Shown here in pieces: positions 1 to 61,311 of a DNA stretch of 61,311 nucleotides. The notes under the pieces are model-generated. The model did not search any database. It was not told where the DNA came from and saw only the letters and a list, made by a program, of their open reading frames with translations. Positions within the stretch are counted from its first letter, which is position 1. The number at the start of each line of letters is the position of its first letter. The DNA is from an uncultured Candidatus Saccharibacteria bacterium (GTDB taxonomy: Bacteria; Patescibacteriota; Saccharimonadia; CAILAD01; BJGX01), in contig CAZWVB010000001.1 of the NCBI GenBank assembly GCA_964637185.1, forward strand, positions 1-61,311. Direction: 5' to 3'. The position numbers and the translations under genes were made by a program.

Positions 1-341
1 GAACTCACTCGAAATATCTTTCGGGTTCAGACAGTCCTCGAAATAGAGTCAAACTGTCACTAACTCTTTCTGATCTTCGAGAGCCGGAACTACAGACTTT
101 CTCCCGCCACTAAAGCAATCAGGAAGTGAAAGGTTATTGATGCTTCTGATCGCTGACCGCGAGTCTCTATCCTGAGTGCAGCGGCTAGATCAGAAAGACA
201 ATGTTCTTGAATACTCCTAGATTGTGTCCGTGGCGATGGGTTTTGCTCCGCTTTTGACCAAGCAAAAAGCGGATCGGCCACAAGGACGAAATCCTAGATC
301 TTTGGTCACAAAGAAGGAAGAAATGGTACAATTATAAGCAT

Positions 342-1658
342 ATGAAGCTTCATATACCCAAACTTTCGGGCAAGAAAAAGGCCGGTAAATCGGCAGCCAA
401 GTCTGACGAACCTCAATATCTAGTATCGCTTGATATTGGTACAGAGTATGTCAAGGCGTTGATTGGGCAGGTGATGAGCCAGAAAGATCCCAAAACAGGC
501 AAGCAGCGTGAGGTAGTACAAATAGTGGGCGCGGGCAAACAGCGTCAGCGGCTGACTGATATGGCAGGCGGGGCAGTGACTGACATTGCCGGCGTGGTGG
601 AGAACTGTGATGCCGCACTACGCCAGGCCGAGGAGATGGCCGGTATAGTAGCCAAAGACACCGTAGTAGGTATCGCAGGTGAGCTAGTGCGTGGTGGTAC
701 CACGGCTGTTAGCTATCGCCGCAACAAGCCAGATATCAAGATCGATCAGCAAGAGTTGATGGACATAGTCGAGCGTATTCAAAAACAAGCCTTCGATGAA
801 GTGCGCAAACAGTTGAGCTGGGAGACCGGCAACAACGAGCTGGAGGTCAAACTAGTCAATGCTGCTATCGTCGATGTCACCATCGACGGCTATCGGGTAA
901 CCAATCCGGTTGGGTTTCAGGGGCGTGATGTGACTATCCAAGTCTTCAATGCCTTTGCACCGATGGTGCATCTGGGCGCACTGCAGACAGTGGCGGCTGA
1001 TCTGGATCTCAATCTAGTCAATATCGCAGCCGAGCCATTTGCGGTGGCCAAATCAGTTGGTACAGATGATAGTACAGAATTCAGTGCTATTTTTATCGAC
1101 ATCGGTGGTGGCACCTCTGATATCGCGGTGGTCAACAATGGTGGTGTCGAGGGTACACAGATGTTTGCTATCGGTGGACGTAGCTTTACCAAGCGGCTGG
1201 CCAACGAGTTTGGGATAAGTTTTGATGAAGCTGAAGAGCTCAAACTCAAGCATGCTGCCGGTAAGCTTAGCGAAACCCAGTCTCGTCAGATCACCAAAGC
1301 GCTGGACACTGATGTTGAGACTTGGCTAAGCGGCGTGGAGTTGGCACTAAGTGAGTTTGACCATCTGGAGCATCTACCTACTCGTATTATGCTTTGTGGT
1401 GGTGGCTCAGGCCTGCCAGAGATCAAACACGCGCTCAATGAAACCGACTGGCACAAAGGTTTGCCATTTGTACGCAAGCCCAACATAAGTTTTGTGATGC
1501 CCAAAGATGTCAATCACGTGGTGGATAATACCGATAGTCTAGATAGCCCGCAGGATATTACCCCGATGGGATTGGCCAATCTCGGACTGGATGTGGTGGG
1601 TAGTGAATCAATCGGTGAATCAGTTCTGCAGCGGTTGAGTCGCACACTGTCTCTATAA
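342..1658 (+). CDS. FtsA-like actin-fold ATPase
   Basis: VSLDIGTEYVKALI phosphate-1 motif, IFIDIGGGTSDI, AEELKLKH, LCGGGSGL; extended -10 TGgTACAAT at 324-332. Confidence 0.85.
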   Translation: MKLHIPKLSGKKKAGKSAAKSDEPQYLVSLDIGTEYVKALIGQVMSQKDPKTGKQREVVQIVGAGKQRQRLTDMAGGAVTDIAGVVENCDAALRQAEEMAGIVAKDTVVGIAGELVRGGTTAVSYRRNKPDIKIDQQELMDIVERIQKQAFDEVRKQLSWETGNNELEVKLVNAAIVDVTIDGYRVTNPVGFQGRDVTIQVFNAFAPMVHLGALQTVAADLDLNLVNIAAEPFAVAKSVGTDDSTEFSAIFIDIGGGTSDIAVVNNGGVEGTQMFAIGGRSFTKRLANEFGISFDEAEELKLKHAAGKLSETQSRQITKALDTDVETWLSGVELALSEFDHLEHLPTRIMLCGGGSGLPEIKHALNETDWHKGLPFVRKPNISFVMPKDVNHVVDNTDSLDSPQDITPMGLANLGLDVVGSESIGESVLQRLSRTLSL

Positions 1659-1708
1659 TGCAAAACCCGCCCACCCGGCAGATTTTGCAGCAGGTGAGCG
1701 GCAGTGAG

Positions 1709-2050
1709 TCAGGCGACCTGGAACTGTTTCACCACCTCGGCGACTCGATCTTCTAACTCTCTGGTGTCGGGCGGAGATGTGGGGTCGATCTTCCTCGCGT
1801 GATAGTACCACACTGTCACATTCAGATTGTTCTGATTGATCGTGACGTGGCAGTCTAGCTCTGCTAGAACGCGTCGAAGTGACTTGAGGAGAGCTACACC
1901 AGCTTCAGTCAGGTGCTTGTCTTCGTCTATACTCATGACGCTCATGAGCGGCAAAGACATGGCTTGACACTGCTGTATCAACCTCCCGCCGTTGAACCCA
2001 TCGAACTTCATGTGGAAGGCTGGGATTTCGAAATACCATGTGGCCTGCAT
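1709..2050 (-). CDS. Hypothetical protein (stand-alone ORFan)
   Basis: 113 aa; AAGGAGG SD; TTGACT-N17-TATTAT promoter upstream on the minus strand. Confidence 0.7.
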   Translation of the reverse strand: MQATWYFEIPAFHMKFDGFNGGRLIQQCQAMSLPLMSVMSIDEDKHLTEAGVALLKSLRRVLAELDCHVTINQNNLNVTVWYYHARKIDPTSPPDTRELEDRVAEVVKQFQVA

Positions 2051-2225
2051 GCCACCTCCTTATTGGTGCGAGTCTCGAACTGTTCGAAACAATTGATCGA
2101 TATAATACTATGTTATTCAATTAAAGTCAATACATGGAGGTTTCGTCACATTTAGTAGGCCCAGCTCGTTATTACTGAGCAGCAACCCTGCAAGGATAAG
2201 GTTTTTAGGCTATAATAATTTCCAA

Positions 2226-3824
2226 ATGACCCCAGACATACTCTATCTCGACAACGACACCGAAATCACTGAGGCGATTGAAAAACTCAAGGCCGCCAAG
2301 GGCCAAGAAGTCCGTGTAGTAGCACCAGCTCGTTCGGGACTGATGCAAAGCGCGGTCAATCTCAAGCTACTCAAAAAAGCCGCACACGATAGCAACAAAG
2401 ATCTGGTACTAGTCACTACAGACAAGGCTGCTACTGGGCTAGCTGGCATGCTCGGGCTCATGGTGGCCCGCAATGTCAAAGCCGACGCTGCGGTGCCAGA
2501 GGCCGATGCTGCGCCAGTGCATCCAAGCCATGAGCCGACTGTGATCGATGACAGCAAGCCCACAAAATCCAAGCCGTCAGATGCAGATGATTTGCCAATC
2601 AAATCCAATCTTCCCAAAGATAGGGTGGTCACTGACAGCGACAAACCGCAGAAAGCCAAATCTCCCAAAGTCCCCAATTTTGGAGGTCTCAACAAGAAAA
2701 TGGCTTGGGTGGCGATTGGTATCGGCGCTTTACTAGTGTTTGTGCTGACATATATCTTCCTGCCTACCGCTACGATCAATGTCCAGGCCAACGCCAAAAA
2801 GTTGCCTTTGAACTTTCGATTTACCTCTGATGCTAGTACTACCAAGAGTGATTATGGCGCCGGCATAGTCGCAGCCCAAAAGCTCGAGAGCACCAAAGAC
2901 ACCCAGGTGAGCTTTACCGCCACTGGTCAAAAAGATGTTGGCAATAAGGCCACTGGCACGGTGACGGTCAAGAATTGTGATGATACCAGCACTCACAATC
3001 TCGCTGCTGGCTCTACTATGACAGCTAGTGGCAAGGCTTTTACGACCAATTCATCTGTCACTATACCGGCTGGTACGGCCGGTGGAGGGGTAGTCAACTG
3101 CAGCAGTGGTGTCGACGTTGGAATCACAGCTAGCCAAAACGGCGATAGTTACAACTTGAACGGCGCTACCTTTGCTATCAGTGGTTTTTCAAACTTGTAC
3201 AAGGCCACTGGCTCGACTTCGGGCGGTAGTAGTAAGGTCGTGACGGTAGTGAGTAGTGACGATGTCAAAAAAGCCACTCAACAGGCTCAAGGCCAAATGG
3301 GCAGCAATATGAAACAAGATCTGATCAACAAAGCAGGTGATCAGTATTATGTCTTCGAGGATTCATTCAAATCCGATACAGTCAGTGCCACCCCGTCTGT
3401 TGCTGAGGGGTCGGAAGCCACGAGCAATGTCACTTTGACACTGAAGGTCAAAAACACTGCCTTTGCCGTACTCAAAAAGGAGCTAAACGCATTGTTTGAG
3501 GCGCAAGCCAAAAAACAACTAAGCTCGGATCAGCAAATATATCAAAGCGGCTATGAGGATGCCAAATATAGTAATTTCAAACAAAATGGCGACACCATGC
3601 AAATTCAAGCCGACACCACGACCTATTATGGCGACCAGATCGATACAGCGGCGATTGCACGCGAGTCTGCTGGCAAACCCAAGAAAGCTGTCAGTGACAT
3701 AGCCAAGACCAAGAGTGAACAAGTCACTGGCGCCACTGTCGACTCTACGCCAGCGCTCATGCCATTCACGCCACTGCTGAGTAGTCGGATAAAAGTCAAG
3801 ATAGATGTCTCTACCAGCCAATAA
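2226..3824 (+). CDS. Conserved single-TM hypothetical protein, beta-rich extracellular part (type often auto-annotated baseplate J-like in CPR)
   Basis: N-terminal YLDNDTEITEAIEKL domain, TM segment WVAIGIGALLVFVLTYIFLP, Ser/Thr/Gly-rich C-terminal region. Confidence 0.7.
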   Translation: MTPDILYLDNDTEITEAIEKLKAAKGQEVRVVAPARSGLMQSAVNLKLLKKAAHDSNKDLVLVTTDKAATGLAGMLGLMVARNVKADAAVPEADAAPVHPSHEPTVIDDSKPTKSKPSDADDLPIKSNLPKDRVVTDSDKPQKAKSPKVPNFGGLNKKMAWVAIGIGALLVFVLTYIFLPTATINVQANAKKLPLNFRFTSDASTTKSDYGAGIVAAQKLESTKDTQVSFTATGQKDVGNKATGTVTVKNCDDTSTHNLAAGSTMTASGKAFTTNSSVTIPAGTAGGGVVNCSSGVDVGITASQNGDSYNLNGATFAISGFSNLYKATGSTSGGSSKVVTVVSSDDVKKATQQAQGQMGSNMKQDLINKAGDQYYVFEDSFKSDTVSATPSVAEGSEATSNVTLTLKVKNTAFAVLKKELNALFEAQAKKQLSSDQQIYQSGYEDAKYSNFKQNGDTMQIQADTTTYYGDQIDTAAIARESAGKPKKAVSDIAKTKSEQVTGATVDSTPALMPFTPLLSSRIKVKIDVSTSQ

Positions 3825-4233
3825 GCTATCCCAATCAATCCTGGCTTTTGACTATGGTACAAAACGGGTTGGTGTAGCTCACAAGCCAGCCGGTTCGCAA
3901 CAAATCACTGTGGTCACAACTCTAGCCCAAGACGATCAATTCTGGCCTTCACTACGTGCTCTGTTACGACGGTTTGGGCCTGATCAACTAGTGATAGGCT
4001 GGCCTCGTAACAGCGATGCCGACATTACGGCCCAGACTGCACTAGCTGAGCAATTCGCTAAAGAGGTGGCCCAGCGCACCCAGCTACCGGTACAGCTAGT
4101 AGATGAGTTTGATAGCACCCAACGCGCCCAAAAATTATTACCAAAAGGATTGTCAGTGCGCCGAGCTCGTGACATGATTGATCAATATGCCGCCCAAGTT
4201 ATCCTCCAAGACTATCTTGAAGAAAACAGCTAA
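3805..4233 (+). CDS. ruvX: Holliday junction resolvase-like RuvX/YqgF
   Basis: LAFDYGTKRVGVA, VIGWP, VDEFDST, IDQYAAQVILQDYL. Confidence 0.9.
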   Translation: MSLPANKLSQSILAFDYGTKRVGVAHKPAGSQQITVVTTLAQDDQFWPSLRALLRRFGPDQLVIGWPRNSDADITAQTALAEQFAKEVAQRTQLPVQLVDEFDSTQRAQKLLPKGLSVRRARDMIDQYAAQVILQDYLEENS

Positions 4234-5248
4234 CTCGCGCCACAAAAAGCAGCGTTCTTCACTAGCTTATGTTGTGATAGGAGCGGTGTTTGTATTGATC
4301 ACCATACTACTCATAGTATTTATGGCTTTACTGTACTTGCCATACAACGCTAGCAGCAGTCAAAAGCAACGTATCCAGATACCAGCTCAGTCTTCGGCCG
4401 AGCAAGTTGGTAGTTTGCTCGAGCAAAACAGGCTCGTGCGCAGTGGCTGGCTATTTGCTACCTTCGTAACCATATCGGGTCAGCGCAACAAATTACAACC
4501 AGGTGTATATCTGCTGAGTGCCGATCAAAATATACCCAACATTGCAGATCAGATAGCTAGTGGCGACTTCGCACGCGTCCAGTTAGTAGTGCCAGAGGGA
4601 TTTACGGTCCGTGATATAGCGGCGCGTTATGCCAAACTCGGTCTAGGGAGCGCGGATAGCTTCTTGCAAGCTGCACGGGCGCAACTTGGTAGCCCTTTTG
4701 TGGTGTCGACTGGCGCTACCAGCACTGTTGAAGGTTTGTTGCAGCCAGCTACCTACAAGGTAGGTATCGACGATAGTGCCGACCAAGTGGTGTATACAAT
4801 GCTTAATTCCTTTCAGAAGCAAAACTGGCCGTTGCTACAATCTGGAGTCATACCCCAAGGACTGTCACCATACCAGGCGCTAACCTTGGCTTCGATAGTA
4901 GAGAGAGAGGCCAATACAACAGCCGATCGTAAGCTAGTCGCTGGCGTCCTGTACAATCGCCTAGCGCGCGGCATGAAGCTTGAAAGTGATGTGACCGTCA
5001 ACTATGCTACTGGCCGCAATAACACCACTCCACAAGATGTGTTGATCAACTCACCTTACAATACCTACAAGATAGCCGGCTTGCCGCCATCTCCCATCAA
5101 CAATCCCAGCTCGGATGCGATTGAAGCAGTGCTACGGCCAACCAACAGCGACTATATATTCTTCATAGCCGACAAGCAGGGCAACCTGCATTTTGCCAAA
5201 AACTTATCTGAACACCAACAAAACATCAAAAAGTACCTGGAAAACTAA
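4178..5248 (+). CDS. mltG: Endolytic transglycosylase MltG (start uncertain)
   Basis: N-terminal TM, VPEGFT, EGLLQPATY, LTLASIVERE, LESDVTV, SPYNTY, GLPPSPINNPS. Confidence 0.92.
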   Translation: MINMPPKLSSKTILKKTANSRHKKQRSSLAYVVIGAVFVLITILLIVFMALLYLPYNASSSQKQRIQIPAQSSAEQVGSLLEQNRLVRSGWLFATFVTISGQRNKLQPGVYLLSADQNIPNIADQIASGDFARVQLVVPEGFTVRDIAARYAKLGLGSADSFLQAARAQLGSPFVVSTGATSTVEGLLQPATYKVGIDDSADQVVYTMLNSFQKQNWPLLQSGVIPQGLSPYQALTLASIVEREANTTADRKLVAGVLYNRLARGMKLESDVTVNYATGRNNTTPQDVLINSPYNTYKIAGLPPSPINNPSSDAIEAVLRPTNSDYIFFIADKQGNLHFAKNLSEHQQNIKKYLEN

Positions 5249-5281
5249 TATTATTGGCTCTACAGAGCCAAAATATACCAC

Positions 5282-5311
5282 TTGACGCTGGTTTGGCAGC
5301 CGTGCTAAACT
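5282..5311 (+). promoter_or_regulatory. sigma70 promoter for the LysM/CHAP gene
   Basis: TTGACG (5282-5287), N18, TGcTAAACT (5303-5311). Confidence 0.6.
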
Positions 5312-5317
5312 CGTGAA

Positions 5318-5528
5318 CGTACCATTACCAAGGGTAAGCGTTTTACCAGATATAGACAGATACGCTTAACGGTGTGTAGTGTGCCTGTGATACCTTATCA
5401 GCTCAAAGGGGTCTAACATAGTTAGGTCGAATCCCCCGGTCCGTTTTTTTGACGGAGAAGGATAAGCCACAGACAGTTTCTAGGCATAAATAACAGCCTA
5501 GAAGGAGATCTTTATTAGTAGAAAAGTC
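5318..5528 (+). ncRNA. Structured 5' leader, candidate lysM-TM7-type RNA motif
   Basis: About 210-nt UTR with stems TAAGCGT/ACGCTTA (5335-5368) and TTCTAGGC/GCCTAGAA, upstream of a LysM gene; family not verified. Confidence 0.4.
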
Positions 5529-6695
5529 ATGGGATTGCCTCTACAAGTGCGCAAGGAAAATTTTTCTAGCGTGGGGCAGACACAAAACTTTTCACAAACA
5601 AAAAGCCAGACGAGTGAGGCTATCGCCTCTCCCAATAGCCAGACAGACTCGGTCTCCAAACCAAGCCGAGTAGTGACTGTTGTCGATCGTTTGAAACCAC
5701 GCAAGGGTATCTTGCGCTATGGTTTGCATGCCGCTCTTATCGCAGGAGTGGGGATTTGTGTACTATCCGGTACTGTCAACTCCCAATCAGATCTAGCCAA
5801 CAAGAAAAGCGGCAATGACGAGACCTCTCTGATCGCTGCAAGTGCATTGCTTCAAGATGGTAGTAGCGTATTGGGTCGCGAGGTCAGCAACAAAGCCAAA
5901 GATGCTAGCGGCAACGACCTGACCACTGCAGGTGATGACTTTCTAAGTAGCAAAACCCCAGTATTATCGTCCGGCGCACCAAGTCGCGACATCATGACTT
6001 ACAAGGTCAAAGACGGTGATACACTGAGCTCGCTTAGCCAAAAATTCAGCATCACCACTGATACGATCAAGTGGGCCAATGGTATCGATGATGAAAATGC
6101 TATCAAGCCAGGTGCTAGTCTAGTAATACTGCCGGTCAATGGTATTTTGCACACCGTATCTGATGGCGATAGCATGGACAGCATTGCTGGACGATATCAA
6201 GCTACTGCCAGTCTGATAGATAGTTTTAATGGCCTAGGCGGCAAAGTCCCCGCTACCGGCACCAAGATAATTGTACCGGATGGTATCAAGGTATCTGCGC
6301 CAGCAGCTGTGACGGCTCAGATTGCTGCTACCAACGCCGGCCCAGCTAAGAGTACCGGGTTTAGTATCCCCAATCTCAGTGGCCCAGGCAGCATTGGCAA
6401 TAGTTATTCCTATGGTTACTGTACTTGGTACGTAGCCAGCCGCCGTGCCGTACCAGGCAACTGGGGCAATGCCTATAGCTGGCTCTCGGCTGCTCGTGCT
6501 GCTGGCTACGCTACAGGTGGTGCACCACGAGCCGGGGCAGTGGCTTGGGAAGGTGGCCATGTAGCCTATGTAGAATCAGTCAATGGTGACGGTACCGTCA
6601 CTGTTTCGGAGATGAATTTTTGGGGCAACGGCGGCGGCTGGGGACGACGCAGTTACCGCACTACCGCAGCTGGTCATTTCCAGTACATCTACTAA
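5529..6695 (+). CDS. LysM-LysM-CHAP peptidoglycan hydrolase
   Basis: TYKVKDGDTLSSLSQKF and HTVSDGDSMDSIA LysM repeats; CHAP YGYCTWYV, WGNA..W, GHVAYVE, SEMN. Confidence 0.92.
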   Translation: MGLPLQVRKENFSSVGQTQNFSQTKSQTSEAIASPNSQTDSVSKPSRVVTVVDRLKPRKGILRYGLHAALIAGVGICVLSGTVNSQSDLANKKSGNDETSLIAASALLQDGSSVLGREVSNKAKDASGNDLTTAGDDFLSSKTPVLSSGAPSRDIMTYKVKDGDTLSSLSQKFSITTDTIKWANGIDDENAIKPGASLVILPVNGILHTVSDGDSMDSIAGRYQATASLIDSFNGLGGKVPATGTKIIVPDGIKVSAPAAVTAQIAATNAGPAKSTGFSIPNLSGPGSIGNSYSYGYCTWYVASRRAVPGNWGNAYSWLSAARAAGYATGGAPRAGAVAWEGGHVAYVESVNGDGTVTVSEMNFWGNGGGWGRRSYRTTAAGHFQYIY

Positions 6696-6834
6696 GTCGG
6701 CAGTTTACTGTTCGGATTGCGGCGTTGCCTATCTTCGCAACTCCTTCAACGTACAGGTAAGTACGTCTCAGGTCGTCGCTTGTTGGCACCTTGCATTCCA
6801 CACCAGTAAAATCTGCCTTATCCACATGTATTAA

Positions 6835-6871
6835 AACAACGAACCCCGCCACAACGGCGGGGTTCGTTGTT
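6835..6871. terminator. Hairpin between convergent genes, probably a bidirectional terminator
   Basis: Perfect 16-bp stem AACAACGAACCCCGCC / GGCGGGGTTCGTTGTT with a 5-nt loop. Confidence 0.75.
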
Positions 6872-6955
6872 GTAGCGGGGCGATAGGTGGGCAATATCAG
6901 GGATAGATGCGGCTAGGGGGCTACACCCTCGGGGGTGGCAAGTACGCCAGCGGCA

Positions 6956-9124
<2,169 letters not shown>

Positions 9125-9195
9125 TTGTTTTAATAGTGTGATTATTATATAATCGCCTCACTTCGTTTCGCTCTGTAGAAAAACAAGGAGGCAAC

Positions 9196-9501
9196 ATGAG
9201 TGACTTCGATGAATTGCTCAAGGAGTATCTGCGTGCGCTGGAGCTTGGTGACCGTCGAGCAAGGGCTGAAATTGCTGATGCCATGCTGGAAGAGGCTAGG
9301 TCTTATGGCCTCGATGAGCTAGCTGATCGACTCGAGTATGGACTTCGTCATGGTGACTACCGTGAAGTCAACCTGGCTATTGCTGGCATGGGCGCCAAAG
9401 CTGCCCAAATCGACTGGGATCGTCACGACGGTGCGGTCGATGGCTTGCTTCAAGCAGAACTTGCAGCAGACCTGGCAGTATGGAACGCCACTGCTGGCTA
9501 G
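9196..9501 (+). CDS. Hypothetical acidic helical protein (stand-alone ORFan)
   Basis: 101 aa; AAGGAGG SD; TTGTTT-N17-TATAAT (9125-9153); downstream hairpin with T-run. Confidence 0.7.
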   Translation: MSDFDELLKEYLRALELGDRRARAEIADAMLEEARSYGLDELADRLEYGLRHGDYREVNLAIAGMGAKAAQIDWDRHDGAVDGLLQAELAADLAVWNATAG

Positions 9502-9588
9502 GGGCTCGAAGGAGATGGGGTTGTTTGTCACCTCACTGCCTTCGGGCCCTCCTTCGTTTTTAAGTCCAAATCATTTACAATAGAGCTT

Positions 9589-9800
9589 ATGAACAAGAAG
9601 AAAGCCAAATCAGCCGACGAATTCTTTGCCGAAGAGGTCAAGACGAGTGGTGATATAGAGCGCAAAGAGATTGAGAAGGGTGCTCGGCTGACCTACCGTG
9701 ATGGTTTTCGACTCGGCTTTGGCTTCTTCGTGGGTTTTGCGGCCGCTAGTCTGATCGTGATACTCATAGCCTATTTGGTAGGCTTGGTATTCAAAATTCT

Positions 9801-9804
<4 letters not shown>
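9589..9804 (+). CDS. Small membrane protein
   Basis: 71 aa, C-terminal TM after DGFRLGFGFFVG. Confidence 0.7.
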
Positions 9805-11615
<1,811 letters not shown>

Positions 11616-11700
11616 GTAGGTTCCTTTCTCTGAAACTATTGTCGCGCTATCCATTTGAAATGAAAAGCGCGACAGGCGATCGGTATTTGTTTGTGTATTG

Positions 11701-12360
11701 CTACGAACTGGCGAGCAACTGGCTCTCTATGTCGGCATCAGCGACCGGCACGAAGATCGGCACGGCTGCCGCGCGGAAGTACTGGGCAGCCCGTGGCTTG
11801 CCGTGACGGTGGCTGCATCGTGGGACGGGTTGTTGCAGGCCGGTCTGGTGCAGACGAGTCTGCATGGCGGCTTGGGACACGTCGAAGCGGTAGGCCAGGC
11901 TGGACAGGCGTTGGCTGCCGGTGGTCCAGGCTCGCTTCAACCACGGTCGAGGGATGAGTAGGCAGCCAGCGAAGTAGTCGCAGACCAGCTCGATCCAGTC
12001 CTCACGCTCCTGGGGATCGACCGCGCCGTAGAGCTGGGTGACGAAGGGGTGGTCGATGATGTGCTTGAGTTCGTGGGCCAGGCTGAAACGTTGCCGCAAG
12101 CGGGAGTCGTTGCTGTTGAGCACGACCTTCCAGCGGCCGTGTTCCCAGGCGCTCATGCCGGAGTGCAGCATGGCCTTGGAGCGGGTGACCTGCACTCTTC
12201 GCAGTTCCGTGACGATGCGCTCGGGCACTGGCGGGGCGCTGATACCACTCAGCTCCAGCAGTTTCATGGCCTGGCGTTCGGCGATAGACAAGGCCTCGAT
12301 CCGTGTCAGCGGGCGGAACGGCACGACGTCGCGTAGCTGGGCGATGACGCCGGGCCTCAC
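11701..12360 (-). CDS. ImmA/IrrE-family metallopeptidase
   Basis: RQRFSLAHELKHII (HExxH), ELVCDYFAGCLLIP. Confidence 0.9.
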   Translation of the reverse strand: MRPGVIAQLRDVVPFRPLTRIEALSIAERQAMKLLELSGISAPPVPERIVTELRRVQVTRSKAMLHSGMSAWEHGRWKVVLNSNDSRLRQRFSLAHELKHIIDHPFVTQLYGAVDPQEREDWIELVCDYFAGCLLIPRPWLKRAWTTGSQRLSSLAYRFDVSQAAMQTRLHQTGLQQPVPRCSHRHGKPRAAQYFRAAAVPIFVPVADADIESQLLASS

Positions 12361-12671
12361 AACGTGTTCCTCCAGGGATGGCTGTCACCGTTGATGCCGG
12401 TCGCTCGCAGCTTGGCGGGCTTGGCCTTGGGCTGATCGCCGGTGGTGCGCTCGTCTTTGCTGTCGTGGCGTGCCCTGTCCTCCTGCTCGGGGAAGACCGG
12501 TTCGCCGTCGGGGATGCCGTAATAGGGCCGCAGGACCTCGGCGTAGGCCTCCAGGTCGGCGCGGTCACGGGCGCTGAGCCGGTCCGACCGGCGGAAGTAG
12601 ATAGCTGGCAGCGTGCTGAGTGCAGCCAGATGTTCGTCTACATAGATGCTTTGTTGTTTTCCTTTCGCCAT
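12357..12671 (-). CDS. Hypothetical protein in the position of an ImmR-type repressor; no clear HTH
   Basis: Coupled (GTGA overlap) to the ImmA gene; purine-rich SD. Confidence 0.5.
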   Translation of the reverse strand: MAKGKQQSIYVDEHLAALSTLPAIYFRRSDRLSARDRADLEAYAEVLRPYYGIPDGEPVFPEQEDRARHDSKDERTTGDQPKAKPAKLRATGINGDSHPWRNTL

Positions 12672-12855
12672 TGGAAGTGTTCTTCCTTTCCTTCCATTCC
12701 ATTTTCGCATTGTGTTCGTATCCCGTCAAACATGAGCGGATTGAACAGGTTGCGATCGGAACGGCTATTGACTCTTAAATGTTGATGAAATGTGCGGTAT
12801 AATGAGTGTGTAATCGTGAGTGGTTGATGTGTGCAGCAACCACTTGTGAGGGTGT

Positions 12856-12889
12856 GAACCTCCCAAGGCCGGATGGCCCTGGGAGGTTC
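12856..12889. terminator. GC-rich hairpin
   Basis: GAACCTCCCA / TGGGAGGTTC plus inner GGCC/GGCC, just downstream of the RHH gene. Confidence 0.6.
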
Positions 12890-12909
12890 TTCGTTCCCGG
12901 CGTCCCGGC

Positions 12910-13200
12910 TCACTCGGCCTTGCGCCGGCTGCGGGAGCTGGCGGGCTTGGGCTCGTCGGGCTCGCCGGTGCCGTTGAGCAGACCGGCGATGGCCTCGCGG
13001 CGGGTCTGCGCTTCGCGCTCGATGTCGTCGAGCACAGCCTGGGCTTTGCTTTGCAGCTCACCGGAGTCCCGCTTGGTGTCGAGGTAGCCCTCGATGCTGG
13101 TACGGATGAGCTCGGTGAGTGAGATGCCTTCGAGCTGAGCGACGGCCGACGCTTGGGCGTGCAGCTCGTCGCTCATCTTGATAGCCAACGTTTTGGGCAT
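12910..13200 (-). CDS. Ribbon-helix-helix DNA-binding protein
   Basis: KTLAIKMSDELHAQASAVAQLEGISLTELIRTSIEGYL; AAGGAGG SD. Confidence 0.75.
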   Translation of the reverse strand: MPKTLAIKMSDELHAQASAVAQLEGISLTELIRTSIEGYLDTKRDSGELQSKAQAVLDDIEREAQTRREAIAGLLNGTGEPDEPKPASSRSRRKAE

Positions 13201-13319
13201 GGTGCCCTCCTTCGGTGGTGGTGCGAACGGTGATCCGTCTGTCGGATCGTTGGAACCGGCCGCATGCCGCCGATGAGGGTGATGGCGGGAGCCAGGCTTG
13301 ATCGCCCGGCTCCCGCGCT

Positions 13320-13856
13320 TCAGTCGAAGAACACATACAGGTGTCCCTCAGACCAACTGCACTGCATGCCCATCGCCCAGTCGCGACCGAGAGCCTCGGT
13401 GTCGACCCGCACGTAGTCGCGAATCGTCTCGGGTAGGTCGAGCCGTTCGAGATCGAAGCCGTGCAGTTCGAGCACCTGCTCGCCGAACTCGGCGTAGGAG
13501 TCGTAGACGCCCTCGAAGTGATCCTCGAAGGTGTCGAGCTGTTCGTCCCACTCCGCTCGGTCGAGCAGGCTCGCCCAGACGGCGAAAGCCCGACCGTGCT
13601 CGGCGATGCCAACCGCCAGTCGGTGCAGCTGCGCGACGGACTCGTACTCACCAAGGTGCAGATCGAAGAAGCCGTCGTAGTCATGGATGGCGTGCTCTTC
13701 CGCGCCGGGCACCGGTGAGCTGTCCAGCATGGCGTTGATCCGCGCCCAGATGTCGTCGAGCTCGTCGGTGGCGTCGACCCAGACACCGTGCAGCTGACCG
13801 TTGTTGTAGGCAGCCAGACATGCGACGTAGATGCGTGGACCACCCGTGCTGCTCAT
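13320..13856 (-). CDS. ardA: Antirestriction protein ArdA
   Basis: RIYVACLAAYNNGQLHGVWVDA, EEHAIHDYDGF, acidic composition, YVRVDTEALGRD. Confidence 0.9.
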   Translation of the reverse strand: MSSTGGPRIYVACLAAYNNGQLHGVWVDATDELDDIWARINAMLDSSPVPGAEEHAIHDYDGFFDLHLGEYESVAQLHRLAVGIAEHGRAFAVWASLLDRAEWDEQLDTFEDHFEGVYDSYAEFGEQVLELHGFDLERLDLPETIRDYVRVDTEALGRDWAMGMQCSWSEGHLYVFFD

Positions 13857-14116
13857 CCGCGCTCGATCGTCGGTTCGCCGTCGATCAGATCGAGCAAGCC
13901 GAAGCCGTCGATCACGACCAACGGCTCGGCCGAGTCCGGTGGCAGCAGCAGTGTGGCGACTGGTCCCAGCCGCAACCGGCAGCCGGCGGTGATGGTGGCG
14001 TGCAGCTCGGGGGTGAGTTCGAGCCACAGTCCGAACGGCAGGCCGGCGGCCAGGCTGTCGGGCTCGGCTAACAGCAACAGCGGTCGGCCGACGATGATGG
14101 GATTGGGAAGGTTCAA
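13853..14116 (-). CDS. Hypothetical protein
   Basis: 87 aa, 4-nt overlap with ardA. Confidence 0.5.
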   Translation of the reverse strand: MNLPNPIIVGRPLLLLAEPDSLAAGLPFGLWLELTPELHATITAGCRLRLGPVATLLLPPDSAEPLVVIDGFGLLDLIDGEPTIERG

Positions 14117-14128
14117 GGTGTGCTCCTC

Positions 14129-15187
14129 TCATGGGGTGGATAGGGGCATCACCTCCTTTGGTTGCCGGCGCTCATCCGCCGACTCCGGGGTGGAGGCGAT
14201 GCGGGAGAGCGCCAGCTCTCGGAAGGTCGGGTTCAGCTCGATACCGAGCCAGTCCCGAGACTGCTTGCGGGCGACGACACCGACGGTGCCAGCGCCCATA
14301 AACGGGTCGAGCACCAAACCGGACGTGAAGCCAGCCGCGCAGGTGCAGTCCGGTGCAGTGGCCTGGCCGCGAAGTTGGTGCCACGGTCGTCCGCAGCGAG
14401 CGCAAGTGCGAGCTGGACAGGTTGCCAGCAGTGGTCGAGTGACCAGTCGCTCGGGGAAGACCGCGGGGTGTGGTCCGCGGAAGCCAGCTGTCGGGATAGT
14501 CCAGACGTCTCCGGGGTTTCGGCCCCAGCGGTGTCCGGCCCGCCCTTCAGCTCGGGCGCGTGCCAAGCCGTCGTTGTGGCCGTTGGCCAGTGGCCCGGCC
14601 CACGTCTGACGGGTGGCCTCTTTGCTCGGGCGTGGTGTTCGCCCTACGTACGCCTTCGCACAGGCGCTTCGCGCTGTCAACCCCCGGCGCTTCGTCGTGT
14701 GCGGGATACGCACCACGTCCAGATCGAAGAAGTACTGCGGTGATCGGGTGAGGTGGTAGAGGTGCTCGTAGCGGCAGCTGAAGCGATCCCGCACCGAGTT
14801 GGGCATGCCGTTGGGCTTGTGCCAGATCACCTTGGAACGCACCAGCCAGCCCTGCTCACTCATTCGCAGCAGCAGCCGCTCGGGTGCGAGCAACATCGCC
14901 TTGGTCGGCGCGCCCCAGCGCGGCGCCCGGCTGAAGCTGTCGGCGATGTTCAACCACAGGCTGCCGGTCGGCTTGAGGACGCGCTGCAACTCAGCAGTGA
15001 CTTCAGCAAGTCGATCGACGAAGGCCTCGACCGAACCCTCCGTCCCGATCTCGTCGACTCCCGCGCCGTAGCGGCGCAAGCCGACATACGGCGGGCTGGT
15101 GATGACGGCGTCCACCGACGCGTCGGGCAGTTCGCGCAGCCGCGTGATTGCGTCACCAAGCAGGATGGTGTTGCGCAGGCCGCTCAT
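14129..15187 (-). CDS. Orphan site-specific DNA methyltransferase (N4/N6, beta-type motif order)
   Basis: ITSPPY precedes VLDPFMGAGT; HPAVFP; no cognate endonuclease nearby. Confidence 0.9.
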   Translation of the reverse strand: MSGLRNTILLGDAITRLRELPDASVDAVITSPPYVGLRRYGAGVDEIGTEGSVEAFVDRLAEVTAELQRVLKPTGSLWLNIADSFSRAPRWGAPTKAMLLAPERLLLRMSEQGWLVRSKVIWHKPNGMPNSVRDRFSCRYEHLYHLTRSPQYFFDLDVVRIPHTTKRRGLTARSACAKAYVGRTPRPSKEATRQTWAGPLANGHNDGLARARAEGRAGHRWGRNPGDVWTIPTAGFRGPHPAVFPERLVTRPLLATCPARTCARCGRPWHQLRGQATAPDCTCAAGFTSGLVLDPFMGAGTVGVVARKQSRDWLGIELNPTFRELALSRIASTPESADERRQPKEVMPLSTP

Positions 15188-15996
15188 TGCTCGCCTCCGA
15201 TCGAGACCACCCCACCTGTCGTGATGGCGTCAACCGCGTCATCGAGCAGCCGGATCTGGAACAGCTGCCAGGAGTCGGCCGGGAGTCGGCCCAGGGCGGT
15301 CGTCAGCAGATCGAGCCGGGCCGCGTCCGGCACGAGCCACAGCACCAACGGAAAGACGCCGGAGCGATGCTGCTCTCGACCGGAGCGGTAGTAGCTCAGG
15401 TAGACCATGGCCTTGGTGACGATCCGTGCCGACGTCTCGGTGCCGAGGTCCACTTCGACGAAGACGTGATCCTCGTAGCTGTGCGCTTCGGTGATGACGA
15501 AGGCGTCGGGCTTGACCGTTAGCCGTGCCCCACCCGGACCGTGGAAGCCGCGCCAGCACGCCGGCTCACCATCGAAGGTGACAAGCTCGAAACCGCCGTG
15601 GCGCTCATGGCCCCGCAGGCGGACATACACCTCGGCGGTGGCGAGGGTGTGGTCGATGAACTGGTTGCCGGGGTTCGGTGTCGGCCACCAGCGGGTGCGG
15701 TCAGGGTCGACGAGGCGCTGGCCGGCGACGTCGAGGGCGTAGACCGACCAGCTTGGGCCGACCATGCCGGCGGTGTGGTGACGGAAGCGTACGAGCACTC
15801 GTTTGCTCACCAGGCGACCGAGCTGACGACGACAGACCGCAGCATCGGATGCAGTGGTGCCGCAGTGGAGGCGCTGAAGTTGCTGACCGCTGAGGAGCCG
15901 CAGCCGGTTGATGTCATCGATGATCTGCCAGTCCCGTTCGGACAAGCTGCTGCGGATGGCATCGAGCCGGGCGGCCGTGACGTATGGGCGCTTCAT
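15184..15996 (-). CDS. Replication-relaxation (Replic_Relax) family relaxase
   Basis: LSERDWQII, DHTLATAEVYV, KPDAFV, FVEVDLGTE, FPLVLWLVPD. Confidence 0.88.
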   Translation of the reverse strand: MKRPYVTAARLDAIRSSLSERDWQIIDDINRLRLLSGQQLQRLHCGTTASDAAVCRRQLGRLVSKRVLVRFRHHTAGMVGPSWSVYALDVAGQRLVDPDRTRWWPTPNPGNQFIDHTLATAEVYVRLRGHERHGGFELVTFDGEPACWRGFHGPGGARLTVKPDAFVITEAHSYEDHVFVEVDLGTETSARIVTKAMVYLSYYRSGREQHRSGVFPLVLWLVPDAARLDLLTTALGRLPADSWQLFQIRLLDDAVDAITTGGVVSIGGEQ

Positions 15997-16123
15997 GAAC
16001 AGACCCCACAGTTGCCAGATGAATTGCCCATAGGAGTCGGTCGCGAAATCTGAGCATTCGCAGCCGCTGGCCAGGTCCGATGCGTACAGCTGCCGTTCGA
16101 TTGCGAGCAGGCGGCGATGCGCC

Positions 16124-18400
16124 TCATGACGCCCTCCTCGTCCGGTTGGACGGCTTGCGACGCAGCGGTTCAGCACCCTGGCTACCGGCCTGGCGGTCGC
16201 GGATCTCCGCTTCGATCTGCTCCCGGGCCACGCCATAACGCGCACGAGAAGCCCCACGAATGGCCGCAGGCTCAGCAGTGGCTGCCGGCATCGGCCGGGT
16301 TGCGCCGGTCGCTGGCGGTTGAGTGCTGCCACTGGCGTAGGCCTGCACGACGGCTTCCCAGGCGCCGAGGCCCTGCAAATCGTCAGCGGTCAGCAGGCCG
16401 CCGAGGTCGCGGGCGACGATACGGGCATCACCGGCTGGCAGTTGGAAGCACACCCGGGAGCGGGCGTTGCTCATGACCGCATCACGGGCAGCTTCGGGGA
16501 GCTGGCCGAGGTTCTGATGCGCCAAGACCAGGCCCAGGCCAAGGCCGCGGGCTTCAGCCAGCACCGACGCCATCGGGGTCGGCAGGTGCAGCAGGTTCTG
16601 CCACTCGTCCATGTAAGCCATCACCGGGCGGCGCTGTCCTTGACTCAAGCCCGCGCGGGCTTTGGTGGCGTGCCACAGCTCGGCCACGACCAGCGCGCCA
16701 AGCAGCGATGATGCCTCGTCACCGAGCAGGCCGGAAGCGAGTGAGACCAACAGCACCTTGCCGGAGCCCAGCACGTCACTCATGGAGAGCTGCGGGGTGG
16801 CTTGGCCGACGATGGTGCGTACGGTGCGGCGCATGGTGAAGGCGCGCACCTTGTTCAGCACCGGCCCGACGACGCTCAACCGCTCGCCGTCGGACAGCGC
16901 CTCGTACCAGCCCCAGAACGATTCGAGCCCGATCGGGTCGTCGAGTCGGCCAATGATGCGGCGGCGGTAGTTCGGGTCGGTCAACAGCAACGGCACCTCG
17001 CACAGAGTTGCCCCGTCGGTTTCGGCCAGCGTCAGCAGGGCGGCGCGGAAGATGTCATCGGTGCGTGGTCCCCAGCTTGCTCGGTACAGGCTCTTGAACA
17101 AGCCGACCAAGTTCTCGACGACGACCTCAGCGCTCGTGCCGGTGGCTGCCCGCAACGGGTTCAGCCCAACCGGCATGGCGGTGTCAGCCGGGTCGAGAAC
17201 GACGACGTCGCGGTGACGACGTTCTGGGATGCGCTCGAGGACGTCGGCGACGAGATCGCCCTTGGGGTCGAGCAGAACGACGCCGTGACCGTCGCGCAGG
17301 TCTTGTGCGCAGAGGTTCACGAGCAGCGTGCTCTTGCCGGTGCCGGTCGGGCCGAGCACATGCAGATGTCGAAGGCGGGCTTGTACGTCCAGCGCCAGTG
17401 GACGGTGATGCCCCGGAAAGGTCGAGTCCGCCACCACCGTGCCGCTGGTGGGAATGGCTGGTGATGGTGCGAGCTGACGGCAGCCGCCGAGCAGCAGACC
17501 CGGCAGTTGGGTGACGCCGACGGGCCAGCCGACCAGGCCGGCCAGCTCGACGACGTTGTAGGTGCCGGGCCACTCCACCCACGGCAGCGCTCGACGCGCG
17601 ATCCGTCGACAGCTCAGGCGATTCGGGACCACACAGCGTTGTAGGTGCACACCTGCGGCCCGGCTGCCATGCCAGGCCACCTCGGCGTGTCGCAGGAGCT
17701 GACGAGCTCGGCCGGTGCTTCCAGCGTTCGTGCCGATGCGGGCAGCTCCGAGCAGCAGTGGATGGGCGTGCTTCTGGCGGATGGCCGTGGCCTGCTCACT
17801 AGTGGCCACGGTGTTGGCCGGTGTGAACAGGCTCGACCACCACGAGCGTCTGGACGAGGACGATGCCACCCGTACCGGTGTGACCGGACGGTGCGGCGTC
17901 AGCAGCCACTGCACGACGATCCGTTCATCGGTGTCGAGCGGTTGGAGCGAGCCGAGCAACTTGGCGGCGAGATCGGCGGCGTCGATGTTGAGCTGACGGC
18001 CGTGGCCATGCAAGCGGTACTCGGCTGCGCAGCGCAGCGGCGACGGAGGCTCGATCTCGATGCGCTCGTAGCGCGCGCCAGGCAGGGCCGCCTGCAGCTG
18101 CGCCTCGATGGCGCGTAGCCAGTGCTCCGACACCAACAAGCGGTGCCCGATACCGGCTGCGCTGCCTTCGGTCTCGAGCAGGATGACCGCCGAGCCAAGC
18201 CACCGCTTCCACCACGGCGGCAGCAGTCCGGTGACTCCGGCGAGGAACCGTTGGACCGAGCGCTCATCCAGCTCACGTGGGAAGCGCAACTGCAGGCAGA
18301 CCAGCGACTCGCGCACACGGGCGCGCTGCTGCGCTTGCAGCCAGACGACAAGAGTGAGGAATACGAGGACGTAGAGCGTGATGGCGACGGCCTGGTTCAT
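16124..18400 (-). CDS. VirD4/TraD-like type IV coupling protein
   Basis: N-terminal TM, HLHVLGPTGTGKS, LLDPKGD, AYMDEWQ, ARGLGLGLVLAHQ. Confidence 0.9.
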   Translation of the reverse strand: MNQAVAITLYVLVFLTLVVWLQAQQRARVRESLVCLQLRFPRELDERSVQRFLAGVTGLLPPWWKRWLGSAVILLETEGSAAGIGHRLLVSEHWLRAIEAQLQAALPGARYERIEIEPPSPLRCAAEYRLHGHGRQLNIDAADLAAKLLGSLQPLDTDERIVVQWLLTPHRPVTPVRVASSSSRRSWWSSLFTPANTVATSEQATAIRQKHAHPLLLGAARIGTNAGSTGRARQLLRHAEVAWHGSRAAGVHLQRCVVPNRLSCRRIARRALPWVEWPGTYNVVELAGLVGWPVGVTQLPGLLLGGCRQLAPSPAIPTSGTVVADSTFPGHHRPLALDVQARLRHLHVLGPTGTGKSTLLVNLCAQDLRDGHGVVLLDPKGDLVADVLERIPERRHRDVVVLDPADTAMPVGLNPLRAATGTSAEVVVENLVGLFKSLYRASWGPRTDDIFRAALLTLAETDGATLCEVPLLLTDPNYRRRIIGRLDDPIGLESFWGWYEALSDGERLSVVGPVLNKVRAFTMRRTVRTIVGQATPQLSMSDVLGSGKVLLVSLASGLLGDEASSLLGALVVAELWHATKARAGLSQGQRRPVMAYMDEWQNLLHLPTPMASVLAEARGLGLGLVLAHQNLGQLPEAARDAVMSNARSRVCFQLPAGDARIVARDLGGLLTADDLQGLGAWEAVVQAYASGSTQPPATGATRPMPAATAEPAAIRGASRARYGVAREQIEAEIRDRQAGSQGAEPLRRKPSNRTRRAS

Positions 18401-18576
18401 GCGGGGTCCTCCGAGCCGCCGTGATCCAACGCATCGAGTCGTCGTTGCCCGCGTTTGGCCAGCCGGGCTCGGGTCTTCGGGTCGAGATCGGCGACGACCG
18501 CCAGCAATGCCGCAGCCAGCCGGTCGAGATCGACCGGCTCACGATGACGAGCCGTGACGCGGATGCGTTGGTTCAA
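18397..18576 (-). CDS. Small hypothetical protein (TTG start)
   Basis: AAGGAGG SD before TTG; ATGA overlap with the coupling protein gene. Confidence 0.6.
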   Translation of the reverse strand: MNQRIRVTARHREPVDLDRLAAALLAVVADLDPKTRARLAKRGQRRLDALDHGGSEDPA

Positions 18577-18712
18577 GCGATACCTCCTTGGTTGATGAGT
18601 TCGTGTGAGCGGGCGCGCAGACGCCAGACCCACGTAGAGGGTCGATGGCTTCCGCCGCCCGTACCTACGCCTTCGCACGCCTGCCGCGAACCGTCAAGGC
18701 TCTGGGCGGCGT

Positions 18713-18877
18713 CTAGTTCGAGCCCGAACGCGGCCCACCAAGCAACCGGCTGAGTAACAACACGGCGACCGTGATGACCACCACGGCCGGCAACACCGGC
18801 TCGATGATGGCTGCGGCCACGCGGACTCCGACGCAGACGAGCAGGACAACGCCAGCGGCACGAGCGACGCCGTTCAC
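18713..18877 (-). CDS. Small 2-TM membrane protein (not in ORF track)
   Basis: MNGVARAAGVVLLVCVGVRVAAAIIEPVLPAVVVITVAVLLLSRLLGGPRSGSN; GTGA-coupled. Confidence 0.55.
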   Translation of the reverse strand: MNGVARAAGVVLLVCVGVRVAAAIIEPVLPAVVVITVAVLLLSRLLGGPRSGSN

Positions 18878-19062
18878 TTCGCACGGGTTGGGCCGCCGTC
18901 GGCGTTACCCAGGCGCGTCGCCCACGTGGCCTCGGCGTCCCAGAGGCGGCGTTTGGCGTTGACCCAACCATGTAGAAGGCGGATGGCTTCGATGAAGATG
19001 ACCGGGATGAGCACAGCCAGACCGGCCAGTAGGAGCCAGCCGATGAGTTGGAGCGGGTTCAT
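18874..19062 (-). CDS. Small membrane protein
   Basis: MNPLQLIGWLLLAGLAVLIPVIFIEA; ATGA-coupled. Confidence 0.55.
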   Translation of the reverse strand: MNPLQLIGWLLLAGLAVLIPVIFIEAIRLLHGWVNAKRRLWDAEATWATRLGNADGGPTRAK

Positions 19063-19307
19063 CCGTCGCCCGGGTGTCGCATACGGGAGACCCGCTCGGC
19101 TTCGCGCCATATGGCCTGCCGAGCCTCGAAGACCGTGCGAGCGATCGTTGTGGCAGCCCGCAGGGCATTTGTCCGGGCAAGGATCATCTCTGCGCGGCGT
19201 GCTCGATGGTTGCGCGTCTTCACGCCGACCAGGGTCATTGCCAGTATCAGTACCGCGCCAGTCAGCCCGGCCAACAGGAAGGGAAGCTGGAGCCAGTCGG
19301 CGTTCAC
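19059..19307 (-). CDS. Small membrane protein
   Basis: N-terminal TM and basic helix; coupled at both ends. Confidence 0.6.
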   Translation of the reverse strand: MNADWLQLPFLLAGLTGAVLILAMTLVGVKTRNHRARRAEMILARTNALRAATTIARTVFEARQAIWREAERVSRMRHPGDG

Positions 19308-19585
19308 AGCTCCATCCCGAGGCGCAGCACCACCGTCTGAATCGCGGCAGTGGCGGCGTCACCGATCGCGGCCAGACGCAGCTCGGCTTCAGGACTGAGC
19401 TTGGCGCACTCCGCCTGGGTCATCGTCAGCTGCGTGACGCCCTGCAACGCAACGGTGCCGACGAAGTTGATCGCCTGCACCTTGTGCGCGTTGACGAGAG
19501 CCTGCTGCTCGACTCGGGCCAGTTGCCTGTTCAGCTTGGTTGGCAGGCGTGTACCTTGCCCGAAGGGCGTGATCTCGGTGCTCAC
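19304..19585 (-). CDS. Small helical hypothetical protein
   Basis: GTG start, MSTEITPFGQGTRLPTKLNRQL; coupled at both ends. Confidence 0.6.
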   Translation of the reverse strand: MSTEITPFGQGTRLPTKLNRQLARVEQQALVNAHKVQAINFVGTVALQGVTQLTMTQAECAKLSPEAELRLAAIGDAATAAIQTVVLRLGMEL

Positions 19586-19722
19586 CGGTAGCGCACCTTG
19601 CCGCCGCACGGGCAGGCCTTGACCCGGCGGCAGCCGGCGATCTTGAGGCCGCAGTCCGGATCGGTGCAACGACCTCGGGCCTGCCAAGCCAGTCGCTCTC
19701 GCTTGGTCGGGATGCTGTTCAT
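19582..19722 (-). CDS. Small Cys-rich (possible zinc-binding) protein
   Basis: AAGGAGG SD; CTDPDC..C...CPC; first gene of the transfer operon. Confidence 0.5.
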   Translation of the reverse strand: MNSIPTKRERLAWQARGRCTDPDCGLKIAGCRRVKACPCGGKVRYR

Positions 19723-19839
19723 GAGAACCTCCTTGGTTGGGATGGAGCGCTCACCGGGGTCGGCGGGCGTGGAGGCAAGGAGATCAAGACGGGGCGGCCG
19801 TTGTAAGGCATCTACGATCATTCGCTTACGACCGGTGTT

Positions 19840-20874
19840 ATGACCCGCCCTGAGGAAGTGTGGATGGCAGCTGACCAGCTCGAAGATGCTCTGCAGAAGC
19901 TCGTCGCCAGTGGCCTCAGCAGCATGAGCTTCGGTCGCAGCGAGTTGGTCCAGGTGCTCATTGCCCGCCAACCGGAGCGACCAACTCAGGACTGGTTTCC
20001 GCTCGTCTACCGAGTCGTCGCCGGTGCTGGCATCGACGCTGAGCCATCCGCCATGCCGAGCGATCCGCGATTCACCGCGGCTCGCGTCCTTTACGGCGTG
20101 GCTCCCGGCATGGCCGGCGCAACTGCCAAGACCCGCCGGGATGAAGCCAGCCGGTATCTGCGAGACCGTCGCCCCAAGGACCCGTACAAGCCCGCAGACG
20201 CTCCGCTCGAAGGCAAGCAGCAAACCCGCAAATTGCACGAGCTGATCGGAACCATTGCGGCCGACCTCGCCCGCGTGCTCGACGAGCCTCTGCCGACCCT
20301 CGCGCCTACAAGCTCGGTCGTCTACGAAGTGATCGCAGTGGACTACACGCTGCGCTGCGGCCCGGATGGTCGGGCGGGCGAGAAGATCGAGGATTGGAGC
20401 TTCGTAGCTCGACGCCCGATGACCCACTTCCCGAAGACCTGGGCCCTCGGCCCGCAGCAACCAGACCAGATGGAGATGTACTGCATCGGTGGCCAGTTGG
20501 CCAAGACCTACGACCAGAAGACCGGCGTGCTGGTCACCGAGATCATCTTCGGCAAGGCCTTGCAACCCGGCGAGGCGCGCACCGTCCGACTGGTGACCCG
20601 CTTCCCGTCAGGCGATGTCGATCGTCATCTGACCGCCCGCTCCACCCGGCCAGCTGGTCTGCTGCGCATCCGATTGCAGCTACCAGCGAACCGACCGGCT
20701 CGCTACGCCCCAATCGCCCAGGCGGCCGACTACGAAGATCACCAGTTTGGCAGCCTCCCGCACACGTTCGAGATCGATCCGCGTGGCTACGCCGAAGTCG
20801 AGTTCACTGACATGTTGGCGGACTTCAACTACGGCATTGCCTGGCGAGTGGATCGCCAGCAGGAAGTCTCCTGA
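19840..20874 (+). CDS. Putative regulator; helical N-terminus plus beta-rich C-terminus resembling actinobacterial XRE C-terminal domains
   Basis: Divergent from the transfer operon; VLVTEIIFGKALQPGE segment. Confidence 0.45.
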   Translation: MTRPEEVWMAADQLEDALQKLVASGLSSMSFGRSELVQVLIARQPERPTQDWFPLVYRVVAGAGIDAEPSAMPSDPRFTAARVLYGVAPGMAGATAKTRRDEASRYLRDRRPKDPYKPADAPLEGKQQTRKLHELIGTIAADLARVLDEPLPTLAPTSSVVYEVIAVDYTLRCGPDGRAGEKIEDWSFVARRPMTHFPKTWALGPQQPDQMEMYCIGGQLAKTYDQKTGVLVTEIIFGKALQPGEARTVRLVTRFPSGDVDRHLTARSTRPAGLLRIRLQLPANRPARYAPIAQAADYEDHQFGSLPHTFEIDPRGYAEVEFTDMLADFNYGIAWRVDRQQEVS

Positions 20875-20893
20875 CGGTCCACGGATGATGCGA

Positions 20894-22834
20894 TCAGGTA
20901 CAGGTCGGCAGGTTCGGTGCCGGACCGGGCTTGGGGGTGTTGAGGAACAGATCGGAGACGTAGTAGCCGCTGTCGAGCTTGGCCCAGACGTTGCTATTGC
21001 CGTTGTCGGGGTCGTTGATCTGCTCGCCGGTGATCTGGCAGACGACGGTGACGGTGTCGCCGTCGATGTGGTAGCCGTGATCGGGCGAGTTGTGGTTCGG
21101 CTCGCCGCGTCGGTACACCTTGCAGGTACCACCGCAGCCGGGTGAGATGACGCGGTACTGCGCCGGGGCCTGCGAAACGCCAGGAGCGGCGATCGTGACG
21201 ACGGTTGTGCCTGACGACCCGGACGAGCCACTTGGTGGAAACACCAACTGCGGATCGGATGAGAACGACGGGTTGGTGATGCCAACCGGTGCCTTATCAG
21301 CGATGAAGCTGGTGGCCCGGCTGTTGCCGCCGCAGCTGACGTAGATCTTCTTGTCGATCCAGCGGCCGTAGCTGTAGATGTCGGACGCGTAGTCGGCGAT
21401 GACCTGCGCTCCGGTTTGGTCATCGAAGACGATGGTCTTTCCTCGGGCGGAGCCGACGGCATAGCCGTTGTTGGCCTGCTTGAGGCTGAGGTTGACCTCG
21501 CTCATCCTGCCTCGGTCGATACCCCAGAGCTGGTTGCCGGCCCGACCGTCGTAGGCCAGCAGGCCGGCCGAGTTGGAGGAACCGTCTTGGAAGATGACGA
21601 CGCCGTTGGTGTAGTCGATGACCAGATCACCGCTGATGCGCGGGTACCGCCAGGCGACCGAGCCGTCGCGGCGGACTCCGATGAGCTGGTTTCCGGCTAC
21701 ACCGACGAAGTTGTCGTGATCGAGTTGGTACATCGACCAGCTGCTGAAGTCCGAGGCGTCGACCGCCACGCCGGTCGATGCGCCGCTTGCAGCGTCGAGC
21801 ATGATGATGTTGCCGTCACGGCCCTCCACGAACACAACGTCGGCACCGGCACTGGCGGCGTCCGGCTTCTGGTACGAAGTGAGCGTGTAGCGCCAGGCCT
21901 CTTGGCCGTCGGACAGGTTGACTCCGATGACGTCGGTCTTGTTGTCGCTGCCAACGCGCTGTTCCAGTAGGCCGACCACGACCGGCCCGGTCACGCCGAA
22001 GGGTACGAAGCGTGGTTGGGTGTCCGATGAGCCGGGCGGCAGTTTGGCGGCTCCGAAGGTCGAGTCCGCCTGCCAGCGCTGCGATCCGCTGGTCGCGTCG
22101 TAGGCCGTCAGGTAGTAGGCGACCGTGTCGAGGTTGATGCCGGTGCCGGCCTCGCGGTTGACTGAGCTGATCACGATGACCGGCTTGCCGTCGGCATCGA
22201 CACCGGCGACGGACTTGGCGTCCTCGCCGTAGCGGTTGCTGCTGCTACCGAAGGCCGACTGGGACAGCGAAGCCGAACTGCCGCCGGTCTCACCGTTGTA
22301 GGACGTGGCCTGGTTGTTGCCGATCACGACGAGGTACTTGCCTGCCGTGTAGCAGGTGCCCGAAACGCTCTGGTCGAGCACGAGCGCACCGTTGCCGGTC
22401 GGCTTGGCTGGGGCGGTCGTATCCGATGAACCGCGAGCCGTTGTTGTTGTCGATGACGAGAAGCCTCCACCGCTGCTTCGGTACGCCGTGGTGGTTGTCG
22501 AGCTGTAGTAGCTATTCGAGCCGGACGACAGGCTGGTGGACGACTTCGGACCAAGCGCCGCGGCCGCGGCGATCCCCACGACGACCAGCAACACGCCGAT
22601 GCCGATGAAGCTGGCTCCCTTTTGGTTCTGCGAGAGCTGCTTGAAGCGATCAACGGCCGAGGGGCCGGCCGACTTCGTTTCCGGTGGTGGCGGTAGCGGC
22701 GATTCGCCACCCGGAGGAGGTGGCAATGGCAGCTGGGACTCGGGTGGCGGTGGTGACTGCGGTGGTTGCCCTCCACCGCTCAAACCGCCAGCAGCGCTGC
22801 CAGATTCGGGCTGGTTGTCGCTCGTCTCGTCCAT
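20894..22834 (-). CDS. Membrane-anchored PQQ-like beta-propeller protein with C-terminal SH3-like domain
   Basis: Pro-rich N-terminus, one TM, S/T linker, repeats AYDATSGSQRWQ / GVNLSDGQEAWRY / AYDGRAGNQLWG; VVCQITGEQI...WAKLDSGYYVSDLFL. Confidence 0.75.
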   Translation of the reverse strand: MDETSDNQPESGSAAGGLSGGGQPPQSPPPPESQLPLPPPPGGESPLPPPPETKSAGPSAVDRFKQLSQNQKGASFIGIGVLLVVVGIAAAAALGPKSSTSLSSGSNSYYSSTTTTAYRSSGGGFSSSTTTTARGSSDTTAPAKPTGNGALVLDQSVSGTCYTAGKYLVVIGNNQATSYNGETGGSSASLSQSAFGSSSNRYGEDAKSVAGVDADGKPVIVISSVNREAGTGINLDTVAYYLTAYDATSGSQRWQADSTFGAAKLPPGSSDTQPRFVPFGVTGPVVVGLLEQRVGSDNKTDVIGVNLSDGQEAWRYTLTSYQKPDAASAGADVVFVEGRDGNIIMLDAASGASTGVAVDASDFSSWSMYQLDHDNFVGVAGNQLIGVRRDGSVAWRYPRISGDLVIDYTNGVVIFQDGSSNSAGLLAYDGRAGNQLWGIDRGRMSEVNLSLKQANNGYAVGSARGKTIVFDDQTGAQVIADYASDIYSYGRWIDKKIYVSCGGNSRATSFIADKAPVGITNPSFSSDPQLVFPPSGSSGSSGTTVVTIAAPGVSQAPAQYRVISPGCGGTCKVYRRGEPNHNSPDHGYHIDGDTVTVVCQITGEQINDPDNGNSNVWAKLDSGYYVSDLFLNTPKPGPAPNLPTCT

Positions 22835-22844
22835 GGATCGCCTC

Positions 22845-24041
22845 CTATGCCCGAACCTGTAGAGGTCGCGTCTCGCGGTCCATTAGCTTCCAGCCGGGAT
22901 AACGGGCGGTCATGTAGATGATGCCGTAGATGATGAAGCCGAGGCCGACAGTCACCAAGAGCCCGGCGATCGGGTGCTGACCCCAAGCCGCGCCGGTGTA
23001 GACGACGATCATGGCTGGGAAGCAACAGAACACCAGCGCGGCGATGAAGGCCCAGAACCGACCACCGACCGTACCCGATACCGAACCGGCCAACCCCTTG
23101 CGACCGGTCTGCCTCAGCCAGATCGGCAAGCGCCACTTGACGGTGACGGCGTCGGTGGCGTTCTTGAGGTTGTGAGCGATCATCTGCCGGAACTCGTCGT
23201 CGTCGAAGCGCAGCTGCTGAGCACGGGTCAACATCTCGACACCACGCTCGGCCTGCTGCTGGGTGGTGATCACCCGATCACCGGTGTTGAGCAAGGTGTA
23301 GGACATCACGCAGGTGTCGTTGAGCGCGTGGGCCAGGTAGTACTGGAACACGTCTGCGTCGGGGAAGTCGCGCACGACCTGCTCCATGATCGGCAACGCC
23401 AAATCCGGGCGCTCCGTCTGCAAGTGCACGCTGGCGACCGATGATCGGTAGACGGGGTTGGCCGGCGCCAGCCCGGAGGCACGCTCGTAGCACGACAACG
23501 CCAGCGACCAGTTGCTGGCTTGTTCGTAGATGCCGCCGAGATCGAAGTGGTACTCCGGCTCATTCGGCTTGATCCGAAGCGCCTCGGAGTACTCGAAGAT
23601 CGCATCCTGCGTGTTGCCCAGCAGCATGCTCGTTTGACCACGGATCGCCCAGGCCTCGTGATTGGAGCCATCTTGGGTGGTCGCCTCACGCGCGGCATAG
23701 GACGCCGACTGCAGATCACCCTTGGTGAGGAACTCCTTGGCCCGGTCGAGCCAGTTGGCAGCGCCGCCCATGGAGCGCTCGCCACCATCCGCGCTCGGGC
23801 CCGCCCAACTGGCCAACTGCTGGTCGTAGGACGCTCTGGCTTCGGCGTTCAGCAGCACCTTGTTGGCTTCATCTAGCTTGCGCATCTGCTCCTCAGCTAG
23901 ATGGCGCTTGGACTGGTCCCCCGACGCTTGGCGCTTCTGCCAGGTGCGACGCTGGTTCTTCAAGGCCTGCTTGATCTCGTCCTCAGACGCGGTTCGAGAG
24001 ACCTCAAGCAGCTGATAGAAGTCTATGAAGTTGTCGGACAT
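22845..24041 (-). CDS. J-domain-like (no HPD) + TPR + 2-TM protein, paralog 1
   Basis: FIDFYQLLEVSRTASEDEIKQA...LDEANKVLLNAEARASYD; TPRs; C-terminal TMs. Confidence 0.85.
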   Translation of the reverse strand: MSDNFIDFYQLLEVSRTASEDEIKQALKNQRRTWQKRQASGDQSKRHLAEEQMRKLDEANKVLLNAEARASYDQQLASWAGPSADGGERSMGGAANWLDRAKEFLTKGDLQSASYAAREATTQDGSNHEAWAIRGQTSMLLGNTQDAIFEYSEALRIKPNEPEYHFDLGGIYEQASNWSLALSCYERASGLAPANPVYRSSVASVHLQTERPDLALPIMEQVVRDFPDADVFQYYLAHALNDTCVMSYTLLNTGDRVITTQQQAERGVEMLTRAQQLRFDDDEFRQMIAHNLKNATDAVTVKWRLPIWLRQTGRKGLAGSVSGTVGGRFWAFIAALVFCCFPAMIVVYTGAAWGQHPIAGLLVTVGLGFIIYGIIYMTARYPGWKLMDRETRPLQVRA

Positions 24042-24093
24042 TGAGTGGCCTCAGGTGTGATCTGGGTCTGTGAACGTGGCGTACTCTGGCTGA

Positions 24094-24477
24094 TTACGCA
24101 CCAAATAGCGTGCGTTCAACCTCCCGCACTATCTCGTCAGAGACACTCGATGGAGGAGTCTGGACCTTCAAGATGTGCGCAACAAAGTCGGAATCAACTC
24201 CCATGTTGTACTTGTCAACGTAGTAACCGAGATCGTTAGGCCAAGCCCATTGACCATCGGTCAATATCTCGTGAGGACCGATCTCTGGTCGACCCTCGTC
24301 GAGAACGTCGTAGTTGATGGTGCCTAGTGAACGAACCGCCGTTGGTGCTTCGGATAGATAGCGAACTACGGTCGCCTTGTCGTTCTGATCAATCCGTAGA
24401 GTTCCCGACATCTCCGCGATATCTGGACCGTCCGGTAGGGCATGATCTGTACCTTTCATAAAGCCTGTTGTCTTCAT
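24094..24477 (-). CDS. Putative immunity protein for toxin 1
   Basis: Directly downstream of the toxin, lower GC, TDGQWAWPNDLGYYV motif; GGAG SD before ATG 24477. Confidence 0.7.
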   Translation of the reverse strand: MKTTGFMKGTDHALPDGPDIAEMSGTLRIDQNDKATVVRYLSEAPTAVRSLGTINYDVLDEGRPEIGPHEILTDGQWAWPNDLGYYVDKYNMGVDSDFVAHILKVQTPPSSVSDEIVREVERTLFGA

Positions 24478-24493
24478 ATGTGTCTCCACTTAC

Positions 24494-25213
24494 TTACCTA
24501 GGTACAAATATGCGCCATTGGCCACTATTATTCAAGCCGACCACCAAACGACCATCAGAAAGCGGGTAAACAGTATCCGTGGCAGCCAAGACGGGTCGAC
24601 CGATTTCATTGGCCAATTGCTGAGCCGCACCGTCGTCGATCTGCCCGGCCTTGCACGAGACAAGTCGAATAGGAAGCGAACTCAAGTCCGGACTGGACTG
24701 AAGAGATCGTGCAAGAGTGGCTGGCTGGACAGGAGTCTTATCGCTGAGTCCGAAGTGAAAGGGATTTCCATGAATGACCACATCCTGATAGCCCGCTACA
24801 CCACCATTCCTATTGGCGTATTGTCCTGCGATATCGCTATCTGCGAGGAAGTTGAGACCGCCCCCCGCTGTACGAGAGTTGATCGTTGGGCCAGATCCGC
24901 CACTCCCGCCACTCGCATCGAGTGGACCCGCACCACTCCCTCCACCTCCACCGGCGATCCGTCCGACGAACTGCTTGGCGGCTTGCTGCGCGAGCTGGAG
25001 GGCCTGCGCGGCCTGTTCGCAGCGGTGGGCAGCCGTGTCGAGCTGTTGGGTTACTTGCTTGGGGCGAGGGTCGGCTGAGCCGGCTAGCACGGCGTTGGCC
25101 TGGTTTGCGGTCTGGCGGTTGCGTACGGCTTGGGCGGTGAGCTGCTGCACGACCGTCCCGATCTCTCCGGCGACGGCATCAACGTTGGCAGCGATGTCTT
25201 GGAGCTCGGACAT
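24494..25213 (-). CDS. Polymorphic toxin 1: WXG100-like N-terminus + His/Cys caspase/C80-like peptidase domain
   Basis: Helical N-terminal domain of about 85 aa, Gly linker, DVVIHG...IRLVSCKAG...AQQLANEIGRPVLA. Confidence 0.7.
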   Translation of the reverse strand: MSELQDIAANVDAVAGEIGTVVQQLTAQAVRNRQTANQANAVLAGSADPRPKQVTQQLDTAAHRCEQAAQALQLAQQAAKQFVGRIAGGGGGSGAGPLDASGGSGGSGPTINSRTAGGGLNFLADSDIAGQYANRNGGVAGYQDVVIHGNPFHFGLSDKTPVQPATLARSLQSSPDLSSLPIRLVSCKAGQIDDGAAQQLANEIGRPVLAATDTVYPLSDGRLVVGLNNSGQWRIFVPR

Positions 25214-25275
25214 CGCCTCGCTCAGCCTCCGCCGCAGTTGCGGCTGACGAAGAGCTTGCCGGCGGATTCGGCGGC
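24955..25275. repeat. 321-bp diverged direct repeat, copy 1 (copy 2 at 34456-34776)
   Basis: Covers the toxin N-terminal domain plus the last codons of the upstream WXG-like gene. Confidence 0.9.
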
Positions 25276-25494
25276 ATGAAGTTCCTGGGCGGCCTGCTCG
25301 CACTGCTCGGCAGCGTTCTGGAGAGCTTGGACCGTCTGGCGAGCTTGCGCGCTGGAGCTGCCTTTCACGGTTTGAGCGGCACGGGCTGCTGCTTGGCGCA
25401 GGTTCCGGGCTTGGGAGTGGAGCTGTTGGGCCATCGAGACGATGTCGCCAGCAATCGAGGTGACCTCGGTACAGATGCTCTGCAGCTCGGACAT
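25222..25494 (-). CDS. WXG100-like helical hairpin protein
   Basis: 90 aa, Ala/Gln-rich, central VKGS turn; similar to the toxin N-termini (CEQAAQ.L..A..A.K.FV.R). Confidence 0.65.
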   Translation of the reverse strand: MSELQSICTEVTSIAGDIVSMAQQLHSQARNLRQAAARAAQTVKGSSSAQARQTVQALQNAAEQCEQAAQELHAAESAGKLFVSRNCGGG

Positions 25495-25521
25495 GGTGGC
25501 TCAGGATCACCGGTCGAAGGA

Positions 25522-25782
25522 TCAGAGGGACGAGGCGTAGCTCTGAGCGGAGCTGGCAGCCTGCTGGAGGGCTTGCACGGCAGCTTCGACCTGCTTCTCG
25601 GCGTTCTTGAGGGTGGCGATGATCTCCTTGTCGACGTTCTGGGCGCTGCCACCAATCGCGGCGTTGACTTGGTTGACCGCGTTGGAGAACTTGGACTTGA
25701 AGGAGGACAGCCCACCCGCTGTCGACTTGGCGTCGTTGCTGATGCTGTTGAGCTGAGACTTGAGCTGTTGCAGTTGCGACAT
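25522..25782 (-). CDS. WXG100-like helical hairpin protein
   Basis: 86 aa, two amphipathic helices around IGGSAQ. Confidence 0.65.
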   Translation of the reverse strand: MSQLQQLKSQLNSISNDAKSTAGGLSSFKSKFSNAVNQVNAAIGGSAQNVDKEIIATLKNAEKQVEAAVQALQQAASSAQSYASSL

Positions 25783-25809
25783 GGCGTGTGCTCCGTTGTG
25801 TAGGTGGGC

Positions 25810-26499
25810 TTAGGTGGGTTGTTGGTCGGGTGGCGACGGCATCGGGCCTTTGGGGTTGAGAGCGACCTTGAGTCCAACAAGGACGGCAATGCCACCCACC
25901 ACACCTACCCCGATCAGCGCTGGCTGCCCGATCACCAGGCCAACGATGGCCACCAGGACGACGAGGGCTGCGCCGGCGATGCCGGAGGTCTTGGTGGCTT
26001 GCTGGCGTTTGAGCTGCCACGCTTGGGCTGCGGCCGAGGCGGCTTCTCGCTCGCGGCGTTGGCGTTCGGCTTCCTCGAGTTGGCGCTGGCGTTCCCGTTC
26101 TCGAGCGGCTTCTTCTTCGGCCAGGCGGCGTTCGTTTGCGGCGTGACGGTGGGCCTTGAGTTTGCGGCTGAGGCGGCGGATGTCACCGCTGGTGTCCTTG
26201 ATGTCGCGGGCCAGGTCGTCGGCGCCCTTGCTGGGCTTGGTCGAGGTGGGCTTGATGCTGGCTGGGACAAGTTGTCCGAGGGCAACATCGCGCAGGGCCG
26301 TCCGGGCATCGTTGAGAGAGGTCTCGACGAGCTGGCGGTGGGCGGTGACCTCCTCGCGTCGTCGGCCGGCGTCGGCTTCGGCTTTGAGCCTGGCTTGTTG
26401 CTCGTCAGCGCGCAGGCGGGCCTGCTCGGCGGCGTACCAGCCAGGCAAGCCGTCGAGCGCAGCAACGGCTTCGAGGTAGTCGGTCAGCTCGCTGCTCAC
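25810..26499 (-). CDS. Coiled-coil protein with C-terminal 2-TM hairpin
   Basis: GTGA-coupled to the FtsK gene; long R/E/A coiled coil; hydrophobic IAGAALVVLVAIVGLVIG... Confidence 0.75.
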   Translation of the reverse strand: MSSELTDYLEAVAALDGLPGWYAAEQARLRADEQQARLKAEADAGRRREEVTAHRQLVETSLNDARTALRDVALGQLVPASIKPTSTKPSKGADDLARDIKDTSGDIRRLSRKLKAHRHAANERRLAEEEAARERERQRQLEEAERQRREREAASAAAQAWQLKRQQATKTSGIAGAALVVLVAIVGLVIGQPALIGVGVVGGIAVLVGLKVALNPKGPMPSPPDQQPT

Positions 26500-29438
26500 A
26501 GCCGGCCTCGGGCGAGCTGGTCGAGCTGGTTGGGGTGGGATGGTGCGAACGGCACGATGACGTTGCCGGCTTGGCTGGCGGCTCGGTCGAAGAGCAGTGC
26601 ACGGTTGGCTTCAGGTTGCCAGTCAGCGAACGGGTCGTTGGTGATGTGGACGACATCATCACGGCTAGCGCCACTGAAGCAGAAGCCTTGCAGCAAGCCG
26701 GTGAGGCTGTAGTCGGACTCGATGTGCTGCTCGTAGGACTTGTAGTTGCCCCACCAGCACGCCAGGTGGATACCGAAGGTGCTGCCGTCCCGGACGAGCG
26801 CTCGCAGTTCCTCTACCGGGGTGTCGGCTCCTATCGCGGCGGGGCGATCTAGCCCGGCGGCGCGGTGCATGGCGAAACCGAGCACGTAGGTGATCGGGCC
26901 GGAGGCGCCATCGAGCCGTTCTTGTAGGTCTTGGCGCAGCGCAGAGATTGACGCTGGCAACTCTCGAGCGCCGATGATGTCGACATCGTGACCCCAGGAA
27001 GTCAGGCAGGTGGCCAGCTGCGGCAACGCCGCCACTGGTCGCTGCTCGTCCATCAGCAGATCGAGTAGCAGGAAGCGTTGCTCATGGCTCCGGTCAGCGC
27101 CGAGGCAGAGGGCGGTGGCATGTAGTAGGCCGATGGCTTCGTGCCCGGCAACGTCACGGCGCTCGCCGGCGGCTGTGGTCTCGGGCTGGTCGTCTTGGCT
27201 GCCTCCGCCCGGGCCAATGATGGCGAGGTGACGGCCCGATTCCTGGCGGAAGCTGAAGCGCACTGCTTCGCGTCTGACCGCGACCGGCAAACCCATCAGA
27301 ACGGTGCCGGAAGTCGGCTTGCTGCGGAGCGCGGAGAAGCCCGGGTTGCTGAGCAACTCGGCCGGCTCCGAGCCGACGAAGACCAGCGGAGGTGGCTGCT
27401 TTGGGAAACGCTGGCAGAGTTCAGCGCGCAGCTTGGCCATGTCGGCCTTGTCGGCGAAGGCGACGGTGATGCGTTGATTGGAGTCGAGATCACCGAAGTT
27501 GCGGTTGAGAATGGCCTCGCCGCTGTAGCGCAGCCGAGCGGCTTCGGTGTTGCCGGTCTGCAGCACGACCTGGGAGCCGTTGGCGTTGATCTTGAGCGCG
27601 ATGCGGATTGGGAACTGGCCGAAGATCGAGTCTTGCTTGGTCACCAAAGATTGGATGCCATCAAGCGTCTGGGTCGCCAGCACCAGGTGGATGCCGTAGG
27701 CCCGGCCCTTTCGCGCCAGGGTGTCGAACATGGCGACGGCTTGGTCGGTGACGTTGTCGTCGCCTTCGAGCAGGGCCTGGAACTCGTCGATTACAACGAG
27801 CAGTCGGGGCATGCGGCTGGTTGGTTCGGCTTCGCGGAACTGGGCCAGGTTTTGGGCGCCCACGCGCTTGAAAGCGGTGGCGCGCCGGTTGAACTCGGCG
27901 TGGATGTGTTGCAGGACCGCGAGGCCAAAGGGTCGATCGCTCTCCACGCCGACCACCCGAGCATGGGCTAGGCCGTGGCCGTCGTCGCGTTCGGGGGCGA
28001 AGGCGTTGAACTCCAAGCCCTCCTTGAGATCGAGCAGGTACATCTCGACTTCATCGGGCCCGTAGCGGGCGGCGACGCCGTGGATCATGACGTGTAGCAG
28101 GTTCGACTTGCCAGAGCCGGCGGCACCAGCGATCAGGACGTTGTGGGTGTTGTCGATCTTGTCGCCCAGCGTGAAGCCAGCGTTGCGCACACCGGTGCGG
28201 CCAATGACCACTTCGATTCGTTCAGCGGCCGACTCCGTGGTGTCGCCGTTTGCGTTCGGCAGCAGGCTGCGGAACGCGATGGCGGGCGCGGCCGCCACCT
28301 TGGCCGCAGCTGCGACTCTTTCACAGACGGCGGCTACCAACTCGGCCGGCGCGGGCGGATCGAGCGTGGTGTCGAGGTTTGGTGCCAGCGGTGAGCGCCA
28401 ACCGGGCTTGCGAGCGGGAACGACCGTGGCGAACTCATACAGCTTCTCGGGATCGCGATCGCGCGGGTCGCTGACCGAACTGTTGTGGTGGACGATCAGG
28501 CTGACACCGCGGGTCGGGCCGCGCTCGGCAAGCCGCACGATGGTGTCGAAGCTGCGTTCGTCTATCCCAGCCGGGAAGTCCATCATGACCAGTAGCCGGT
28601 ACGGTTCGATGCTTTGGCCGGCGGCGCGTTGTAGATCGCCGAGGGTGTTGTGCTCGCCGCTGAGCAGCTCGGCCAGTTGCGAAACGGTTCGTACCAGCTC
28701 GGTGCTGGTCTCGTAGATCTCGGTGTCCTGGGTTAGCGCCGGGGTCACCAGCAGAGGCGCTTCGCGCAGTCCGCTCACAAACGGTGCCAGGGTGCCACGC
28801 AAGCGAGGGTCGTACCACTGGATCTGCAGATCCCCCGGCGTGGTGGCCGCGAGCAGGCGCACAATGATCGAGGCGATCAGCTCCTGGGCGGCGGCCACGG
28901 AGTTGTCGTCGGACCTGACGACGAGATTGCCGCTGTTGAGAAACGGCACCAGCAGCGGCAGCTTGACTGCCTCGTTGATGCCGTTGCCGACCGGCAGACA
29001 GAGCTGACCGATGCGCACTCCGGCCGGTGAGCTCAGCGCCGGTGCGGTTTGCAACCAGCTCTGATCCTGCCATTCAGCGGCAGCTGGTCCCGCGGCAATC
29101 TGCGAGGCAGCGTTCATGGCGCGGGAACGTTGCTCAATAACTTGTTGAGCGACCCGGTTGCCGACGGTGGCCCGGGCCTTGTCGGCAGCTTGCTTGGCGC
29201 GTTGCGCTTCCTCGGCGGCCAGGCGTTTGGCTTCACCTTCCCTGTTGGTGGTTACGCCGAGCAGTCCGGCCGCATCCCCACACAGGTTCTTGGCCAAGCT
29301 CTCAAGCTGGGCTACAAGCTCGGCTTCTTGCTTGGTGTCCCGATCGGCTGCCGGGGAAGGCGCGGCTGAGGGGGCGCGGCTACCGCGCCCGGCTCGTTCG
29401 ACTTGGCGACCGCCGTTAGTCGAGCTGGGCGGGCTCAT
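26496..29438 (-). CDS. FtsK/SpoIIIE ATPase, EccC/EssC-like multi-domain, no TM segments
   Basis: HNVLIAGAAGSGKS, MYLLDLKEGLEF, LLVVIDEFQ, RKGRAYGIHLVLATQ; degenerate flanking domains; start placed at ATG 29438 (GAGG SD). Confidence 0.88.
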   Translation of the reverse strand: MSPPSSTNGGRQVERAGRGSRAPSAAPSPAADRDTKQEAELVAQLESLAKNLCGDAAGLLGVTTNREGEAKRLAAEEAQRAKQAADKARATVGNRVAQQVIEQRSRAMNAASQIAAGPAAAEWQDQSWLQTAPALSSPAGVRIGQLCLPVGNGINEAVKLPLLVPFLNSGNLVVRSDDNSVAAAQELIASIIVRLLAATTPGDLQIQWYDPRLRGTLAPFVSGLREAPLLVTPALTQDTEIYETSTELVRTVSQLAELLSGEHNTLGDLQRAAGQSIEPYRLLVMMDFPAGIDERSFDTIVRLAERGPTRGVSLIVHHNSSVSDPRDRDPEKLYEFATVVPARKPGWRSPLAPNLDTTLDPPAPAELVAAVCERVAAAAKVAAAPAIAFRSLLPNANGDTTESAAERIEVVIGRTGVRNAGFTLGDKIDNTHNVLIAGAAGSGKSNLLHVMIHGVAARYGPDEVEMYLLDLKEGLEFNAFAPERDDGHGLAHARVVGVESDRPFGLAVLQHIHAEFNRRATAFKRVGAQNLAQFREAEPTSRMPRLLVVIDEFQALLEGDDNVTDQAVAMFDTLARKGRAYGIHLVLATQTLDGIQSLVTKQDSIFGQFPIRIALKINANGSQVVLQTGNTEAARLRYSGEAILNRNFGDLDSNQRITVAFADKADMAKLRAELCQRFPKQPPPLVFVGSEPAELLSNPGFSALRSKPTSGTVLMGLPVAVRREAVRFSFRQESGRHLAIIGPGGGSQDDQPETTAAGERRDVAGHEAIGLLHATALCLGADRSHEQRFLLLDLLMDEQRPVAALPQLATCLTSWGHDVDIIGARELPASISALRQDLQERLDGASGPITYVLGFAMHRAAGLDRPAAIGADTPVEELRALVRDGSTFGIHLACWWGNYKSYEQHIESDYSLTGLLQGFCFSGASRDDVVHITNDPFADWQPEANRALLFDRAASQAGNVIVPFAPSHPNQLDQLARGRL

Positions 29439-29961
29439 CGGCAGCCTCGATCGGGCCGGCTTGAGCCAGCACGACGTGCGCGGGACGGACCACCCGATCG
29501 CCGTGGCGGTAACCACGGCGCACCACTTCAAGTACCAGGCTGTGCCAACCTTCGTCGTCAACCAGCTGGGTCTCGATGATCTCACAGACGCCCGGGTCGA
29601 ACGGGCTGCCAACCTCAAGCGTGATCGGCTCCACACCTTGTCGGCGCAGCAACTCCAGCAACTCCTCGGCGGCATGGTCAACGAAGTCACCGTCAGGGCC
29701 CTGGTAACGCTCGAAGCGATCAAGCACCAGCATCAGATCGCGCATCAGAGGCATCGCTGCCATGCCATCGGCAGCTTTGCGGGCGGTTTCTAGTTCGGCA
29801 TACAGCTTGTCGTACATCTCCTGCTTCTGGCGGTCTTGCAATAGCCGGCGGTTGAACAGGTCATGCAGAGTCTGCATCTTCTCCAATAGCTCAGCCGCGG
29901 ACGGCTGGACGGTATCGGCAGCGCTCGGGGCATCGGTGGCTTCGACTGGCGCGTCGCTCAT
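29416..29961 (-). CDS. grpE: GrpE-family nucleotide exchange factor
   Basis: LMRDLMLVLDRFER, GVEPI..GSPFDP, VVRRGY..GDRVVRPAHVVL. Confidence 0.85.
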   Translation of the reverse strand: MSDAPVEATDAPSAADTVQPSAAELLEKMQTLHDLFNRRLLQDRQKQEMYDKLYAELETARKAADGMAAMPLMRDLMLVLDRFERYQGPDGDFVDHAAEELLELLRRQGVEPITLEVGSPFDPGVCEIIETQLVDDEGWHSLVLEVVRRGYRHGDRVVRPAHVVLAQAGPIEAADEPAQLD

Positions 29962-31175
29962 CGCCGCACCTGCATCGACTTGCTCTCGGCGTCCATGATC
30001 CTCCAGCCGGGCACCCGGCAGGTCTTGTAGAAGATGAAGTACAACAAGCCGATCGCCGCAGCGGCGATCAGGAAGCCGCCACCTTTACTGCCGGCGTCAC
30101 GGGCCGCGAACAACATGCCACCACCGATGATGATGGCGGCGGGCATCAGGCACCACAGGAAGCAGCCGAGGCTAGCCATCTTCAGGCCGCGCCCCATGCC
30201 ATCGGGATGGTTCTTGCCACCAAACCACATGGTCCAGAACGACTCACGCAGCCACGACGGTCGACGCCACTTCACGGCTAGGGCGTCGTTGGCCAGCTTG
30301 AGGTTCTGGTCGATCAGCTGCTGGGTGTCGACATCGTCGTATGTCAGGCCCTTCGCTCGTTCGAGCAGGCTGACGGCGTTGCGGGCCTGCTGCTCGGTGG
30401 TGACGATGCGAGTGCCATCGTTGAGCAAGGTCAGGCTCTGGACGACCGAGTCGTTGAGGGCGTTGGCCAAGTAATAGTTGACGACCTCGTTGGTCGGATC
30501 CTCGGCGTAGACCCGCTCGATCACAGGCAACGCCAAGTCGGGCCGGTCGTTCTGCAGATGCACGCCGGCCACCGCCAAACGGAAGACCGGCACCTGCGGC
30601 GCGATCGAGGCGGCGCGCTCGTAACTACTGAGCGCCTGGTTCCACTGTCCCATCTCCTCGTAGACAGTGCCAAGATCGAAGTGGTAGCTCGGCTCGTTGC
30701 CATTGAGCCGAATGGCCTCGCCATACTCGAAGATGGCAGCTTGGTGCTCACCGGTCAGCAGGCTGGTCTCGGCCCGGAACGCCCAGGCCTCGTGGTTGGA
30801 GCCGTCATGGGTGGTGGCTTCGCGAGCGGCGTAGGCGGCCGAGTGCGCGTCGCCACGAGCCAAGAAGTCCCGGGCTCGATCCAGCCAGTTGCCGGAGCCG
30901 TCCGAGGAGGGCCCAGCCGTCGGTGCCGGCGGACGGTAGTTGGCCAGCTGCTGGTCGTAGCTGGAGCGGCTTGAGGCGTTGAGCAGGACGCGGTTCGCCT
31001 CGTCGAGATGACGCATCTTCTCCTCAGCTTGGGCACGACGCGTTGGGTCCGGCGCGTTCTGGCGCTTCTGCCAGGTCTTGCGCTGCCGCTTGATCGCCTC
31101 GCGGATCTGCTCAGCGTTCGCGGTCGGCGGCACCTGCAGCAGCTCGTAGAAGTTGACGAAGGTGTCGGTCGCCAT
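29958..31175 (-). CDS. J-domain-like (no HPD) + TPR + 2-TM protein, paralog 2
   Basis: FVNFYELLQVPPTANAEQIREA...LDEANRVLLNASSRSSYD; similar to 22845-24041 along its length. Confidence 0.85.
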   Translation of the reverse strand: MATDTFVNFYELLQVPPTANAEQIREAIKRQRKTWQKRQNAPDPTRRAQAEEKMRHLDEANRVLLNASSRSSYDQQLANYRPPAPTAGPSSDGSGNWLDRARDFLARGDAHSAAYAAREATTHDGSNHEAWAFRAETSLLTGEHQAAIFEYGEAIRLNGNEPSYHFDLGTVYEEMGQWNQALSSYERAASIAPQVPVFRLAVAGVHLQNDRPDLALPVIERVYAEDPTNEVVNYYLANALNDSVVQSLTLLNDGTRIVTTEQQARNAVSLLERAKGLTYDDVDTQQLIDQNLKLANDALAVKWRRPSWLRESFWTMWFGGKNHPDGMGRGLKMASLGCFLWCLMPAAIIIGGGMLFAARDAGSKGGGFLIAAAAIGLLYFIFYKTCRVPGWRIMDAESKSMQVRR

Positions 31176-31177
31176 AG

Positions 31178-32719
<1,542 letters not shown>

Positions 32720-32910
32720 GACGATGTCCCTCCGGTGATAGGCGCGTGCGGATCAGATGCTCCGACGCAGGTCAGCGAGGACAGGCACCGCCGGGATGAA
32801 AGCCTCCGTCCGCCGCCACGCGTCCCCTGTGACTGGAGACACCCTATGCAAGCACGCGCGCGCGACGAAAGGGCAACTGGCGCGCGCCTTCGTTTGGAAC
32901 CTCGTTCGGG

Positions 32911-33678
32911 TTAGAGGCCTCGCAGAGTGCGCACGAACCAGCGCACCTCCTGCCATTCCGGCAGCCTGGGCGGATGGCGGGTTCCGGTGAAGCGGCGGAA
33001 GTCCGGCGCTGGCAGGCCAGCCAGTTCGTGGGCGACCTGGCGGAGCCGGGCGATGGTGCGGCGCGACACCGGCAGCTCGGACTGGCGGCGACTATCCAGC
33101 CAGAGCTCGTCGGGATAGTCCTCGACCGTGGCGAGGAAAGCAGCGAGGTCGCCGTCCCAGCTCAGGCCCAGCTCTTCCCGCAGCGCCCATTGGGTCGGCA
33201 GGCGGCAGCCTTCACTCGGTTCACACACTGCTTGGGCGAGAGCGCTTCCAGTCGCGAAACGATGCAGGGGCCCGTAATAGAAGTCGGCACCAGCTTCGGC
33301 CAGACGCAGCGCCAGATAGCGACTGGCCAGCGTCCGGCAGGTCGCCACGATCATAAGTTCGTCTGGTGCCTTCTGAGCGCGCAGTCTCGCCACCGCCGAC
33401 ACGCCACAGAAGCGGTCGCGTTCGAGCGCGCACGCGCTGACCTCGACTAGCGCCGTAATCGGTCCGTCCGACTTAGCCAGGCCAACAGCCAGTGCATCCT
33501 CAGGCGCGCAACAGGCCGCGACCGTCAGCCCAGGGTGATGGCGGCAGAAGTCGGTGACACCGGCCCGGTAAATCTCATCGGCGTCGACCACCAAGACCGA
33601 TCGAGGTTCCGCTCCCGCGCGGTGGTTTCTCACCGCACCAGTCTCGCGCCGCCAGACCTCGCGTTCGATGGACGGCAC
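32911..33678 (-). CDS. Atypical receiver-domain (response-regulator-like) protein
   Basis: RSVLVVDADEIYRAGV...GADFY receiver-like pattern; no kinase nearby. Confidence 0.5.
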   Translation of the reverse strand: MPSIEREVWRRETGAVRNHRAGAEPRSVLVVDADEIYRAGVTDFCRHHPGLTVAACCAPEDALAVGLAKSDGPITALVEVSACALERDRFCGVSAVARLRAQKAPDELMIVATCRTLASRYLALRLAEAGADFYYGPLHRFATGSALAQAVCEPSEGCRLPTQWALREELGLSWDGDLAAFLATVEDYPDELWLDSRRQSELPVSRRTIARLRQVAHELAGLPAPDFRRFTGTRHPPRLPEWQEVRWFVRTLRGL

Positions 33679-33687
33679 CGCTGTGGC

Positions 33688-33966
33688 TTACGACTGTTCG
33701 AACAGCGACTCGTCCGTTCGGCGACCAGCAGCAAACTCCCGCTCGTGGACGTCGGGGGAAACGCTGGAGTTTGCAAAGAGGACAGATCCATCACTTGCAA
33801 CGAGTACTGCGCCGCCTCCGCGTCGGTCCTGCCACACGTAGGTCGCGTCTCCCTCGATCTCGCGCGAGTTCGTTGTTGCTTCTTCACGAGATAGCTGCAA
33901 CAGTCCAGCGGCCTTCTGGATGCGCTGATCTCGATTCATATGGTCGGAAGGACTAGTGTTAGACAT
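33688..33966 (-). CDS. Putative immunity protein for toxin 2
   Basis: Overlaps the toxin stop; lower GC; RGGGAVLVASDGSVLFANSSV motif. Confidence 0.65.
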   Translation of the reverse strand: MSNTSPSDHMNRDQRIQKAAGLLQLSREEATTNSREIEGDATYVWQDRRGGGAVLVASDGSVLFANSSVSPDVHEREFAAGRRTDESLFEQS

Positions 33967-34714
33967 TTGCATCCCAGTATACAACAGGATGTTCGGTTGA
34001 GCCATACTCTGGCGGCCAGTCCAACACTTCCCCTGATTGACCATCAATAGCGAAAATGGATGACCCATCATAATAGGCATTGAACCAATGGCCGGGCGCA
34101 TCATTTCGATCAATTCCAACCACACAATGACTTCCGGGCCCGGCCTCTATCAGCGCGCTCTGGATCTTCTCAGGGGTCGTGGCCTTCTGCTGACGCCCGG
34201 TGGCGTCCGCCATGCCCGCCACGGAAAGCGTCCCGATCCCTGCCGATGCCGACTCGTCACGCCCTGACAGGCGTTGGTACACCGCCAGCGCGCACTGGCC
34301 GCAGTTCTTCGATCTTGGATCGAATGGATCGGAGCTACCTCCAGCGTTGATCTCACCAAGCCACCCCTTGATGGCCCCGATTGTCTGGGCCCGGTGTCCT
34401 CCTGCGGAAGGCTCGGTCGTTGAGGTGGGCCCGCTCCCACTACCTCCGCCACCTACGATCCGTCCGACGAACTGCTTGGCTGCTTGTTGAGCGAGCTGGA
34501 GGGCTTGTGCGGCTTGTTCGCAGCGTTGGGCGGCGGTGTCGAGCTGTTGGTTGACTTGTTTGGGACGGGGATCAGCTGAGCCTGCCAAGACGGCGTTGGC
34601 TTGTGCCGCGGTCTGGCGGTTGCGTACGGCTTGAGCGGTGAGTTGCTGCACGACCGTCCCGATCTCTCCGGCGACGGCATCGACGTTGGCGGCGATGTCT
34701 TGGAGCTCGGACAT
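33959..34714 (-). CDS. Polymorphic toxin 2: WXG100-like N-terminus + papain-fold Tox-PL (deamidase-like) domain
   Basis: N-terminus nearly identical to toxin 1; NCGQC, GHWFNA, IDGQSG catalytic pattern. Confidence 0.8.
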   Translation of the reverse strand: MSELQDIAANVDAVAGEIGTVVQQLTAQAVRNRQTAAQANAVLAGSADPRPKQVNQQLDTAAQRCEQAAQALQLAQQAAKQFVGRIVGGGGSGSGPTSTTEPSAGGHRAQTIGAIKGWLGEINAGGSSDPFDPRSKNCGQCALAVYQRLSGRDESASAGIGTLSVAGMADATGRQQKATTPEKIQSALIEAGPGSHCVVGIDRNDAPGHWFNAYYDGSSIFAIDGQSGEVLDWPPEYGSTEHPVVYWDANV

Positions 34715-34776
34715 CGCCTCGCTCAGCCTCCGCCGCAGTTGCGGCTGACAAAGAGCTTGCCCGCGGACTCGGCAGC
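34456..34776. repeat. 321-bp diverged direct repeat, copy 2
   Basis: Aligns without gaps to 24955-25275. Confidence 0.9.
34723..34776 (-). pseudogene. 3' remnant of the WXG-like gene 25222-25494
   Basis: Encodes AAESAGKLFVSRNCGGG*, identical to that gene's C-terminus; upstream sequence is unrelated. Confidence 0.7.
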
Positions 34777-35060
34777 GTCGTTGACCACCCGGACCGCGCT
34801 ATCCGCTCCTCCCGCGAGCCTGGTCTCCACTGCACCAGTCTCGCGCGACGGACTCCGGGCGCCGCGTCCATCGTCTGCCAGTCGCACCACGCTCTGCCCG
34901 GCTCTTCCCAAATAGACGCCCATTTCCTATAATAGAGGGGTAACGAGACACCGCTATATCAACCGTTGAGAGCCTTCACCAGCCGGAATCTGCTTCTCAA
35001 CTCGCCACCCGCTTCGCCACCGAAGCCAACAAATCCGAGGATGCGCGAGAGCATTCGCTA

Positions 35061-36272
35061 TTGAATGAGGCTGGCCGCCGGGTCCAGCATAAGAACCTTG
35101 ACGGTGCGCAACGGCTGCTCGAAGCCGACGAGCAGTGGACACCAACCAGGCGGACTCTGGCAGTCGAAGCTCACCGTCTGCTCCAGGCTGAAGAAGGCCG
35201 CAAGCCGCTTGGGATCAACCAGGCTCTCGATGTGCTGACCTTCCAAGCCGACGACCTCGTCAAGCACGAGCGTCAACTCGGCGACGACACCGGTTTTCTG
35301 AAGAGTGCCCTGCAAGGCCGTGAGCTGATCACCCGAGCCCGCGAAGGCAGCGACAGCAGCTCTCTCCAGCCAGTACTGGCCTACGTCGAAGGCGTGCTGG
35401 CCACCAAGTCCCGCAACCTGGCCACGAGCGGAGGCGACATCGAGGATGTCAACCAGACCCGCGACGTGCGCAACGCCCTGGTTGGCGAGATCGAACGCCT
35501 GCATACCCGCGAAGCCCGCACTGAGCGAGCCGGCCGGACGATGGCACAGCATCAAGCCGAGACGGGCCAACAACTACGGGCGCTGTGGCGGCAGGCGGCG
35601 ATGCCCGCCAACGGTGAAGCCTTGCAGAGAATCGCTCAGCTGCCGGCGAACGAGCTGCGCCACCTACGCGGCGAACTGGATCGCATCCGGACAGACGCTC
35701 GTGAGCGACGACTTGACCGCGGCCAGCTGGCCCACGAACTAGAGAGTGCCCTCTCGCAGTCCTACGACGCCGAGAGCGTGCACCAACGCAACCGCGCGGC
35801 TGCCGAAGAGCGGGCGGAACGAGCGCGCGAGGTCATCGACCGGCACACCACCGCGCAGACCGAGCAGCAGCCTGAAACCGAAGAGAGTGCCCGCGACGCT
35901 TTCCGCAAGCGCGCGATGCTGTGGAACCAGATGGAACAGCGCTTCGGCGCGAACCTGTCTCAACCCGAGTTCGACCGTACCTTCGACGCAGCGGCCATGA
36001 AGCAGCTGCAAGAGCTGGCTGCCCGCTCGATCGACTACCTGACGCGCGACCTACGTCTGCTGGAGCAATCCCGCGGTGAGCGCACCGGCTACCTCGACCG
36101 CGTCAGTGTGATCCTCGGCGGCAGCGAGGTCCTGCGCCACCTCGTCTCCCGCACCGAAGGCAAGCCAGTCGAACGGCAGCAGTACGAGTCGATGCCCTAC
36201 TCCAGCTTCGCGCCGAAGTACCTCGGCATCGACGTGCCGCCCGACTATGGCCGCTACTTCGTGCAGGGCTGA
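35061..36272 (+). CDS. Helical/coiled-coil hypothetical protein (start uncertain)
   Basis: 403-aa ORF, R/E/A/L-rich, high-GC codon use. Confidence 0.65.
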   Translation: MNEAGRRVQHKNLDGAQRLLEADEQWTPTRRTLAVEAHRLLQAEEGRKPLGINQALDVLTFQADDLVKHERQLGDDTGFLKSALQGRELITRAREGSDSSSLQPVLAYVEGVLATKSRNLATSGGDIEDVNQTRDVRNALVGEIERLHTREARTERAGRTMAQHQAETGQQLRALWRQAAMPANGEALQRIAQLPANELRHLRGELDRIRTDARERRLDRGQLAHELESALSQSYDAESVHQRNRAAAEERAERAREVIDRHTTAQTEQQPETEESARDAFRKRAMLWNQMEQRFGANLSQPEFDRTFDAAAMKQLQELAARSIDYLTRDLRLLEQSRGERTGYLDRVSVILGGSEVLRHLVSRTEGKPVERQQYESMPYSSFAPKYLGIDVPPDYGRYFVQG

Positions 36273-36355
36273 CACTCTGAGCCAGCCCTGACGCGTATGC
36301 GTCGTTCGGTTTAGGATCGGGCTGCTTACTGGCGGATCCGACCCGGGTGATAGTC

Positions 36356-37645
36356 ATGGCACAAGACACCTTCGTTGACTACTACGAGCTGCTGGAAGTC
36401 GCGCCCGACGCGACGGTGGAAGAGATCACGACGGCGCTGCTGGCCGCTCGTCGGACTTGGACCCGTCGTCAGAGCCAGGCCGCCGACATCGCCCGCCGCC
36501 AGGCAGCCGAGCTGAGGGTGCGCCAACTCGATGAAGCCGACCAGGTGTTGCGCGACCCGACCCGGCGCGCTCAGTTCGACCAGTTCCGTGTGCATCGAGC
36601 CAGCCAACCTCCAGGCGCGAAGCCGCTGCGGCCAACCTACGTACCCGGCTCCGCACCGGCGCCAGTTCCCGGCCCACTGCCGCCACCGAACGCCCCTCCG
36701 CCACCGTTCGGGCAACCAATGCCCGGTCCGCCTCCGCCGCCGCCGGCGCGACTCGGACTGGTGACCGAGGTCATCTACAACAACCCGATCCAATACCCCA
36801 CGCCGTTCCGGCCATTGCTCGGTCCACGCGGCGAGCCGCTCATGCAGGACGCAGAGCAGCCCCTGTCGGGTCTTGGCGGTGGGGTGTTCGTTGGCTACAT
36901 GCCCTGGGACGGCGCACCAGTGCAGATCGTCGCCGACGTAGCCGGCATCTCACACATCACGTTCACCGATCGACGCGTCATCTACCTCGGCTTCAACTAC
37001 GTCATGCCGCAGCAGGCCCGACAGTACGGCCGCAACGCCGAGACCCTCACCGGATCGCTCGTGGGCTTGGGAGCGAGTTTCGCCGCCCAGAAACGAGCCG
37101 AGGGTCGAGCCGCTCGCCAAGTCATGGGCAAAGCTCTCGGCGGCCAGATCCCGTATGAGTACCTGCTCAACGTCAGCATCATTCCGATCCAAACCGACGT
37201 GGGTGTGACCGGCATCCTGCGCCTCATCCTCGGCTGCGGCGAATCTACCTATCTCATTGGCATCGACGTCGCCAACCAGTCGCTTGATCAGCTAAGGGCC
37301 ACCGCGCAGTGGCTGATGCAAACGATTCTGCATCATCGCCTGCGGGAGTTCAGCGAGCTGCTTCTGCCCAGCGAGATCGACGAGATCCAGTTGGCGCTCA
37401 GCAATCCGCAGCCTGTCTACTCACCGGACGGCCAGCTCGACTGGGAGCTACCTCGCGGTCTCGATGGACAAGAGGTTCTCGGGGATGGAAGGCCACCTCC
37501 GCCAACGGATGTGCGCCCGTTGTTGCCGGCGCACATGCGACCTCCACCACCAGCCGGCGCAGCCCAGCACGTCGGAGGGCCTTCAGTGCAGGCCCCGAAG
37601 CCGACCACGGCCGCACTCCGTTCGCAGCAACCGCCGCCAAGCTGA
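36356..37645 (+). CDS. J-domain-like (no HPD) protein 3 with Pro-rich linkers and central globular domain
   Basis: FVDYYELLEVAPDATVEEI...LDEADQVLRDPTRRAQFD. Confidence 0.8.
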   Translation: MAQDTFVDYYELLEVAPDATVEEITTALLAARRTWTRRQSQAADIARRQAAELRVRQLDEADQVLRDPTRRAQFDQFRVHRASQPPGAKPLRPTYVPGSAPAPVPGPLPPPNAPPPPFGQPMPGPPPPPPARLGLVTEVIYNNPIQYPTPFRPLLGPRGEPLMQDAEQPLSGLGGGVFVGYMPWDGAPVQIVADVAGISHITFTDRRVIYLGFNYVMPQQARQYGRNAETLTGSLVGLGASFAAQKRAEGRAARQVMGKALGGQIPYEYLLNVSIIPIQTDVGVTGILRLILGCGESTYLIGIDVANQSLDQLRATAQWLMQTILHHRLREFSELLLPSEIDEIQLALSNPQPVYSPDGQLDWELPRGLDGQEVLGDGRPPPPTDVRPLLPAHMRPPPPAGAAQHVGGPSVQAPKPTTAALRSQQPPPS

Positions 37646-37734
37646 TGCGCGGCTGCCTGCGAGCGCTGTTGACGTTCATCCTGATCGGCAGCATCTGCAT
37701 GGTCATCGTCGTGCTCATCGGTCGGCCCCGATGA
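37645..37734 (+). CDS. 29-aa hydrophobic peptide, or a frameshifted TM tail of J-protein 3
   Basis: MRGCLRALLTFILIGSICMVIVVLIGRPR; TGATG and ATGA coupling. Confidence 0.4.
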   Translation: MRGCLRALLTFILIGSICMVIVVLIGRPR

Positions 37735-38324
37735 GCGAACCAGAAGCTGGCTTGCGCAACCGGTGGAGAGGACTGAGCCAGACTGCCCGTGGCTCCAGCT
37801 TCATCGCGGTGGGAACCTTGTTGCTGATCGCCGGTGTCATCACGTCCCTGAGCCTCAGCCCAAGCAGGTCGTCGACCAATGTGTACGCCTCGGGAGCGGG
37901 TTCGGCTGCGACTTCGACCATCACATCGACAACGAGTGCCTACAGGTCTAGCTCGACGGCATCGACGAGTACGGCTTCGACCGTAAGGCTGACCACCACC
38001 AGCCAACTCATCACCACAACGACACAGCTTGTCAGCGACCCGTCGGACTTGGCCTCGGGCTGGGTGGCCCGCCTGGGTTCGAGCCAACCGGGCGTGCCAC
38101 GGGAGGTATCCGACATCACGAATCTGCTCACGCAAGTCCGGGCGCGGTACCCGAACGCCGCGGTGTATCTGACCGATGCGCTCGGTGGCCGATCGACACT
38201 TCGCCCGGGCTACCTGGTGCTGCTCGTCGGCAGCTATCCCGACCGCAGCAGCGCCGTGGCTGTATGCGCCCAGCTTTCGAGCTCGCTGAAGCCGTACGGC
38301 TGCGACGTCGACTACATCAGCTGA
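37731..38324 (+). CDS. Single-TM protein with S/T linker and small extracellular (SPOR-like?) domain
   Basis: N-terminal TM similar to 20894-22834; poly-S/T; two Cys near the C-terminus. Confidence 0.65.
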   Translation: MSEPEAGLRNRWRGLSQTARGSSFIAVGTLLLIAGVITSLSLSPSRSSTNVYASGAGSAATSTITSTTSAYRSSSTASTSTASTVRLTTTSQLITTTTQLVSDPSDLASGWVARLGSSQPGVPREVSDITNLLTQVRARYPNAAVYLTDALGGRSTLRPGYLVLLVGSYPDRSSAVAVCAQLSSSLKPYGCDVDYIS

Positions 38325-38367
38325 ACATCGCGATGCTTAGGAATGCCCCATACCAGTTGTCGTCGCG

Positions 38368-38661
38368 TCACAGCTCGTCGCGGTACGCGGTCACGCTCCC
38401 AACGGCGCCATCGAGTGAGCTGGCCGCCATGCGCAGGGACTCAGCGGCAGCCGTCAGTTGGGCGACCAACCTGATGTCAAGACCGTTGGACGCGCCTCCA
38501 AGGAGACAGTCGATGGCATCGGCAAGCGCTACTGCCTCGCTCTCCATCTGAGTGGCTTGCGACTGGATGCGTTCAGCCCGGCCAGCAACATCAGTGAGCT
38601 GCCTTCGCAGTCGATTGATGGCGGCTCGCGGGTCGCCAGTGCCGCCGGTGACGTCGACCAT
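38368..38661 (-). CDS. WXG100-like helical hairpin protein (orphan)
   Basis: LLGGASNGLDIRLVAQL aligns with AIGGSAQNVDKEIIATL of 25522-25782. Confidence 0.55.
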   Translation of the reverse strand: MVDVTGGTGDPRAAINRLRRQLTDVAGRAERIQSQATQMESEAVALADAIDCLLGGASNGLDIRLVAQLTAAAESLRMAASSLDGAVGSVTAYRDEL

Positions 38662-38764
38662 CGGCCGAAGCTACTACGCCCCGACAATGAGATGACTTCA
38701 CACGACAGGTTCGGAACCGGGTCGTCAAACGGGCAGGTCGGAGCGGTTTGAAAGAAGTCCGATC

Positions 38765-38775
38765 AGCTCCACCAG
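38765..38775 (+). repeat. attR core AGCTCCACCAG
   Basis: Identical to 9919-9929; GC drops immediately after. Confidence 0.9.
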
Positions 38776-38785
38776 TTATCATATT

Positions 38786-38808
38786 CCAGCCGCTTGCGGC
38801 TGGTTTTT
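38786..38808 (+). terminator. Intrinsic terminator, probably the tRNA's original one displaced by integration
   Basis: CCAGCCG-CTTG-CGGCTGG-TTTTT beginning 11 nt after attR. Confidence 0.8.
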
Positions 38809-38823
38809 GTTTATAATGTAGCT

Positions 38824-39534
38824 ATGGCAAACCAATTTAGTATTTCAGACTCTGACCAAAAGCTAATCGAATCGATATGCGAGAAGGTAAAAGCCAAGCG
38901 CGATGAGATGGACACGCGGATCATTAGTTTTGATGAGTTGTATGGCCTACTTACCGCAGCTGAAGCCAACTTGATAAAGCGTTTTCTTAAGATAGATCCA
39001 CACGAATATGGCTTCAAGGGCAAGTATCTTGGTGTGGCTGAGGTACCAAAGGATTTGGTGGCTATTCGAGGGCAGACCTATTTGGATGTGAGTGAGACCA
39101 AGAAGATTGGACCGCAATTCTTACCACGTCCAGTCTACGATGCTTATACACGTATGAACACTGCTATGCAGGCTGACATTGGCGATCGGGTGTTGGTCAA
39201 TTCTGGCTACCGCTCGCCTGCGTATCAGATAGTCAATCTGCTGGCTATCTTGCGTGACTATGATTTTGATTTGGCCACAACTCTTAGCCGGGTAGCAATG
39301 CCGGGCTACAGCCAGCACGGCTATCCACCGTCTCAGGCGATGGATGTGATGCCTACCAAGCTAGCAGCAGGCTATGCCGACGATCTAGAGTCTTTTACAC
39401 GTACTCCGCAATACAAATGGCTCAAGCAGCATGCGGCAGAGTACGGATTCTACGAATCATACCCCAAAGACAACGATAAAGGTATGATCTACGAGCCCTG
39501 GCACTGGCAATATTTACCAGATAAGAACAGCTGA
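38824..39534 (+). CDS. D-alanyl-D-alanine carboxypeptidase (VanY/M15B-like)
   Basis: SGYRSPAYQ, AMPGYSQHG, AMDV, YEPWHWQY. Confidence 0.88.
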   Translation: MANQFSISDSDQKLIESICEKVKAKRDEMDTRIISFDELYGLLTAAEANLIKRFLKIDPHEYGFKGKYLGVAEVPKDLVAIRGQTYLDVSETKKIGPQFLPRPVYDAYTRMNTAMQADIGDRVLVNSGYRSPAYQIVNLLAILRDYDFDLATTLSRVAMPGYSQHGYPPSQAMDVMPTKLAAGYADDLESFTRTPQYKWLKQHAAEYGFYESYPKDNDKGMIYEPWHWQYLPDKNS

Positions 39535-39569
39535 CAGCAGCAAAGAAGTTATGCTACACTAGTAGCATT

Positions 39570-40907
39570 ATGGCAAATGGTCCCGAAACAAGAGGTACTG
39601 CTTCCCGAGAGGTACATAAGTCCTCGGCTGATACTGAGAAATTGAATAACTTGCGAGAGACAGCCAGGGCCAATCGGGCAGGGGCTGCAGAATCGCGTCA
39701 TCAGAGACCAGATCCAGAGGCACGTGCACACGCCGCCAAATCGGAAGTCAACGCGGGTGCACGCAAGATGGCTGGCGAGGCCAAGTTCAAGGCCTTTCAT
39801 GAGGGCTCTATAGTAGAGCGTTCCGAGCGGGCCAATCGCACCAAAGCAATGCTCATGGATATGCGCGCTGGTCGTGAGAGGTTTCAGGCCAAAAAAGCTC
39901 AAGATAGTAGGTCAAATATTAATCCCGAAGTTGCAGCTCGTATAAATGCTGCAAGGCCAGCTATGGAACAAGCCTTGGCTCAAGAGCGTGCTGCACAGCC
40001 ACTTCCCAAACGTGAATCCAAGCTTAATCAAGAGGCGGGCCAACCAACCGCCCAGGCCGAGGCTCAGCAAACCGTCAATCAGACTGAGGCAGCTGGCGAG
40101 GCCCAATCCCAAGCTGCTGAAGCCCAGTCTACTACAGGTAGTCGAACAGAGAAGCGCCTGGTCAATCAGCAAGCTGAAAAAGAACATTTGAAAAAGGAAA
40201 AAGCCGATAAAGAGCGAGAAGCCAAGGCTGAGCAGGAAAAGGTTAAAGAAAAGTTTAATAAACTCATCAAAAACATCCAAGAAAACGCAAAACAGGAACT
40301 TGAGCTACTCGATGGGCAGGCTGAAATGATAAAAAATCAGCTTGAGAATAACAACTTTTACAATGTCTTAAAGAATCATAAGCTTAAGGGAGAACTTAAA
40401 GGTGTTACTAAAGAAGGCGAAGATCTCAAGAAGGACACAAAAGAGAGAGTATCCAGGCTAGAAAAGAAACGCGATGAGCGCCTGGCGGCAATGAAGTCGG
40501 CAGCTGAAAAAGTATCGGCCGATTATAACAAGTTGATCGGCAAGATGGAGAGTCAAATAGCGCGTTCTGAAGCAATGATACGAGCTAGCCAGAGGGCAAC
40601 TATCATACGTGAAGGCTTGCGCGGAGTAGGTAACTTGCTAGGGCGTGCGGCTCGGGGTATTGGTCGTGGCGTGGAGGCTGGCGCTCGACTGGCAGGCCGA
40701 GGTATTAACGCAGTTGGTAATGCAGCTGGTAATTTTGCTGGTAATGTTGTTAGCGGCTACCAGGCTGGCCGAGCTGAGGCTGGCAATAATTCAACAACAA
40801 CCAATGCCGAGACACCGGACAACGTGGTATCGCTTGATGAAGCTAGACGTGTGCGCGAGGCTAGACAAAACACTGAACGACAAGCGCCTGGTCCAGCTGC
40901 AGCATAA
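39570..40907 (+). CDS. Charged coiled-coil hypothetical protein
   Basis: 445 aa, E/K/A/R-rich, Gly-rich amphipathic C-terminal segment. Confidence 0.7.
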   Translation: MANGPETRGTASREVHKSSADTEKLNNLRETARANRAGAAESRHQRPDPEARAHAAKSEVNAGARKMAGEAKFKAFHEGSIVERSERANRTKAMLMDMRAGRERFQAKKAQDSRSNINPEVAARINAARPAMEQALAQERAAQPLPKRESKLNQEAGQPTAQAEAQQTVNQTEAAGEAQSQAAEAQSTTGSRTEKRLVNQQAEKEHLKKEKADKEREAKAEQEKVKEKFNKLIKNIQENAKQELELLDGQAEMIKNQLENNNFYNVLKNHKLKGELKGVTKEGEDLKKDTKERVSRLEKKRDERLAAMKSAAEKVSADYNKLIGKMESQIARSEAMIRASQRATIIREGLRGVGNLLGRAARGIGRGVEAGARLAGRGINAVGNAAGNFAGNVVSGYQAGRAEAGNNSTTTNAETPDNVVSLDEARRVREARQNTERQAPGPAAA

Positions 40908-40937
40908 GATGTATAATGGCACTAATATGGAGGGACA

Positions 40938-41453
40938 ATGGATCCAGTAGTAATACAACAACTAGTCGATGAGATGGGCCTCAGTGGACTTGATACTGAG
41001 CAGCGCGAACAACTGATGGTGAGCTTGGGTGACTTGCTAGAGACTCGCATCAGCGAAGTACTGGCCAATCGCATGGAAGACGCACAGTTTGCTGAGTTTG
41101 AGAAATTGGTACAAGCCGGTGATGCCAACGCAGTACTTAACTATATCCGTATGATTGTGCCTGACTATGATCAACTGCTGCGAGCAGAGATGGACAAAAT
41201 CAAATCCGAGTTTGGTGCGGAAGCCGCTGAGCTGGCTGCTAGTATGGACGAATATCGCCAAGCCGCGACCGAACTAGCTCAGGCAGAAGAACAAATAGCG
41301 ATTGCCAACCAACCGGCCGCGGCGCCCGCTACTGCCGCACCTTCTGGGGCAGCAGCAGAATCCTTTGCGACTGGCCCAATTCAACAAAATGCTGTTCCAG
41401 CAACCCCACCCTCTCCAGTTGTCAATCCCATACCTCCCAACGATTTTGTTTAG
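40938..41453 (+). CDS. DUF5663-like CPR hypothetical protein
   Basis: LVDEMGLSGLDTEQREQL...LETRISEVLANRMEDAQFAEFEKL. Confidence 0.6.
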   Translation: MDPVVIQQLVDEMGLSGLDTEQREQLMVSLGDLLETRISEVLANRMEDAQFAEFEKLVQAGDANAVLNYIRMIVPDYDQLLRAEMDKIKSEFGAEAAELAASMDEYRQAATELAQAEEQIAIANQPAAAPATAAPSGAAAESFATGPIQQNAVPATPPSPVVNPIPPNDFV

Positions 41454-41463
41454 GTAGCTGAAT

Positions 41464-44226
41464 ATGTCCAAGACTACCAAGAATAGTGCTAAGCCTATGG
41501 CTTGGCATGCGCTTAGTACCCAGCAAGTTCTTCAATCCTTGCATACACGACTGGACGGTCTCAGCTCGGCTGAGGCTAAGTTGAGGACCGCCAAATACGG
41601 CGCCAACAAGGTCAAACGTACGCATCACTTTGACGCACTGAAGATATTGCTGCGCCAATTTGCTGATTTGCTGATAATCTTGTTAATCGCCAGCGTCATC
41701 ATCAGCTATTATCTGGGTGACAAAGAGACAACAGTTGTGCTGTTGCTGATTATCATAATCGATCTTATCATCGGCTTCTCACAGGAGTACAAGGCCGATC
41801 GAGTGATGAAGAGCTTGCAAAATCTTTTGACGCCGGAAGCCAAAGTGATTCGTGATGGTGAGGCTGCGGAGATAGAGGCTGAAGAGTTGGTGCCTGGCGA
41901 CATAGTTCGACTTGAGGCCGGTGATAGTGTGCCGGCCGACATACGACTACTTAAGATAGATGAGCTATCAACCAATGATTATGCCCTGACGGGCGAATCC
42001 ACACCTAGCCATTGTCAGATCGATGAGTTGGCAGAAAAAACATCACTGGCAGACAGGAATAATATGGCCTATATGGGTACCAATATTGCCAACGGCGTCG
42101 GCGTGGGCGTGGTCGTGGCCACAGGTATGCAAACCGAACTCGGCACCATTGCCCAGCTTAGCCAGGAATCACATACCGATCCTACACCGCTCCAGAAAGA
42201 AATTGCTTTTGTGGCCAAAAGAGTCACACAAGCTACACTTATTCTGGTTGCCATCCTTGTACCAATTAGTTTGCGAGCCAACCTCGGGGTGCGGGCAAGT
42301 TTTGCATTTGCAATCGGCATAGCGGCGGCCATGATACCGCAGGGACTGGCGGCAGAGGTCAATGTCGCCTTAGCACAGGCAGCCAACAAAATGGCCAAGG
42401 CTAGAGCCTTGGTCAAGCGTTTGCCAGCAGTCGAAACGCTTGGGGCGACCCAGATAATATGCACCGATAAGACTGGTACGCTGACCAAGAACGAAATGAC
42501 GGTAACTAGTTTTTATACTATGGACGGAATTTTTCATGTAGAGGGTATTGGCTTTGCGCCCCAGGGTACAATTTTGGACCCGCAAGGCCATGCTCTCAAA
42601 CATAGTGAGATGACTGAGTTAACAGAGATGATGCGCTGTTGTTTGTTGGCCAACAACGCTAGCATCCATGAGCCAGATCACGAGCATGCTACTTGGTACA
42701 GTGTGGGTGATCCGACCGAAGCAGCGCTTACCACTTTGGCTTACAAAACCCATATGTTTGACAAAAAAGAATCGCTTGGCGAGCGCCTGCACGAGTTCTC
42801 ATTTGACTCAGAGCGCAAAAGAATGAGTGTGGTAGTCTCACTCAATCGAGAAAACATAGTTTATACCAAAGGATCGCCAGAAAGCATCTTGGATCGTTGC
42901 AAATTTGTGTATGAAAACGGCCGGCCGGTACGAATTCATCCAAGCGACAAGAAAAACATCATGAGCTATGTGTCTACCATGTCTGATCAGGCCATGCGCA
43001 ATCTTGCGCTGGCCTACCGACTGGTCGATCGCGAAGTGCCAACCCATGCCACCCAGGCTGAATGCGATCTAGTTTTTTTGGGGGTAGTATCGATGATCGA
43101 TCCACCACGTGAGGAAGTTGCTGAGGCCATGTTGGCGGCCAAAAATGCCCATATGAAGGTAACTGTGATTACTGGTGATGAGGCCAAAACAGCTGCCGCT
43201 ATTGCGCAGCGGATTGGTTTTGGCGACGGCGCAGATATTAGATTGATTGAAAACCACGAGCTGTCCAAAATGAAAGATCCTGAAGTTGTACGCACCATAG
43301 TCGATAGACCCACCATATTTGCACGGGTTTCGCCAATTGATAAGTTGCGTATTATCAATCTACTCAAGAAATCACACTATATCATTGCGGTTACTGGTGA
43401 TGGCATCAATGACGCGCCAGCACTAAAGCGTGCCGATATAGGTGTGGCTATGGGTAGGGTCGGTAGTGATGTAGCCAAAGAATCTTCCGAAATTGTATTG
43501 CTCGACGACAGTTTTCATACTTTGGTTGGGGCGATTGAACAGGGCAGGGTAATATTTCAAAACATCAAAAAAGCTACTTTGTCGTGTTTGACATCCAACA
43601 TCGGTGAGCTAGTGATTGTGCTGGTAAGTTTGGCAGCTGCGTCACTACTACACGTACCGATCGCTATATCGGTGATCCAGATACTGGCTATCGACCTTAT
43701 GGCCGAGCTGTTTCCAATAGCCGCATTAGGTTGGGACCCGCCGACAAGCAATATAATGCAGCAAGAACCACGCGATATCAAAGATCATATCTTGGATACG
43801 CGTGCTATTTTGGATCTACTGGGCGGTGGCTTGGTAATAGGCGGGCTAGCCTATATCAATTTCCTACTAGTATTTGCGTTTGCACATCAGCCAGTTAGCT
43901 TGAGCAACCCGCTACTGTATGCACAAGCTACCACTGTGGCATATCTTACTATTGTACTGTGTCAGTATGTTACAGTATTTTCTCGTCGCACGGCACATGG
44001 TGAATCATTGTTTGGTAAATACGCATTTAGCAATCCCTATCTGTGGGGCGCTATCTGCCTAAGCTTCGCCTGCGTACTCGCTATAGTCTACATACCAGCT
44101 CTGGCTCACTATATCGGTAATGGACCAGTGACCTTAGTGCAGTGGCTACCGGTGGTAGTAGCCGCAGCTATTTATATGGCGGCACGCGAAATCATCAAAG
44201 TCCGTTGGCAGCTTACAGCCTCGTAA
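41464..44226 (+). CDS. Cation-transporting P-type ATPase (type II)
   Basis: TGES, IPQGL, ICTDKTGT, KGSPE, VITGD, TGDGINDAPAL. Confidence 0.95.
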   Translation: MSKTTKNSAKPMAWHALSTQQVLQSLHTRLDGLSSAEAKLRTAKYGANKVKRTHHFDALKILLRQFADLLIILLIASVIISYYLGDKETTVVLLLIIIIDLIIGFSQEYKADRVMKSLQNLLTPEAKVIRDGEAAEIEAEELVPGDIVRLEAGDSVPADIRLLKIDELSTNDYALTGESTPSHCQIDELAEKTSLADRNNMAYMGTNIANGVGVGVVVATGMQTELGTIAQLSQESHTDPTPLQKEIAFVAKRVTQATLILVAILVPISLRANLGVRASFAFAIGIAAAMIPQGLAAEVNVALAQAANKMAKARALVKRLPAVETLGATQIICTDKTGTLTKNEMTVTSFYTMDGIFHVEGIGFAPQGTILDPQGHALKHSEMTELTEMMRCCLLANNASIHEPDHEHATWYSVGDPTEAALTTLAYKTHMFDKKESLGERLHEFSFDSERKRMSVVVSLNRENIVYTKGSPESILDRCKFVYENGRPVRIHPSDKKNIMSYVSTMSDQAMRNLALAYRLVDREVPTHATQAECDLVFLGVVSMIDPPREEVAEAMLAAKNAHMKVTVITGDEAKTAAAIAQRIGFGDGADIRLIENHELSKMKDPEVVRTIVDRPTIFARVSPIDKLRIINLLKKSHYIIAVTGDGINDAPALKRADIGVAMGRVGSDVAKESSEIVLLDDSFHTLVGAIEQGRVIFQNIKKATLSCLTSNIGELVIVLVSLAAASLLHVPIAISVIQILAIDLMAELFPIAALGWDPPTSNIMQQEPRDIKDHILDTRAILDLLGGGLVIGGLAYINFLLVFAFAHQPVSLSNPLLYAQATTVAYLTIVLCQYVTVFSRRTAHGESLFGKYAFSNPYLWGAICLSFACVLAIVYIPALAHYIGNGPVTLVQWLPVVVAAAIYMAAREIIKVRWQLTAS

Positions 44227-44258
44227 TAACAGGAGTGAAAATGCTATAATTGAGGTTC

Positions 44259-45521
44259 ATGAAGAAACGTTTTTACTTCGTGCTAGCACGCTATTTCAAA
44301 CTTTGGGCAAGTCTTCAGCTAAAGCGCTGGCGTCCGAAGGTTTTTGTGGTTACCGGCTCTAGCGGCAAGACTACTACGCTACATTTGGTAGAGGCGCAGC
44401 TTGGCGCTAAGGCACGCTACTCGCATCATGCCAACAGTGCTTTTGGGATCTGCTTTGACATACTTGGCCTAGGCCGCAAAAAACTCAAAAAGTCCGAATG
44501 GATTGGGCTAATACTTCGAGCTCCAGTCAGGGCATTTAAAAAACCGTTTGTCGAGCAGATATACATAGCGGAGGTTGACTGTGACAGGCCAGAAGAAGGG
44601 AAGTTCTTGGCTGATCTGCTGCGTCCAACTGGCATCATCTGGCTAAGCAGTACGCATACTCATGCCGCTAGCTTTGATCGACTAGTTGAGGCTGGCCAAT
44701 ACAAGTCCGTTGACCAAGCCATAGCGCATGAATTTGGCTGGCTATTGGAGTACACTACAGGATTTGCGATCGTCAATACTGACAATATTGGTATCAAGAA
44801 TCAGTTGAACCGCACCTCTGCTGAGCTAGTACAATTGAGCGGCAAAGATATCAAGAAATACTCACCGAGCTTGGGAAAGACTAGCTTTGAATTTGTGGTA
44901 GATGATAAGAGATCTGCTGTCAGCGCGCCGGCACTGTTGCCGGAAGCGGTTGGTTTGTCGGTGTTGGCAGTAGCTACGCTGGTCGGGAAGATTGGTGATG
45001 GGTTGGATCGTGATTTCAGTAGGTTTGTCTTGCCGCCCGGGCGTAGCTCGGTATTTACTGGAATCAAGAAAATCACGCTTATCGACAGCACTTACAACGC
45101 TTCGCTGGACGCTGCTGTTGAGATGATACATTTGCTAGAATTACTAGATGTTCCAACAAAATGGTTGGTAGTAAGTGATGTCTTAGAGCAAGGCTCCAGC
45201 GAGAGGCGCAATCACGAACAGCTAGCTATGACGATTGCCGGCGCAAGAGTTGATAAAATAATAGTCATGGGCCCACGGATGATCAAATACGCCGTTCCTA
45301 CTCTTGAGCAACAAAGAGTGGAGTTTACGGCCCTCGAGACGCCAAAAGAAGTGTTGGATGTGTTAAAAGATCAAATCCAGGGCGGTGAAACGATACTTTT
45401 CAAAGGTACTAGATTTTTGGAAGGAGTGGTCGAGCATTTGCTAGCCAACCCAGCCGATGCTGCAAAGCTGTGTCGGCGCGAGGCCGTATGGCATAAAAGG
45501 CGGACTGCGTGGGGGCTATGA
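44259..45521 (+). CDS. Mur ligase family protein (MurF-like)
   Basis: VTGSSGKTTT, IDSTYNAS, ILFKG. Confidence 0.85.
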   Translation: MKKRFYFVLARYFKLWASLQLKRWRPKVFVVTGSSGKTTTLHLVEAQLGAKARYSHHANSAFGICFDILGLGRKKLKKSEWIGLILRAPVRAFKKPFVEQIYIAEVDCDRPEEGKFLADLLRPTGIIWLSSTHTHAASFDRLVEAGQYKSVDQAIAHEFGWLLEYTTGFAIVNTDNIGIKNQLNRTSAELVQLSGKDIKKYSPSLGKTSFEFVVDDKRSAVSAPALLPEAVGLSVLAVATLVGKIGDGLDRDFSRFVLPPGRSSVFTGIKKITLIDSTYNASLDAAVEMIHLLELLDVPTKWLVVSDVLEQGSSERRNHEQLAMTIAGARVDKIIVMGPRMIKYAVPTLEQQRVEFTALETPKEVLDVLKDQIQGGETILFKGTRFLEGVVEHLLANPADAAKLCRREAVWHKRRTAWGL

Positions 45522-46210
45522 AAAAGAAGATATACATATTACACGGCTGGGCTTACAATCTCGATAAGTGGCAGCCTATCATAAAGCTGTTGAAGGATGA
45601 TGGTATCGAAGCCGTCATGCTCAAGGTCCCGGGGCTGACGAAGCCTTCCGATAAGGTATGGGATTTAGACAAATACGTTGATTGGCTACACGGTGAGCTT
45701 CAAAAAGTGGCTAAACCAGTGGTGTTGGTAGGGCATTCCAATGGAGGTCGGATTAGCATGGGGTTGGCAAGTAAATATCCAAATATGATCGATAAGCTCG
45801 TGCTCATCGATAGTGCTGGAATATATCACAACGAGCCTCGACTTAGGCTCAAACGGGCGGTGTTTGGTGGGGCGGCCAAACTAGGTAAGCGGCTGAGTCG
45901 CTCTAAGCGTATGCGCCGGGTTTTGTACAAACTTGCACGTGCTCAGGATTACCACGATGCTCCGCCCAACATGCGAGAGACCATGGCCAATCTTGGCCGT
46001 GACGATGCCAAACTTGACCCATCTACTATCAAAACACCAACAACTATCATCTGGGGAAAGTACGATACTTTGACACCTCTGACTGACGCTAAGTTGTTGC
46101 ATGACAAGATCGCTGGCTCCAAATTGACAGTGATACAAGAAGCTCGGCACGCACCGTTTTATACACACCCACAGAAGGTATTAGAGATAATCAAACATAG
46201 CGCACTATGA
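45518..46210 (+). CDS. Alpha/beta hydrolase
   Basis: ILHGW, GHSNGG nucleophile elbow, WGKYD, H in ARHAPF. Confidence 0.88.
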   Translation: MKKKIYILHGWAYNLDKWQPIIKLLKDDGIEAVMLKVPGLTKPSDKVWDLDKYVDWLHGELQKVAKPVVLVGHSNGGRISMGLASKYPNMIDKLVLIDSAGIYHNEPRLRLKRAVFGGAAKLGKRLSRSKRMRRVLYKLARAQDYHDAPPNMRETMANLGRDDAKLDPSTIKTPTTIIWGKYDTLTPLTDAKLLHDKIAGSKLTVIQEARHAPFYTHPQKVLEIIKHSAL

Positions 46211-47397
46211 AGATATTCAATTCGCTTGGGTCAAATTACGGTGGTGCGCAGATATGGCAAGCCTTGTTTGGTAGTGGACGGCAGTCACGTGTCAAGCTGA
46301 GGTCATATCTGATAGAAAAATACAAAGCGCGCGATGTAGTGCTGACCTACAAAGGCCGTGAGGCTTTGCAGCTAGCGCTCAAGGCGGCTAAGCTGCCGGT
46401 TGGATCAGCCGTGGCAATCAACGGTTTTACTTGCTATGCGGTTTATCGAGCCGTGGACTTTGCTGGACTGTCCGTAGAGTATCTAGATATCGCGCCAAGC
46501 CATTTGCATTTTACGGCCACAACCTTGGAGAAAGCAGTTGTTAGCAATAAACAAATCAAAGCCGTGATTGTGCAAAACACTTTGGGCATCCCTTGTGACA
46601 TGAAAGAGATTGAGAAGGTATGCGATCGCTACAAACTAGTGTTGATCGAGGACCTAGCCCACAGTGTTGGCAGTCATTATGCTGATGGTCGCGAGGCAGG
46701 CACAGTCGGGGATTTTGCCATGCTAAGTTTTGGACGCGACAAATTAGTGGACGCAGTATCGGGCGGTGCATTGATTATCAACAATCCAAAGTTCGTGGAC
46801 TCTACCGAGATCGTTTTATCTAAGGCGCCACGCACGGCTGTGGCCCGCGACAGACTCTATCCGCTACTTACAGCGATAGTGCGGGCTGGTTATAGTATAG
46901 GTATTGGCAAATTCTTGCATGCTGGTCTCAAGGCCATTGGTTTACTCTCAAAATCAGTCGATGCTGATTACTACGAGGGTCATGACATACCGGCTTGGCA
47001 AGCTGCTATGGTGCTACGCCAATTGCGTGGCTTGTCGTCTGAGATCAGACGTCGACGCAATTTGGCTAAGCTGTACCATGAGAACCTGTGCCAAGATGCT
47101 TTGTCGGAGGCTTGTGCTAGCTATGCTACCAGCGCCAGCGGTCTGCGATTTCCTAGTGTCAGTAACCAGCGCGACCAACTATTGTCTAGGCTTACTATGG
47201 AGGGTATTAATATCACTGATATCTGGTATGACGTGCCTGTAGCGCCAGCTCGCTATCTCAAAAAAACAACATATAGACATCAGTGCCCAGTTGCGGAGAA
47301 GGTATGTCAACAGATCATCAACCTGCCGACACATCGTCATATCAAACCCGAAGATGTCAAAAAAATCGCGGAGGCTATCAATCAATGTCAGCCATAA
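46207..47397 (+). CDS. DegT/DnrJ/EryC1/StrS PLP aminotransferase
   Basis: LIEDLAHS, LSFGRDK, GGAL, INLPTH. Confidence 0.85.
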   Translation: MKIFNSLGSNYGGAQIWQALFGSGRQSRVKLRSYLIEKYKARDVVLTYKGREALQLALKAAKLPVGSAVAINGFTCYAVYRAVDFAGLSVEYLDIAPSHLHFTATTLEKAVVSNKQIKAVIVQNTLGIPCDMKEIEKVCDRYKLVLIEDLAHSVGSHYADGREAGTVGDFAMLSFGRDKLVDAVSGGALIINNPKFVDSTEIVLSKAPRTAVARDRLYPLLTAIVRAGYSIGIGKFLHAGLKAIGLLSKSVDADYYEGHDIPAWQAAMVLRQLRGLSSEIRRRRNLAKLYHENLCQDALSEACASYATSASGLRFPSVSNQRDQLLSRLTMEGINITDIWYDVPVAPARYLKKTTYRHQCPVAEKVCQQIINLPTHRHIKPEDVKKIAEAINQCQP

Positions 47398-48410
47398 TCA
47401 CTCAGCCAGTTGAAGATCAAAAACAGTGGGATGAGTTTGTATCAAAGCATCCAGAAGCAAATTTTCTCCAGTCTTGGCAATGGGGTGAGTTCCACGCTGC
47501 AATATCGCATCAAATCGTCAGGCTGGGATTTTGGCAGGGTGACAAATTGATTGGCGTCTGCCTGGGGGTTGTGGAGCCAGCACGTCGCGGGCGTTACTTG
47601 TCGATAGCAGGAGGGCCTGTCTTGGATTGGCATCATCATGCGTTGGTGGATGCCTGGTCCAAAGCAGTTCGTGAAGTTGCAATTGATCACCAGTGTGTAT
47701 TTGTCAGAGTCAGACCACAGCTGTTGAGTGATGAATTCTCTAAAGCACTATTTGAACAGATGGGCTTTCGTGGGGCGCCTATGCATTTGTCAGCTGAGCT
47801 CACTCACCAACTTGACCTAAGAAAAACAGAAGACGAGCTATTGGCTGGCATGCGCAAACAGACTCGTTATGAGATACGTAAGGCTGGCAAATTGGGGATC
47901 AAACTCAAAGAGTCGACTAGCCAGAAGGATTTGCGTGGGTTTTACGATTTGCAAATCGAGACTGCAAAGCGCCAGGGATTTGTGCCTTTTAGCTATGATT
48001 TTTTGTATGAGCAGTTCAAAACTTTTGCTAGGTCCAACATGGTCAAACTCTACAGTGCCTACTATGACGACAAGTTGTTGGCACAAGCCTTTGTGATTTT
48101 CTATGGTGCGGAGGCGGCCTATCACTATGGCGCCAGCACTGATCTAGGTCGCAAGTATCCTGGAGCCTATGCCATTCAGTGGCAGGCTATTTGTGAAGCC
48201 AAACAACGTGGCATAGAGCGCTATAATTTCTGGGGAGTGGCACCACACGACGAGCCCGAGCATCGTTTTGCCGGGGTTTCACTGTTCAAACGCGGTTTTG
48301 GTGGTCAAGATGTCGAATATCTGCATGCTCAAGACTTAGTAGTCAACAAAACTCGCTATGCTATCAACCTTGCCGTCGAAAAAACCCGCAAACATTTGCG
48401 TCGCGTGTAG
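47385..48410 (+). CDS. FemABX-family peptidoglycan interpeptide aminoacyltransferase
   Basis: NFLQSWQWGEF, MRKQTRYEIRKA, YHYGAS, YNFWGV, FKRGFGG. Confidence 0.9.
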   Translation: MSAIITQPVEDQKQWDEFVSKHPEANFLQSWQWGEFHAAISHQIVRLGFWQGDKLIGVCLGVVEPARRGRYLSIAGGPVLDWHHHALVDAWSKAVREVAIDHQCVFVRVRPQLLSDEFSKALFEQMGFRGAPMHLSAELTHQLDLRKTEDELLAGMRKQTRYEIRKAGKLGIKLKESTSQKDLRGFYDLQIETAKRQGFVPFSYDFLYEQFKTFARSNMVKLYSAYYDDKLLAQAFVIFYGAEAAYHYGASTDLGRKYPGAYAIQWQAICEAKQRGIERYNFWGVAPHDEPEHRFAGVSLFKRGFGGQDVEYLHAQDLVVNKTRYAINLAVEKTRKHLRRV

Positions 48411-48428
48411 CTTTAGCAATTCCATTTC

Positions 48429-48458
48429 TTGACAAGAGCCGTCACATGGGAGTATCGT
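48429..48458 (+). promoter_or_regulatory. Promoter of the leuS leader
   Basis: TTGACA-N18-TATCGT. Confidence 0.65.
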
Positions 48459-48468
48459 TAAACACGTT

Positions 48469-48543
48469 ATGTTTTATACTATGCTCAACTTGCTAGGTTT
48501 GTTGTTGCTGCCACAGGCGGTTGAGATTCGTGTAAATCAATAA
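48469..48543 (+). CDS. Leu-rich leader peptide (MFYTMLNLLGLLLLPQAVEIRVNQ)
   Basis: 7 Leu within 9 codons, followed by terminator/antiterminator, upstream of leuS. Confidence 0.75.
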   Translation: MFYTMLNLLGLLLLPQAVEIRVNQ

Positions 48544-48566
48544 CTGATAAATTGCATCGAACGCCC

Positions 48567-48591
48567 AACCGCCAACAGATGGCGGTTTTTT
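48567..48591 (+). terminator. Attenuator terminator
   Basis: AACCGCCA-ACAGA-TGGCGGTT-TTTT; the 5' arm can alternatively pair with GGCGGTTG (48516-48523). Confidence 0.8.
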
Positions 48592-48859
48592 CGTATATCT
48601 CAATCAGCTTCGGAGTTTCCGAGGCTGATCAGGGCAAACGACGACCAGGAGTAAGCCATGCAACTATTTCTAGAACCGGGCGGTGTGCCACCAGAGCAGG
48701 ATCGTCCCAAGCCGCCGCAATATCCGGGGCCCAACCACCCAGACGGTCCGCTGCCGTACGCATGAACGCCCTTGCCGGGTACTGGTCTTGGGTGGCTGCT
48801 GCCACCCAAGACCATGCCTGGACCAAAAAACCTATTTATCTGATAAAATAAGTACAACC

Positions 48860-51769
48860 ATGAAAAAATACGATCCATCACAAATCGAGCCCAAGTGGCA
48901 GCAGATCTGGGCCGACAACAATATGTACCAGGCTGTCGACGGCGACAAGTCGGACGAAAAGTATTATGTACTGGTAGAATTTCCTTATCCATCCGGCGAC
49001 GGTCTACATGTTGGCCATGTGCGTAGTTTTACCGCCCAGGACGTGGTGGCGCGCCGGCTGCGTATGATGGGCCACAACGTTATGTATCCGATGGGCTGGG
49101 ACGCTTTTGGGCTGCCAACCGAAAACTTTGCTATCAAGAACAAAATCAAACCACAAGTAGCTACCGCCAGTAATATCGCCAATTTCAAACGCCAAATGCA
49201 GTCGCTGGGGCTCAGCTTCGACTGGAGCCGCGAGATCAACACTACTGATCCTCAGTATTACCGCTGGACCCAGTGGATTTTCTTGCAATTGCTCAAAGAA
49301 GGTCTGGCTTATCAAAAAGAAATTGCTATCAATTGGTGCCCGCATTGCAAGACCGGCCTGGCCAACGAAGAAGTGGTCAATGGCTGTCATGAGCGCTGTG
49401 ATACTCCGGTGGAAAAGCGCCTGCTCAAACAGTGGCTGCTCAAAATCACCGCCTATGCCGATCGATTGATCGAAGACCTTAAGACTGTCGACTACCTACC
49501 GCAAGTTGCGACTCAGCAAGTTAATTGGATAGGCAAAAGTTATGGCGCCAAGATTAACTTTGCAATAGATGGGCACAGTGAGAAAATCGAGGTCTTTACG
49601 ACTCGTCCTGACACGCTTTTTGGAGCTACTTTTATTGTACTTGCGCCAGAACATCCGCTGGTAGAGGTGGTCACTACCGAAGCCCAAACCGAGTCTGTAG
49701 CTAGATATGTCCAAAAGGCTAAATCACGCAGCAATGTTGACCGCATGGAGGAGGCCACCAAGACGGGTGTGTTTACTGGCGCCTATGCCGTCAATCCAGC
49801 CACCAAAGAAAATATTCCAATCTGGGTGGCAGACTATGTGCTGATGGATTATGGCACCGGTGCGATCATGTGTGTGCCAGCTCATGACCAGCGTGACTTT
49901 GAGTTTGCGCAGAAATTTGGGTTGCCGATTCGTAATGTGATCAATCCTGTGGCAGTACGTGATGATGCCAAAGATAAAAAAACTGATCTGACAAAAAGCA
50001 AAATTGTGGCCGTTGTTACAAATGACGATGGTGAAATGCTTACTATCAACTGGGGCCCCAAAATGGGGGGTCGTCTATTTGTTGGCGGTACAGCCGAGGA
50101 CAGTGAATCTCCTCAGCAAACTGCTTTGCGGGAGGTCGCTGAAGAAACCGGTTATACGGATCTTTCGGTGATTGCAGTGGGTGATGAGACATTTTTCTAC
50201 AAATATTTTGCTTTTTCCAAGCAAGAAACTCATGAGATAGATACCAAGTTTGTACTTCTAAAACTCAAATCCGATGCCCAAGTAGAACAAAAATTGGACG
50301 ACTCGGAAAAAGGTAAATTTACAGTCGAGTGGGTCAGTCGAGATCAGGCAGTCAAGGAAGTAGTCGAACCGCTTCATAAATACGCACTGGATAAGTTTGT
50401 ATTGGATGTCGTCCATGCCGGCGATGGTATGCTGACCAACTCGGGTAAGTTTGACGGTATGTCCGCGGAAGCCGGTAAAAAGGCCATAATTGAATGGTTG
50501 GCTAAAAAAGGTATTGGTGAGCAGCAAGTCCAATACAAGCTGCGTGATTGGATCTTCTCGCGCCAACATTACTGGGGCGAGCCGATCCCAGTGATCCATT
50601 GTGAGCAATGTGGCGTAGTGCCAGTACCGGAAGATCAACTGCCGGTAGAACTGCCCGATGTTGAAGCCTATGAGCCGACCGACACCGGCGAGAGCCCACT
50701 GGCCAATATCACCGATTGGGTCAACGTAGATTGTCCGAGCTGTGGGGGCAAGGCTCGGCGTGAGACTGATACCATGCCCAACTGGGCAGGTAGCAGCTGG
50801 TACTATCTGCGTTATATCGATCCGCACAATGACCAGGCTTTGGCCGATCCTAACAAACTCAAATATTGGCTGATGGTGGACCTCTACAACGGCGGCATGG
50901 AACACACCACACTACACCTACTCTACAGCCGTTTTTGGCACAAGTTTCTTTATGACCAAGGTGTAGTACCCACGCCAGAGCCCTATGCCCGCCGCCGTAG
51001 CCATGGCATGGTTTTGGCTCACGATGGTGTGAAAATGAGCAAATCTAAGGGCAATGTCGTCAATCCTGACGATGTGGTGGCCAAGTTTGGTGCTGATGCG
51101 CTGCGTGTCTACGAACTCTTCATGGGCCCGTATGACCAAGCGATTGATTGGAGTGACGACAAGCTGGCTGGTATCTACCGCTTTCTCAATCGAGTTTGGG
51201 ACTTGCAGCAAACTATATTATCGACCAACGAATCGGGCGGAACAGGCTCGGCGGAAGATGGTGTTTTTGAGACCGAAGTGGATCAGATGGTGCACAAGAC
51301 TATCAAGAAAGTTGATGAGCGCCTGGCCCGGCGTGATTTCAATACCATGGTGTCAGCACTTATGGAGCTGGTCAATTTTTTGACCACCGAAGAGGTCAAA
51401 AACAAATTGGCCAATCCGCGATTCAAAGACTTGGCGGAGCGTACTATGAGGGCGTTGAGCTTGATGTTGGCACCCAGCGCGCCCCATATTGCCGAGGAGT
51501 TGTGGGAGCAGCTAGGTAATACTGAGAGTGTACATCTGCAGACATGGCCCAAGTACGATCCCGGACTAGTCAAAGATGATACTATGACTATCATAGTGCA
51601 GGTCAATGGTAAATTGCGCGGTGAGTTTGTAGTGGAGGCGGGCACAAGTCACGATGACATCGAGCGCGAGGCCAAGATCAAAAACGACGAGCTCAACTGG
51701 ACTGGCGATACTGAGATAGTAAAAACAGTTGTGGTGCCTGGCAAATTAGTCAACTTCGTTACTAAATAA
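48860..51769 (+). CDS. leuS: Leucine--tRNA ligase with Nudix insertion
   Basis: FPYPSGDGLHVGH, GWDAFGLP, TTRPDT, LRDWIFSRQHYWGEPIP, KMSKSKGN. Confidence 0.97.
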   Translation: MKKYDPSQIEPKWQQIWADNNMYQAVDGDKSDEKYYVLVEFPYPSGDGLHVGHVRSFTAQDVVARRLRMMGHNVMYPMGWDAFGLPTENFAIKNKIKPQVATASNIANFKRQMQSLGLSFDWSREINTTDPQYYRWTQWIFLQLLKEGLAYQKEIAINWCPHCKTGLANEEVVNGCHERCDTPVEKRLLKQWLLKITAYADRLIEDLKTVDYLPQVATQQVNWIGKSYGAKINFAIDGHSEKIEVFTTRPDTLFGATFIVLAPEHPLVEVVTTEAQTESVARYVQKAKSRSNVDRMEEATKTGVFTGAYAVNPATKENIPIWVADYVLMDYGTGAIMCVPAHDQRDFEFAQKFGLPIRNVINPVAVRDDAKDKKTDLTKSKIVAVVTNDDGEMLTINWGPKMGGRLFVGGTAEDSESPQQTALREVAEETGYTDLSVIAVGDETFFYKYFAFSKQETHEIDTKFVLLKLKSDAQVEQKLDDSEKGKFTVEWVSRDQAVKEVVEPLHKYALDKFVLDVVHAGDGMLTNSGKFDGMSAEAGKKAIIEWLAKKGIGEQQVQYKLRDWIFSRQHYWGEPIPVIHCEQCGVVPVPEDQLPVELPDVEAYEPTDTGESPLANITDWVNVDCPSCGGKARRETDTMPNWAGSSWYYLRYIDPHNDQALADPNKLKYWLMVDLYNGGMEHTTLHLLYSRFWHKFLYDQGVVPTPEPYARRRSHGMVLAHDGVKMSKSKGNVVNPDDVVAKFGADALRVYELFMGPYDQAIDWSDDKLAGIYRFLNRVWDLQQTILSTNESGGTGSAEDGVFETEVDQMVHKTIKKVDERLARRDFNTMVSALMELVNFLTTEEVKNKLANPRFKDLAERTMRALSLMLAPSAPHIAEELWEQLGNTESVHLQTWPKYDPGLVKDDTMTIIVQVNGKLRGEFVVEAGTSHDDIEREAKIKNDELNWTGDTEIVKTVVVPGKLVNFVTK

Positions 51770-51991
51770 CCCTGCTCTTGAAAAACATGCCCAAAAATGC
51801 TAGTATAGATCGCGAAATGCTTCTATTCGGGCATTCGATTTGGGCCAAAAGTTATACATCGCCTCAAATCGCGTCACAGAGTAATTTTTGTATCGTACCA
51901 CCATGTGTACCACTTAAAATATCTGTGCCAACCACTGGTTGTTTTGCTCGCATGCATTCTCTGTAATACTGACTAAGCAGGAGGCAGTCTC

Positions 51992-52162
51992 ATGCCTGTA
52001 CCCAAAAAACGCCGTACCAGCTCAACTCGGGGCCAGCGTCGTAGCCACGACTCGCTCCAATCCGTGCAGCTGATGTACGAGAAGAACTCCAAACTAAACG
52101 TTCCTCGCCGCCTGATGCGCGCCGCAAGTCTTGGCATGGCACGGGTTCGTAAGGCATCCTAG
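51992..52162 (+). CDS. rpmF: 50S ribosomal protein L32 (not in ORF track)
   Basis: MPVPKKRRTSSTRGQRRSH; GGAGG SD; no Cys ligands. Confidence 0.9.
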   Translation: MPVPKKRRTSSTRGQRRSHDSLQSVQLMYEKNSKLNVPRRLMRAASLGMARVRKAS

Positions 52163-52169
52163 ATCGACT

Positions 52170-52688
52170 ATGGCTTCCAATCGCCACCTCTGCAGGATTA
52201 TCGCTTTGCAAAGCCTGTATGAGTATGATTTTCGCAACAGTCTAGAAATGTCCGAACTTACAACTGACATCGATGAGATCATCAAGCGCAATATCGAAGT
52301 CTACGCCGATGCGCTAGAAGAAAAAGATTTCATCCAAGATCTAGTCAAAGGTACGTTGGAAAATCAAGATAAGATTGATGCTATGATCACGCCAGCAGCA
52401 CCGGAGTGGCCAATTGAGCAGATTGCCAAGATCGATCGCTCAATATTGCGCATGAGCCTGTACGAGCTCATGATCAAGCGTGAGGTTCCACCCAAGGTAG
52501 CTATCAACGAGGCCGTCGAGCTAGCCAAGGCCTTTGGTGGTGACAACTCAAGTAAGTTTGTCAACGGAGTGCTCGGCACTATATATAGACAGAGTGAATT
52601 CTATGACCCAAAAGAAGACAAGAAAGCCCAATCCAATAAACCAACAGAGTCCATCGGCATCGAGCCGGACTCAGAGCAAAAAAGCTAA
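52170..52688 (+). CDS. nusB: Transcription antitermination factor NusB
   Basis: RIIALQSLYE, IDRSILR, PPKVAINEAVELAKAFG, FVNGVLG. Confidence 0.95.
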   Translation: MASNRHLCRIIALQSLYEYDFRNSLEMSELTTDIDEIIKRNIEVYADALEEKDFIQDLVKGTLENQDKIDAMITPAAPEWPIEQIAKIDRSILRMSLYELMIKREVPPKVAINEAVELAKAFGGDNSSKFVNGVLGTIYRQSEFYDPKEDKKAQSNKPTESIGIEPDSEQKS

Positions 52689-53157
52689 ATTTAATCGCAG
52701 CTCAGCTCGTGCCAAGGCTGTACGTGAATACACGGCTGGAGGTATTGTATTTCATGTCACCAAGGACAAGAAGCTCGAAATACTTTTGCTTTCAGACCTA
52801 AAGGGTCGCTGGAGTATACCCAAAGGTCACGTAGAAGCTGGTGAAACACTGGAGCAGACGGCGCTACGCGAGGTTTCGGAAGAGACTGGTCTCAAACAGC
52901 TCAAGATAGTAGACAAACTTGATAAGATACACTTTTTTTACCGCATGCGTGGCAAATTGATCTTCATGACAACATTTATTTATATGATCGAAGCTACGGA
53001 TCTCAACGAAGATACCAAAACCGAAGAAGATGCCCCTTGGATAGTAGAAGCCAAGTGGTTTGACGCCGAGCAAGCATGTGAGATACTAGAGTACAAGGCC
53101 ACTCGCGTAATTCTGCAAGAGGCCATTCGCCGCATAAAACGGAGTCGCAATGTTTGA
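52603..53157 (+). CDS. Nudix hydrolase (start uncertain)
   Basis: AGGIV, PKGHVEAGETLEQTALREVSEETGL. Confidence 0.88.
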   Translation: MTQKKTRKPNPINQQSPSASSRTQSKKAKFNRSSARAKAVREYTAGGIVFHVTKDKKLEILLLSDLKGRWSIPKGHVEAGETLEQTALREVSEETGLKQLKIVDKLDKIHFFYRMRGKLIFMTTFIYMIEATDLNEDTKTEEDAPWIVEAKWFDAEQACEILEYKATRVILQEAIRRIKRSRNV

Positions 53158-53839
53158 TCAAGCCAAAATAGAATCAATCCTAGAAGTAAAGTTCACCGAT
53201 CCCAGTCTTATCAAGACTGCATTCACGCATCGCAGTTATCTCAACGAGCATCGCAATAGCGGACTCGAGCACAACGAGAGGTTGGAATTCCTGGGCGATG
53301 CTGTACTTGAGTTGGTCGTGACCGATTACTTATTCTCCAACTATCCTGATCAACCCGAAGGTATACTTACCAGTTGGCGCTCAGCACTAGTCAAGACCGA
53401 GAGCCTGGCTGAGTTGGCTGAGAGTCTAGATATTGGCCAGTATCTGCTGATGAGTCGCGGCGAACTCAAAAGCGGCGGCCGCGAGCGTGTCGCTCTGTTA
53501 GCCAATCTGGTAGAGGCTGTGATCGGGGCCATCTATCTCGATAATGGCTACGATAGGGCCAAGCTATTTATCACGACTCATATTACGACCAAGCTCGCCA
53601 ATATTATCAAGGCCGGTAGCTACATCGATGCCAAAAGTCATTTTCAAGAGATAGCCCAGGAGAAGAAAGGTATCACCCCAAGCTATGAAGTACTTGAGGA
53701 ATCCGGTCCAGACCATGACAAACATTTTGAAGTAGGGGCATATCTAGGTAAGAAGCTCTATGGCAAAGGTACTGGTAGTAGCAAACAAGCTGCTCAACAG
53801 TCCGCTGCCGCTGATGCTCTTCAGAAATTGCAAAAATAG
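53150..53839 (+). CDS. rnc: Ribonuclease III
   Basis: HNERLEFLGDAVL, EAVIGAIYLD, dsRBD with AKSHFQE and GPDH. Confidence 0.97.
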   Translation: MFDQAKIESILEVKFTDPSLIKTAFTHRSYLNEHRNSGLEHNERLEFLGDAVLELVVTDYLFSNYPDQPEGILTSWRSALVKTESLAELAESLDIGQYLLMSRGELKSGGRERVALLANLVEAVIGAIYLDNGYDRAKLFITTHITTKLANIIKAGSYIDAKSHFQEIAQEKKGITPSYEVLEESGPDHDKHFEVGAYLGKKLYGKGTGSSKQAAQQSAAADALQKLQK

Positions 53840-53939
53840 CTTTGCACAACCAGCAGCAGTTGGTAGTTGTTTAGTTTTCTGTCTTACTTAATATTTGTTT
53901 GGATTGCCAGTCTGATAGGCTATCCCATACAATATACTA

Positions 53940-56372
53940 ATGGTTGCAACTAACAAGCTTAGACTGGCCCGTTTGGAAATAAGTGGCTTCAAATCTATCG
54001 CCGATCATATAACTGTGGATCTGCCAGCTGGCGTGATTGCAATAGTTGGCCCCAACGGTACTGGCAAAAGTAACATTGCCGAGGCCATCCGCTGGGTGTT
54101 TGGTGAACAAAAAGTCGCCAAACTCAGAGCAGCCTCTTCAGCTGATGTGATATATGCAGGCAGTAGCAAACGCGCTCGGGCCGGGATGGCCAGTGTCCAA
54201 CTAGTGTTTGATACTCCAGATGATCAACACGAGCTACGTGTAGGTCGCAAACTCTACCGCAACGGCGATAGCCAATATAGCCTAGGCGGACATAGTGTGC
54301 GATTGTCCACGTTACGCCAAACGTTGTCGGAGCACGGGCTGGCAGCTCAAAGCTATAGTGTGATCAACCAAGGTGCTGTTGAGCAACTCGTCACCGGTAG
54401 CAATCAGCAGTTGTTGGAATTGTTTGAAGAGGCCAGCGGTGTACGCTCGATTCAGATAGAAAAATCCGTATCGGAGGCGCAGTTGCGCAGTGCCCAAAAA
54501 CAACTGGATTCGGTCGCTCTGCGCATAGCTGAACTAACTCCAGCAGCACAACAGCTCACTGCCTATCAGCGTAGCATATCAAAGCGACAGGACTTGGAGT
54601 CCAAGCTAGCCGAGCTGCAAGAGCAGTATTATTTACAAGAGTCATCTAGACAACAACAGTCTCATGCAGATTTGAAAAAAGCTCGTACTGAGCTAGTGGC
54701 ACGACATAAGCAATTGTTGGCTAAGCAAGCCGAGCTAGTCCGGCATCAGCAGGCTAGTGGTGTCGGAACTAGTTCAGATGAATTGGATCGCCAAGCCAAA
54801 ACACTGGCAAAGCTACAAGAGTGTGAGCAAAAGCTGACTGAGCTAGAGCGGCGCCGCAGCCAGTTGCACGAACAAGCTTCTGGACTCAAGAGTCTTCAAT
54901 CTCAATTGCGTCAATCCGTGGCATTGTCTGGCAAACTACGGGATCAAATATCACAACAACAACAGAAAGTAACAGAGCTACACAACACTACTCTCGAGCA
55001 CAATCAGCTTTTGACCCAGCTCAGTGCAGAACTGTCACAGCTGAGAAAAGATCTAGGCAAGAGCCAGAAGAAAGAATATCTGCATCACGCGCTTGGTCTG
55101 CTTCGTATGGTGGAGACCAATCTTGACAAGCCCGAGCAAAAACATACTGTCGAGCTCGCCATGATACGCCTCAAACGCATGCTAAAATTTGCTATCGAAG
55201 ATAATGCCGCCGAGCTAGCTCTTCGTATTAGTGAGCTGCAGCAAGATATTGCCAAAGTCATGGCCAAACGCGAGGAGATCGTCGAAAAACACACTCATGA
55301 GACTATTGCACTTCGTTCGACAGAACTTGATTTGGCTTCTGTTAAACAGCAGATCACTGACAATCAAAAAAGCACACAAACTGCCCAAGCGGCTGCAGAG
55401 GAACTAACAAAGCTCGAATCAATCTTATCCAAAGAGCGATCGCGCTATCATAATCTCAAAACCAAACACGAAAAAGAGCAGGCAGAGAGGGAATCACGCG
55501 ATGATGCGTCTTCCAAGACTAAAGTGCAGGACTTTGTAGCGGATTTGCAAACAAATGCTGAGCAGCTGAGTCAGGCTCAAACCGAGCTAAGCCTGATTGA
55601 TCAGAAAACGGAGCAACTTCAAATCGAGCAGTCGGGGCTGGCAACAAAGCTAAAAGAGTGGTTTGGCGGTAAAAAGCCTGTTGGCAGTGTCGCTACCAAA
55701 TCAGTTGATCTAGACACTATCAACCGTTTGCAATCCCAGCTTGAGCTGTTGCAAGAAGATCTACCTGGCGACTTGTCGGATCTAGAGAGTCAGTATAGCG
55801 AGCTGCAATTCTTGGAATCCCAATCGTCCGACTTACACAACTCTATAGACCATCTGCAGACTATCCTGCGCAAGCTTGATCAAACCATCCGTCGGCAGTT
55901 TGTTGATAACGTTAAGAAGATCGGTAACAGGTTTGAGGTCAACTTCGTGGCGCTTTTTGGTGGTGGCAAGGCGGAAATAATTCTCAATCTCACTAATGAT
56001 GACGCGCGTATCGATATCAAAGCTTCGCCCCCTCGGAAATCATTGCGCAATTTGCAATCACTTTCAGGTGGTGAAAAGACCCTGACGGCTTTGGCTCTGC
56101 TGAGTGCCATAGTCAGCATCAACCCATCGCCAGTGTTGGTACTCGATGAGGTAGACGCGGCACTCGATGATACCAATAGCCAAGCTTTTGCTCGTCTGCT
56201 GCTTGAGATAGCCAAACGCTCCCAGATCATGATCATCACGCACAATCACGCCACTATGCAGTCGGCCAACATGTTACTGGGTATCACGCTATCTACAGAT
56301 GGCAGCTCCATGGTAATACCGATTACGCTCAATCAGGCCAGCCAATATGTGCATAGTCCGCCGCAGCATTGA
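53940..56372 (+). CDS. smc: Short SMC-family ATPase
   Basis: GFKS, GPNGTGKSN, INQG, LSGGEK, LDEVDAALD, ITHN. Confidence 0.85.
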   Translation: MVATNKLRLARLEISGFKSIADHITVDLPAGVIAIVGPNGTGKSNIAEAIRWVFGEQKVAKLRAASSADVIYAGSSKRARAGMASVQLVFDTPDDQHELRVGRKLYRNGDSQYSLGGHSVRLSTLRQTLSEHGLAAQSYSVINQGAVEQLVTGSNQQLLELFEEASGVRSIQIEKSVSEAQLRSAQKQLDSVALRIAELTPAAQQLTAYQRSISKRQDLESKLAELQEQYYLQESSRQQQSHADLKKARTELVARHKQLLAKQAELVRHQQASGVGTSSDELDRQAKTLAKLQECEQKLTELERRRSQLHEQASGLKSLQSQLRQSVALSGKLRDQISQQQQKVTELHNTTLEHNQLLTQLSAELSQLRKDLGKSQKKEYLHHALGLLRMVETNLDKPEQKHTVELAMIRLKRMLKFAIEDNAAELALRISELQQDIAKVMAKREEIVEKHTHETIALRSTELDLASVKQQITDNQKSTQTAQAAAEELTKLESILSKERSRYHNLKTKHEKEQAERESRDDASSKTKVQDFVADLQTNAEQLSQAQTELSLIDQKTEQLQIEQSGLATKLKEWFGGKKPVGSVATKSVDLDTINRLQSQLELLQEDLPGDLSDLESQYSELQFLESQSSDLHNSIDHLQTILRKLDQTIRRQFVDNVKKIGNRFEVNFVALFGGGKAEIILNLTNDDARIDIKASPPRKSLRNLQSLSGGEKTLTALALLSAIVSINPSPVLVLDEVDAALDDTNSQAFARLLLEIAKRSQIMIITHNHATMQSANMLLGITLSTDGSSMVIPITLNQASQYVHSPPQH

Positions 56373-56469
56373 CACTTATCTGGTTTTCAGGTACAATTAA
56401 GCCCATTGTTTTAGAGCGTGTTTTACACTTAGCAATCTAAATCTGGACAAAAAGGAACCAAACCAACCT

Positions 56470-56961
56470 ATGGTAGTAATTCGTTTGGCCCGTGTTGGGC
56501 GCAAAAAATACCCAATATATCGTATAGTTGCAGCCGAAAAAGCTCGAGCTGTGACTAGTAAGTATTTGGCTATTTTGGGTACCTACAACCCTCACACCAA
56601 AGACATCGAGTTAAATAAGGAAGAGATCCAGAATTATCTAGATCATGGCGCTCAGGCTTCGGATAGAGTACTACGATTATTCAAAGCCAATGGTATCAAA
56701 TTGCCAAAGTGGGCTGTCATACATGACCGCAAAAAGGCACCGAAGAAAAAAGAAGGTGAAGAGTCTGCTCCTGCTGAAGCTAGTGCTGAGGCTGAGGTAG
56801 CTGCTGATGCCAGCGATACTGCCGAAGCCAAAGCCGAGCAGACCAAAGACACTGCCGGCACAGCCGAAGCTGTCGACAAGCAAAAACAGGATGTTGCTAC
56901 TGAAGAGAAGACGGCTGATGCAGCCCTAGAGACAGCCGAAGCCGAGTCCAAAGAAAAATAG
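56470..56961 (+). CDS. rpsP: 30S ribosomal protein S16 with acidic C-terminal tail
   Basis: VIRLARVGRKKYPIYRIV, LGTYNP, GAQASDRV. Confidence 0.95.
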   Translation: MVVIRLARVGRKKYPIYRIVAAEKARAVTSKYLAILGTYNPHTKDIELNKEEIQNYLDHGAQASDRVLRLFKANGIKLPKWAVIHDRKKAPKKKEGEESAPAEASAEAEVAADASDTAEAKAEQTKDTAGTAEAVDKQKQDVATEEKTADAALETAEAESKEK

Positions 56962-57040
56962 TAGGGTTGCCAAAGCCTGTTCAAATAGACACGCATTGGT
57001 TACAATACACCTGTAACCGTCGCTAAGATCAGGAGGAATT

Positions 57041-57451
57041 ATGGCAGATATAGATCAAGATTTTCTGGAATTTGTAGTAAAAGCACTGGTTGATGATCCT
57101 GGCCAAGTAGACATCAAACGCAGCGTCGATGAAAGAGGAGTACTGCTGGAGCTTACAGTGGCACCAGATGATATGGGCAAAGTAATTGGCAAAGCAGGCA
57201 GTACCGCCAAAGCCATACGAACTCTACTGCGCGTATTGGGTGCCAAGAACGATGCTAGGTTCAATCTAAAAATAATTGAGCCAGAGGGTACGGAGCACAA
57301 GCAGAGTAACAGCGAGATTCACGACACACCTGCTGAGGATATACCAGCAGAACAGACTGATCAAGCTGATGTTGCTCCGGAAGAGGACAAGGCTGAGGAC
57401 ATTAAGGCTAAGGCTCGAGAAGGGCTCGAGGACCTCGACCTCGACGTCTAG
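57041..57451 (+). CDS. khpA: KH-domain RNA-binding protein KhpA
   Basis: DMGKVIGKAGSTAKAIRTLL, between rpsP and trmD. Confidence 0.88.
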   Translation: MADIDQDFLEFVVKALVDDPGQVDIKRSVDERGVLLELTVAPDDMGKVIGKAGSTAKAIRTLLRVLGAKNDARFNLKIIEPEGTEHKQSNSEIHDTPAEDIPAEQTDQADVAPEEDKAEDIKAKAREGLEDLDLDV

Positions 57452-57603
57452 TCGGTACACCATTACACCCAACTGCTGCGTCAAAATCAAAGATTACAAA
57501 CTCTCCCGTAGGGCACTACGAACCTAGCTTGTAACTTTGTCTTTCCTCGCATTTAATCCGCACTGATAGTGCCTTGTAGTTTGCTATAATTGATCTTAAA
57601 TTG

Positions 57604-58278
57604 ATGAAGATATACATTGTTACATTATTCCCAGAGATGTTTGAGCCGGTGCTCAATACTTCGATGTTGTGGAAAGCTCAGGACAAAAAACTGGTGGAGT
57701 TTGTTCTGATCAATCTGCGTGATTTTGGTATTGGTCCACGCAATCAAGTCGATGACACGCCATATGGTGGCGGGGCCGGCATGGTACTGAAGCCCGAGCC
57801 AGTATTTGCAGCAGTCGAATCGGCCAAGGCAGGTTCTTCTGAAGCCAAAGTAATTATGATGACACCACGTGGCAAGGTATATGATCAACACGATGCCAAA
57901 AAACTTTCCAAATCCAGTGATTTGATATTGTTGTGCGGACATTACGAAGGATTTGATGAGCGGATCATGTCTATTGTAGATCAAGAGATATCGATTGGGG
58001 ATTTTATTCTTACCGGTGGCGAGCTACCTGCGATGGTAGTGGTTGATAGCGTCGTGCGCCTGATACCTGGTGTATTAGGCGATCTAGCGAGTCCGCAAGA
58101 GGAGTCATTTAGCCAAGGTTTGCTCGAGTATCCGCAATATACTAGACCAAAGGAGTTTCAGGGTATGACAGTACCAGAAGAAATTCTAGGTGGTAATCAC
58201 GCTAAGATCGCTGGTTGGCGCAAAGAAAAGTCTGTCGAAAAAACCCAACAAAATCGTCCTGATTTGTTAGAGTTCTAA
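57604..58278 (+). CDS. trmD: tRNA (guanine-N1)-methyltransferase
   Basis: VDDTPYGGGAGMVL, LCGHYEGFDER, SIGDFILTGGE, YPQYTRP. Confidence 0.97.
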   Translation: MKIYIVTLFPEMFEPVLNTSMLWKAQDKKLVEFVLINLRDFGIGPRNQVDDTPYGGGAGMVLKPEPVFAAVESAKAGSSEAKVIMMTPRGKVYDQHDAKKLSKSSDLILLCGHYEGFDERIMSIVDQEISIGDFILTGGELPAMVVVDSVVRLIPGVLGDLASPQEESFSQGLLEYPQYTRPKEFQGMTVPEEILGGNHAKIAGWRKEKSVEKTQQNRPDLLEF

Positions 58279-58280
58279 AC

Positions 58281-58796
58281 ATGACTGTTTTGTGGTTTGT
58301 GTCTGCAATATTAGCTGGCCCGGTTGTGGTTGAAGTTACTGGTTATTTTTGGCATCGTTGGGCCGAGCACAACGCTGTTTTTGGCAAGCATATACAAAGC
58401 TATCATATTCGTCATCACGAACACGACTATCCTGTAGAGAAGCTGCGTCCAGCCGGACAAAACAAGTATCGTAGCGCGCGAAGCTGGGGCTGGTATGTAT
58501 TGACGGTTTTCTTGGTCTTATCAACTTTTCTGTTAGTGCCGCGCCCCTATAATTTTGTTATGATACTTAGCGGATTGGTATATGCCAAGCTTGTGATTAG
58601 CTATATACATACGCGCTTTCATGTGCGACAGCATTGGTTGGTACGCACCAAGTTTTTCCAGCGCATTCAAAAGCTGCATGATATTCATCATTATGGACCG
58701 TACAATTACGGTATACTGTTTTATTTCATGGATCGTATCTTTGGTACCTACCGCTCGACTTTCCCCAAAGCCAAACAAAACAATTTCAGCTCATAG
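58281..58796 (+). CDS. Fatty acid hydroxylase/sterol desaturase superfamily membrane protein
   Basis: His boxes HRWAEH, HIRHH, HTRFH, HDIHH; NYG; FMDRIFGTY. Confidence 0.8.
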   Translation: MTVLWFVSAILAGPVVVEVTGYFWHRWAEHNAVFGKHIQSYHIRHHEHDYPVEKLRPAGQNKYRSARSWGWYVLTVFLVLSTFLLVPRPYNFVMILSGLVYAKLVISYIHTRFHVRQHWLVRTKFFQRIQKLHDIHHYGPYNYGILFYFMDRIFGTYRSTFPKAKQNNFSS

Positions 58797-58897
58797 TACT
58801 CGTGCTTAACTAGTCTGCATCTGGTAAAATGCTTTGGACCATTCTGGGAACTTGCCCGGATGGGCTCGTTCGTTTACTCAAAGAAAAGAGAACAATC

Positions 58898-60400
58898 ATG
58901 AAAGCACTGCTTTCGGTCTATGACAAGACCGGCGTTGTCGAGCTGGCTGCCAAGCTGCATGAGTTGGGCGTCGAGCTGCTCAGCAGCGGTGGTACCGCCA
59001 AGGCGATCGCCGCCGCCAACCTCCCCGTCACCGATGTGGCCGAGCTCACTGGCCTGCCGGCCATGCTCGGTCACCGCGTGGTGACGCTGCACCCCAAGGT
59101 GCATGGTGGCATCCTGGCTGATCGCTCCGACCCGGAGCACCTGGCCGACATGGAGCGCTACGGCATCGAGGGCATCGACATCGTGGTTGTCAACCTCTAC
59201 CCGTTCAGCTCCGATCCGTCGATCGAGCTGATCGACATCGGTGGGCCGGCGATGGTGCGCGCGAGCGCCAAGAACCACGCCCACGTGGCCGTGGTGGTGG
59301 ATCCGGCCGACTACGACGACGTGCTGAGCGAGATCGCTCTGAGCGGTGTCGTATCTGCTACGACGCGGCGGCGGCTGGCGCGCAAGGCCTTCGCCACCAC
59401 GGCGACCTACGACTCGCAGATCGTGCAGTGGCTCGACGGTGACGAGCTGTTGCCTCCGACCATCCACCTGGCGCTCGAGCGCGCCGAGCCGGAGCTGCGC
59501 TACGGCGAGAACCCGCACCAGCAGGGTGCTCGCTATCGAGAGATCGGCCGGCCCACCTGGATGGACGGCATGGAGCAGGTGGCCGGCGCGATGGCGCCGG
59601 GCTATCTCAACCTCTATGACATGGATGCTGCCTGGGTGTTGGCTCATGACAACGAGGGCCTAGCTGGTGTGGCGATCATCAAGCACGCCAACCCGTGCGG
59701 GTATGCGCTACACGACGATTTGGCGGTTGCCTACAGCGCTGCCTTCGCCTGCGATGAGCGTTCGGCCTTCGGTGGCATCGTGGCTCTCAACCGTCCGGTC
59801 GACTTGACCACGGCCGAGGCCATGGTGGCAGCAGCACAGGCCGATGTGATCATCGCGCCCGACTACGAGCCCGGCGTGCTGGACATGTTGATGGGCAAGC
59901 GCAAGAACACTCGTGTGTTCAAGGCGCCACCGCCCGCTGACAAGTTGCGTGACTTTCGCCGGATCAACGGTGGCTGGCTGGTGCAGCAGCCACACTACTT
60001 CGGCAGCGTTCGGGCTGACTGGAGGGTGGTGACGGAGCGGCAGCCGACTGAGGCCGAGTGGGCCGATGCCGAGCTGGCCTTCAGGCTCGGGGCCTACGTC
60101 AAGTCCAACTCCATCGTGCTGGTGCGCGGTGGAGTGGCTTGGGGCATCGGTGCCGGCCAGCAGAACCGTGTCGAGAGCGTCGAGATCGCTCGAGACAAGG
60201 CAGCTGGCCGCGCTGAAGGTGGAGCACTGGGCAGCGATGCTTTCTTTCCGTTCCCCGACGGCATCGACGCCGCTGCCGACTGTGGCGTGGCTGTGATCAT
60301 CCAGCCCGGTGGCGCACAGCGTGATGAAGACAACATCGCGCGGGCCAACGAGCTCGGTGTCGCCATGGTGTTCACCGGCGAACGCCACTTCTTCCACTAG
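58898..60400 (+). CDS. purH: Bifunctional AICAR transformylase/IMP cyclohydrolase, high GC
   Basis: ALLSVYDKTG, SSGGTA, VVTLHPKVHGGIL, IDIGGPAMVRA, LRYGENPHQ, IKHANPCG, SDAFFPFPDG, TGERHF. Confidence 0.97.
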   Translation: MKALLSVYDKTGVVELAAKLHELGVELLSSGGTAKAIAAANLPVTDVAELTGLPAMLGHRVVTLHPKVHGGILADRSDPEHLADMERYGIEGIDIVVVNLYPFSSDPSIELIDIGGPAMVRASAKNHAHVAVVVDPADYDDVLSEIALSGVVSATTRRRLARKAFATTATYDSQIVQWLDGDELLPPTIHLALERAEPELRYGENPHQQGARYREIGRPTWMDGMEQVAGAMAPGYLNLYDMDAAWVLAHDNEGLAGVAIIKHANPCGYALHDDLAVAYSAAFACDERSAFGGIVALNRPVDLTTAEAMVAAAQADVIIAPDYEPGVLDMLMGKRKNTRVFKAPPPADKLRDFRRINGGWLVQQPHYFGSVRADWRVVTERQPTEAEWADAELAFRLGAYVKSNSIVLVRGGVAWGIGAGQQNRVESVEIARDKAAGRAEGGALGSDAFFPFPDGIDAAADCGVAVIIQPGGAQRDEDNIARANELGVAMVFTGERHFFH

Positions 60401-60403
60401 GCC

Positions 60404-60613
60404 ATGGCCGAGCTGCAGTTTCGTTGCTTGGACTGCAACAGTACGGATCGATTCGAAGTCGTTCGTAGGCTCAAGACGCGTCGCTACTATCATCTCACCC
60501 TGGGCGGTGAGCAGATAGCAGAGGATGATGTCGAAGTGCTGGAGGATGAAATCGAGTCAGTGCGCTGTCTGTGGTGTGATCCAGGCACCAACGTCGAGGC
60601 TATCGACAACTGA
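60404..60613 (+). CDS. Small CxxC...CxxC (zinc-ribbon-like) protein
   Basis: RCLDC...RCLWC, 3 nt after the purH stop. Confidence 0.65.
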   Translation: MAELQFRCLDCNSTDRFEVVRRLKTRRYYHLTLGGEQIAEDDVEVLEDEIESVRCLWCDPGTNVEAIDN

Positions 60614-60631
60614 GATATACAACGAACGAGA

Positions 60632-60659
60632 CGGCCCCTTCCGCAATTGGAAGGGGCCG
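60632..60659. terminator. Hairpin between convergent genes
   Basis: CGGCCCCTTCC / GGAAGGGGCCG with a 6-nt loop. Confidence 0.7.
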
Positions 60660-60778
60660 AACTCGTACTTATACATTTACTCGATCCAAACATTCAATTG
60701 GCTTAAATACTTGGGCCGAGGCGGCTCGCAGAGTACGAGTACTCCGCGAGCCGCCAGGTGCTGGGATGGTGGTGATCG

Positions 60779-61177
60779 TCAGACCGAGTCGACCTCGACG
60801 TAGAGGGCGCACCAGACGATCTCGGTGCCCTCGCGTCCGTGCCGGAAGCTCAGCTCGTTGCCCTCGAGCAGGCCACGGTTGAGCATGGCGAAGGTCGACC
60901 CGGGCAGCGGCGTGGCGTCGTCGGTCATGATCGCGTCGAGGATCCTGTGGCGCTTGGCCATGTCGTTGCGCGAGAGGATGTAGGTCTCGCCCTTGCGGTG
61001 GGCGTTGCGGGCGCGCTCGAGCATGCGGATGACGCTCTCGGCTCGCTCGGGGCTGCAGCTGATCCCCGCCTGGTGCGCCGTCGTCATGACGGAGGCGACC
61101 ATCTCTTGGCGCGTCGGATCGATCGGCTGAGCATCCTGCGGCAGGATGTTTCTCCTCAAGGTTCTGGCGATACCCAT
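60779..61177 (-). CDS. High-GC hypothetical protein with own promoter
   Basis: 132 aa; AAAGGGGG SD; TTGACG-N17-TATATT at 61253-61225. Confidence 0.65.
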   Translation of the reverse strand: MGIARTLRRNILPQDAQPIDPTRQEMVASVMTTAHQAGISCSPERAESVIRMLERARNAHRKGETYILSRNDMAKRHRILDAIMTDDATPLPGSTFAMLNRGLLEGNELSFRHGREGTEIVWCALYVEVDSV

Positions 61178-61311
61178 CAGGGCCCCCTTTGGTATGGCGG
61201 TCTCGTATAGACCACTTGGTAGATAATATAGTCTCTCACTAGCCTACCGTCAACTGGAAAAATACATCCAAATAGGCTACAATATGCGACATCTTTGCGC
61301 TCAGTTTTGCA

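Follow-up and report, generated by a model that had tools for sequence, protein, structure and literature searches.

The contig analysed here, a 61,311-nucleotide stretch from an uncultured Candidatus Saccharibacteria bacterium (the window), encodes an Hsp70, a J-like protein and a GrpE that form a conserved, co-inherited set. This triad shares a conserved operon with an EccC/EssC-like ATPase, a coiled-coil transmembrane (TM) protein, an 86-aa helical protein and polymorphic toxins, and the whole module is carried by integrative conjugative elements (ICEs) and plasmids. As aligned, both the motif that replaces HPD in the J-like proteins and the changes on the predicted J-binding and allosteric surface of the Hsp70 are family-wide. 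Our preferred reading, to which we give slightly better than even credence, is that of a private, co-evolved chaperone triad with HPD-less J-like partners, serving T7SS-like toxin export. Neither the papers nor the curated libraries searched contained a description of such a system.

A first-pass annotation had reported three J-domains with W-x-[KR]-R-Q in place of HPD and the flanking J helices kept. Both observations are borne out by the following proteins.

22845-24041, minus strand: J1, a 398-aa J-like/TPR/2TM protein reading NQRRTWQKRQ (Pfam DnaJ and TPR families, A2 alignment)
29958-31175, minus strand: J2, 405 aa, reading RQRKTWQKRQ (Pfam DnaJ and TPR families, A2 alignment, AF2)
36356-37645, plus strand: J3, 429 aa, reading AARRTWTRRQ (Pfam DnaJ, match to the J-like family profile, translation)

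The site of Y-H-P-D-R in E. coli DnaJ is occupied by W-Q-K-R-Q in J1 and J2 and by W-T-R-R-Q in J3. With phmmer, the J1 N-terminus matched the E. coli DnaJ J-domain (1BQ0, 5NRO_B; E ~8e-8); W-Q-K-R-Q aligned with Y32-H33-P34-D35-R36, and a four-residue insertion was seen where helix III begins. Pfam DnaJ (PF00226) scores were 34.5, 31.7 and 26.8 bits for J1, J2 and J3, the last falling 1 bit under the gathering cut-off of 27.8. J1 and J2 share 51% identity, and the J2 gene lies directly downstream of the Hsp70 gene. J2 comprises a J-like domain (residues 8-79, with KTWQKRQ at 33-39), a TPR region (~97-247) matching TPR folds, a helical domain and two C-terminal TM helices. Its AF2 model, predicted as a single protein (pLDDT 83.9), contains four J-type helices (9-13, 21-38, 44-64 and 67-79) and the TM helices (327-359 and 364-386). 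Structure prediction, proposed earlier as a check, thus recovered the J-type helices, but it puts W-Q-K-R where an extended helix II ends instead of in a loop. J3 has a J-like domain (RRTWTRRQ), a Pro-rich linker and a C-terminal domain of ~250 aa for which no known family was found; its longest ORF begins at a GTG at 36347, and relatives were found only at 84-90% identity.

W-x-[KR]-R-Q proved to be the local version of a wider family motif, [RK]-x-W-x-x-R-[TQ]. Among 134 J-like representatives with pairwise identity of at most 50%, the positions of [RK]-x-W-x-K-R-[TQ] were conserved at 91% ([RK]), 93% (W), 54% (K), 86% (R) and 81% ([TQ]), and the helix III insertion also carries a conserved Arg. 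None of the 134 has HPD at the aligned position, and the related operons yielded no canonical HPD J-domain either. When HPD is lost, stimulation normally ceases. Because the replacement motif is conserved across so divergent a set, it is not a product of chance and is, to judge by this conservation, under strong constraint.

The partner Hsp70 has its own family, whose members are typically about 505-520 aa long; over 120 relatives, 505-548 aa in length, share 51-59% identity with it.

31178-32719, minus strand: lidless Hsp70, 513 aa (Pfam HSP70 E = 1e-126, DnaK structure alignment, AF2)

As first noted, its catalytic residues are intact (K70, E171, D194, T199 and D201, E. coli numbering), and they are 100% conserved family-wide. 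The protein does end soon after SBD-beta, at about DnaK residue 521, so that only SBD-beta and lid helix A remain; its conserved C-terminal tail ends in KDIN, the family motif being [LM]-[ED]-[VI]-x with V/I at 97%. Where Geobacillus and Mycobacterium DnaK have KDVVLLDVTPLSLG, the linker is KPIRVSDVTSHGLG; the altered linker IRVSDVTSHGLG, given as IRVSDVTS, stands after a 16-residue insert relative to these two DnaKs. The earlier description of the linker as altered holds for the L390 and L392 sites, which are variable or polar in the relatives, but hydrophobicity is partly kept, the L391 site being V/I in 100%. Against 59 canonical DnaKs, E206 becomes R/K in 82% of the family, T417 K/R in 93% and D477 A/S in 99%, and linker P396 and L397 also differ. 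In this comparison, therefore, the family is changed at positions assigned to the J-interface and allostery (E206, T417, D477 and linker L390/L392/P396/L397). Position 481 is D in 100% of the family and N in 59/59 canonical DnaKs, and D393 is D in 98%. The window's Hsp70 retains R167, as does 98% of the close family; in the L089-L093 subclade, where D393 and D481 remain D, the residue becomes S. The lid-latch R445 is D in the family, which has also lost the GrpE-signature loop (286-291). The AF2 model (single protein; pLDDT 92.8, pTM 0.90) adopts a docked, ATP-like fold, superposing on ATP-state docked DnaK structures including 5NRO (TM 0.86, rmsd 3.8) and fitting the undocked 2KHO poorly (rmsd 18).

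The loss of HPD, of the lid and of part of the linker, together with a J3 score just under the Pfam threshold, might suggest decay: formerly ordinary J-domains would have degenerated, and the Hsp70 would be a truncated, non-functional DnaK copy. This seems to us scarcely credible. The ORFs are intact, the J2 and Hsp70 folds are predicted with high confidence, both genes have perfect-match metatranscriptome contigs at low depth, and the families are large with strong position-specific conservation. Synteny, moreover, is conserved in Actinomycetota, one Thermomicrobiales MAG and one MAG labelled Sulfitobacter. The conservation data effectively refute decay.

In all 16 fetched loci besides the window that show both genes, those for the J-like protein and Hsp70 are adjacent, in either order. 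Because this adjacency holds in every locus long enough for both, the two proteins appear to be dedicated partners. The proposal of a co-evolved pair thus gains from adjacency, motif constraint, the Hsp70 interface changes and a GrpE of the module's own, but a simple compensatory swap is absent, R167, the canonical partner of D35, being retained. Covariation across homologues, also suggested earlier, could be followed in only ~15 Hsp70/J pairs, too few to demonstrate it at residue level. Known DnaJ-DnaK contacts include D35-R167, H33-L391/L392 and K26/Y25-E217 (PMC13012618). Within DnaK, R167 ion-pairs with D393 in the linker and D481 in SBD-beta, and DnaJ D35 competes for it (PMC7289447). Since R167 is retained beside the J-like Arg in the window's pair, the J-like loop cannot dock as in 5NRO. 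The normally acidic helix II landing pad is part-reversed (E206R) and the J-like helix II still basic, which speaks for another docking mode or none at that site. With these changes, cross-reaction should be disfavoured in both directions: on the private Hsp70 the basic helix II of DnaJ would meet R206/K417, and on DnaK the J-like Arg would meet R167. We infer that the pair would be orthogonal to DnaK/DnaJ and that the J-like domain would stimulate the ATPase.

The same residues could be read otherwise, with the J-like domain as a non-stimulatory pseudo-J tether or brake whose TPR and TM parts place the Hsp70 at the membrane, with hydrolysis driven by substrate alone or by another partner. The lack of HPD in the whole representative set and of any canonical J-domain in related operons, the Arg at the D35 site together with a retained R167, and the charge reversal at E206 on the surface that receives helix II all suit such a role, and binding could bypass the J-like domain by way of the conserved Hsp70 tail and the TPR domain of its partner. 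We consider it unlikely, albeit a serious contender, as a mere tether would have no need of a near-invariant W and R at the trigger position or of the helix III-insertion Arg. Furthermore, the conserved allosteric machinery (R167/D393/D481, the catalytic residues and the docked model) and the private GrpE imply a regulated cycle, which normally needs a trigger. Such a tether would be comparable to Pam16/Tim16 beside Pam18; however, the Pam16/Pam18 pair includes an HPD-bearing partner, and none is present here.

The remaining operon components are as follows.

32911-33678, minus strand: 255-aa protein, encoded upstream of the Hsp70 and on its strand (the L081 Hsp70 gene likewise has a homologue upstream, E = 7e-24)
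29416-29961, minus strand: private GrpE-like nucleotide exchange factor, 181 aa (Pfam GrpE 1.6e-16)
26496-29438, minus strand: EccC/EssC-like FtsK/SpoIIIE-family ATPase, ~980 aa from the likely start (Pfam, NCBIfam and PDB matches)
25810-26499, minus strand: coiled-coil protein with a C-terminal hydrophobic (TM) region, 229 aa (ORF and sequence)
25522-25782, minus strand: helical hairpin protein whose central turn reads GGS, 86 aa (conserved in related loci)

The order is Hsp70, J-like/TPR/2TM protein, GrpE, EccC-like ATPase, coiled-coil TM protein, 86-aa protein, polymorphic toxin and immunity gene. GrpE, which NCBIfam GrpE models match far under their cut-offs, comes after the Hsp70/J pair in related loci, and the EccC-like gene follows it directly in 11/11 close loci with enough sequence past GrpE (the window, L081-083, L085, L087, L089-091, L093 and L107). 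Of two distant loci, L098 has the triad without this ATPase and L100 has a STAND NTPase in its place. The ATPase ORF extends up to 29723. Its Pfam FtsK_SpoIIIE match (4.8e-24) is accompanied by NCBIfam matches, all under model cut-offs, to T7SS EccCa (1.7e-27), EccCb (1.2e-24), EssC (1.9e-22) and FtsK (5e-6); the best PDB matches were EccC (4NH0, 8e-21), EccC5 and YukB, with FtsK behind at 3e-8. The 229-aa protein, without a Pfam family, has a homologue at the equivalent position in L082; proteins of 202-224 aa hold this position in L082, L083 and L107, that of L107 likewise being coiled-coil with a TM region. The 86-aa protein recurs at 47-77% identity in L081, L082, L083, L089, L091 and L093 and was also found in L107. 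Since it gave no significant WXG100 match, we infer no more than a candidate WXG100-like substrate or adaptor. The 255-aa protein, unmatched in Pfam, PADLOC and NCBIfam, may have an accessory or regulatory role.

The case for calling the system T7SS-like is weak: the small proteins gave no significant WXG100 match, only one P-loop domain can be recognised in the ATPase, which also lacks an evident TM segment, and no EccB/D/E or EssA/B homologues are present. The putative cargo consists of two toxins and their neighbours.

33959-34714, minus strand: polymorphic toxin 1, 251 aa, N-terminal helical domain and C-terminal Tox-PL1/glutamine-deamidase domain (Pfam PF15644 Gln_amidase, 1.3e-10)
33688-33966, minus strand: probable immunity protein for toxin 1, ~92 aa (position only)
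24494-25213, minus strand: polymorphic toxin 2, 239 aa, helical N-terminal domain common with toxin 1, Gly-rich linker, C-terminal domain of no assigned family
24094-24489, minus strand: probable immunity protein for toxin 2, 131 aa (directly downstream of toxin 2)
25222-25494, minus strand: lone paralogue of the toxin N-terminal helical domain, without a toxin domain, 90 aa (similarity to toxin N-termini)

We take PF15644 to be Tox-PL1 from its Pfam description. Residues 1-36 are identical between the two toxins, and homologues of toxin 1 occupy the equivalent operon position in L081 and L083. The toxin 2 C-terminal domain and the immunity-like gene downstream resemble those on a Rhodococcus plasmid that carries a related module. 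For the ~92-aa protein no family match was found; the 131-aa protein, with no Pfam family found, resembles a 134-aa protein downstream of a related toxin in L107. The 90-aa paralogue gave a weak Pfam WXG100 match (E = 0.0037), under the cut-off. Across loci, the toxins after the 86-aa protein are Tox-PL1, ART, calpain-like and one of unknown family; one common N-terminal helical domain is joined to differing toxic C-termini and followed by small genes in the immunity-gene position.

The mobile setting raises another use for the module.

9801-18400, minus strand: ICE backbone (Pfam), with serine recombinase, ImmA/IrrE peptidase, ArdA, DNA methylase, Replic_Relax relaxase and TraG/VirD4-like coupling protein

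The ICE has a GC content of 64% against 48% in its flanks, and tRNA-Ala (9852-9928) marks its left edge. Instead of exporting toxins, the module might serve the element in conjugative transfer, entry exclusion or establishment, or act in intracellular conflict or defence, with the Hsp70 triad thresholding an NTPase and effectors. Conjugation genes adjoin the module in the window, L081 and L083; the L100 triad is coupled to its STAND NTPase, a STAND gene precedes the L083 operon, and no obvious membrane channel was seen at the locus. The defence version resembles the Hsp70-containing systems of Kaur et al., who described Hsp70/GrpE/DnaJ-TPR themes in NTP-dependent conflict systems (Kaur et al., 2020; PMC7159879). 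We nevertheless judge this quite improbable, as the effectors are built like exported polymorphic toxins, with a common N-terminus, swappable Tox-PL1, ART and protease C-termini and immunity-position genes, and described Tox-PL1 toxins are mainly assigned to T7SS export (Zhang et al., 2012). In addition, the ATPase is nearer to EccC/EssC than to conjugative coupling proteins or FtsK, the ICE has a relaxase and coupling protein of its own, and PADLOC returned no match for the Hsp70, J-like and GrpE proteins.

On the toxin-export reading, the J-like protein would be anchored in the membrane, its J-like and TPR parts lying on the cytoplasmic side and the TPR domain holding either the helical domain of a toxin or small protein or the Hsp70 C-terminal [LM]-[ED]-[VI]-x tail. 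The J-like domain would engage the NBD/linker/SBD-beta junction of its private Hsp70 and control ATP hydrolysis. Reset by its own GrpE, the Hsp70 would keep or make the toxin export-competent; the EccC-like ATPase would then take the toxin over for T7SS-like export. The most speculative step is the HPD-less trigger: the J-like K/R pair may bind the aspartates and break the R167-D393/D481 triad from the opposite side, which is conceivable because D393/D481 are near-invariant and R167 is dispensable in one subclade. The altered surfaces would insulate the pair from host DnaK and DnaJ.

Missed by the first-pass annotation, the surroundings of the J-Hsp70 pair on the ICE suggest what it is for: an EccC-like ATPase is encoded there along with small helical proteins and polymorphic toxins. 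Together they indicate a hitherto undescribed toxin system assisted by chaperones, one that does without the supposedly indispensable HPD. Compared with DnaJ/DnaK, HPD is replaced here and an Arg stands at the D35 site, whereas R167 is shared by both Hsp70s.

The HPD tripeptide is regarded as a defining and indispensable feature of the J-domain. A large survey of J-domain proteins dropped sequences lacking the full HPD before its main analysis (PMC10410713). The present comparison brings to light a large conserved family whose members carry, in place of HPD, another motif under equal constraint; the family is accompanied by a lidless Hsp70 and a private GrpE. In the window, the J-like proteins (J1, J2 and J3) and the Hsp70 are encoded as follows.

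22845-24041, minus strand: J1, J-like protein of 398 aa
29958-31175, minus strand: J2, J-like protein of 405 aa
31178-32719, minus strand: Hsp70 of 513 aa (Pfam HSP70, 1e-126)
36356-37645, plus strand: J3, J-like protein of 429 aa from ATG (the longest ORF starts from GTG at 36347)

According to the first-pass annotation, all three J domains have lost HPD and kept their helices, and both statements were borne out. Pfam DnaJ (PF00226) matches J1, J2 and J3 at 34.5, 31.7 and 26.8 bits, respectively, J3 falling 1 bit short of the gathering cut-off of 27.8 bits. The N-terminus of J1 recovered E. coli DnaJ J-domain structures with phmmer (E ~8e-8), and the AF2 model of J2 (pLDDT 83.9) contains four J-type helices (residues 9-13, 21-38, 44-64 and 67-79), with a lengthened helix II that takes in W-Q-K-R. 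In the HMMER alignment, W-Q-K-R-Q of J1 lies under Y32-H33-P34-D35-R36 of DnaJ, and helix III starts with four residues more than in DnaJ. The triplet at the HPD position reads Q-K-R in J1 and J2 and T-R-R in J3. Beyond the J part, the J2 model comprises TPR repeats (~97-247), a helical domain and two C-terminal TM helices; Foldseek matches to the whole model were TPR proteins only and are uninformative on the J part.

An exhaustive search of 1.84 billion representatives with a profile of 17 J-like/TPR/TM proteins gave 1180 matches at E <= 1e-30, some of them giant TPR proteins. Motif statistics were drawn from the 134 carriers of a J-like domain among the best 150 of the 1180 matches. None of the 134 has HPD at the aligned position. 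The columns instead read [RK] (91%), any residue, W (93%), any residue, K (54%; N 13%, Q 9%, R 9%), R (86%) and [TQ] (81%), and an additional Arg in the helix III insertion is 87% conserved. Given these statistics, W-x-[KR]-R-Q is the local version of a broader constrained motif. By the defining HPD feature, and as far as sequence can tell, J1-J3 are J-like proteins rather than J-domain proteins. J3 has a layout of its own, with the J-like domain followed by a proline-rich linker and a C-terminal domain of ~250 aa that matched no family; the searches found no relatives of J3 beyond near-identical proteins (84-90% identical). It may send the same Hsp70 to another client. Its neighbours are a 403-aa protein of no assigned function (35061-36272) and a TM/Ser-Thr-rich protein (~37728-38324) with a faint SPOR match.

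The Hsp70 retains the catalytic residues K70, E171, D194, T199 and D201, which are invariant in 121 family members; the annotation had stated that the catalytic residues are intact and that the protein stops shortly past SBD-beta, and it was right on both counts. Decay of the J domains and the Hsp70 is excluded by the conservation seen in the two families, and we consider it vanishingly improbable. The C-terminus falls at about DnaK residue 521, such that SBD-beta and lid helix A are present and the chain then stops; all 121 family members show gaps from DnaK 522 onward. Alignment to solved DnaKs places a 16-residue insert before the linker, which reads KPIRVSDVTSHGLG as compared with KDVVLLDVTPLSLG in DnaK. 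The annotation had also called the linker altered, which holds in part: positions L390 and L392 are variable and often polar across the family, and P396 is replaced by S, whereas the L391 position is still V/I in 100% of members and D393 is kept. The protein scores below both DnaK equivalog cut-offs of NCBIfam, NF001413 / TIGR02350 (433.6 vs 648 bits and 420.8 vs 822.55 bits); with the NCBIfam DnaK, DnaJ and GrpE models, all scores of the module are far under the cut-offs. Judged by its lid and linker, the Hsp70 is best described as a DnaK derivative. Such bacterial derivatives were termed unexplored ‘dark matter’ in a 2026 review (PMC13580251). The family numbers more than 120 cluster representatives (505-548 aa, 51-59% identity), and its named carriers include Kocuria, Arthrobacter, Actinopolymorpha and Dactylosporangium, together with a Thermomicrobiales MAG and a MAG labelled Sulfitobacter.

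An AF2 model of the Hsp70 based on a 65-sequence alignment (pLDDT 92.8, pTM 0.90) shows the two domains docked and the linker as a beta strand. When superposed on ATP-state DnaK, it gives an rmsd of 3.1 (7KRT), 3.8 (5NRO) and 3.9 (4B9Q) and TM scores of 0.84-0.87, and fits the undocked structure 2KHO poorly (rmsd 18). From this model, interdomain coupling looks preserved, with the proviso that AF2 may favour the docked state.

The surface that meets the J-domain was compared between the 121 family Hsp70s and 59 canonical DnaKs plus MG1655 DnaK (E. coli numbering). The 59 controls came from a genome-contig scan with the Hsp70 alignment, which returned mostly canonical DnaK loci because the universal motifs GIDLGTT and DLGGGT were picked; the same scan also gave 14 other non-canonical Hsp70 loci. 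Contacts reported for the DnaK-DnaJ complex pair D35 with R167, H33 with L391/L392, and K26/Y25 with E217 (PMC13012618). R167 of DnaK ion-pairs intramolecularly with D393 and D481, and D35 competes for it (PMC7289447). Within the family, E206 becomes R/K (82%), T417 becomes K/R (93%) and D477 becomes A/S (99%), and I478 -> Y/F, P396 -> S and L397 -> Q/H are further fixed changes; the lid-latch residue R445 is replaced by D. Position 481, N in the canonical set, is D in 100% of the family, as it also is in E. coli DnaK. Systematic changes affect the Hsp70 elements that contact HPD and helices II/III.

R167 itself is R in 98% of the close family, and a simple charge swap at this position, facing the Arg of the J-like domain, was thus rejected. 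Ser replaces it in the J-Hsp70-ordered subclade (L089-L093), all of whose members retain Asp at 393 and 481, and two other loci (L082 and L094) carry H or Q. Of the R167/D393/D481 triad, the acidic half is the invariant one. These altered surfaces and invariant aspartates fit a trigger of inverted polarity, in which K/R of the J-like domain would bind D393/D481. We put this forward tentatively, as a possibility that is on balance doubtful. Rather unlikely, in our estimate, is a Pam16-type role for the J-like domain as a tether or brake that does not stimulate the Hsp70; the loss of HPD, the retention of R167 and the charge reversal at E206 all speak for it. Against such a role, W and R are tightly conserved at the trigger position, and the related operons contain no canonical HPD J protein that could act as the partner.

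That the J-like protein and the Hsp70 form a private, co-evolved pair, as first proposed from the sequence of the window, is well supported by the comparative evidence; at the level of residues, a covariation signal between J-like loop variants and Hsp70 positions was not seen in the only ~15 pairs available. The altered surfaces should block cross-talk with host DnaK/DnaJ in both directions, because the basic helix II and D35 of DnaJ would face R206/K417 and because the J-like Arg would face R167 of DnaK. Insulation of this kind, in line with the suggestion of the first-pass annotation, would suit a module that has to work in any host entered by an ICE or plasmid.

The exchange factor may have co-evolved too. 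Across the Hsp70 family, the GrpE-signature loop (DnaK 286-291) is deleted, the site lying at about residues 258-260 of the window's Hsp70. In HscA and HscC, the missing loop is taken to mean no interaction with GrpE. Here, every operon has its own GrpE despite the loss, which is the basis for this suggestion. A further family trait is the C-terminal tail, which in 120 of 120 Hsp70s follows the pattern [LM](79%)-[ED](68%)-[VI](97%)-x-COOH (31178-31200 in the window). By analogy, it recalls the eukaryotic EEVD motif bound by TPR co-chaperones, and the operon partner does carry TPR repeats. The final residues engage in a beta bridge in the AF2 model, and the tail may instead be an internal pseudo-substrate rather than a TPR ligand.

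The minus-strand cargo of the window begins with a 255-aa protein of no assigned function, followed by the Hsp70, J2, GrpE (Pfam 1.6e-16), an FtsK/SpoIIIE-family ATPase, a 229-aa coiled-coil/TM protein, 86-aa and 90-aa helical proteins, a toxin, a small gene at the immunity position, J1 and a secreted beta-propeller protein. Upstream lie a second toxin, whose domain is Tox-PL1/Gln_amidase (PF15644), and then a small gene at the immunity position; J3 is encoded on the opposite strand. The ATPase finds its best NCBIfam matches in EccCa (1.7e-27), EccCb (1.2e-24) and EssC (1.9e-22), with FtsK at 5e-6, and its best PDB matches in 4NH0 (8e-21), 7NP7 (3e-17) and 9QKS (4e-15), with FtsK at 3e-8. It stays far under the T7SS family cut-offs (96.5 bits vs 509) and has one recognisable P-loop domain, as against the three FtsK-like domains of EccC/EssC; reading of the sequence revealed no evident TM segment.

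The 86-aa and 90-aa proteins share a central GGS or KGS turn. Membership in WXG100 found no significant Pfam or PDB-profile match: the 90-aa protein gave a weak Pfam hit (E = 0.0037), and the small-protein profile reached EsxB in the PDB at a non-significant E = 0.7. Among the island's proteins, Pfam and NCBIfam gave no match to EccB/D/E, MycP or EssA/EssB/EsaA, and apart from J-like/TPR/2TM proteins and the 229-aa coiled-coil protein the operon encodes no membrane protein. The window's two toxins (24494-25213 and 33959-34714) are identical over their first 36 residues and differ in their C-terminal domains, one being Tox-PL1 and the other a domain of no assigned family. The 90-aa gene (25222-25494) is a stand-alone copy of the toxin N-terminal domain; together, these genes look like a record of toxin-tip swapping. 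The arrangement is that of polymorphic toxins: the N-terminal domain is common, the toxin domains at the C-terminus vary, and the small downstream genes are putative immunity genes.

Relatives of the operon were examined through exact-protein look-ups (the Arthrobacter sp. CJ23 chromosome, the Sulfitobacter-labelled MAG and the Thermomicrobiales MAG), through metagenome loci, for which a scan with the J-like alignment gave 21 loci, ~16 of them real, and on a plasmid of Rhodococcus pseudokoreensis R79. All 11 close loci with enough sequence after GrpE have Hsp70 and J-like genes (in either order), then GrpE, then the EccC-like ATPase, usually followed by a ~200-aa protein, the 86-aa protein and a toxin whose N-terminus is of the same type. 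Across loci, the toxin C-termini are Tox-PL1, ART, a calpain-like protease and the window's domain of no assigned family. Conjugation genes adjoin L081 and L083, and in L083 an NB-ARC/STAND protein (6715-9201) precedes the operon. A complete module resides on the 102-kb plasmid of the cultured strain R. pseudokoreensis R79 (L107; NZ_CP070617.1, 69175-77792), next to the Tn7-like genes TnsA, TniB and TniQ. Its J motif is K-D-W-T-R-K-Q, its Hsp70 ends in ...L-T-V-S, and RefSeq names the J-like protein merely ‘tetratricopeptide repeat protein’.

Two more distant loci depart from this order. L098 has the triad of Hsp70, J-like protein and GrpE alone, and in L100 (9836-16017) J-like, Hsp70 and GrpE genes are followed by a 921-aa STAND NTPase with TPR repeats and by no EccC-like ATPase; the triad may be portable between loci, with different NTPases as its partners. 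Four loci (L002, L003, L050 and L054) have an Hsp70-GrpE-Hsp70 arrangement. Their non-canonical Hsp70s and those of six Verrucomicrobiota/Planctomycetota loci (L005, L007, L014, L017, L019 and L043), 508-690 aa in length, have pre-linker inserts and a similar linker, x-[IV]-x-[DN]-[IV]-T-S-H-[ST]-L-G. In L003, L007, L017, L050 and L054, the gene adjoining the Hsp70 encodes a J-like domain without HPD, which in all but L054 is replaced by a Trp-containing segment (e.g., RRSWAQGQ, QKWNGRV and VWWQKKL). The theme of an HPD-less, Trp-type J-like partner may therefore be wider and older.

The window is a 48% GC chromosome segment, of an organism living in activated sludge or wastewater, with Obg, LeuRS, SMC and PurH, into which a 64% GC island (~9850-38780) holding the module is set. 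The left edge of the island lies at tRNA-Ala (9852-9928); a serine recombinase ORF on the opposite strand runs into this tRNA gene with its 3' end. The island encodes this recombinase, an ImmA/IrrE peptidase, ArdA, a DNA methylase, a Replic_Relax relaxase and a TraG/VirD4-like coupling protein. Given the tRNA edge, recombinase, relaxase and coupling protein, the island is therefore an integrative conjugative element; a search of its edges found no long direct repeats. Metatranscriptome contigs from sludge (180-255 nt, depth 2-10) match the Hsp70 and J2 genes perfectly and weakly support their transcription. Two peaks of 600x (32175-32220 and 32685-32720) were rejected as expression, being cross-mapping of universal Hsp70 motifs. 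In 16 of the 24 listed runs, island Hsp70/J2 sequences were present at at least 96% of sampled words and the runs are absent from those listed for host LeuRS; only four runs (X9, X15, X16 and X20) are in both 24-run lists. These distributions hint that the element occurs in several hosts. The LeuRS of the window (48683-51769, 1028 aa) itself has an unusual architecture, with a NUDIX hydrolase domain (PF00293, 1.2e-14, residues 441-569) inserted directly after the editing domain.

The ICE context, together with the STAND-coupled variant in L100 (cf. PMC7159879), would also suit a module that serves conjugation or intracellular conflict and not export. The polymorphic-toxin architecture and the affinity of the ATPase to EccC argue the other way, and we judge this use to be decidedly unlikely. 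The export reading builds on the established co-inheritance, conservation, architecture and mobility of the module. On this proposal, the membrane-anchored J-like/TPR protein would recruit the private Hsp70 via its J-like domain, and perhaps also via a TPR-tail contact, and would present the toxins' helical targeting domain. With its own GrpE to cycle it, the Hsp70 would hold the toxin domain export-competent, and the EccC-like ATPase would power export in the manner of a T7SS. A bolder reading would make the module a new class of mobile protein-export or toxin-delivery machine, with an HPD-independent, charge-inverted trigger. K/R would attack D393/D481 instead of D35 attacking R167, and the triad would replace the usual membrane and chaperone components of a T7SS, feeding toxins to a soluble EccC-like ATPase. 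This bolder reading is speculative and rather improbable. If it is true, nature would have solved Hsp70 activation a second time, and bacteria would have a secretion route powered by chaperones.

If the pair is active, it would offer a natural test of how the J signal gets to the catalytic centre, an orthogonal Hsp70/J/NEF set for synthetic biology, and an unexpected Hsp70 role in T7SS-like toxin export on ICEs and plasmids of Actinomycetota and Chloroflexota. Cultured carriers, namely R. pseudokoreensis R79 with its 102-kb plasmid and Arthrobacter sp. CJ23, make direct tests possible. No prior description of the operon or of the W-x-K-R replacement was found in the literature and libraries searched; PADLOC returned no defence-system match for the Hsp70, J-like and GrpE proteins, and NCBIfam no model for their members.

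The module shares with the canonical DnaK-DnaJ-GrpE system its three folds, the catalytic residues, R167/D393/D481 and a predicted docked ATP state. Conversely, it lacks HPD, the lid past helix A and the GrpE-signature loop; its linker is hydrophobic only at the central residue and preceded by an insert, its J-binding surface carries E206R/K, T417K/R and D477A/S, and its Hsp70 ends in the [LM]-[ED]-[VI]-x tail. J folds without HPD have precedents. Pam16, which has such a fold, serves a membrane translocation motor that also involves an Hsp70 and an exchange factor of the GrpE type. It acts beside the HPD-bearing Pam18, whereas the module's operon has no HPD protein. DNAJB13 has likewise been noted as HPD-less (PMC10410713). 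Neither Pam16/Tim16 nor DNAJB13 is known to have a conserved replacement motif of this kind, unlike the strongly conserved motif of the module.

The eukaryotic proteins DNAJC7/Tpr2 and DNAJC3 also combine a J-type domain and TPR repeats in one polypeptide, and here too the Hsp70 has an acidic-hydrophobic C-terminal motif; TPR-tail docking in the module is hypothesized from this analogy. The module differs in its reversed domain order (J-like first), its membrane anchor, its lack of HPD and its bacterial, mobile setting. The conflict loci that Kaur et al. described in actinobacteria and firmicutes contain a non-housekeeping Hsp70 and GrpE along with partners fused to DnaJ or TPR, in systems that centre on GAP1-N2 GTPases and FNIII proteins (Kaur et al., 2020; PMC7159879). 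The double-Hsp70 loci L003, L050 and L054, with HPD-less J-like neighbours that contain Trp except in L054, resemble the loci of that study. The module is instead built on an EccC-like ATPase, the 86-aa helical protein and polymorphic toxins, and neither its operon nor the HPD replacement is described there (PMC7159879).

With T7SS (ESX/T7SSb), the module shares an EccC/EssC-related P-loop ATPase, ~90-residue helical proteins, toxins with a common N-terminal helical domain and variable C-termini, and small genes at the immunity position. Tox-PL1 toxins are typical T7SS cargo, and an account from 2012 already pointed to ‘Mobile versions of T7SS’ that have a YueA-like ATPase of a distinct type, together with Tox-PL1 toxins, and mentions no Hsp70, DnaK or DnaJ (Zhang et al., 2012). 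In contrast to a T7SS, the module has an ATPase with one recognisable P-loop domain and no evident TM segment, lacks EccB/D/E, MycP, EssA/B and EsaA, has small proteins without a WXG motif, and carries an Hsp70/J-like/GrpE triad in the operon, for which no report as a T7SS component was found in the literature searched. By its predicted components, the module is T7SS-like but not a T7SS.

The closest analogue of the module is HscC with its tail-anchored J-proteins. The E. coli hscC gene adjoins those for its own J-proteins DjlB and DjlC, and Mayer describes the pair as co-evolved and separate from DnaK/DnaJ (Mayer, 2021; PMC8215388). DjlB and DjlC have an HPE trigger and a C-terminal TM anchor, so that both systems place a specialised, non-housekeeping Hsp70 beside membrane-anchored J-proteins with a non-standard trigger. 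The window's Hsp70 is not itself an HscC, being 35% identical to HscC and 41% identical to DnaK. HscC retains E206 and T417 and is marked by a shortened lid, an L1,2 insertion and the linker VILTDICP, whereas the window's Hsp70 differs in linker and C-terminus. The HPE of the HscC partners keeps His-Pro and an acidic third residue, whereas the triplet of the module is x-K-R. HscC works without GrpE and its locus has neither an EccC-like ATPase nor toxin genes, whereas the module brings a private GrpE along with both.

Follow-up and report, generated by a model that had tools for sequence, protein, structure and literature searches.

The window analyzed here is a 61,311-nt stretch of DNA from an uncultured Candidatus Saccharibacteria bacterium, in which a leucyl-tRNA synthetase gene (leuS) is preceded by a promoter, a Leu-rich mini-ORF and a U-tailed terminator. 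The host genome of this locus spans 832 kb and is 93% complete, and the nearest homologs of its LeuRS are labeled Candidatus Saccharibacteria or Patescibacteria. On its 5' side leuS is preceded by a gene for a DegT-type aminotransferase, a FemAB-family gene ending at 48410 and a 449-nt spacer, and on its 3' side it is followed by genes for L32, NusB, a Nudix protein, RNase III and SMC. The leuS ATG at 48860 lies 268 nt past the terminator of the putative attenuator; the interval contains a small ORF and two hairpins, all of them conserved, along with a second promoter-like element. The features of the locus are as follows:

48429..48458, + strand: promoter P1, with TTGACA (48429-48434), an 18-nt spacer and TATCGT (48453-48458), from a consensus scan
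48469..48543, + strand: leader ORF sORF1, 24 codons, ATG at 48469 and TAA at 48541-48543, predicted product MFYTMLNLLGLLLLPQAVEIRVNQ
48484..48489, + strand: region 1, CTCAAC (Leu-Asn codons), pairing with the 3' part of region 2 in the minimum-free-energy fold
48508..48525, + strand: region 2, antiterminator strand within the ORF, made up of CTGCCA (2a) and GGCGGTTGAG (2), from RNAalifold consensus pairing
48566..48592, + strand: regions 3 and 4, intrinsic terminator, stem AACCGCCA/TGGCGGTT, loop ACAGA, T-run
48603..48629, + strand: conserved hairpin of the read-through leader, ATCAGCTTCGGA, loop GTT, TCCGAGGCTGAT, from ortholog comparison
48647..48765, + strand: Shine-Dalgarno (SD) site AGGAG (48647-48651) and sORF2 (ATG 48658 to TGA 48765), 35 aa, C-terminus HPDGPLPYA
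48775..48821, + strand: long GC-rich hairpin without a U-tract, 14-bp perfect core at 48783-48814, from the fold and ortholog comparison
48841..48849, + strand: promoter-like element P2, extended -10 TGaTAAAAT, 10 nt before the leuS ATG, from its conserved position
48860..51769, + strand: leuS, LeuRS of 969 aa with a NUDIX insert, from its translation and the Pfam content of homologs

A sequence-only reading of this DNA had described a leader-peptide attenuator at the site, and in a sequence check its coordinates for the promoter, the 24-aa Leu-rich ORF, the complementarity of 48516-48523 to 48566-48573 and the terminator all proved right. Helix 1:2, the leaderless start and the elements between the terminator and leuS did not figure in that reading.

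P1 matches the consensus at 10 of 12 positions in the scan. Fifteen related sequences include the upstream region, and in these its -10 (TAnnnT) lies 6-10 nt 5' of the leader start codon, and its -35 is an exact TTGACA in most of these relatives, with one- or two-base variants in G001, G005, G006, G014 and G023. The leader ORF contains seven Leu codons in total (CTC, TTG, CTA, TTG, TTG, TTG, CTG). Because it has no SD site and starts about 10 nt 3' of the P1 -10, the transcript is predicted to begin at or just 5' of the AUG, which would make sORF1 leaderless and leaves its translation start a prediction from sequence.

In the 93%-complete genome we found neither a LeuA-type gene (PF00682, HMGL-like) nor a LeuC-type gene (PF00330, aconitase-family), whereas all 14 control genomes were positive. 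Since both gene types were not found, the organism is likely a leucine auxotroph, and the auxotrophy that the sequence-only reading had assumed fits the gene content. The genome has one Iso_dh-family gene, which sits amid pyrimidine genes, and five tRNA-Leu genes.

Distribution and conservation of the leader

To place the element in its lineage we compared leuS upstream regions at increasing distance. Contigs of the same species (L083-L091; LeuRS at least 90% identical) and of a sister species (L092-L096; LeuRS 71% identical) share both the synteny and the long spacer. Their alignment shows a preserved leader ORF, which through the loss of 3 nt in frame and synonymous substitutions reads MIVYILNLLGLLLPQAVRVRVDR, and a preserved terminator. 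BLAST with the 450-nt spacer DNA against 40 relatives returned no match outside the organism's own genome; because the element is too diverged for BLAST, a codon-degenerate pattern and a covariance model were used. The pattern, written for LNLLGLLLPQAV, gave eight matches in 31 family genomes and none with a reversed control. The covariance model, built from 12 sequences, gave one strong match per genome in 16 of the 31, spread over eight genera, and one weak match in a genome of another family. An initial set of leuS loci with LeuRS 40-61% identical, dominated by other families and Firmicutes, mostly has short spacers 5' of leuS; it had suggested that the element is confined to one genus, a view overturned by the pattern search. 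The sequence-only reading had proposed a search of relatives for Leu-rich ORFs upstream of leuS, and both the Leu run and the pairing are conserved across the 19 aligned orthologs.

The module is always located in the leuS neighborhood, and wherever the contig allows, its parts follow in one order: P1 (-35 and TAnnnT -10), a Leu-rich ORF beginning after 6-10 nt, a U-tailed terminator, a hairpin, an SD-led sORF2, a long hairpin, a TAnAAT element and leuS, with the exception of G005, where a convergent gene lies before leuS. In G008 the same covariance model gives a weaker match, in which the leader is rich in Tyr (KYSYRAY..CY) and lies before a chorismate mutase/prephenate dehydrogenase gene. 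This Tyr-rich leader before a tyrosine-pathway gene suggests that the lineage uses the attenuator design with other regulatory codons as well, as a reusable scaffold. Within the organism's own genome, a scan for other promoter/mini-ORF/terminator modules found no further clearly amino-acid-biased leader. A genome-wide scan for a promoter followed by a start codon, as expected of leaderless genes, showed only a modest enrichment, with 25 of 101 hits before long ORFs as compared to 43 of 263 in the control, and is given no weight here.

The module is absent from Rfam. With Rfam 15 at the gathering threshold the window matched no family, RF00512 and RF00230 included; a search of 48300-49000 at E ≤10 returned only a chance microRNA match; and among eight related loci no match fell on the module, the two weak ones (tsr31 and Thr_leader) both lying outside it in L114.

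The leader evolves as a coding sequence. Its frame and start position are kept in all 20 orthologs, with indels in multiples of three, and its length ranges from 17 to 26 codons among the matches. The three codons preceding an invariant Pro encode Leu in 19/19, 18/19 and 17/19 sequences, each fixed Leu position being spelled by two to five different synonymous codons in this set of 19, and the Pro itself is spelled by all four of its codons. Summed column entropies for leader codon positions 1, 2 and 3 are 20.9, 11.9 and 18.1, the second position being the most conserved. Orthologous leaders have 5-10 Leu codons, use all six of them, and devote 30% of their codons to Leu, as compared to 9.7% in long ORFs genome-wide. 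The peptide motif LNLLxLLLP[QK][AT]V is conserved beyond the need of a pure codon counter. RNA pairing accounts for part of this conservation, and the leader peptide, whose hydrophobic stretch spans only about 10 residues, could also have a role of its own.

Alternative helices and the proposed mechanism

Three pairings compete for the same bases in this leader. In the antiterminator, GGCGGTTG (48516-48523) is complementary to CAACCGCC (48566-48573) over 8 nt. The terminator has a GC-rich stem of 8 bp formed by AACCGCCA (48567-48574) with TGGCGGTT (48580-48587), and a T6 tail that ends at about 48591-48592. In helix 1:2, CTCAAC (48484-48489) pairs with GTTGAG (48520-48525), and in the minimum-free-energy fold CUCAACU.GCU (Leu-Asn-Leu-Leu codons) is paired with GGCGGUUGAG; with this helix present, the design is therefore that of a complete 1:2 / 2:3 / 3:4 classical attenuator. 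To ask how often such an arrangement occurs, we scanned the 832-kb genome for strict terminators (a perfect stem of at least 7 bp and a T-rich tail) with an upstream complement (perfect, at least 7 nt, to the terminator 5' arm, within 25-110 nt upstream). Only one of 66 has such a complement, and it is the sORF1 terminator; the pairing of the sORF1 segment with the terminator arm is more than chance.

Helices 1:2, 2:3 and 3:4 all show compensatory changes in a plain MAFFT alignment of 19 orthologous sequences. For the antiterminator (region 2 with 3, and 2a with 4), 92% of cells are paired, as compared to 22-55% in slid controls, and its covariation score was reached by none of 500 shuffles. 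At its pair 55-115, twelve sequences carry GC and seven carry AU, the change from GGCGGTT to GACGGTT being coupled with that from AACCGCC to AACCGTC; in the ORF the substitution is non-synonymous (Ala to Thr), and the 5' arm of the terminator compensates for it. At pair 51-127 the wobble position of the invariant Pro codon is matched with the base that precedes GGCGG, and five pair types occur there (GC, AU, UA, CG and UG), of which the T-A variant arises in two separate genera. Similarly, in the alignment of same and sister species, a change from GGCGGTT to GGCGGTC is matched by one from AACCGCC to GACCGCC. The terminator is paired in 96% of cells, and helix 1:2 in 90%, with one pair that is CG in seven sequences and UA in four. 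As the sequences are related, the independent compensatory events are fewer than these counts, and a small number of evolutionary changes may account for much of the covariation. The mutually exclusive antiterminator and terminator that the sequence-only reading had pointed out are thus backed by compensatory changes across the 19 sequences, and the ribosome-mediated logic that it proposed is strongly supported by the conserved frame, the synonymous Leu codons and the three covarying, mutually exclusive helices.

The effect of a ribosome on the leader was modeled by equilibrium (not co-transcriptional) folding, with a masked footprint that begins 15 nt 5' of the first A-site base and extends 9 nt 3' of it. 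The modeled terminator probabilities are as follows:

No footprint (free RNA): 0.67
Footprint on Leu codons 1-4: at most 0.01
Footprint on Leu codons 5-7: 0.79-0.94
Footprint on the stop codon: 0.93

In the same test on 20 orthologs most behave similarly to the window and four are intermediate, with terminator probabilities for the free RNA that range from 0.0 to 0.98. With the assumed footprint, stalling on the last and most conserved Leu codons favors the terminator. Equilibrium folding supports the attenuation logic without proving it.

Collectively, the sequence data indicate that 48429-48592 probably acts as a classical transcription attenuator of the ribosome-mediated (leader-peptide) type, with charged tRNA-Leu as the sensed signal. 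Transcription from P1 would begin on the AUG of the 24-codon Leu-rich leader ORF or no more than a few bases from it. When a ribosome reaches the stop codon, or when none loads, region 1 (CUCAAC) would pair with region 2, regions 3 and 4 would form the U-tailed terminator, and transcription would end at about 48592. When Leu-tRNA is scarce, the ribosome would stall on the early Leu codons and occupy region 1; with region 1 held, region 2 would pair with region 3, CUGCCA could pair with the 3' arm, and with the terminator blocked RNA polymerase would read on. The read-through RNA would carry the conserved hairpin and the SD-led sORF2 first, with leuS beyond the long hairpin. We infer leaderless initiation, stalling, actual termination, read-through and the extent of the transcript from the arrangement of these elements.

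The downstream unit and possible control of leuS

The stretch between the terminator and leuS is itself conserved. Its first hairpin, at 48603-48629, is found in nearly all orthologs, with arms that differ yet remain complementary (TCAG...CTGA as compared to TCGG...CCGA). In most orthologs an SD-led small ORF ending in PDGxLPYA lies 3' of the terminator; in the window this is sORF2 (48658-48765; MQLFLEPGGVPPEQDRPKPPQYPGPNHPDGPLPYA), and in orthologs its length is 34-65 aa, depending on the start codons chosen. In other genera a QAES motif occurs 28-29 residues from the C-terminus. sORF2 is thus conserved at the protein level; its Leu content is 3.4%, and searches of sORF2 and ORF85 against Pfam gave no family match. 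A third ORF (48762-48851), ATGA-coupled to sORF2, was considered as a gene or translational relay and rejected, as it is not conserved outside its own genus. Judged by position, the direct target of the predicted attenuator is sORF2, the first gene past the terminator.

The long hairpin that follows recurs as a long perfect hairpin in nearly every ortholog, with stem sequences that are entirely different and still complementary. The genome holds about 50 such hairpins without a U-tract, mostly in intergenic DNA at gene ends, and because its class mostly sits there, the long hairpin may mark a transcript end. In three genomes of genus g2 it closes the sORF2(-ORF85) unit, as an operon-end element would. 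In a close strain (L087-L090), 114 nt (48686-48799) between two TGCCACC repeats have been lost naturally, a deletion that removes most of sORF2 and half of the long hairpin, so that only about 155 nt separate the terminator from leuS and the attenuator lies directly upstream.

Immediately before leuS, 18 of 19 orthologs (the window among them) have a TAnAAT element 6-13 nt from the ATG, and in those 18 leuS has no SD site. In the 19th, G017, leuS is SD-led, and the -10 is followed by a short leaderless ORF whose end overlaps the start of leuS. The G005 genome has a convergent gene of 278 aa, prephenate-dehydratase-like (pheA), between the long hairpin and leuS, and there TGaTACAAT is the only promoter-like site in the 72-nt divergent spacer before leuS. 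From this arrangement it follows that P2 is very likely a real promoter, as far as its sequence and position can tell, and that the attenuator module can persist without co-transcription with leuS.

The sequence-only reading had named leuS as the controlled gene. A predicted Leu-sensing attenuator does stand near leuS, and a functional link between the two can be argued from the co-orientation and adjacency of the module and leuS across genera. Control of leuS is plausible, not established, since sORF2 comes first, the long hairpin intervenes, leuS has its own -10, and G005 separates the two altogether. We take leuS to be transcribed mainly from the putative P2, with attenuator read-through at most additive, and we judge it somewhat less likely than not that read-through matters for leuS in this organism.

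The strongest rival to this view makes the attenuator the main control of leuS, with read-through past sORF2 and the hairpin as the principal leuS mRNA and TAnAAT as an A/U-rich region for SD-independent initiation. Of the 19 orthologs with a contig that extends to leuS, 18 have the module co-oriented with the gene and adjacent to it, Leu sensing suits LeuRS and has a precedent in Streptomyces, the long hairpin may terminate poorly as it has no U-tract, folding of the long RNA predicts no structure around the leuS start, and the deletion strain retains only a short distance between terminator and leuS. Against this, the combination of a -10 at 6-13 nt and an SD-less leuS recurs in those 18 of 19 orthologs with a spacing that resembles that of the leader ORF with its full consensus promoter; where pheA intervenes in G005, leuS keeps just its -10, so that P2 suffices; and in the three g2 genomes the long hairpin still ends the sORF2(-ORF85) unit. 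On balance we regard this rival as doubtful.

A further reading, which we consider improbable, takes the conserved, Leu-poor sORF2 microprotein and not leuS as the real target: the microprotein would be made only at low Leu-tRNA, and would then affect LeuRS, translation or, as an arrest peptide, the very ribosome that makes it. If this were true, an episymbiont auxotrophic for Leu would possess a leucine-starvation response of two tiers that works without co-transcription of leuS, as the G005 arrangement suggests.

The remaining alternatives concern the leader itself. We consider it very unlikely that sORF1 is an independent gene for a microprotein or small RNA, in which the complementarity between ORF and terminator is incidental or serves only RNA stability and nothing downstream is gated. 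Such a gene would explain the highly conserved peptide motif and the transcript with its complete promoter and terminator, and trans-acting small RNAs and leader peptides derived from attenuators are known, for example rnTrpL and peTrpL (PMC7298713, PMC7968998); it would leave unexplained that ORF positions covary with both terminator arms, including the compensated Ala-to-Thr change, that Leu positions are kept as codon identity and not as nucleotide sequence, and that the same downstream unit always follows the element, and the hydrophobic stretch of the peptide is too short for a membrane span. Hairpins switched by a protein, an uncharged tRNA or a small ligand, with the ORF untranslated, are just as hard to sustain: sORF1 does lack an SD site, its translation is predicted from sequence, and T-box elements govern leuS in Firmicutes (PMC1262725), but neither a T-box nor another relevant Rfam family matched in the window, in 48300-49000 or in the eight related loci, the frame is preserved by indels only in threes, the start codon is at a fixed distance from the -10, the synonymous variation at Leu and Pro codons is a coding signature, and the G008 match swaps Leu for Tyr codons before a tyrosine-pathway gene. 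We therefore retain the ribosome-mediated attenuator as the preferred reading of the leader.

Comparison with known systems

CPR bacteria have tiny genomes and few regulators, and depend on hosts for amino acids; to our knowledge, almost nothing has been described of gene regulation in them. Read from sequence, at least one Saccharibacteria family appears to monitor tRNA-Leu charging by means of the ribosome itself, through leaderless mini-genes. Annotation pipelines miss both the module and the gated small ORF because the element is absent from Rfam, and interest centers on the role of sORF2 and its persistence beside leuS. Our literature search found no paper linking CPR bacteria or Saccharibacteria with attenuation or leader peptides. 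The earlier suggestion that such a system had not been described in CPR bacteria thus agrees with the literature searched, but the same design had been predicted 5' of leuS in Streptomyces in 2005 (PMC1262725).

Among the closest known systems are the E. coli pheM-pheST operon, an aminoacyl-tRNA synthetase operon under leader-peptide attenuation (cited in PMC1262725), and the enterobacterial leuL leader (RF00512). Similarly to the Saccharibacteria module, these have runs of regulatory codons and alternative 1:2 / 2:3 / 3:4 helices. They differ in that their leaders are SD-led, whereas the Saccharibacteria leader is predicted to be leaderless, and in that the structural gene lies directly 3' of their terminator; moreover, the Saccharibacteria module has no Rfam match and occurs in an organism in which no leucine pathway was found. 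The leuS T-box of Firmicutes (RF00230) likewise induces a synthetase gene in response to uncharged tRNA through a choice between terminator and antiterminator, but it senses the tRNA directly, without translation, and no T-box match was obtained at the Saccharibacteria locus.

Mycobacterial leaderless polycysteine sORFs are mini-ORFs rich in one amino acid that act in cis on downstream genes. The Saccharibacteria leader resembles them in being, by prediction, a leaderless mini-ORF rich in a single amino acid with an action in cis. The cys leaders mostly have no canonical terminator (PMC1262725), whereas the Saccharibacteria module has a canonical U-tailed terminator and a covarying antiterminator.

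Another close system is that of Streptomyces, where classical attenuators were predicted 5' of leuS and trpS (Seliverstov et al., 2005; PMC1262725) and where, in S. lividans, the transcript of LeuL2, a leaderless leader with a hairpin and U-stretch behind it, has been mapped (Droste et al., 2021; PMC8079986). Both systems place a Leu-rich mini-ORF, leaderless by prediction in the Saccharibacteria, then a hairpin and U-stretch, 5' of leuS, and both would follow the same logic, in which low Leu-tRNA gives more read-through. The Streptomyces leader belongs to another phylum, and its published peptide (MRAVRLLLSEPR), compared by eye, shares the Leu run and nothing else obvious. Unlike leuL2, the Saccharibacteria leader is twice as long, with 5-10 Leu codons, and its terminator is separated from leuS by the conserved sORF2, both conserved hairpins and the putative second promoter. 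Taken together, the mechanism is a textbook one and leuS attenuators had already been predicted in Streptomyces, so that the advance made here is one of distribution and annotation, not of principle.

A conserved small ORF upstream of leuS

Between the attenuator terminator and leuS, which encodes LeuRS, lies a small ORF with a Shine-Dalgarno sequence, sORF2 (window 48658-48765), that is conserved at L108-L138 as orthologs of 34-65 aa, with start codons of our own choosing. In these orthologs a QAES motif is fixed at 28-29 residues from the C-terminus, a spacing comparable to the ribosomal exit tunnel in length, and the C-terminus reads PDGxLPYA. Leucine makes up 3.4% of sORF2 vs 9.7% genome-wide, and no match was found among Pfam families. 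In the window, sORF2 is short and has no QAES motif.

In a close strain (L087-L090; LeuRS variant P0127, present on 10 contigs), window 48686-48799 is missing, a 114-nt deletion with a TGCCACC repeat on each side. Most of sORF2 is lost, together with the 5' arm of the long hairpin preceding leuS, and a fused ORF of 22 codons remains. Loci of genus g2 (L113, L114, L132) carry an additional 85-aa ORF (MRDLRPEIH...DAEHHL; no Pfam match) between sORF2 and leuS; in genomes G011 and G022 the start of this ORF and the stop of sORF2 overlap (ATGCCTAA). In the related genome G017, a leaderless ORF of 34 codons, the beginning of which resembles leuS (MNNK...), overlaps leuS itself (TAATG), which here has a Shine-Dalgarno sequence. 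At L133 (G005:C4), an inserted, convergent 278-aa prephenate-dehydratase-like gene (524-1360 in plus-strand coordinates of the locus) separates the sORF2 hairpin from leuS, so that this hairpin is now flanked by two convergent genes.

Hairpins and 3' ends across the genome

The whole genome to which the window belongs (G000) contains about 50 long perfect hairpins without U-tracts, with stems of 11-16 bp, which are mostly intergenic and in many cases lie no more than 80 nt from a gene end. Examples include:

G000 C1:6835-6871, long hairpin without U-tract
G000 C1:147151-147184, long hairpin without U-tract
G000 C1:221209-221244, long hairpin without U-tract

Because these coexist with 66 canonical U-tailed terminators, G000 may use two kinds of 3'-end signal.

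LeuRS and other genes of the genome

LeuRS is interrupted by an inserted NUDIX domain (window 49960-50400, inside leuS) whose Nudix box is intact; PF00293 also occurs in most of the closest LeuRS homologs and is absent from a subset of ~820 aa. Three genes downstream of leuS there is a further, separate Nudix gene. At window 53903-53939, TTGCCA-18-TACAAT is followed after 6 nt by the start of the SMC gene, which, like others in the window, is apparently leaderless.

The G000 genome lacks LeuA-type and LeuC-type genes. It encodes an Iso_dh-family gene with pyrD-, pyrF/pyrE- and pyrB-like neighbours:

G000:C15:321-1355, minus strand, Iso_dh-family gene, 344 aa

A tyrosine-rich leader in a related genome

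A weaker match to the leuS-attenuator covariance model was found in the related genome G008 (L139, G008:C1:601243-601366 and downstream). The product of its leaderless ORF, MIQFLQSSVTKYSYRAYGGIFCYR, contains four Tyr and two Phe, and GGCGGTA within the ORF is complementary to TACCGCC of a U-tailed terminator. Directly 3' of the element is a gene for a chorismate mutase/prephenate dehydrogenase of 338 aa, with Pfam domains CM_2 and PDH_N. L139 appears to be a tyrosine-sensing attenuator that shares its scaffold with the leucine module near leuS.
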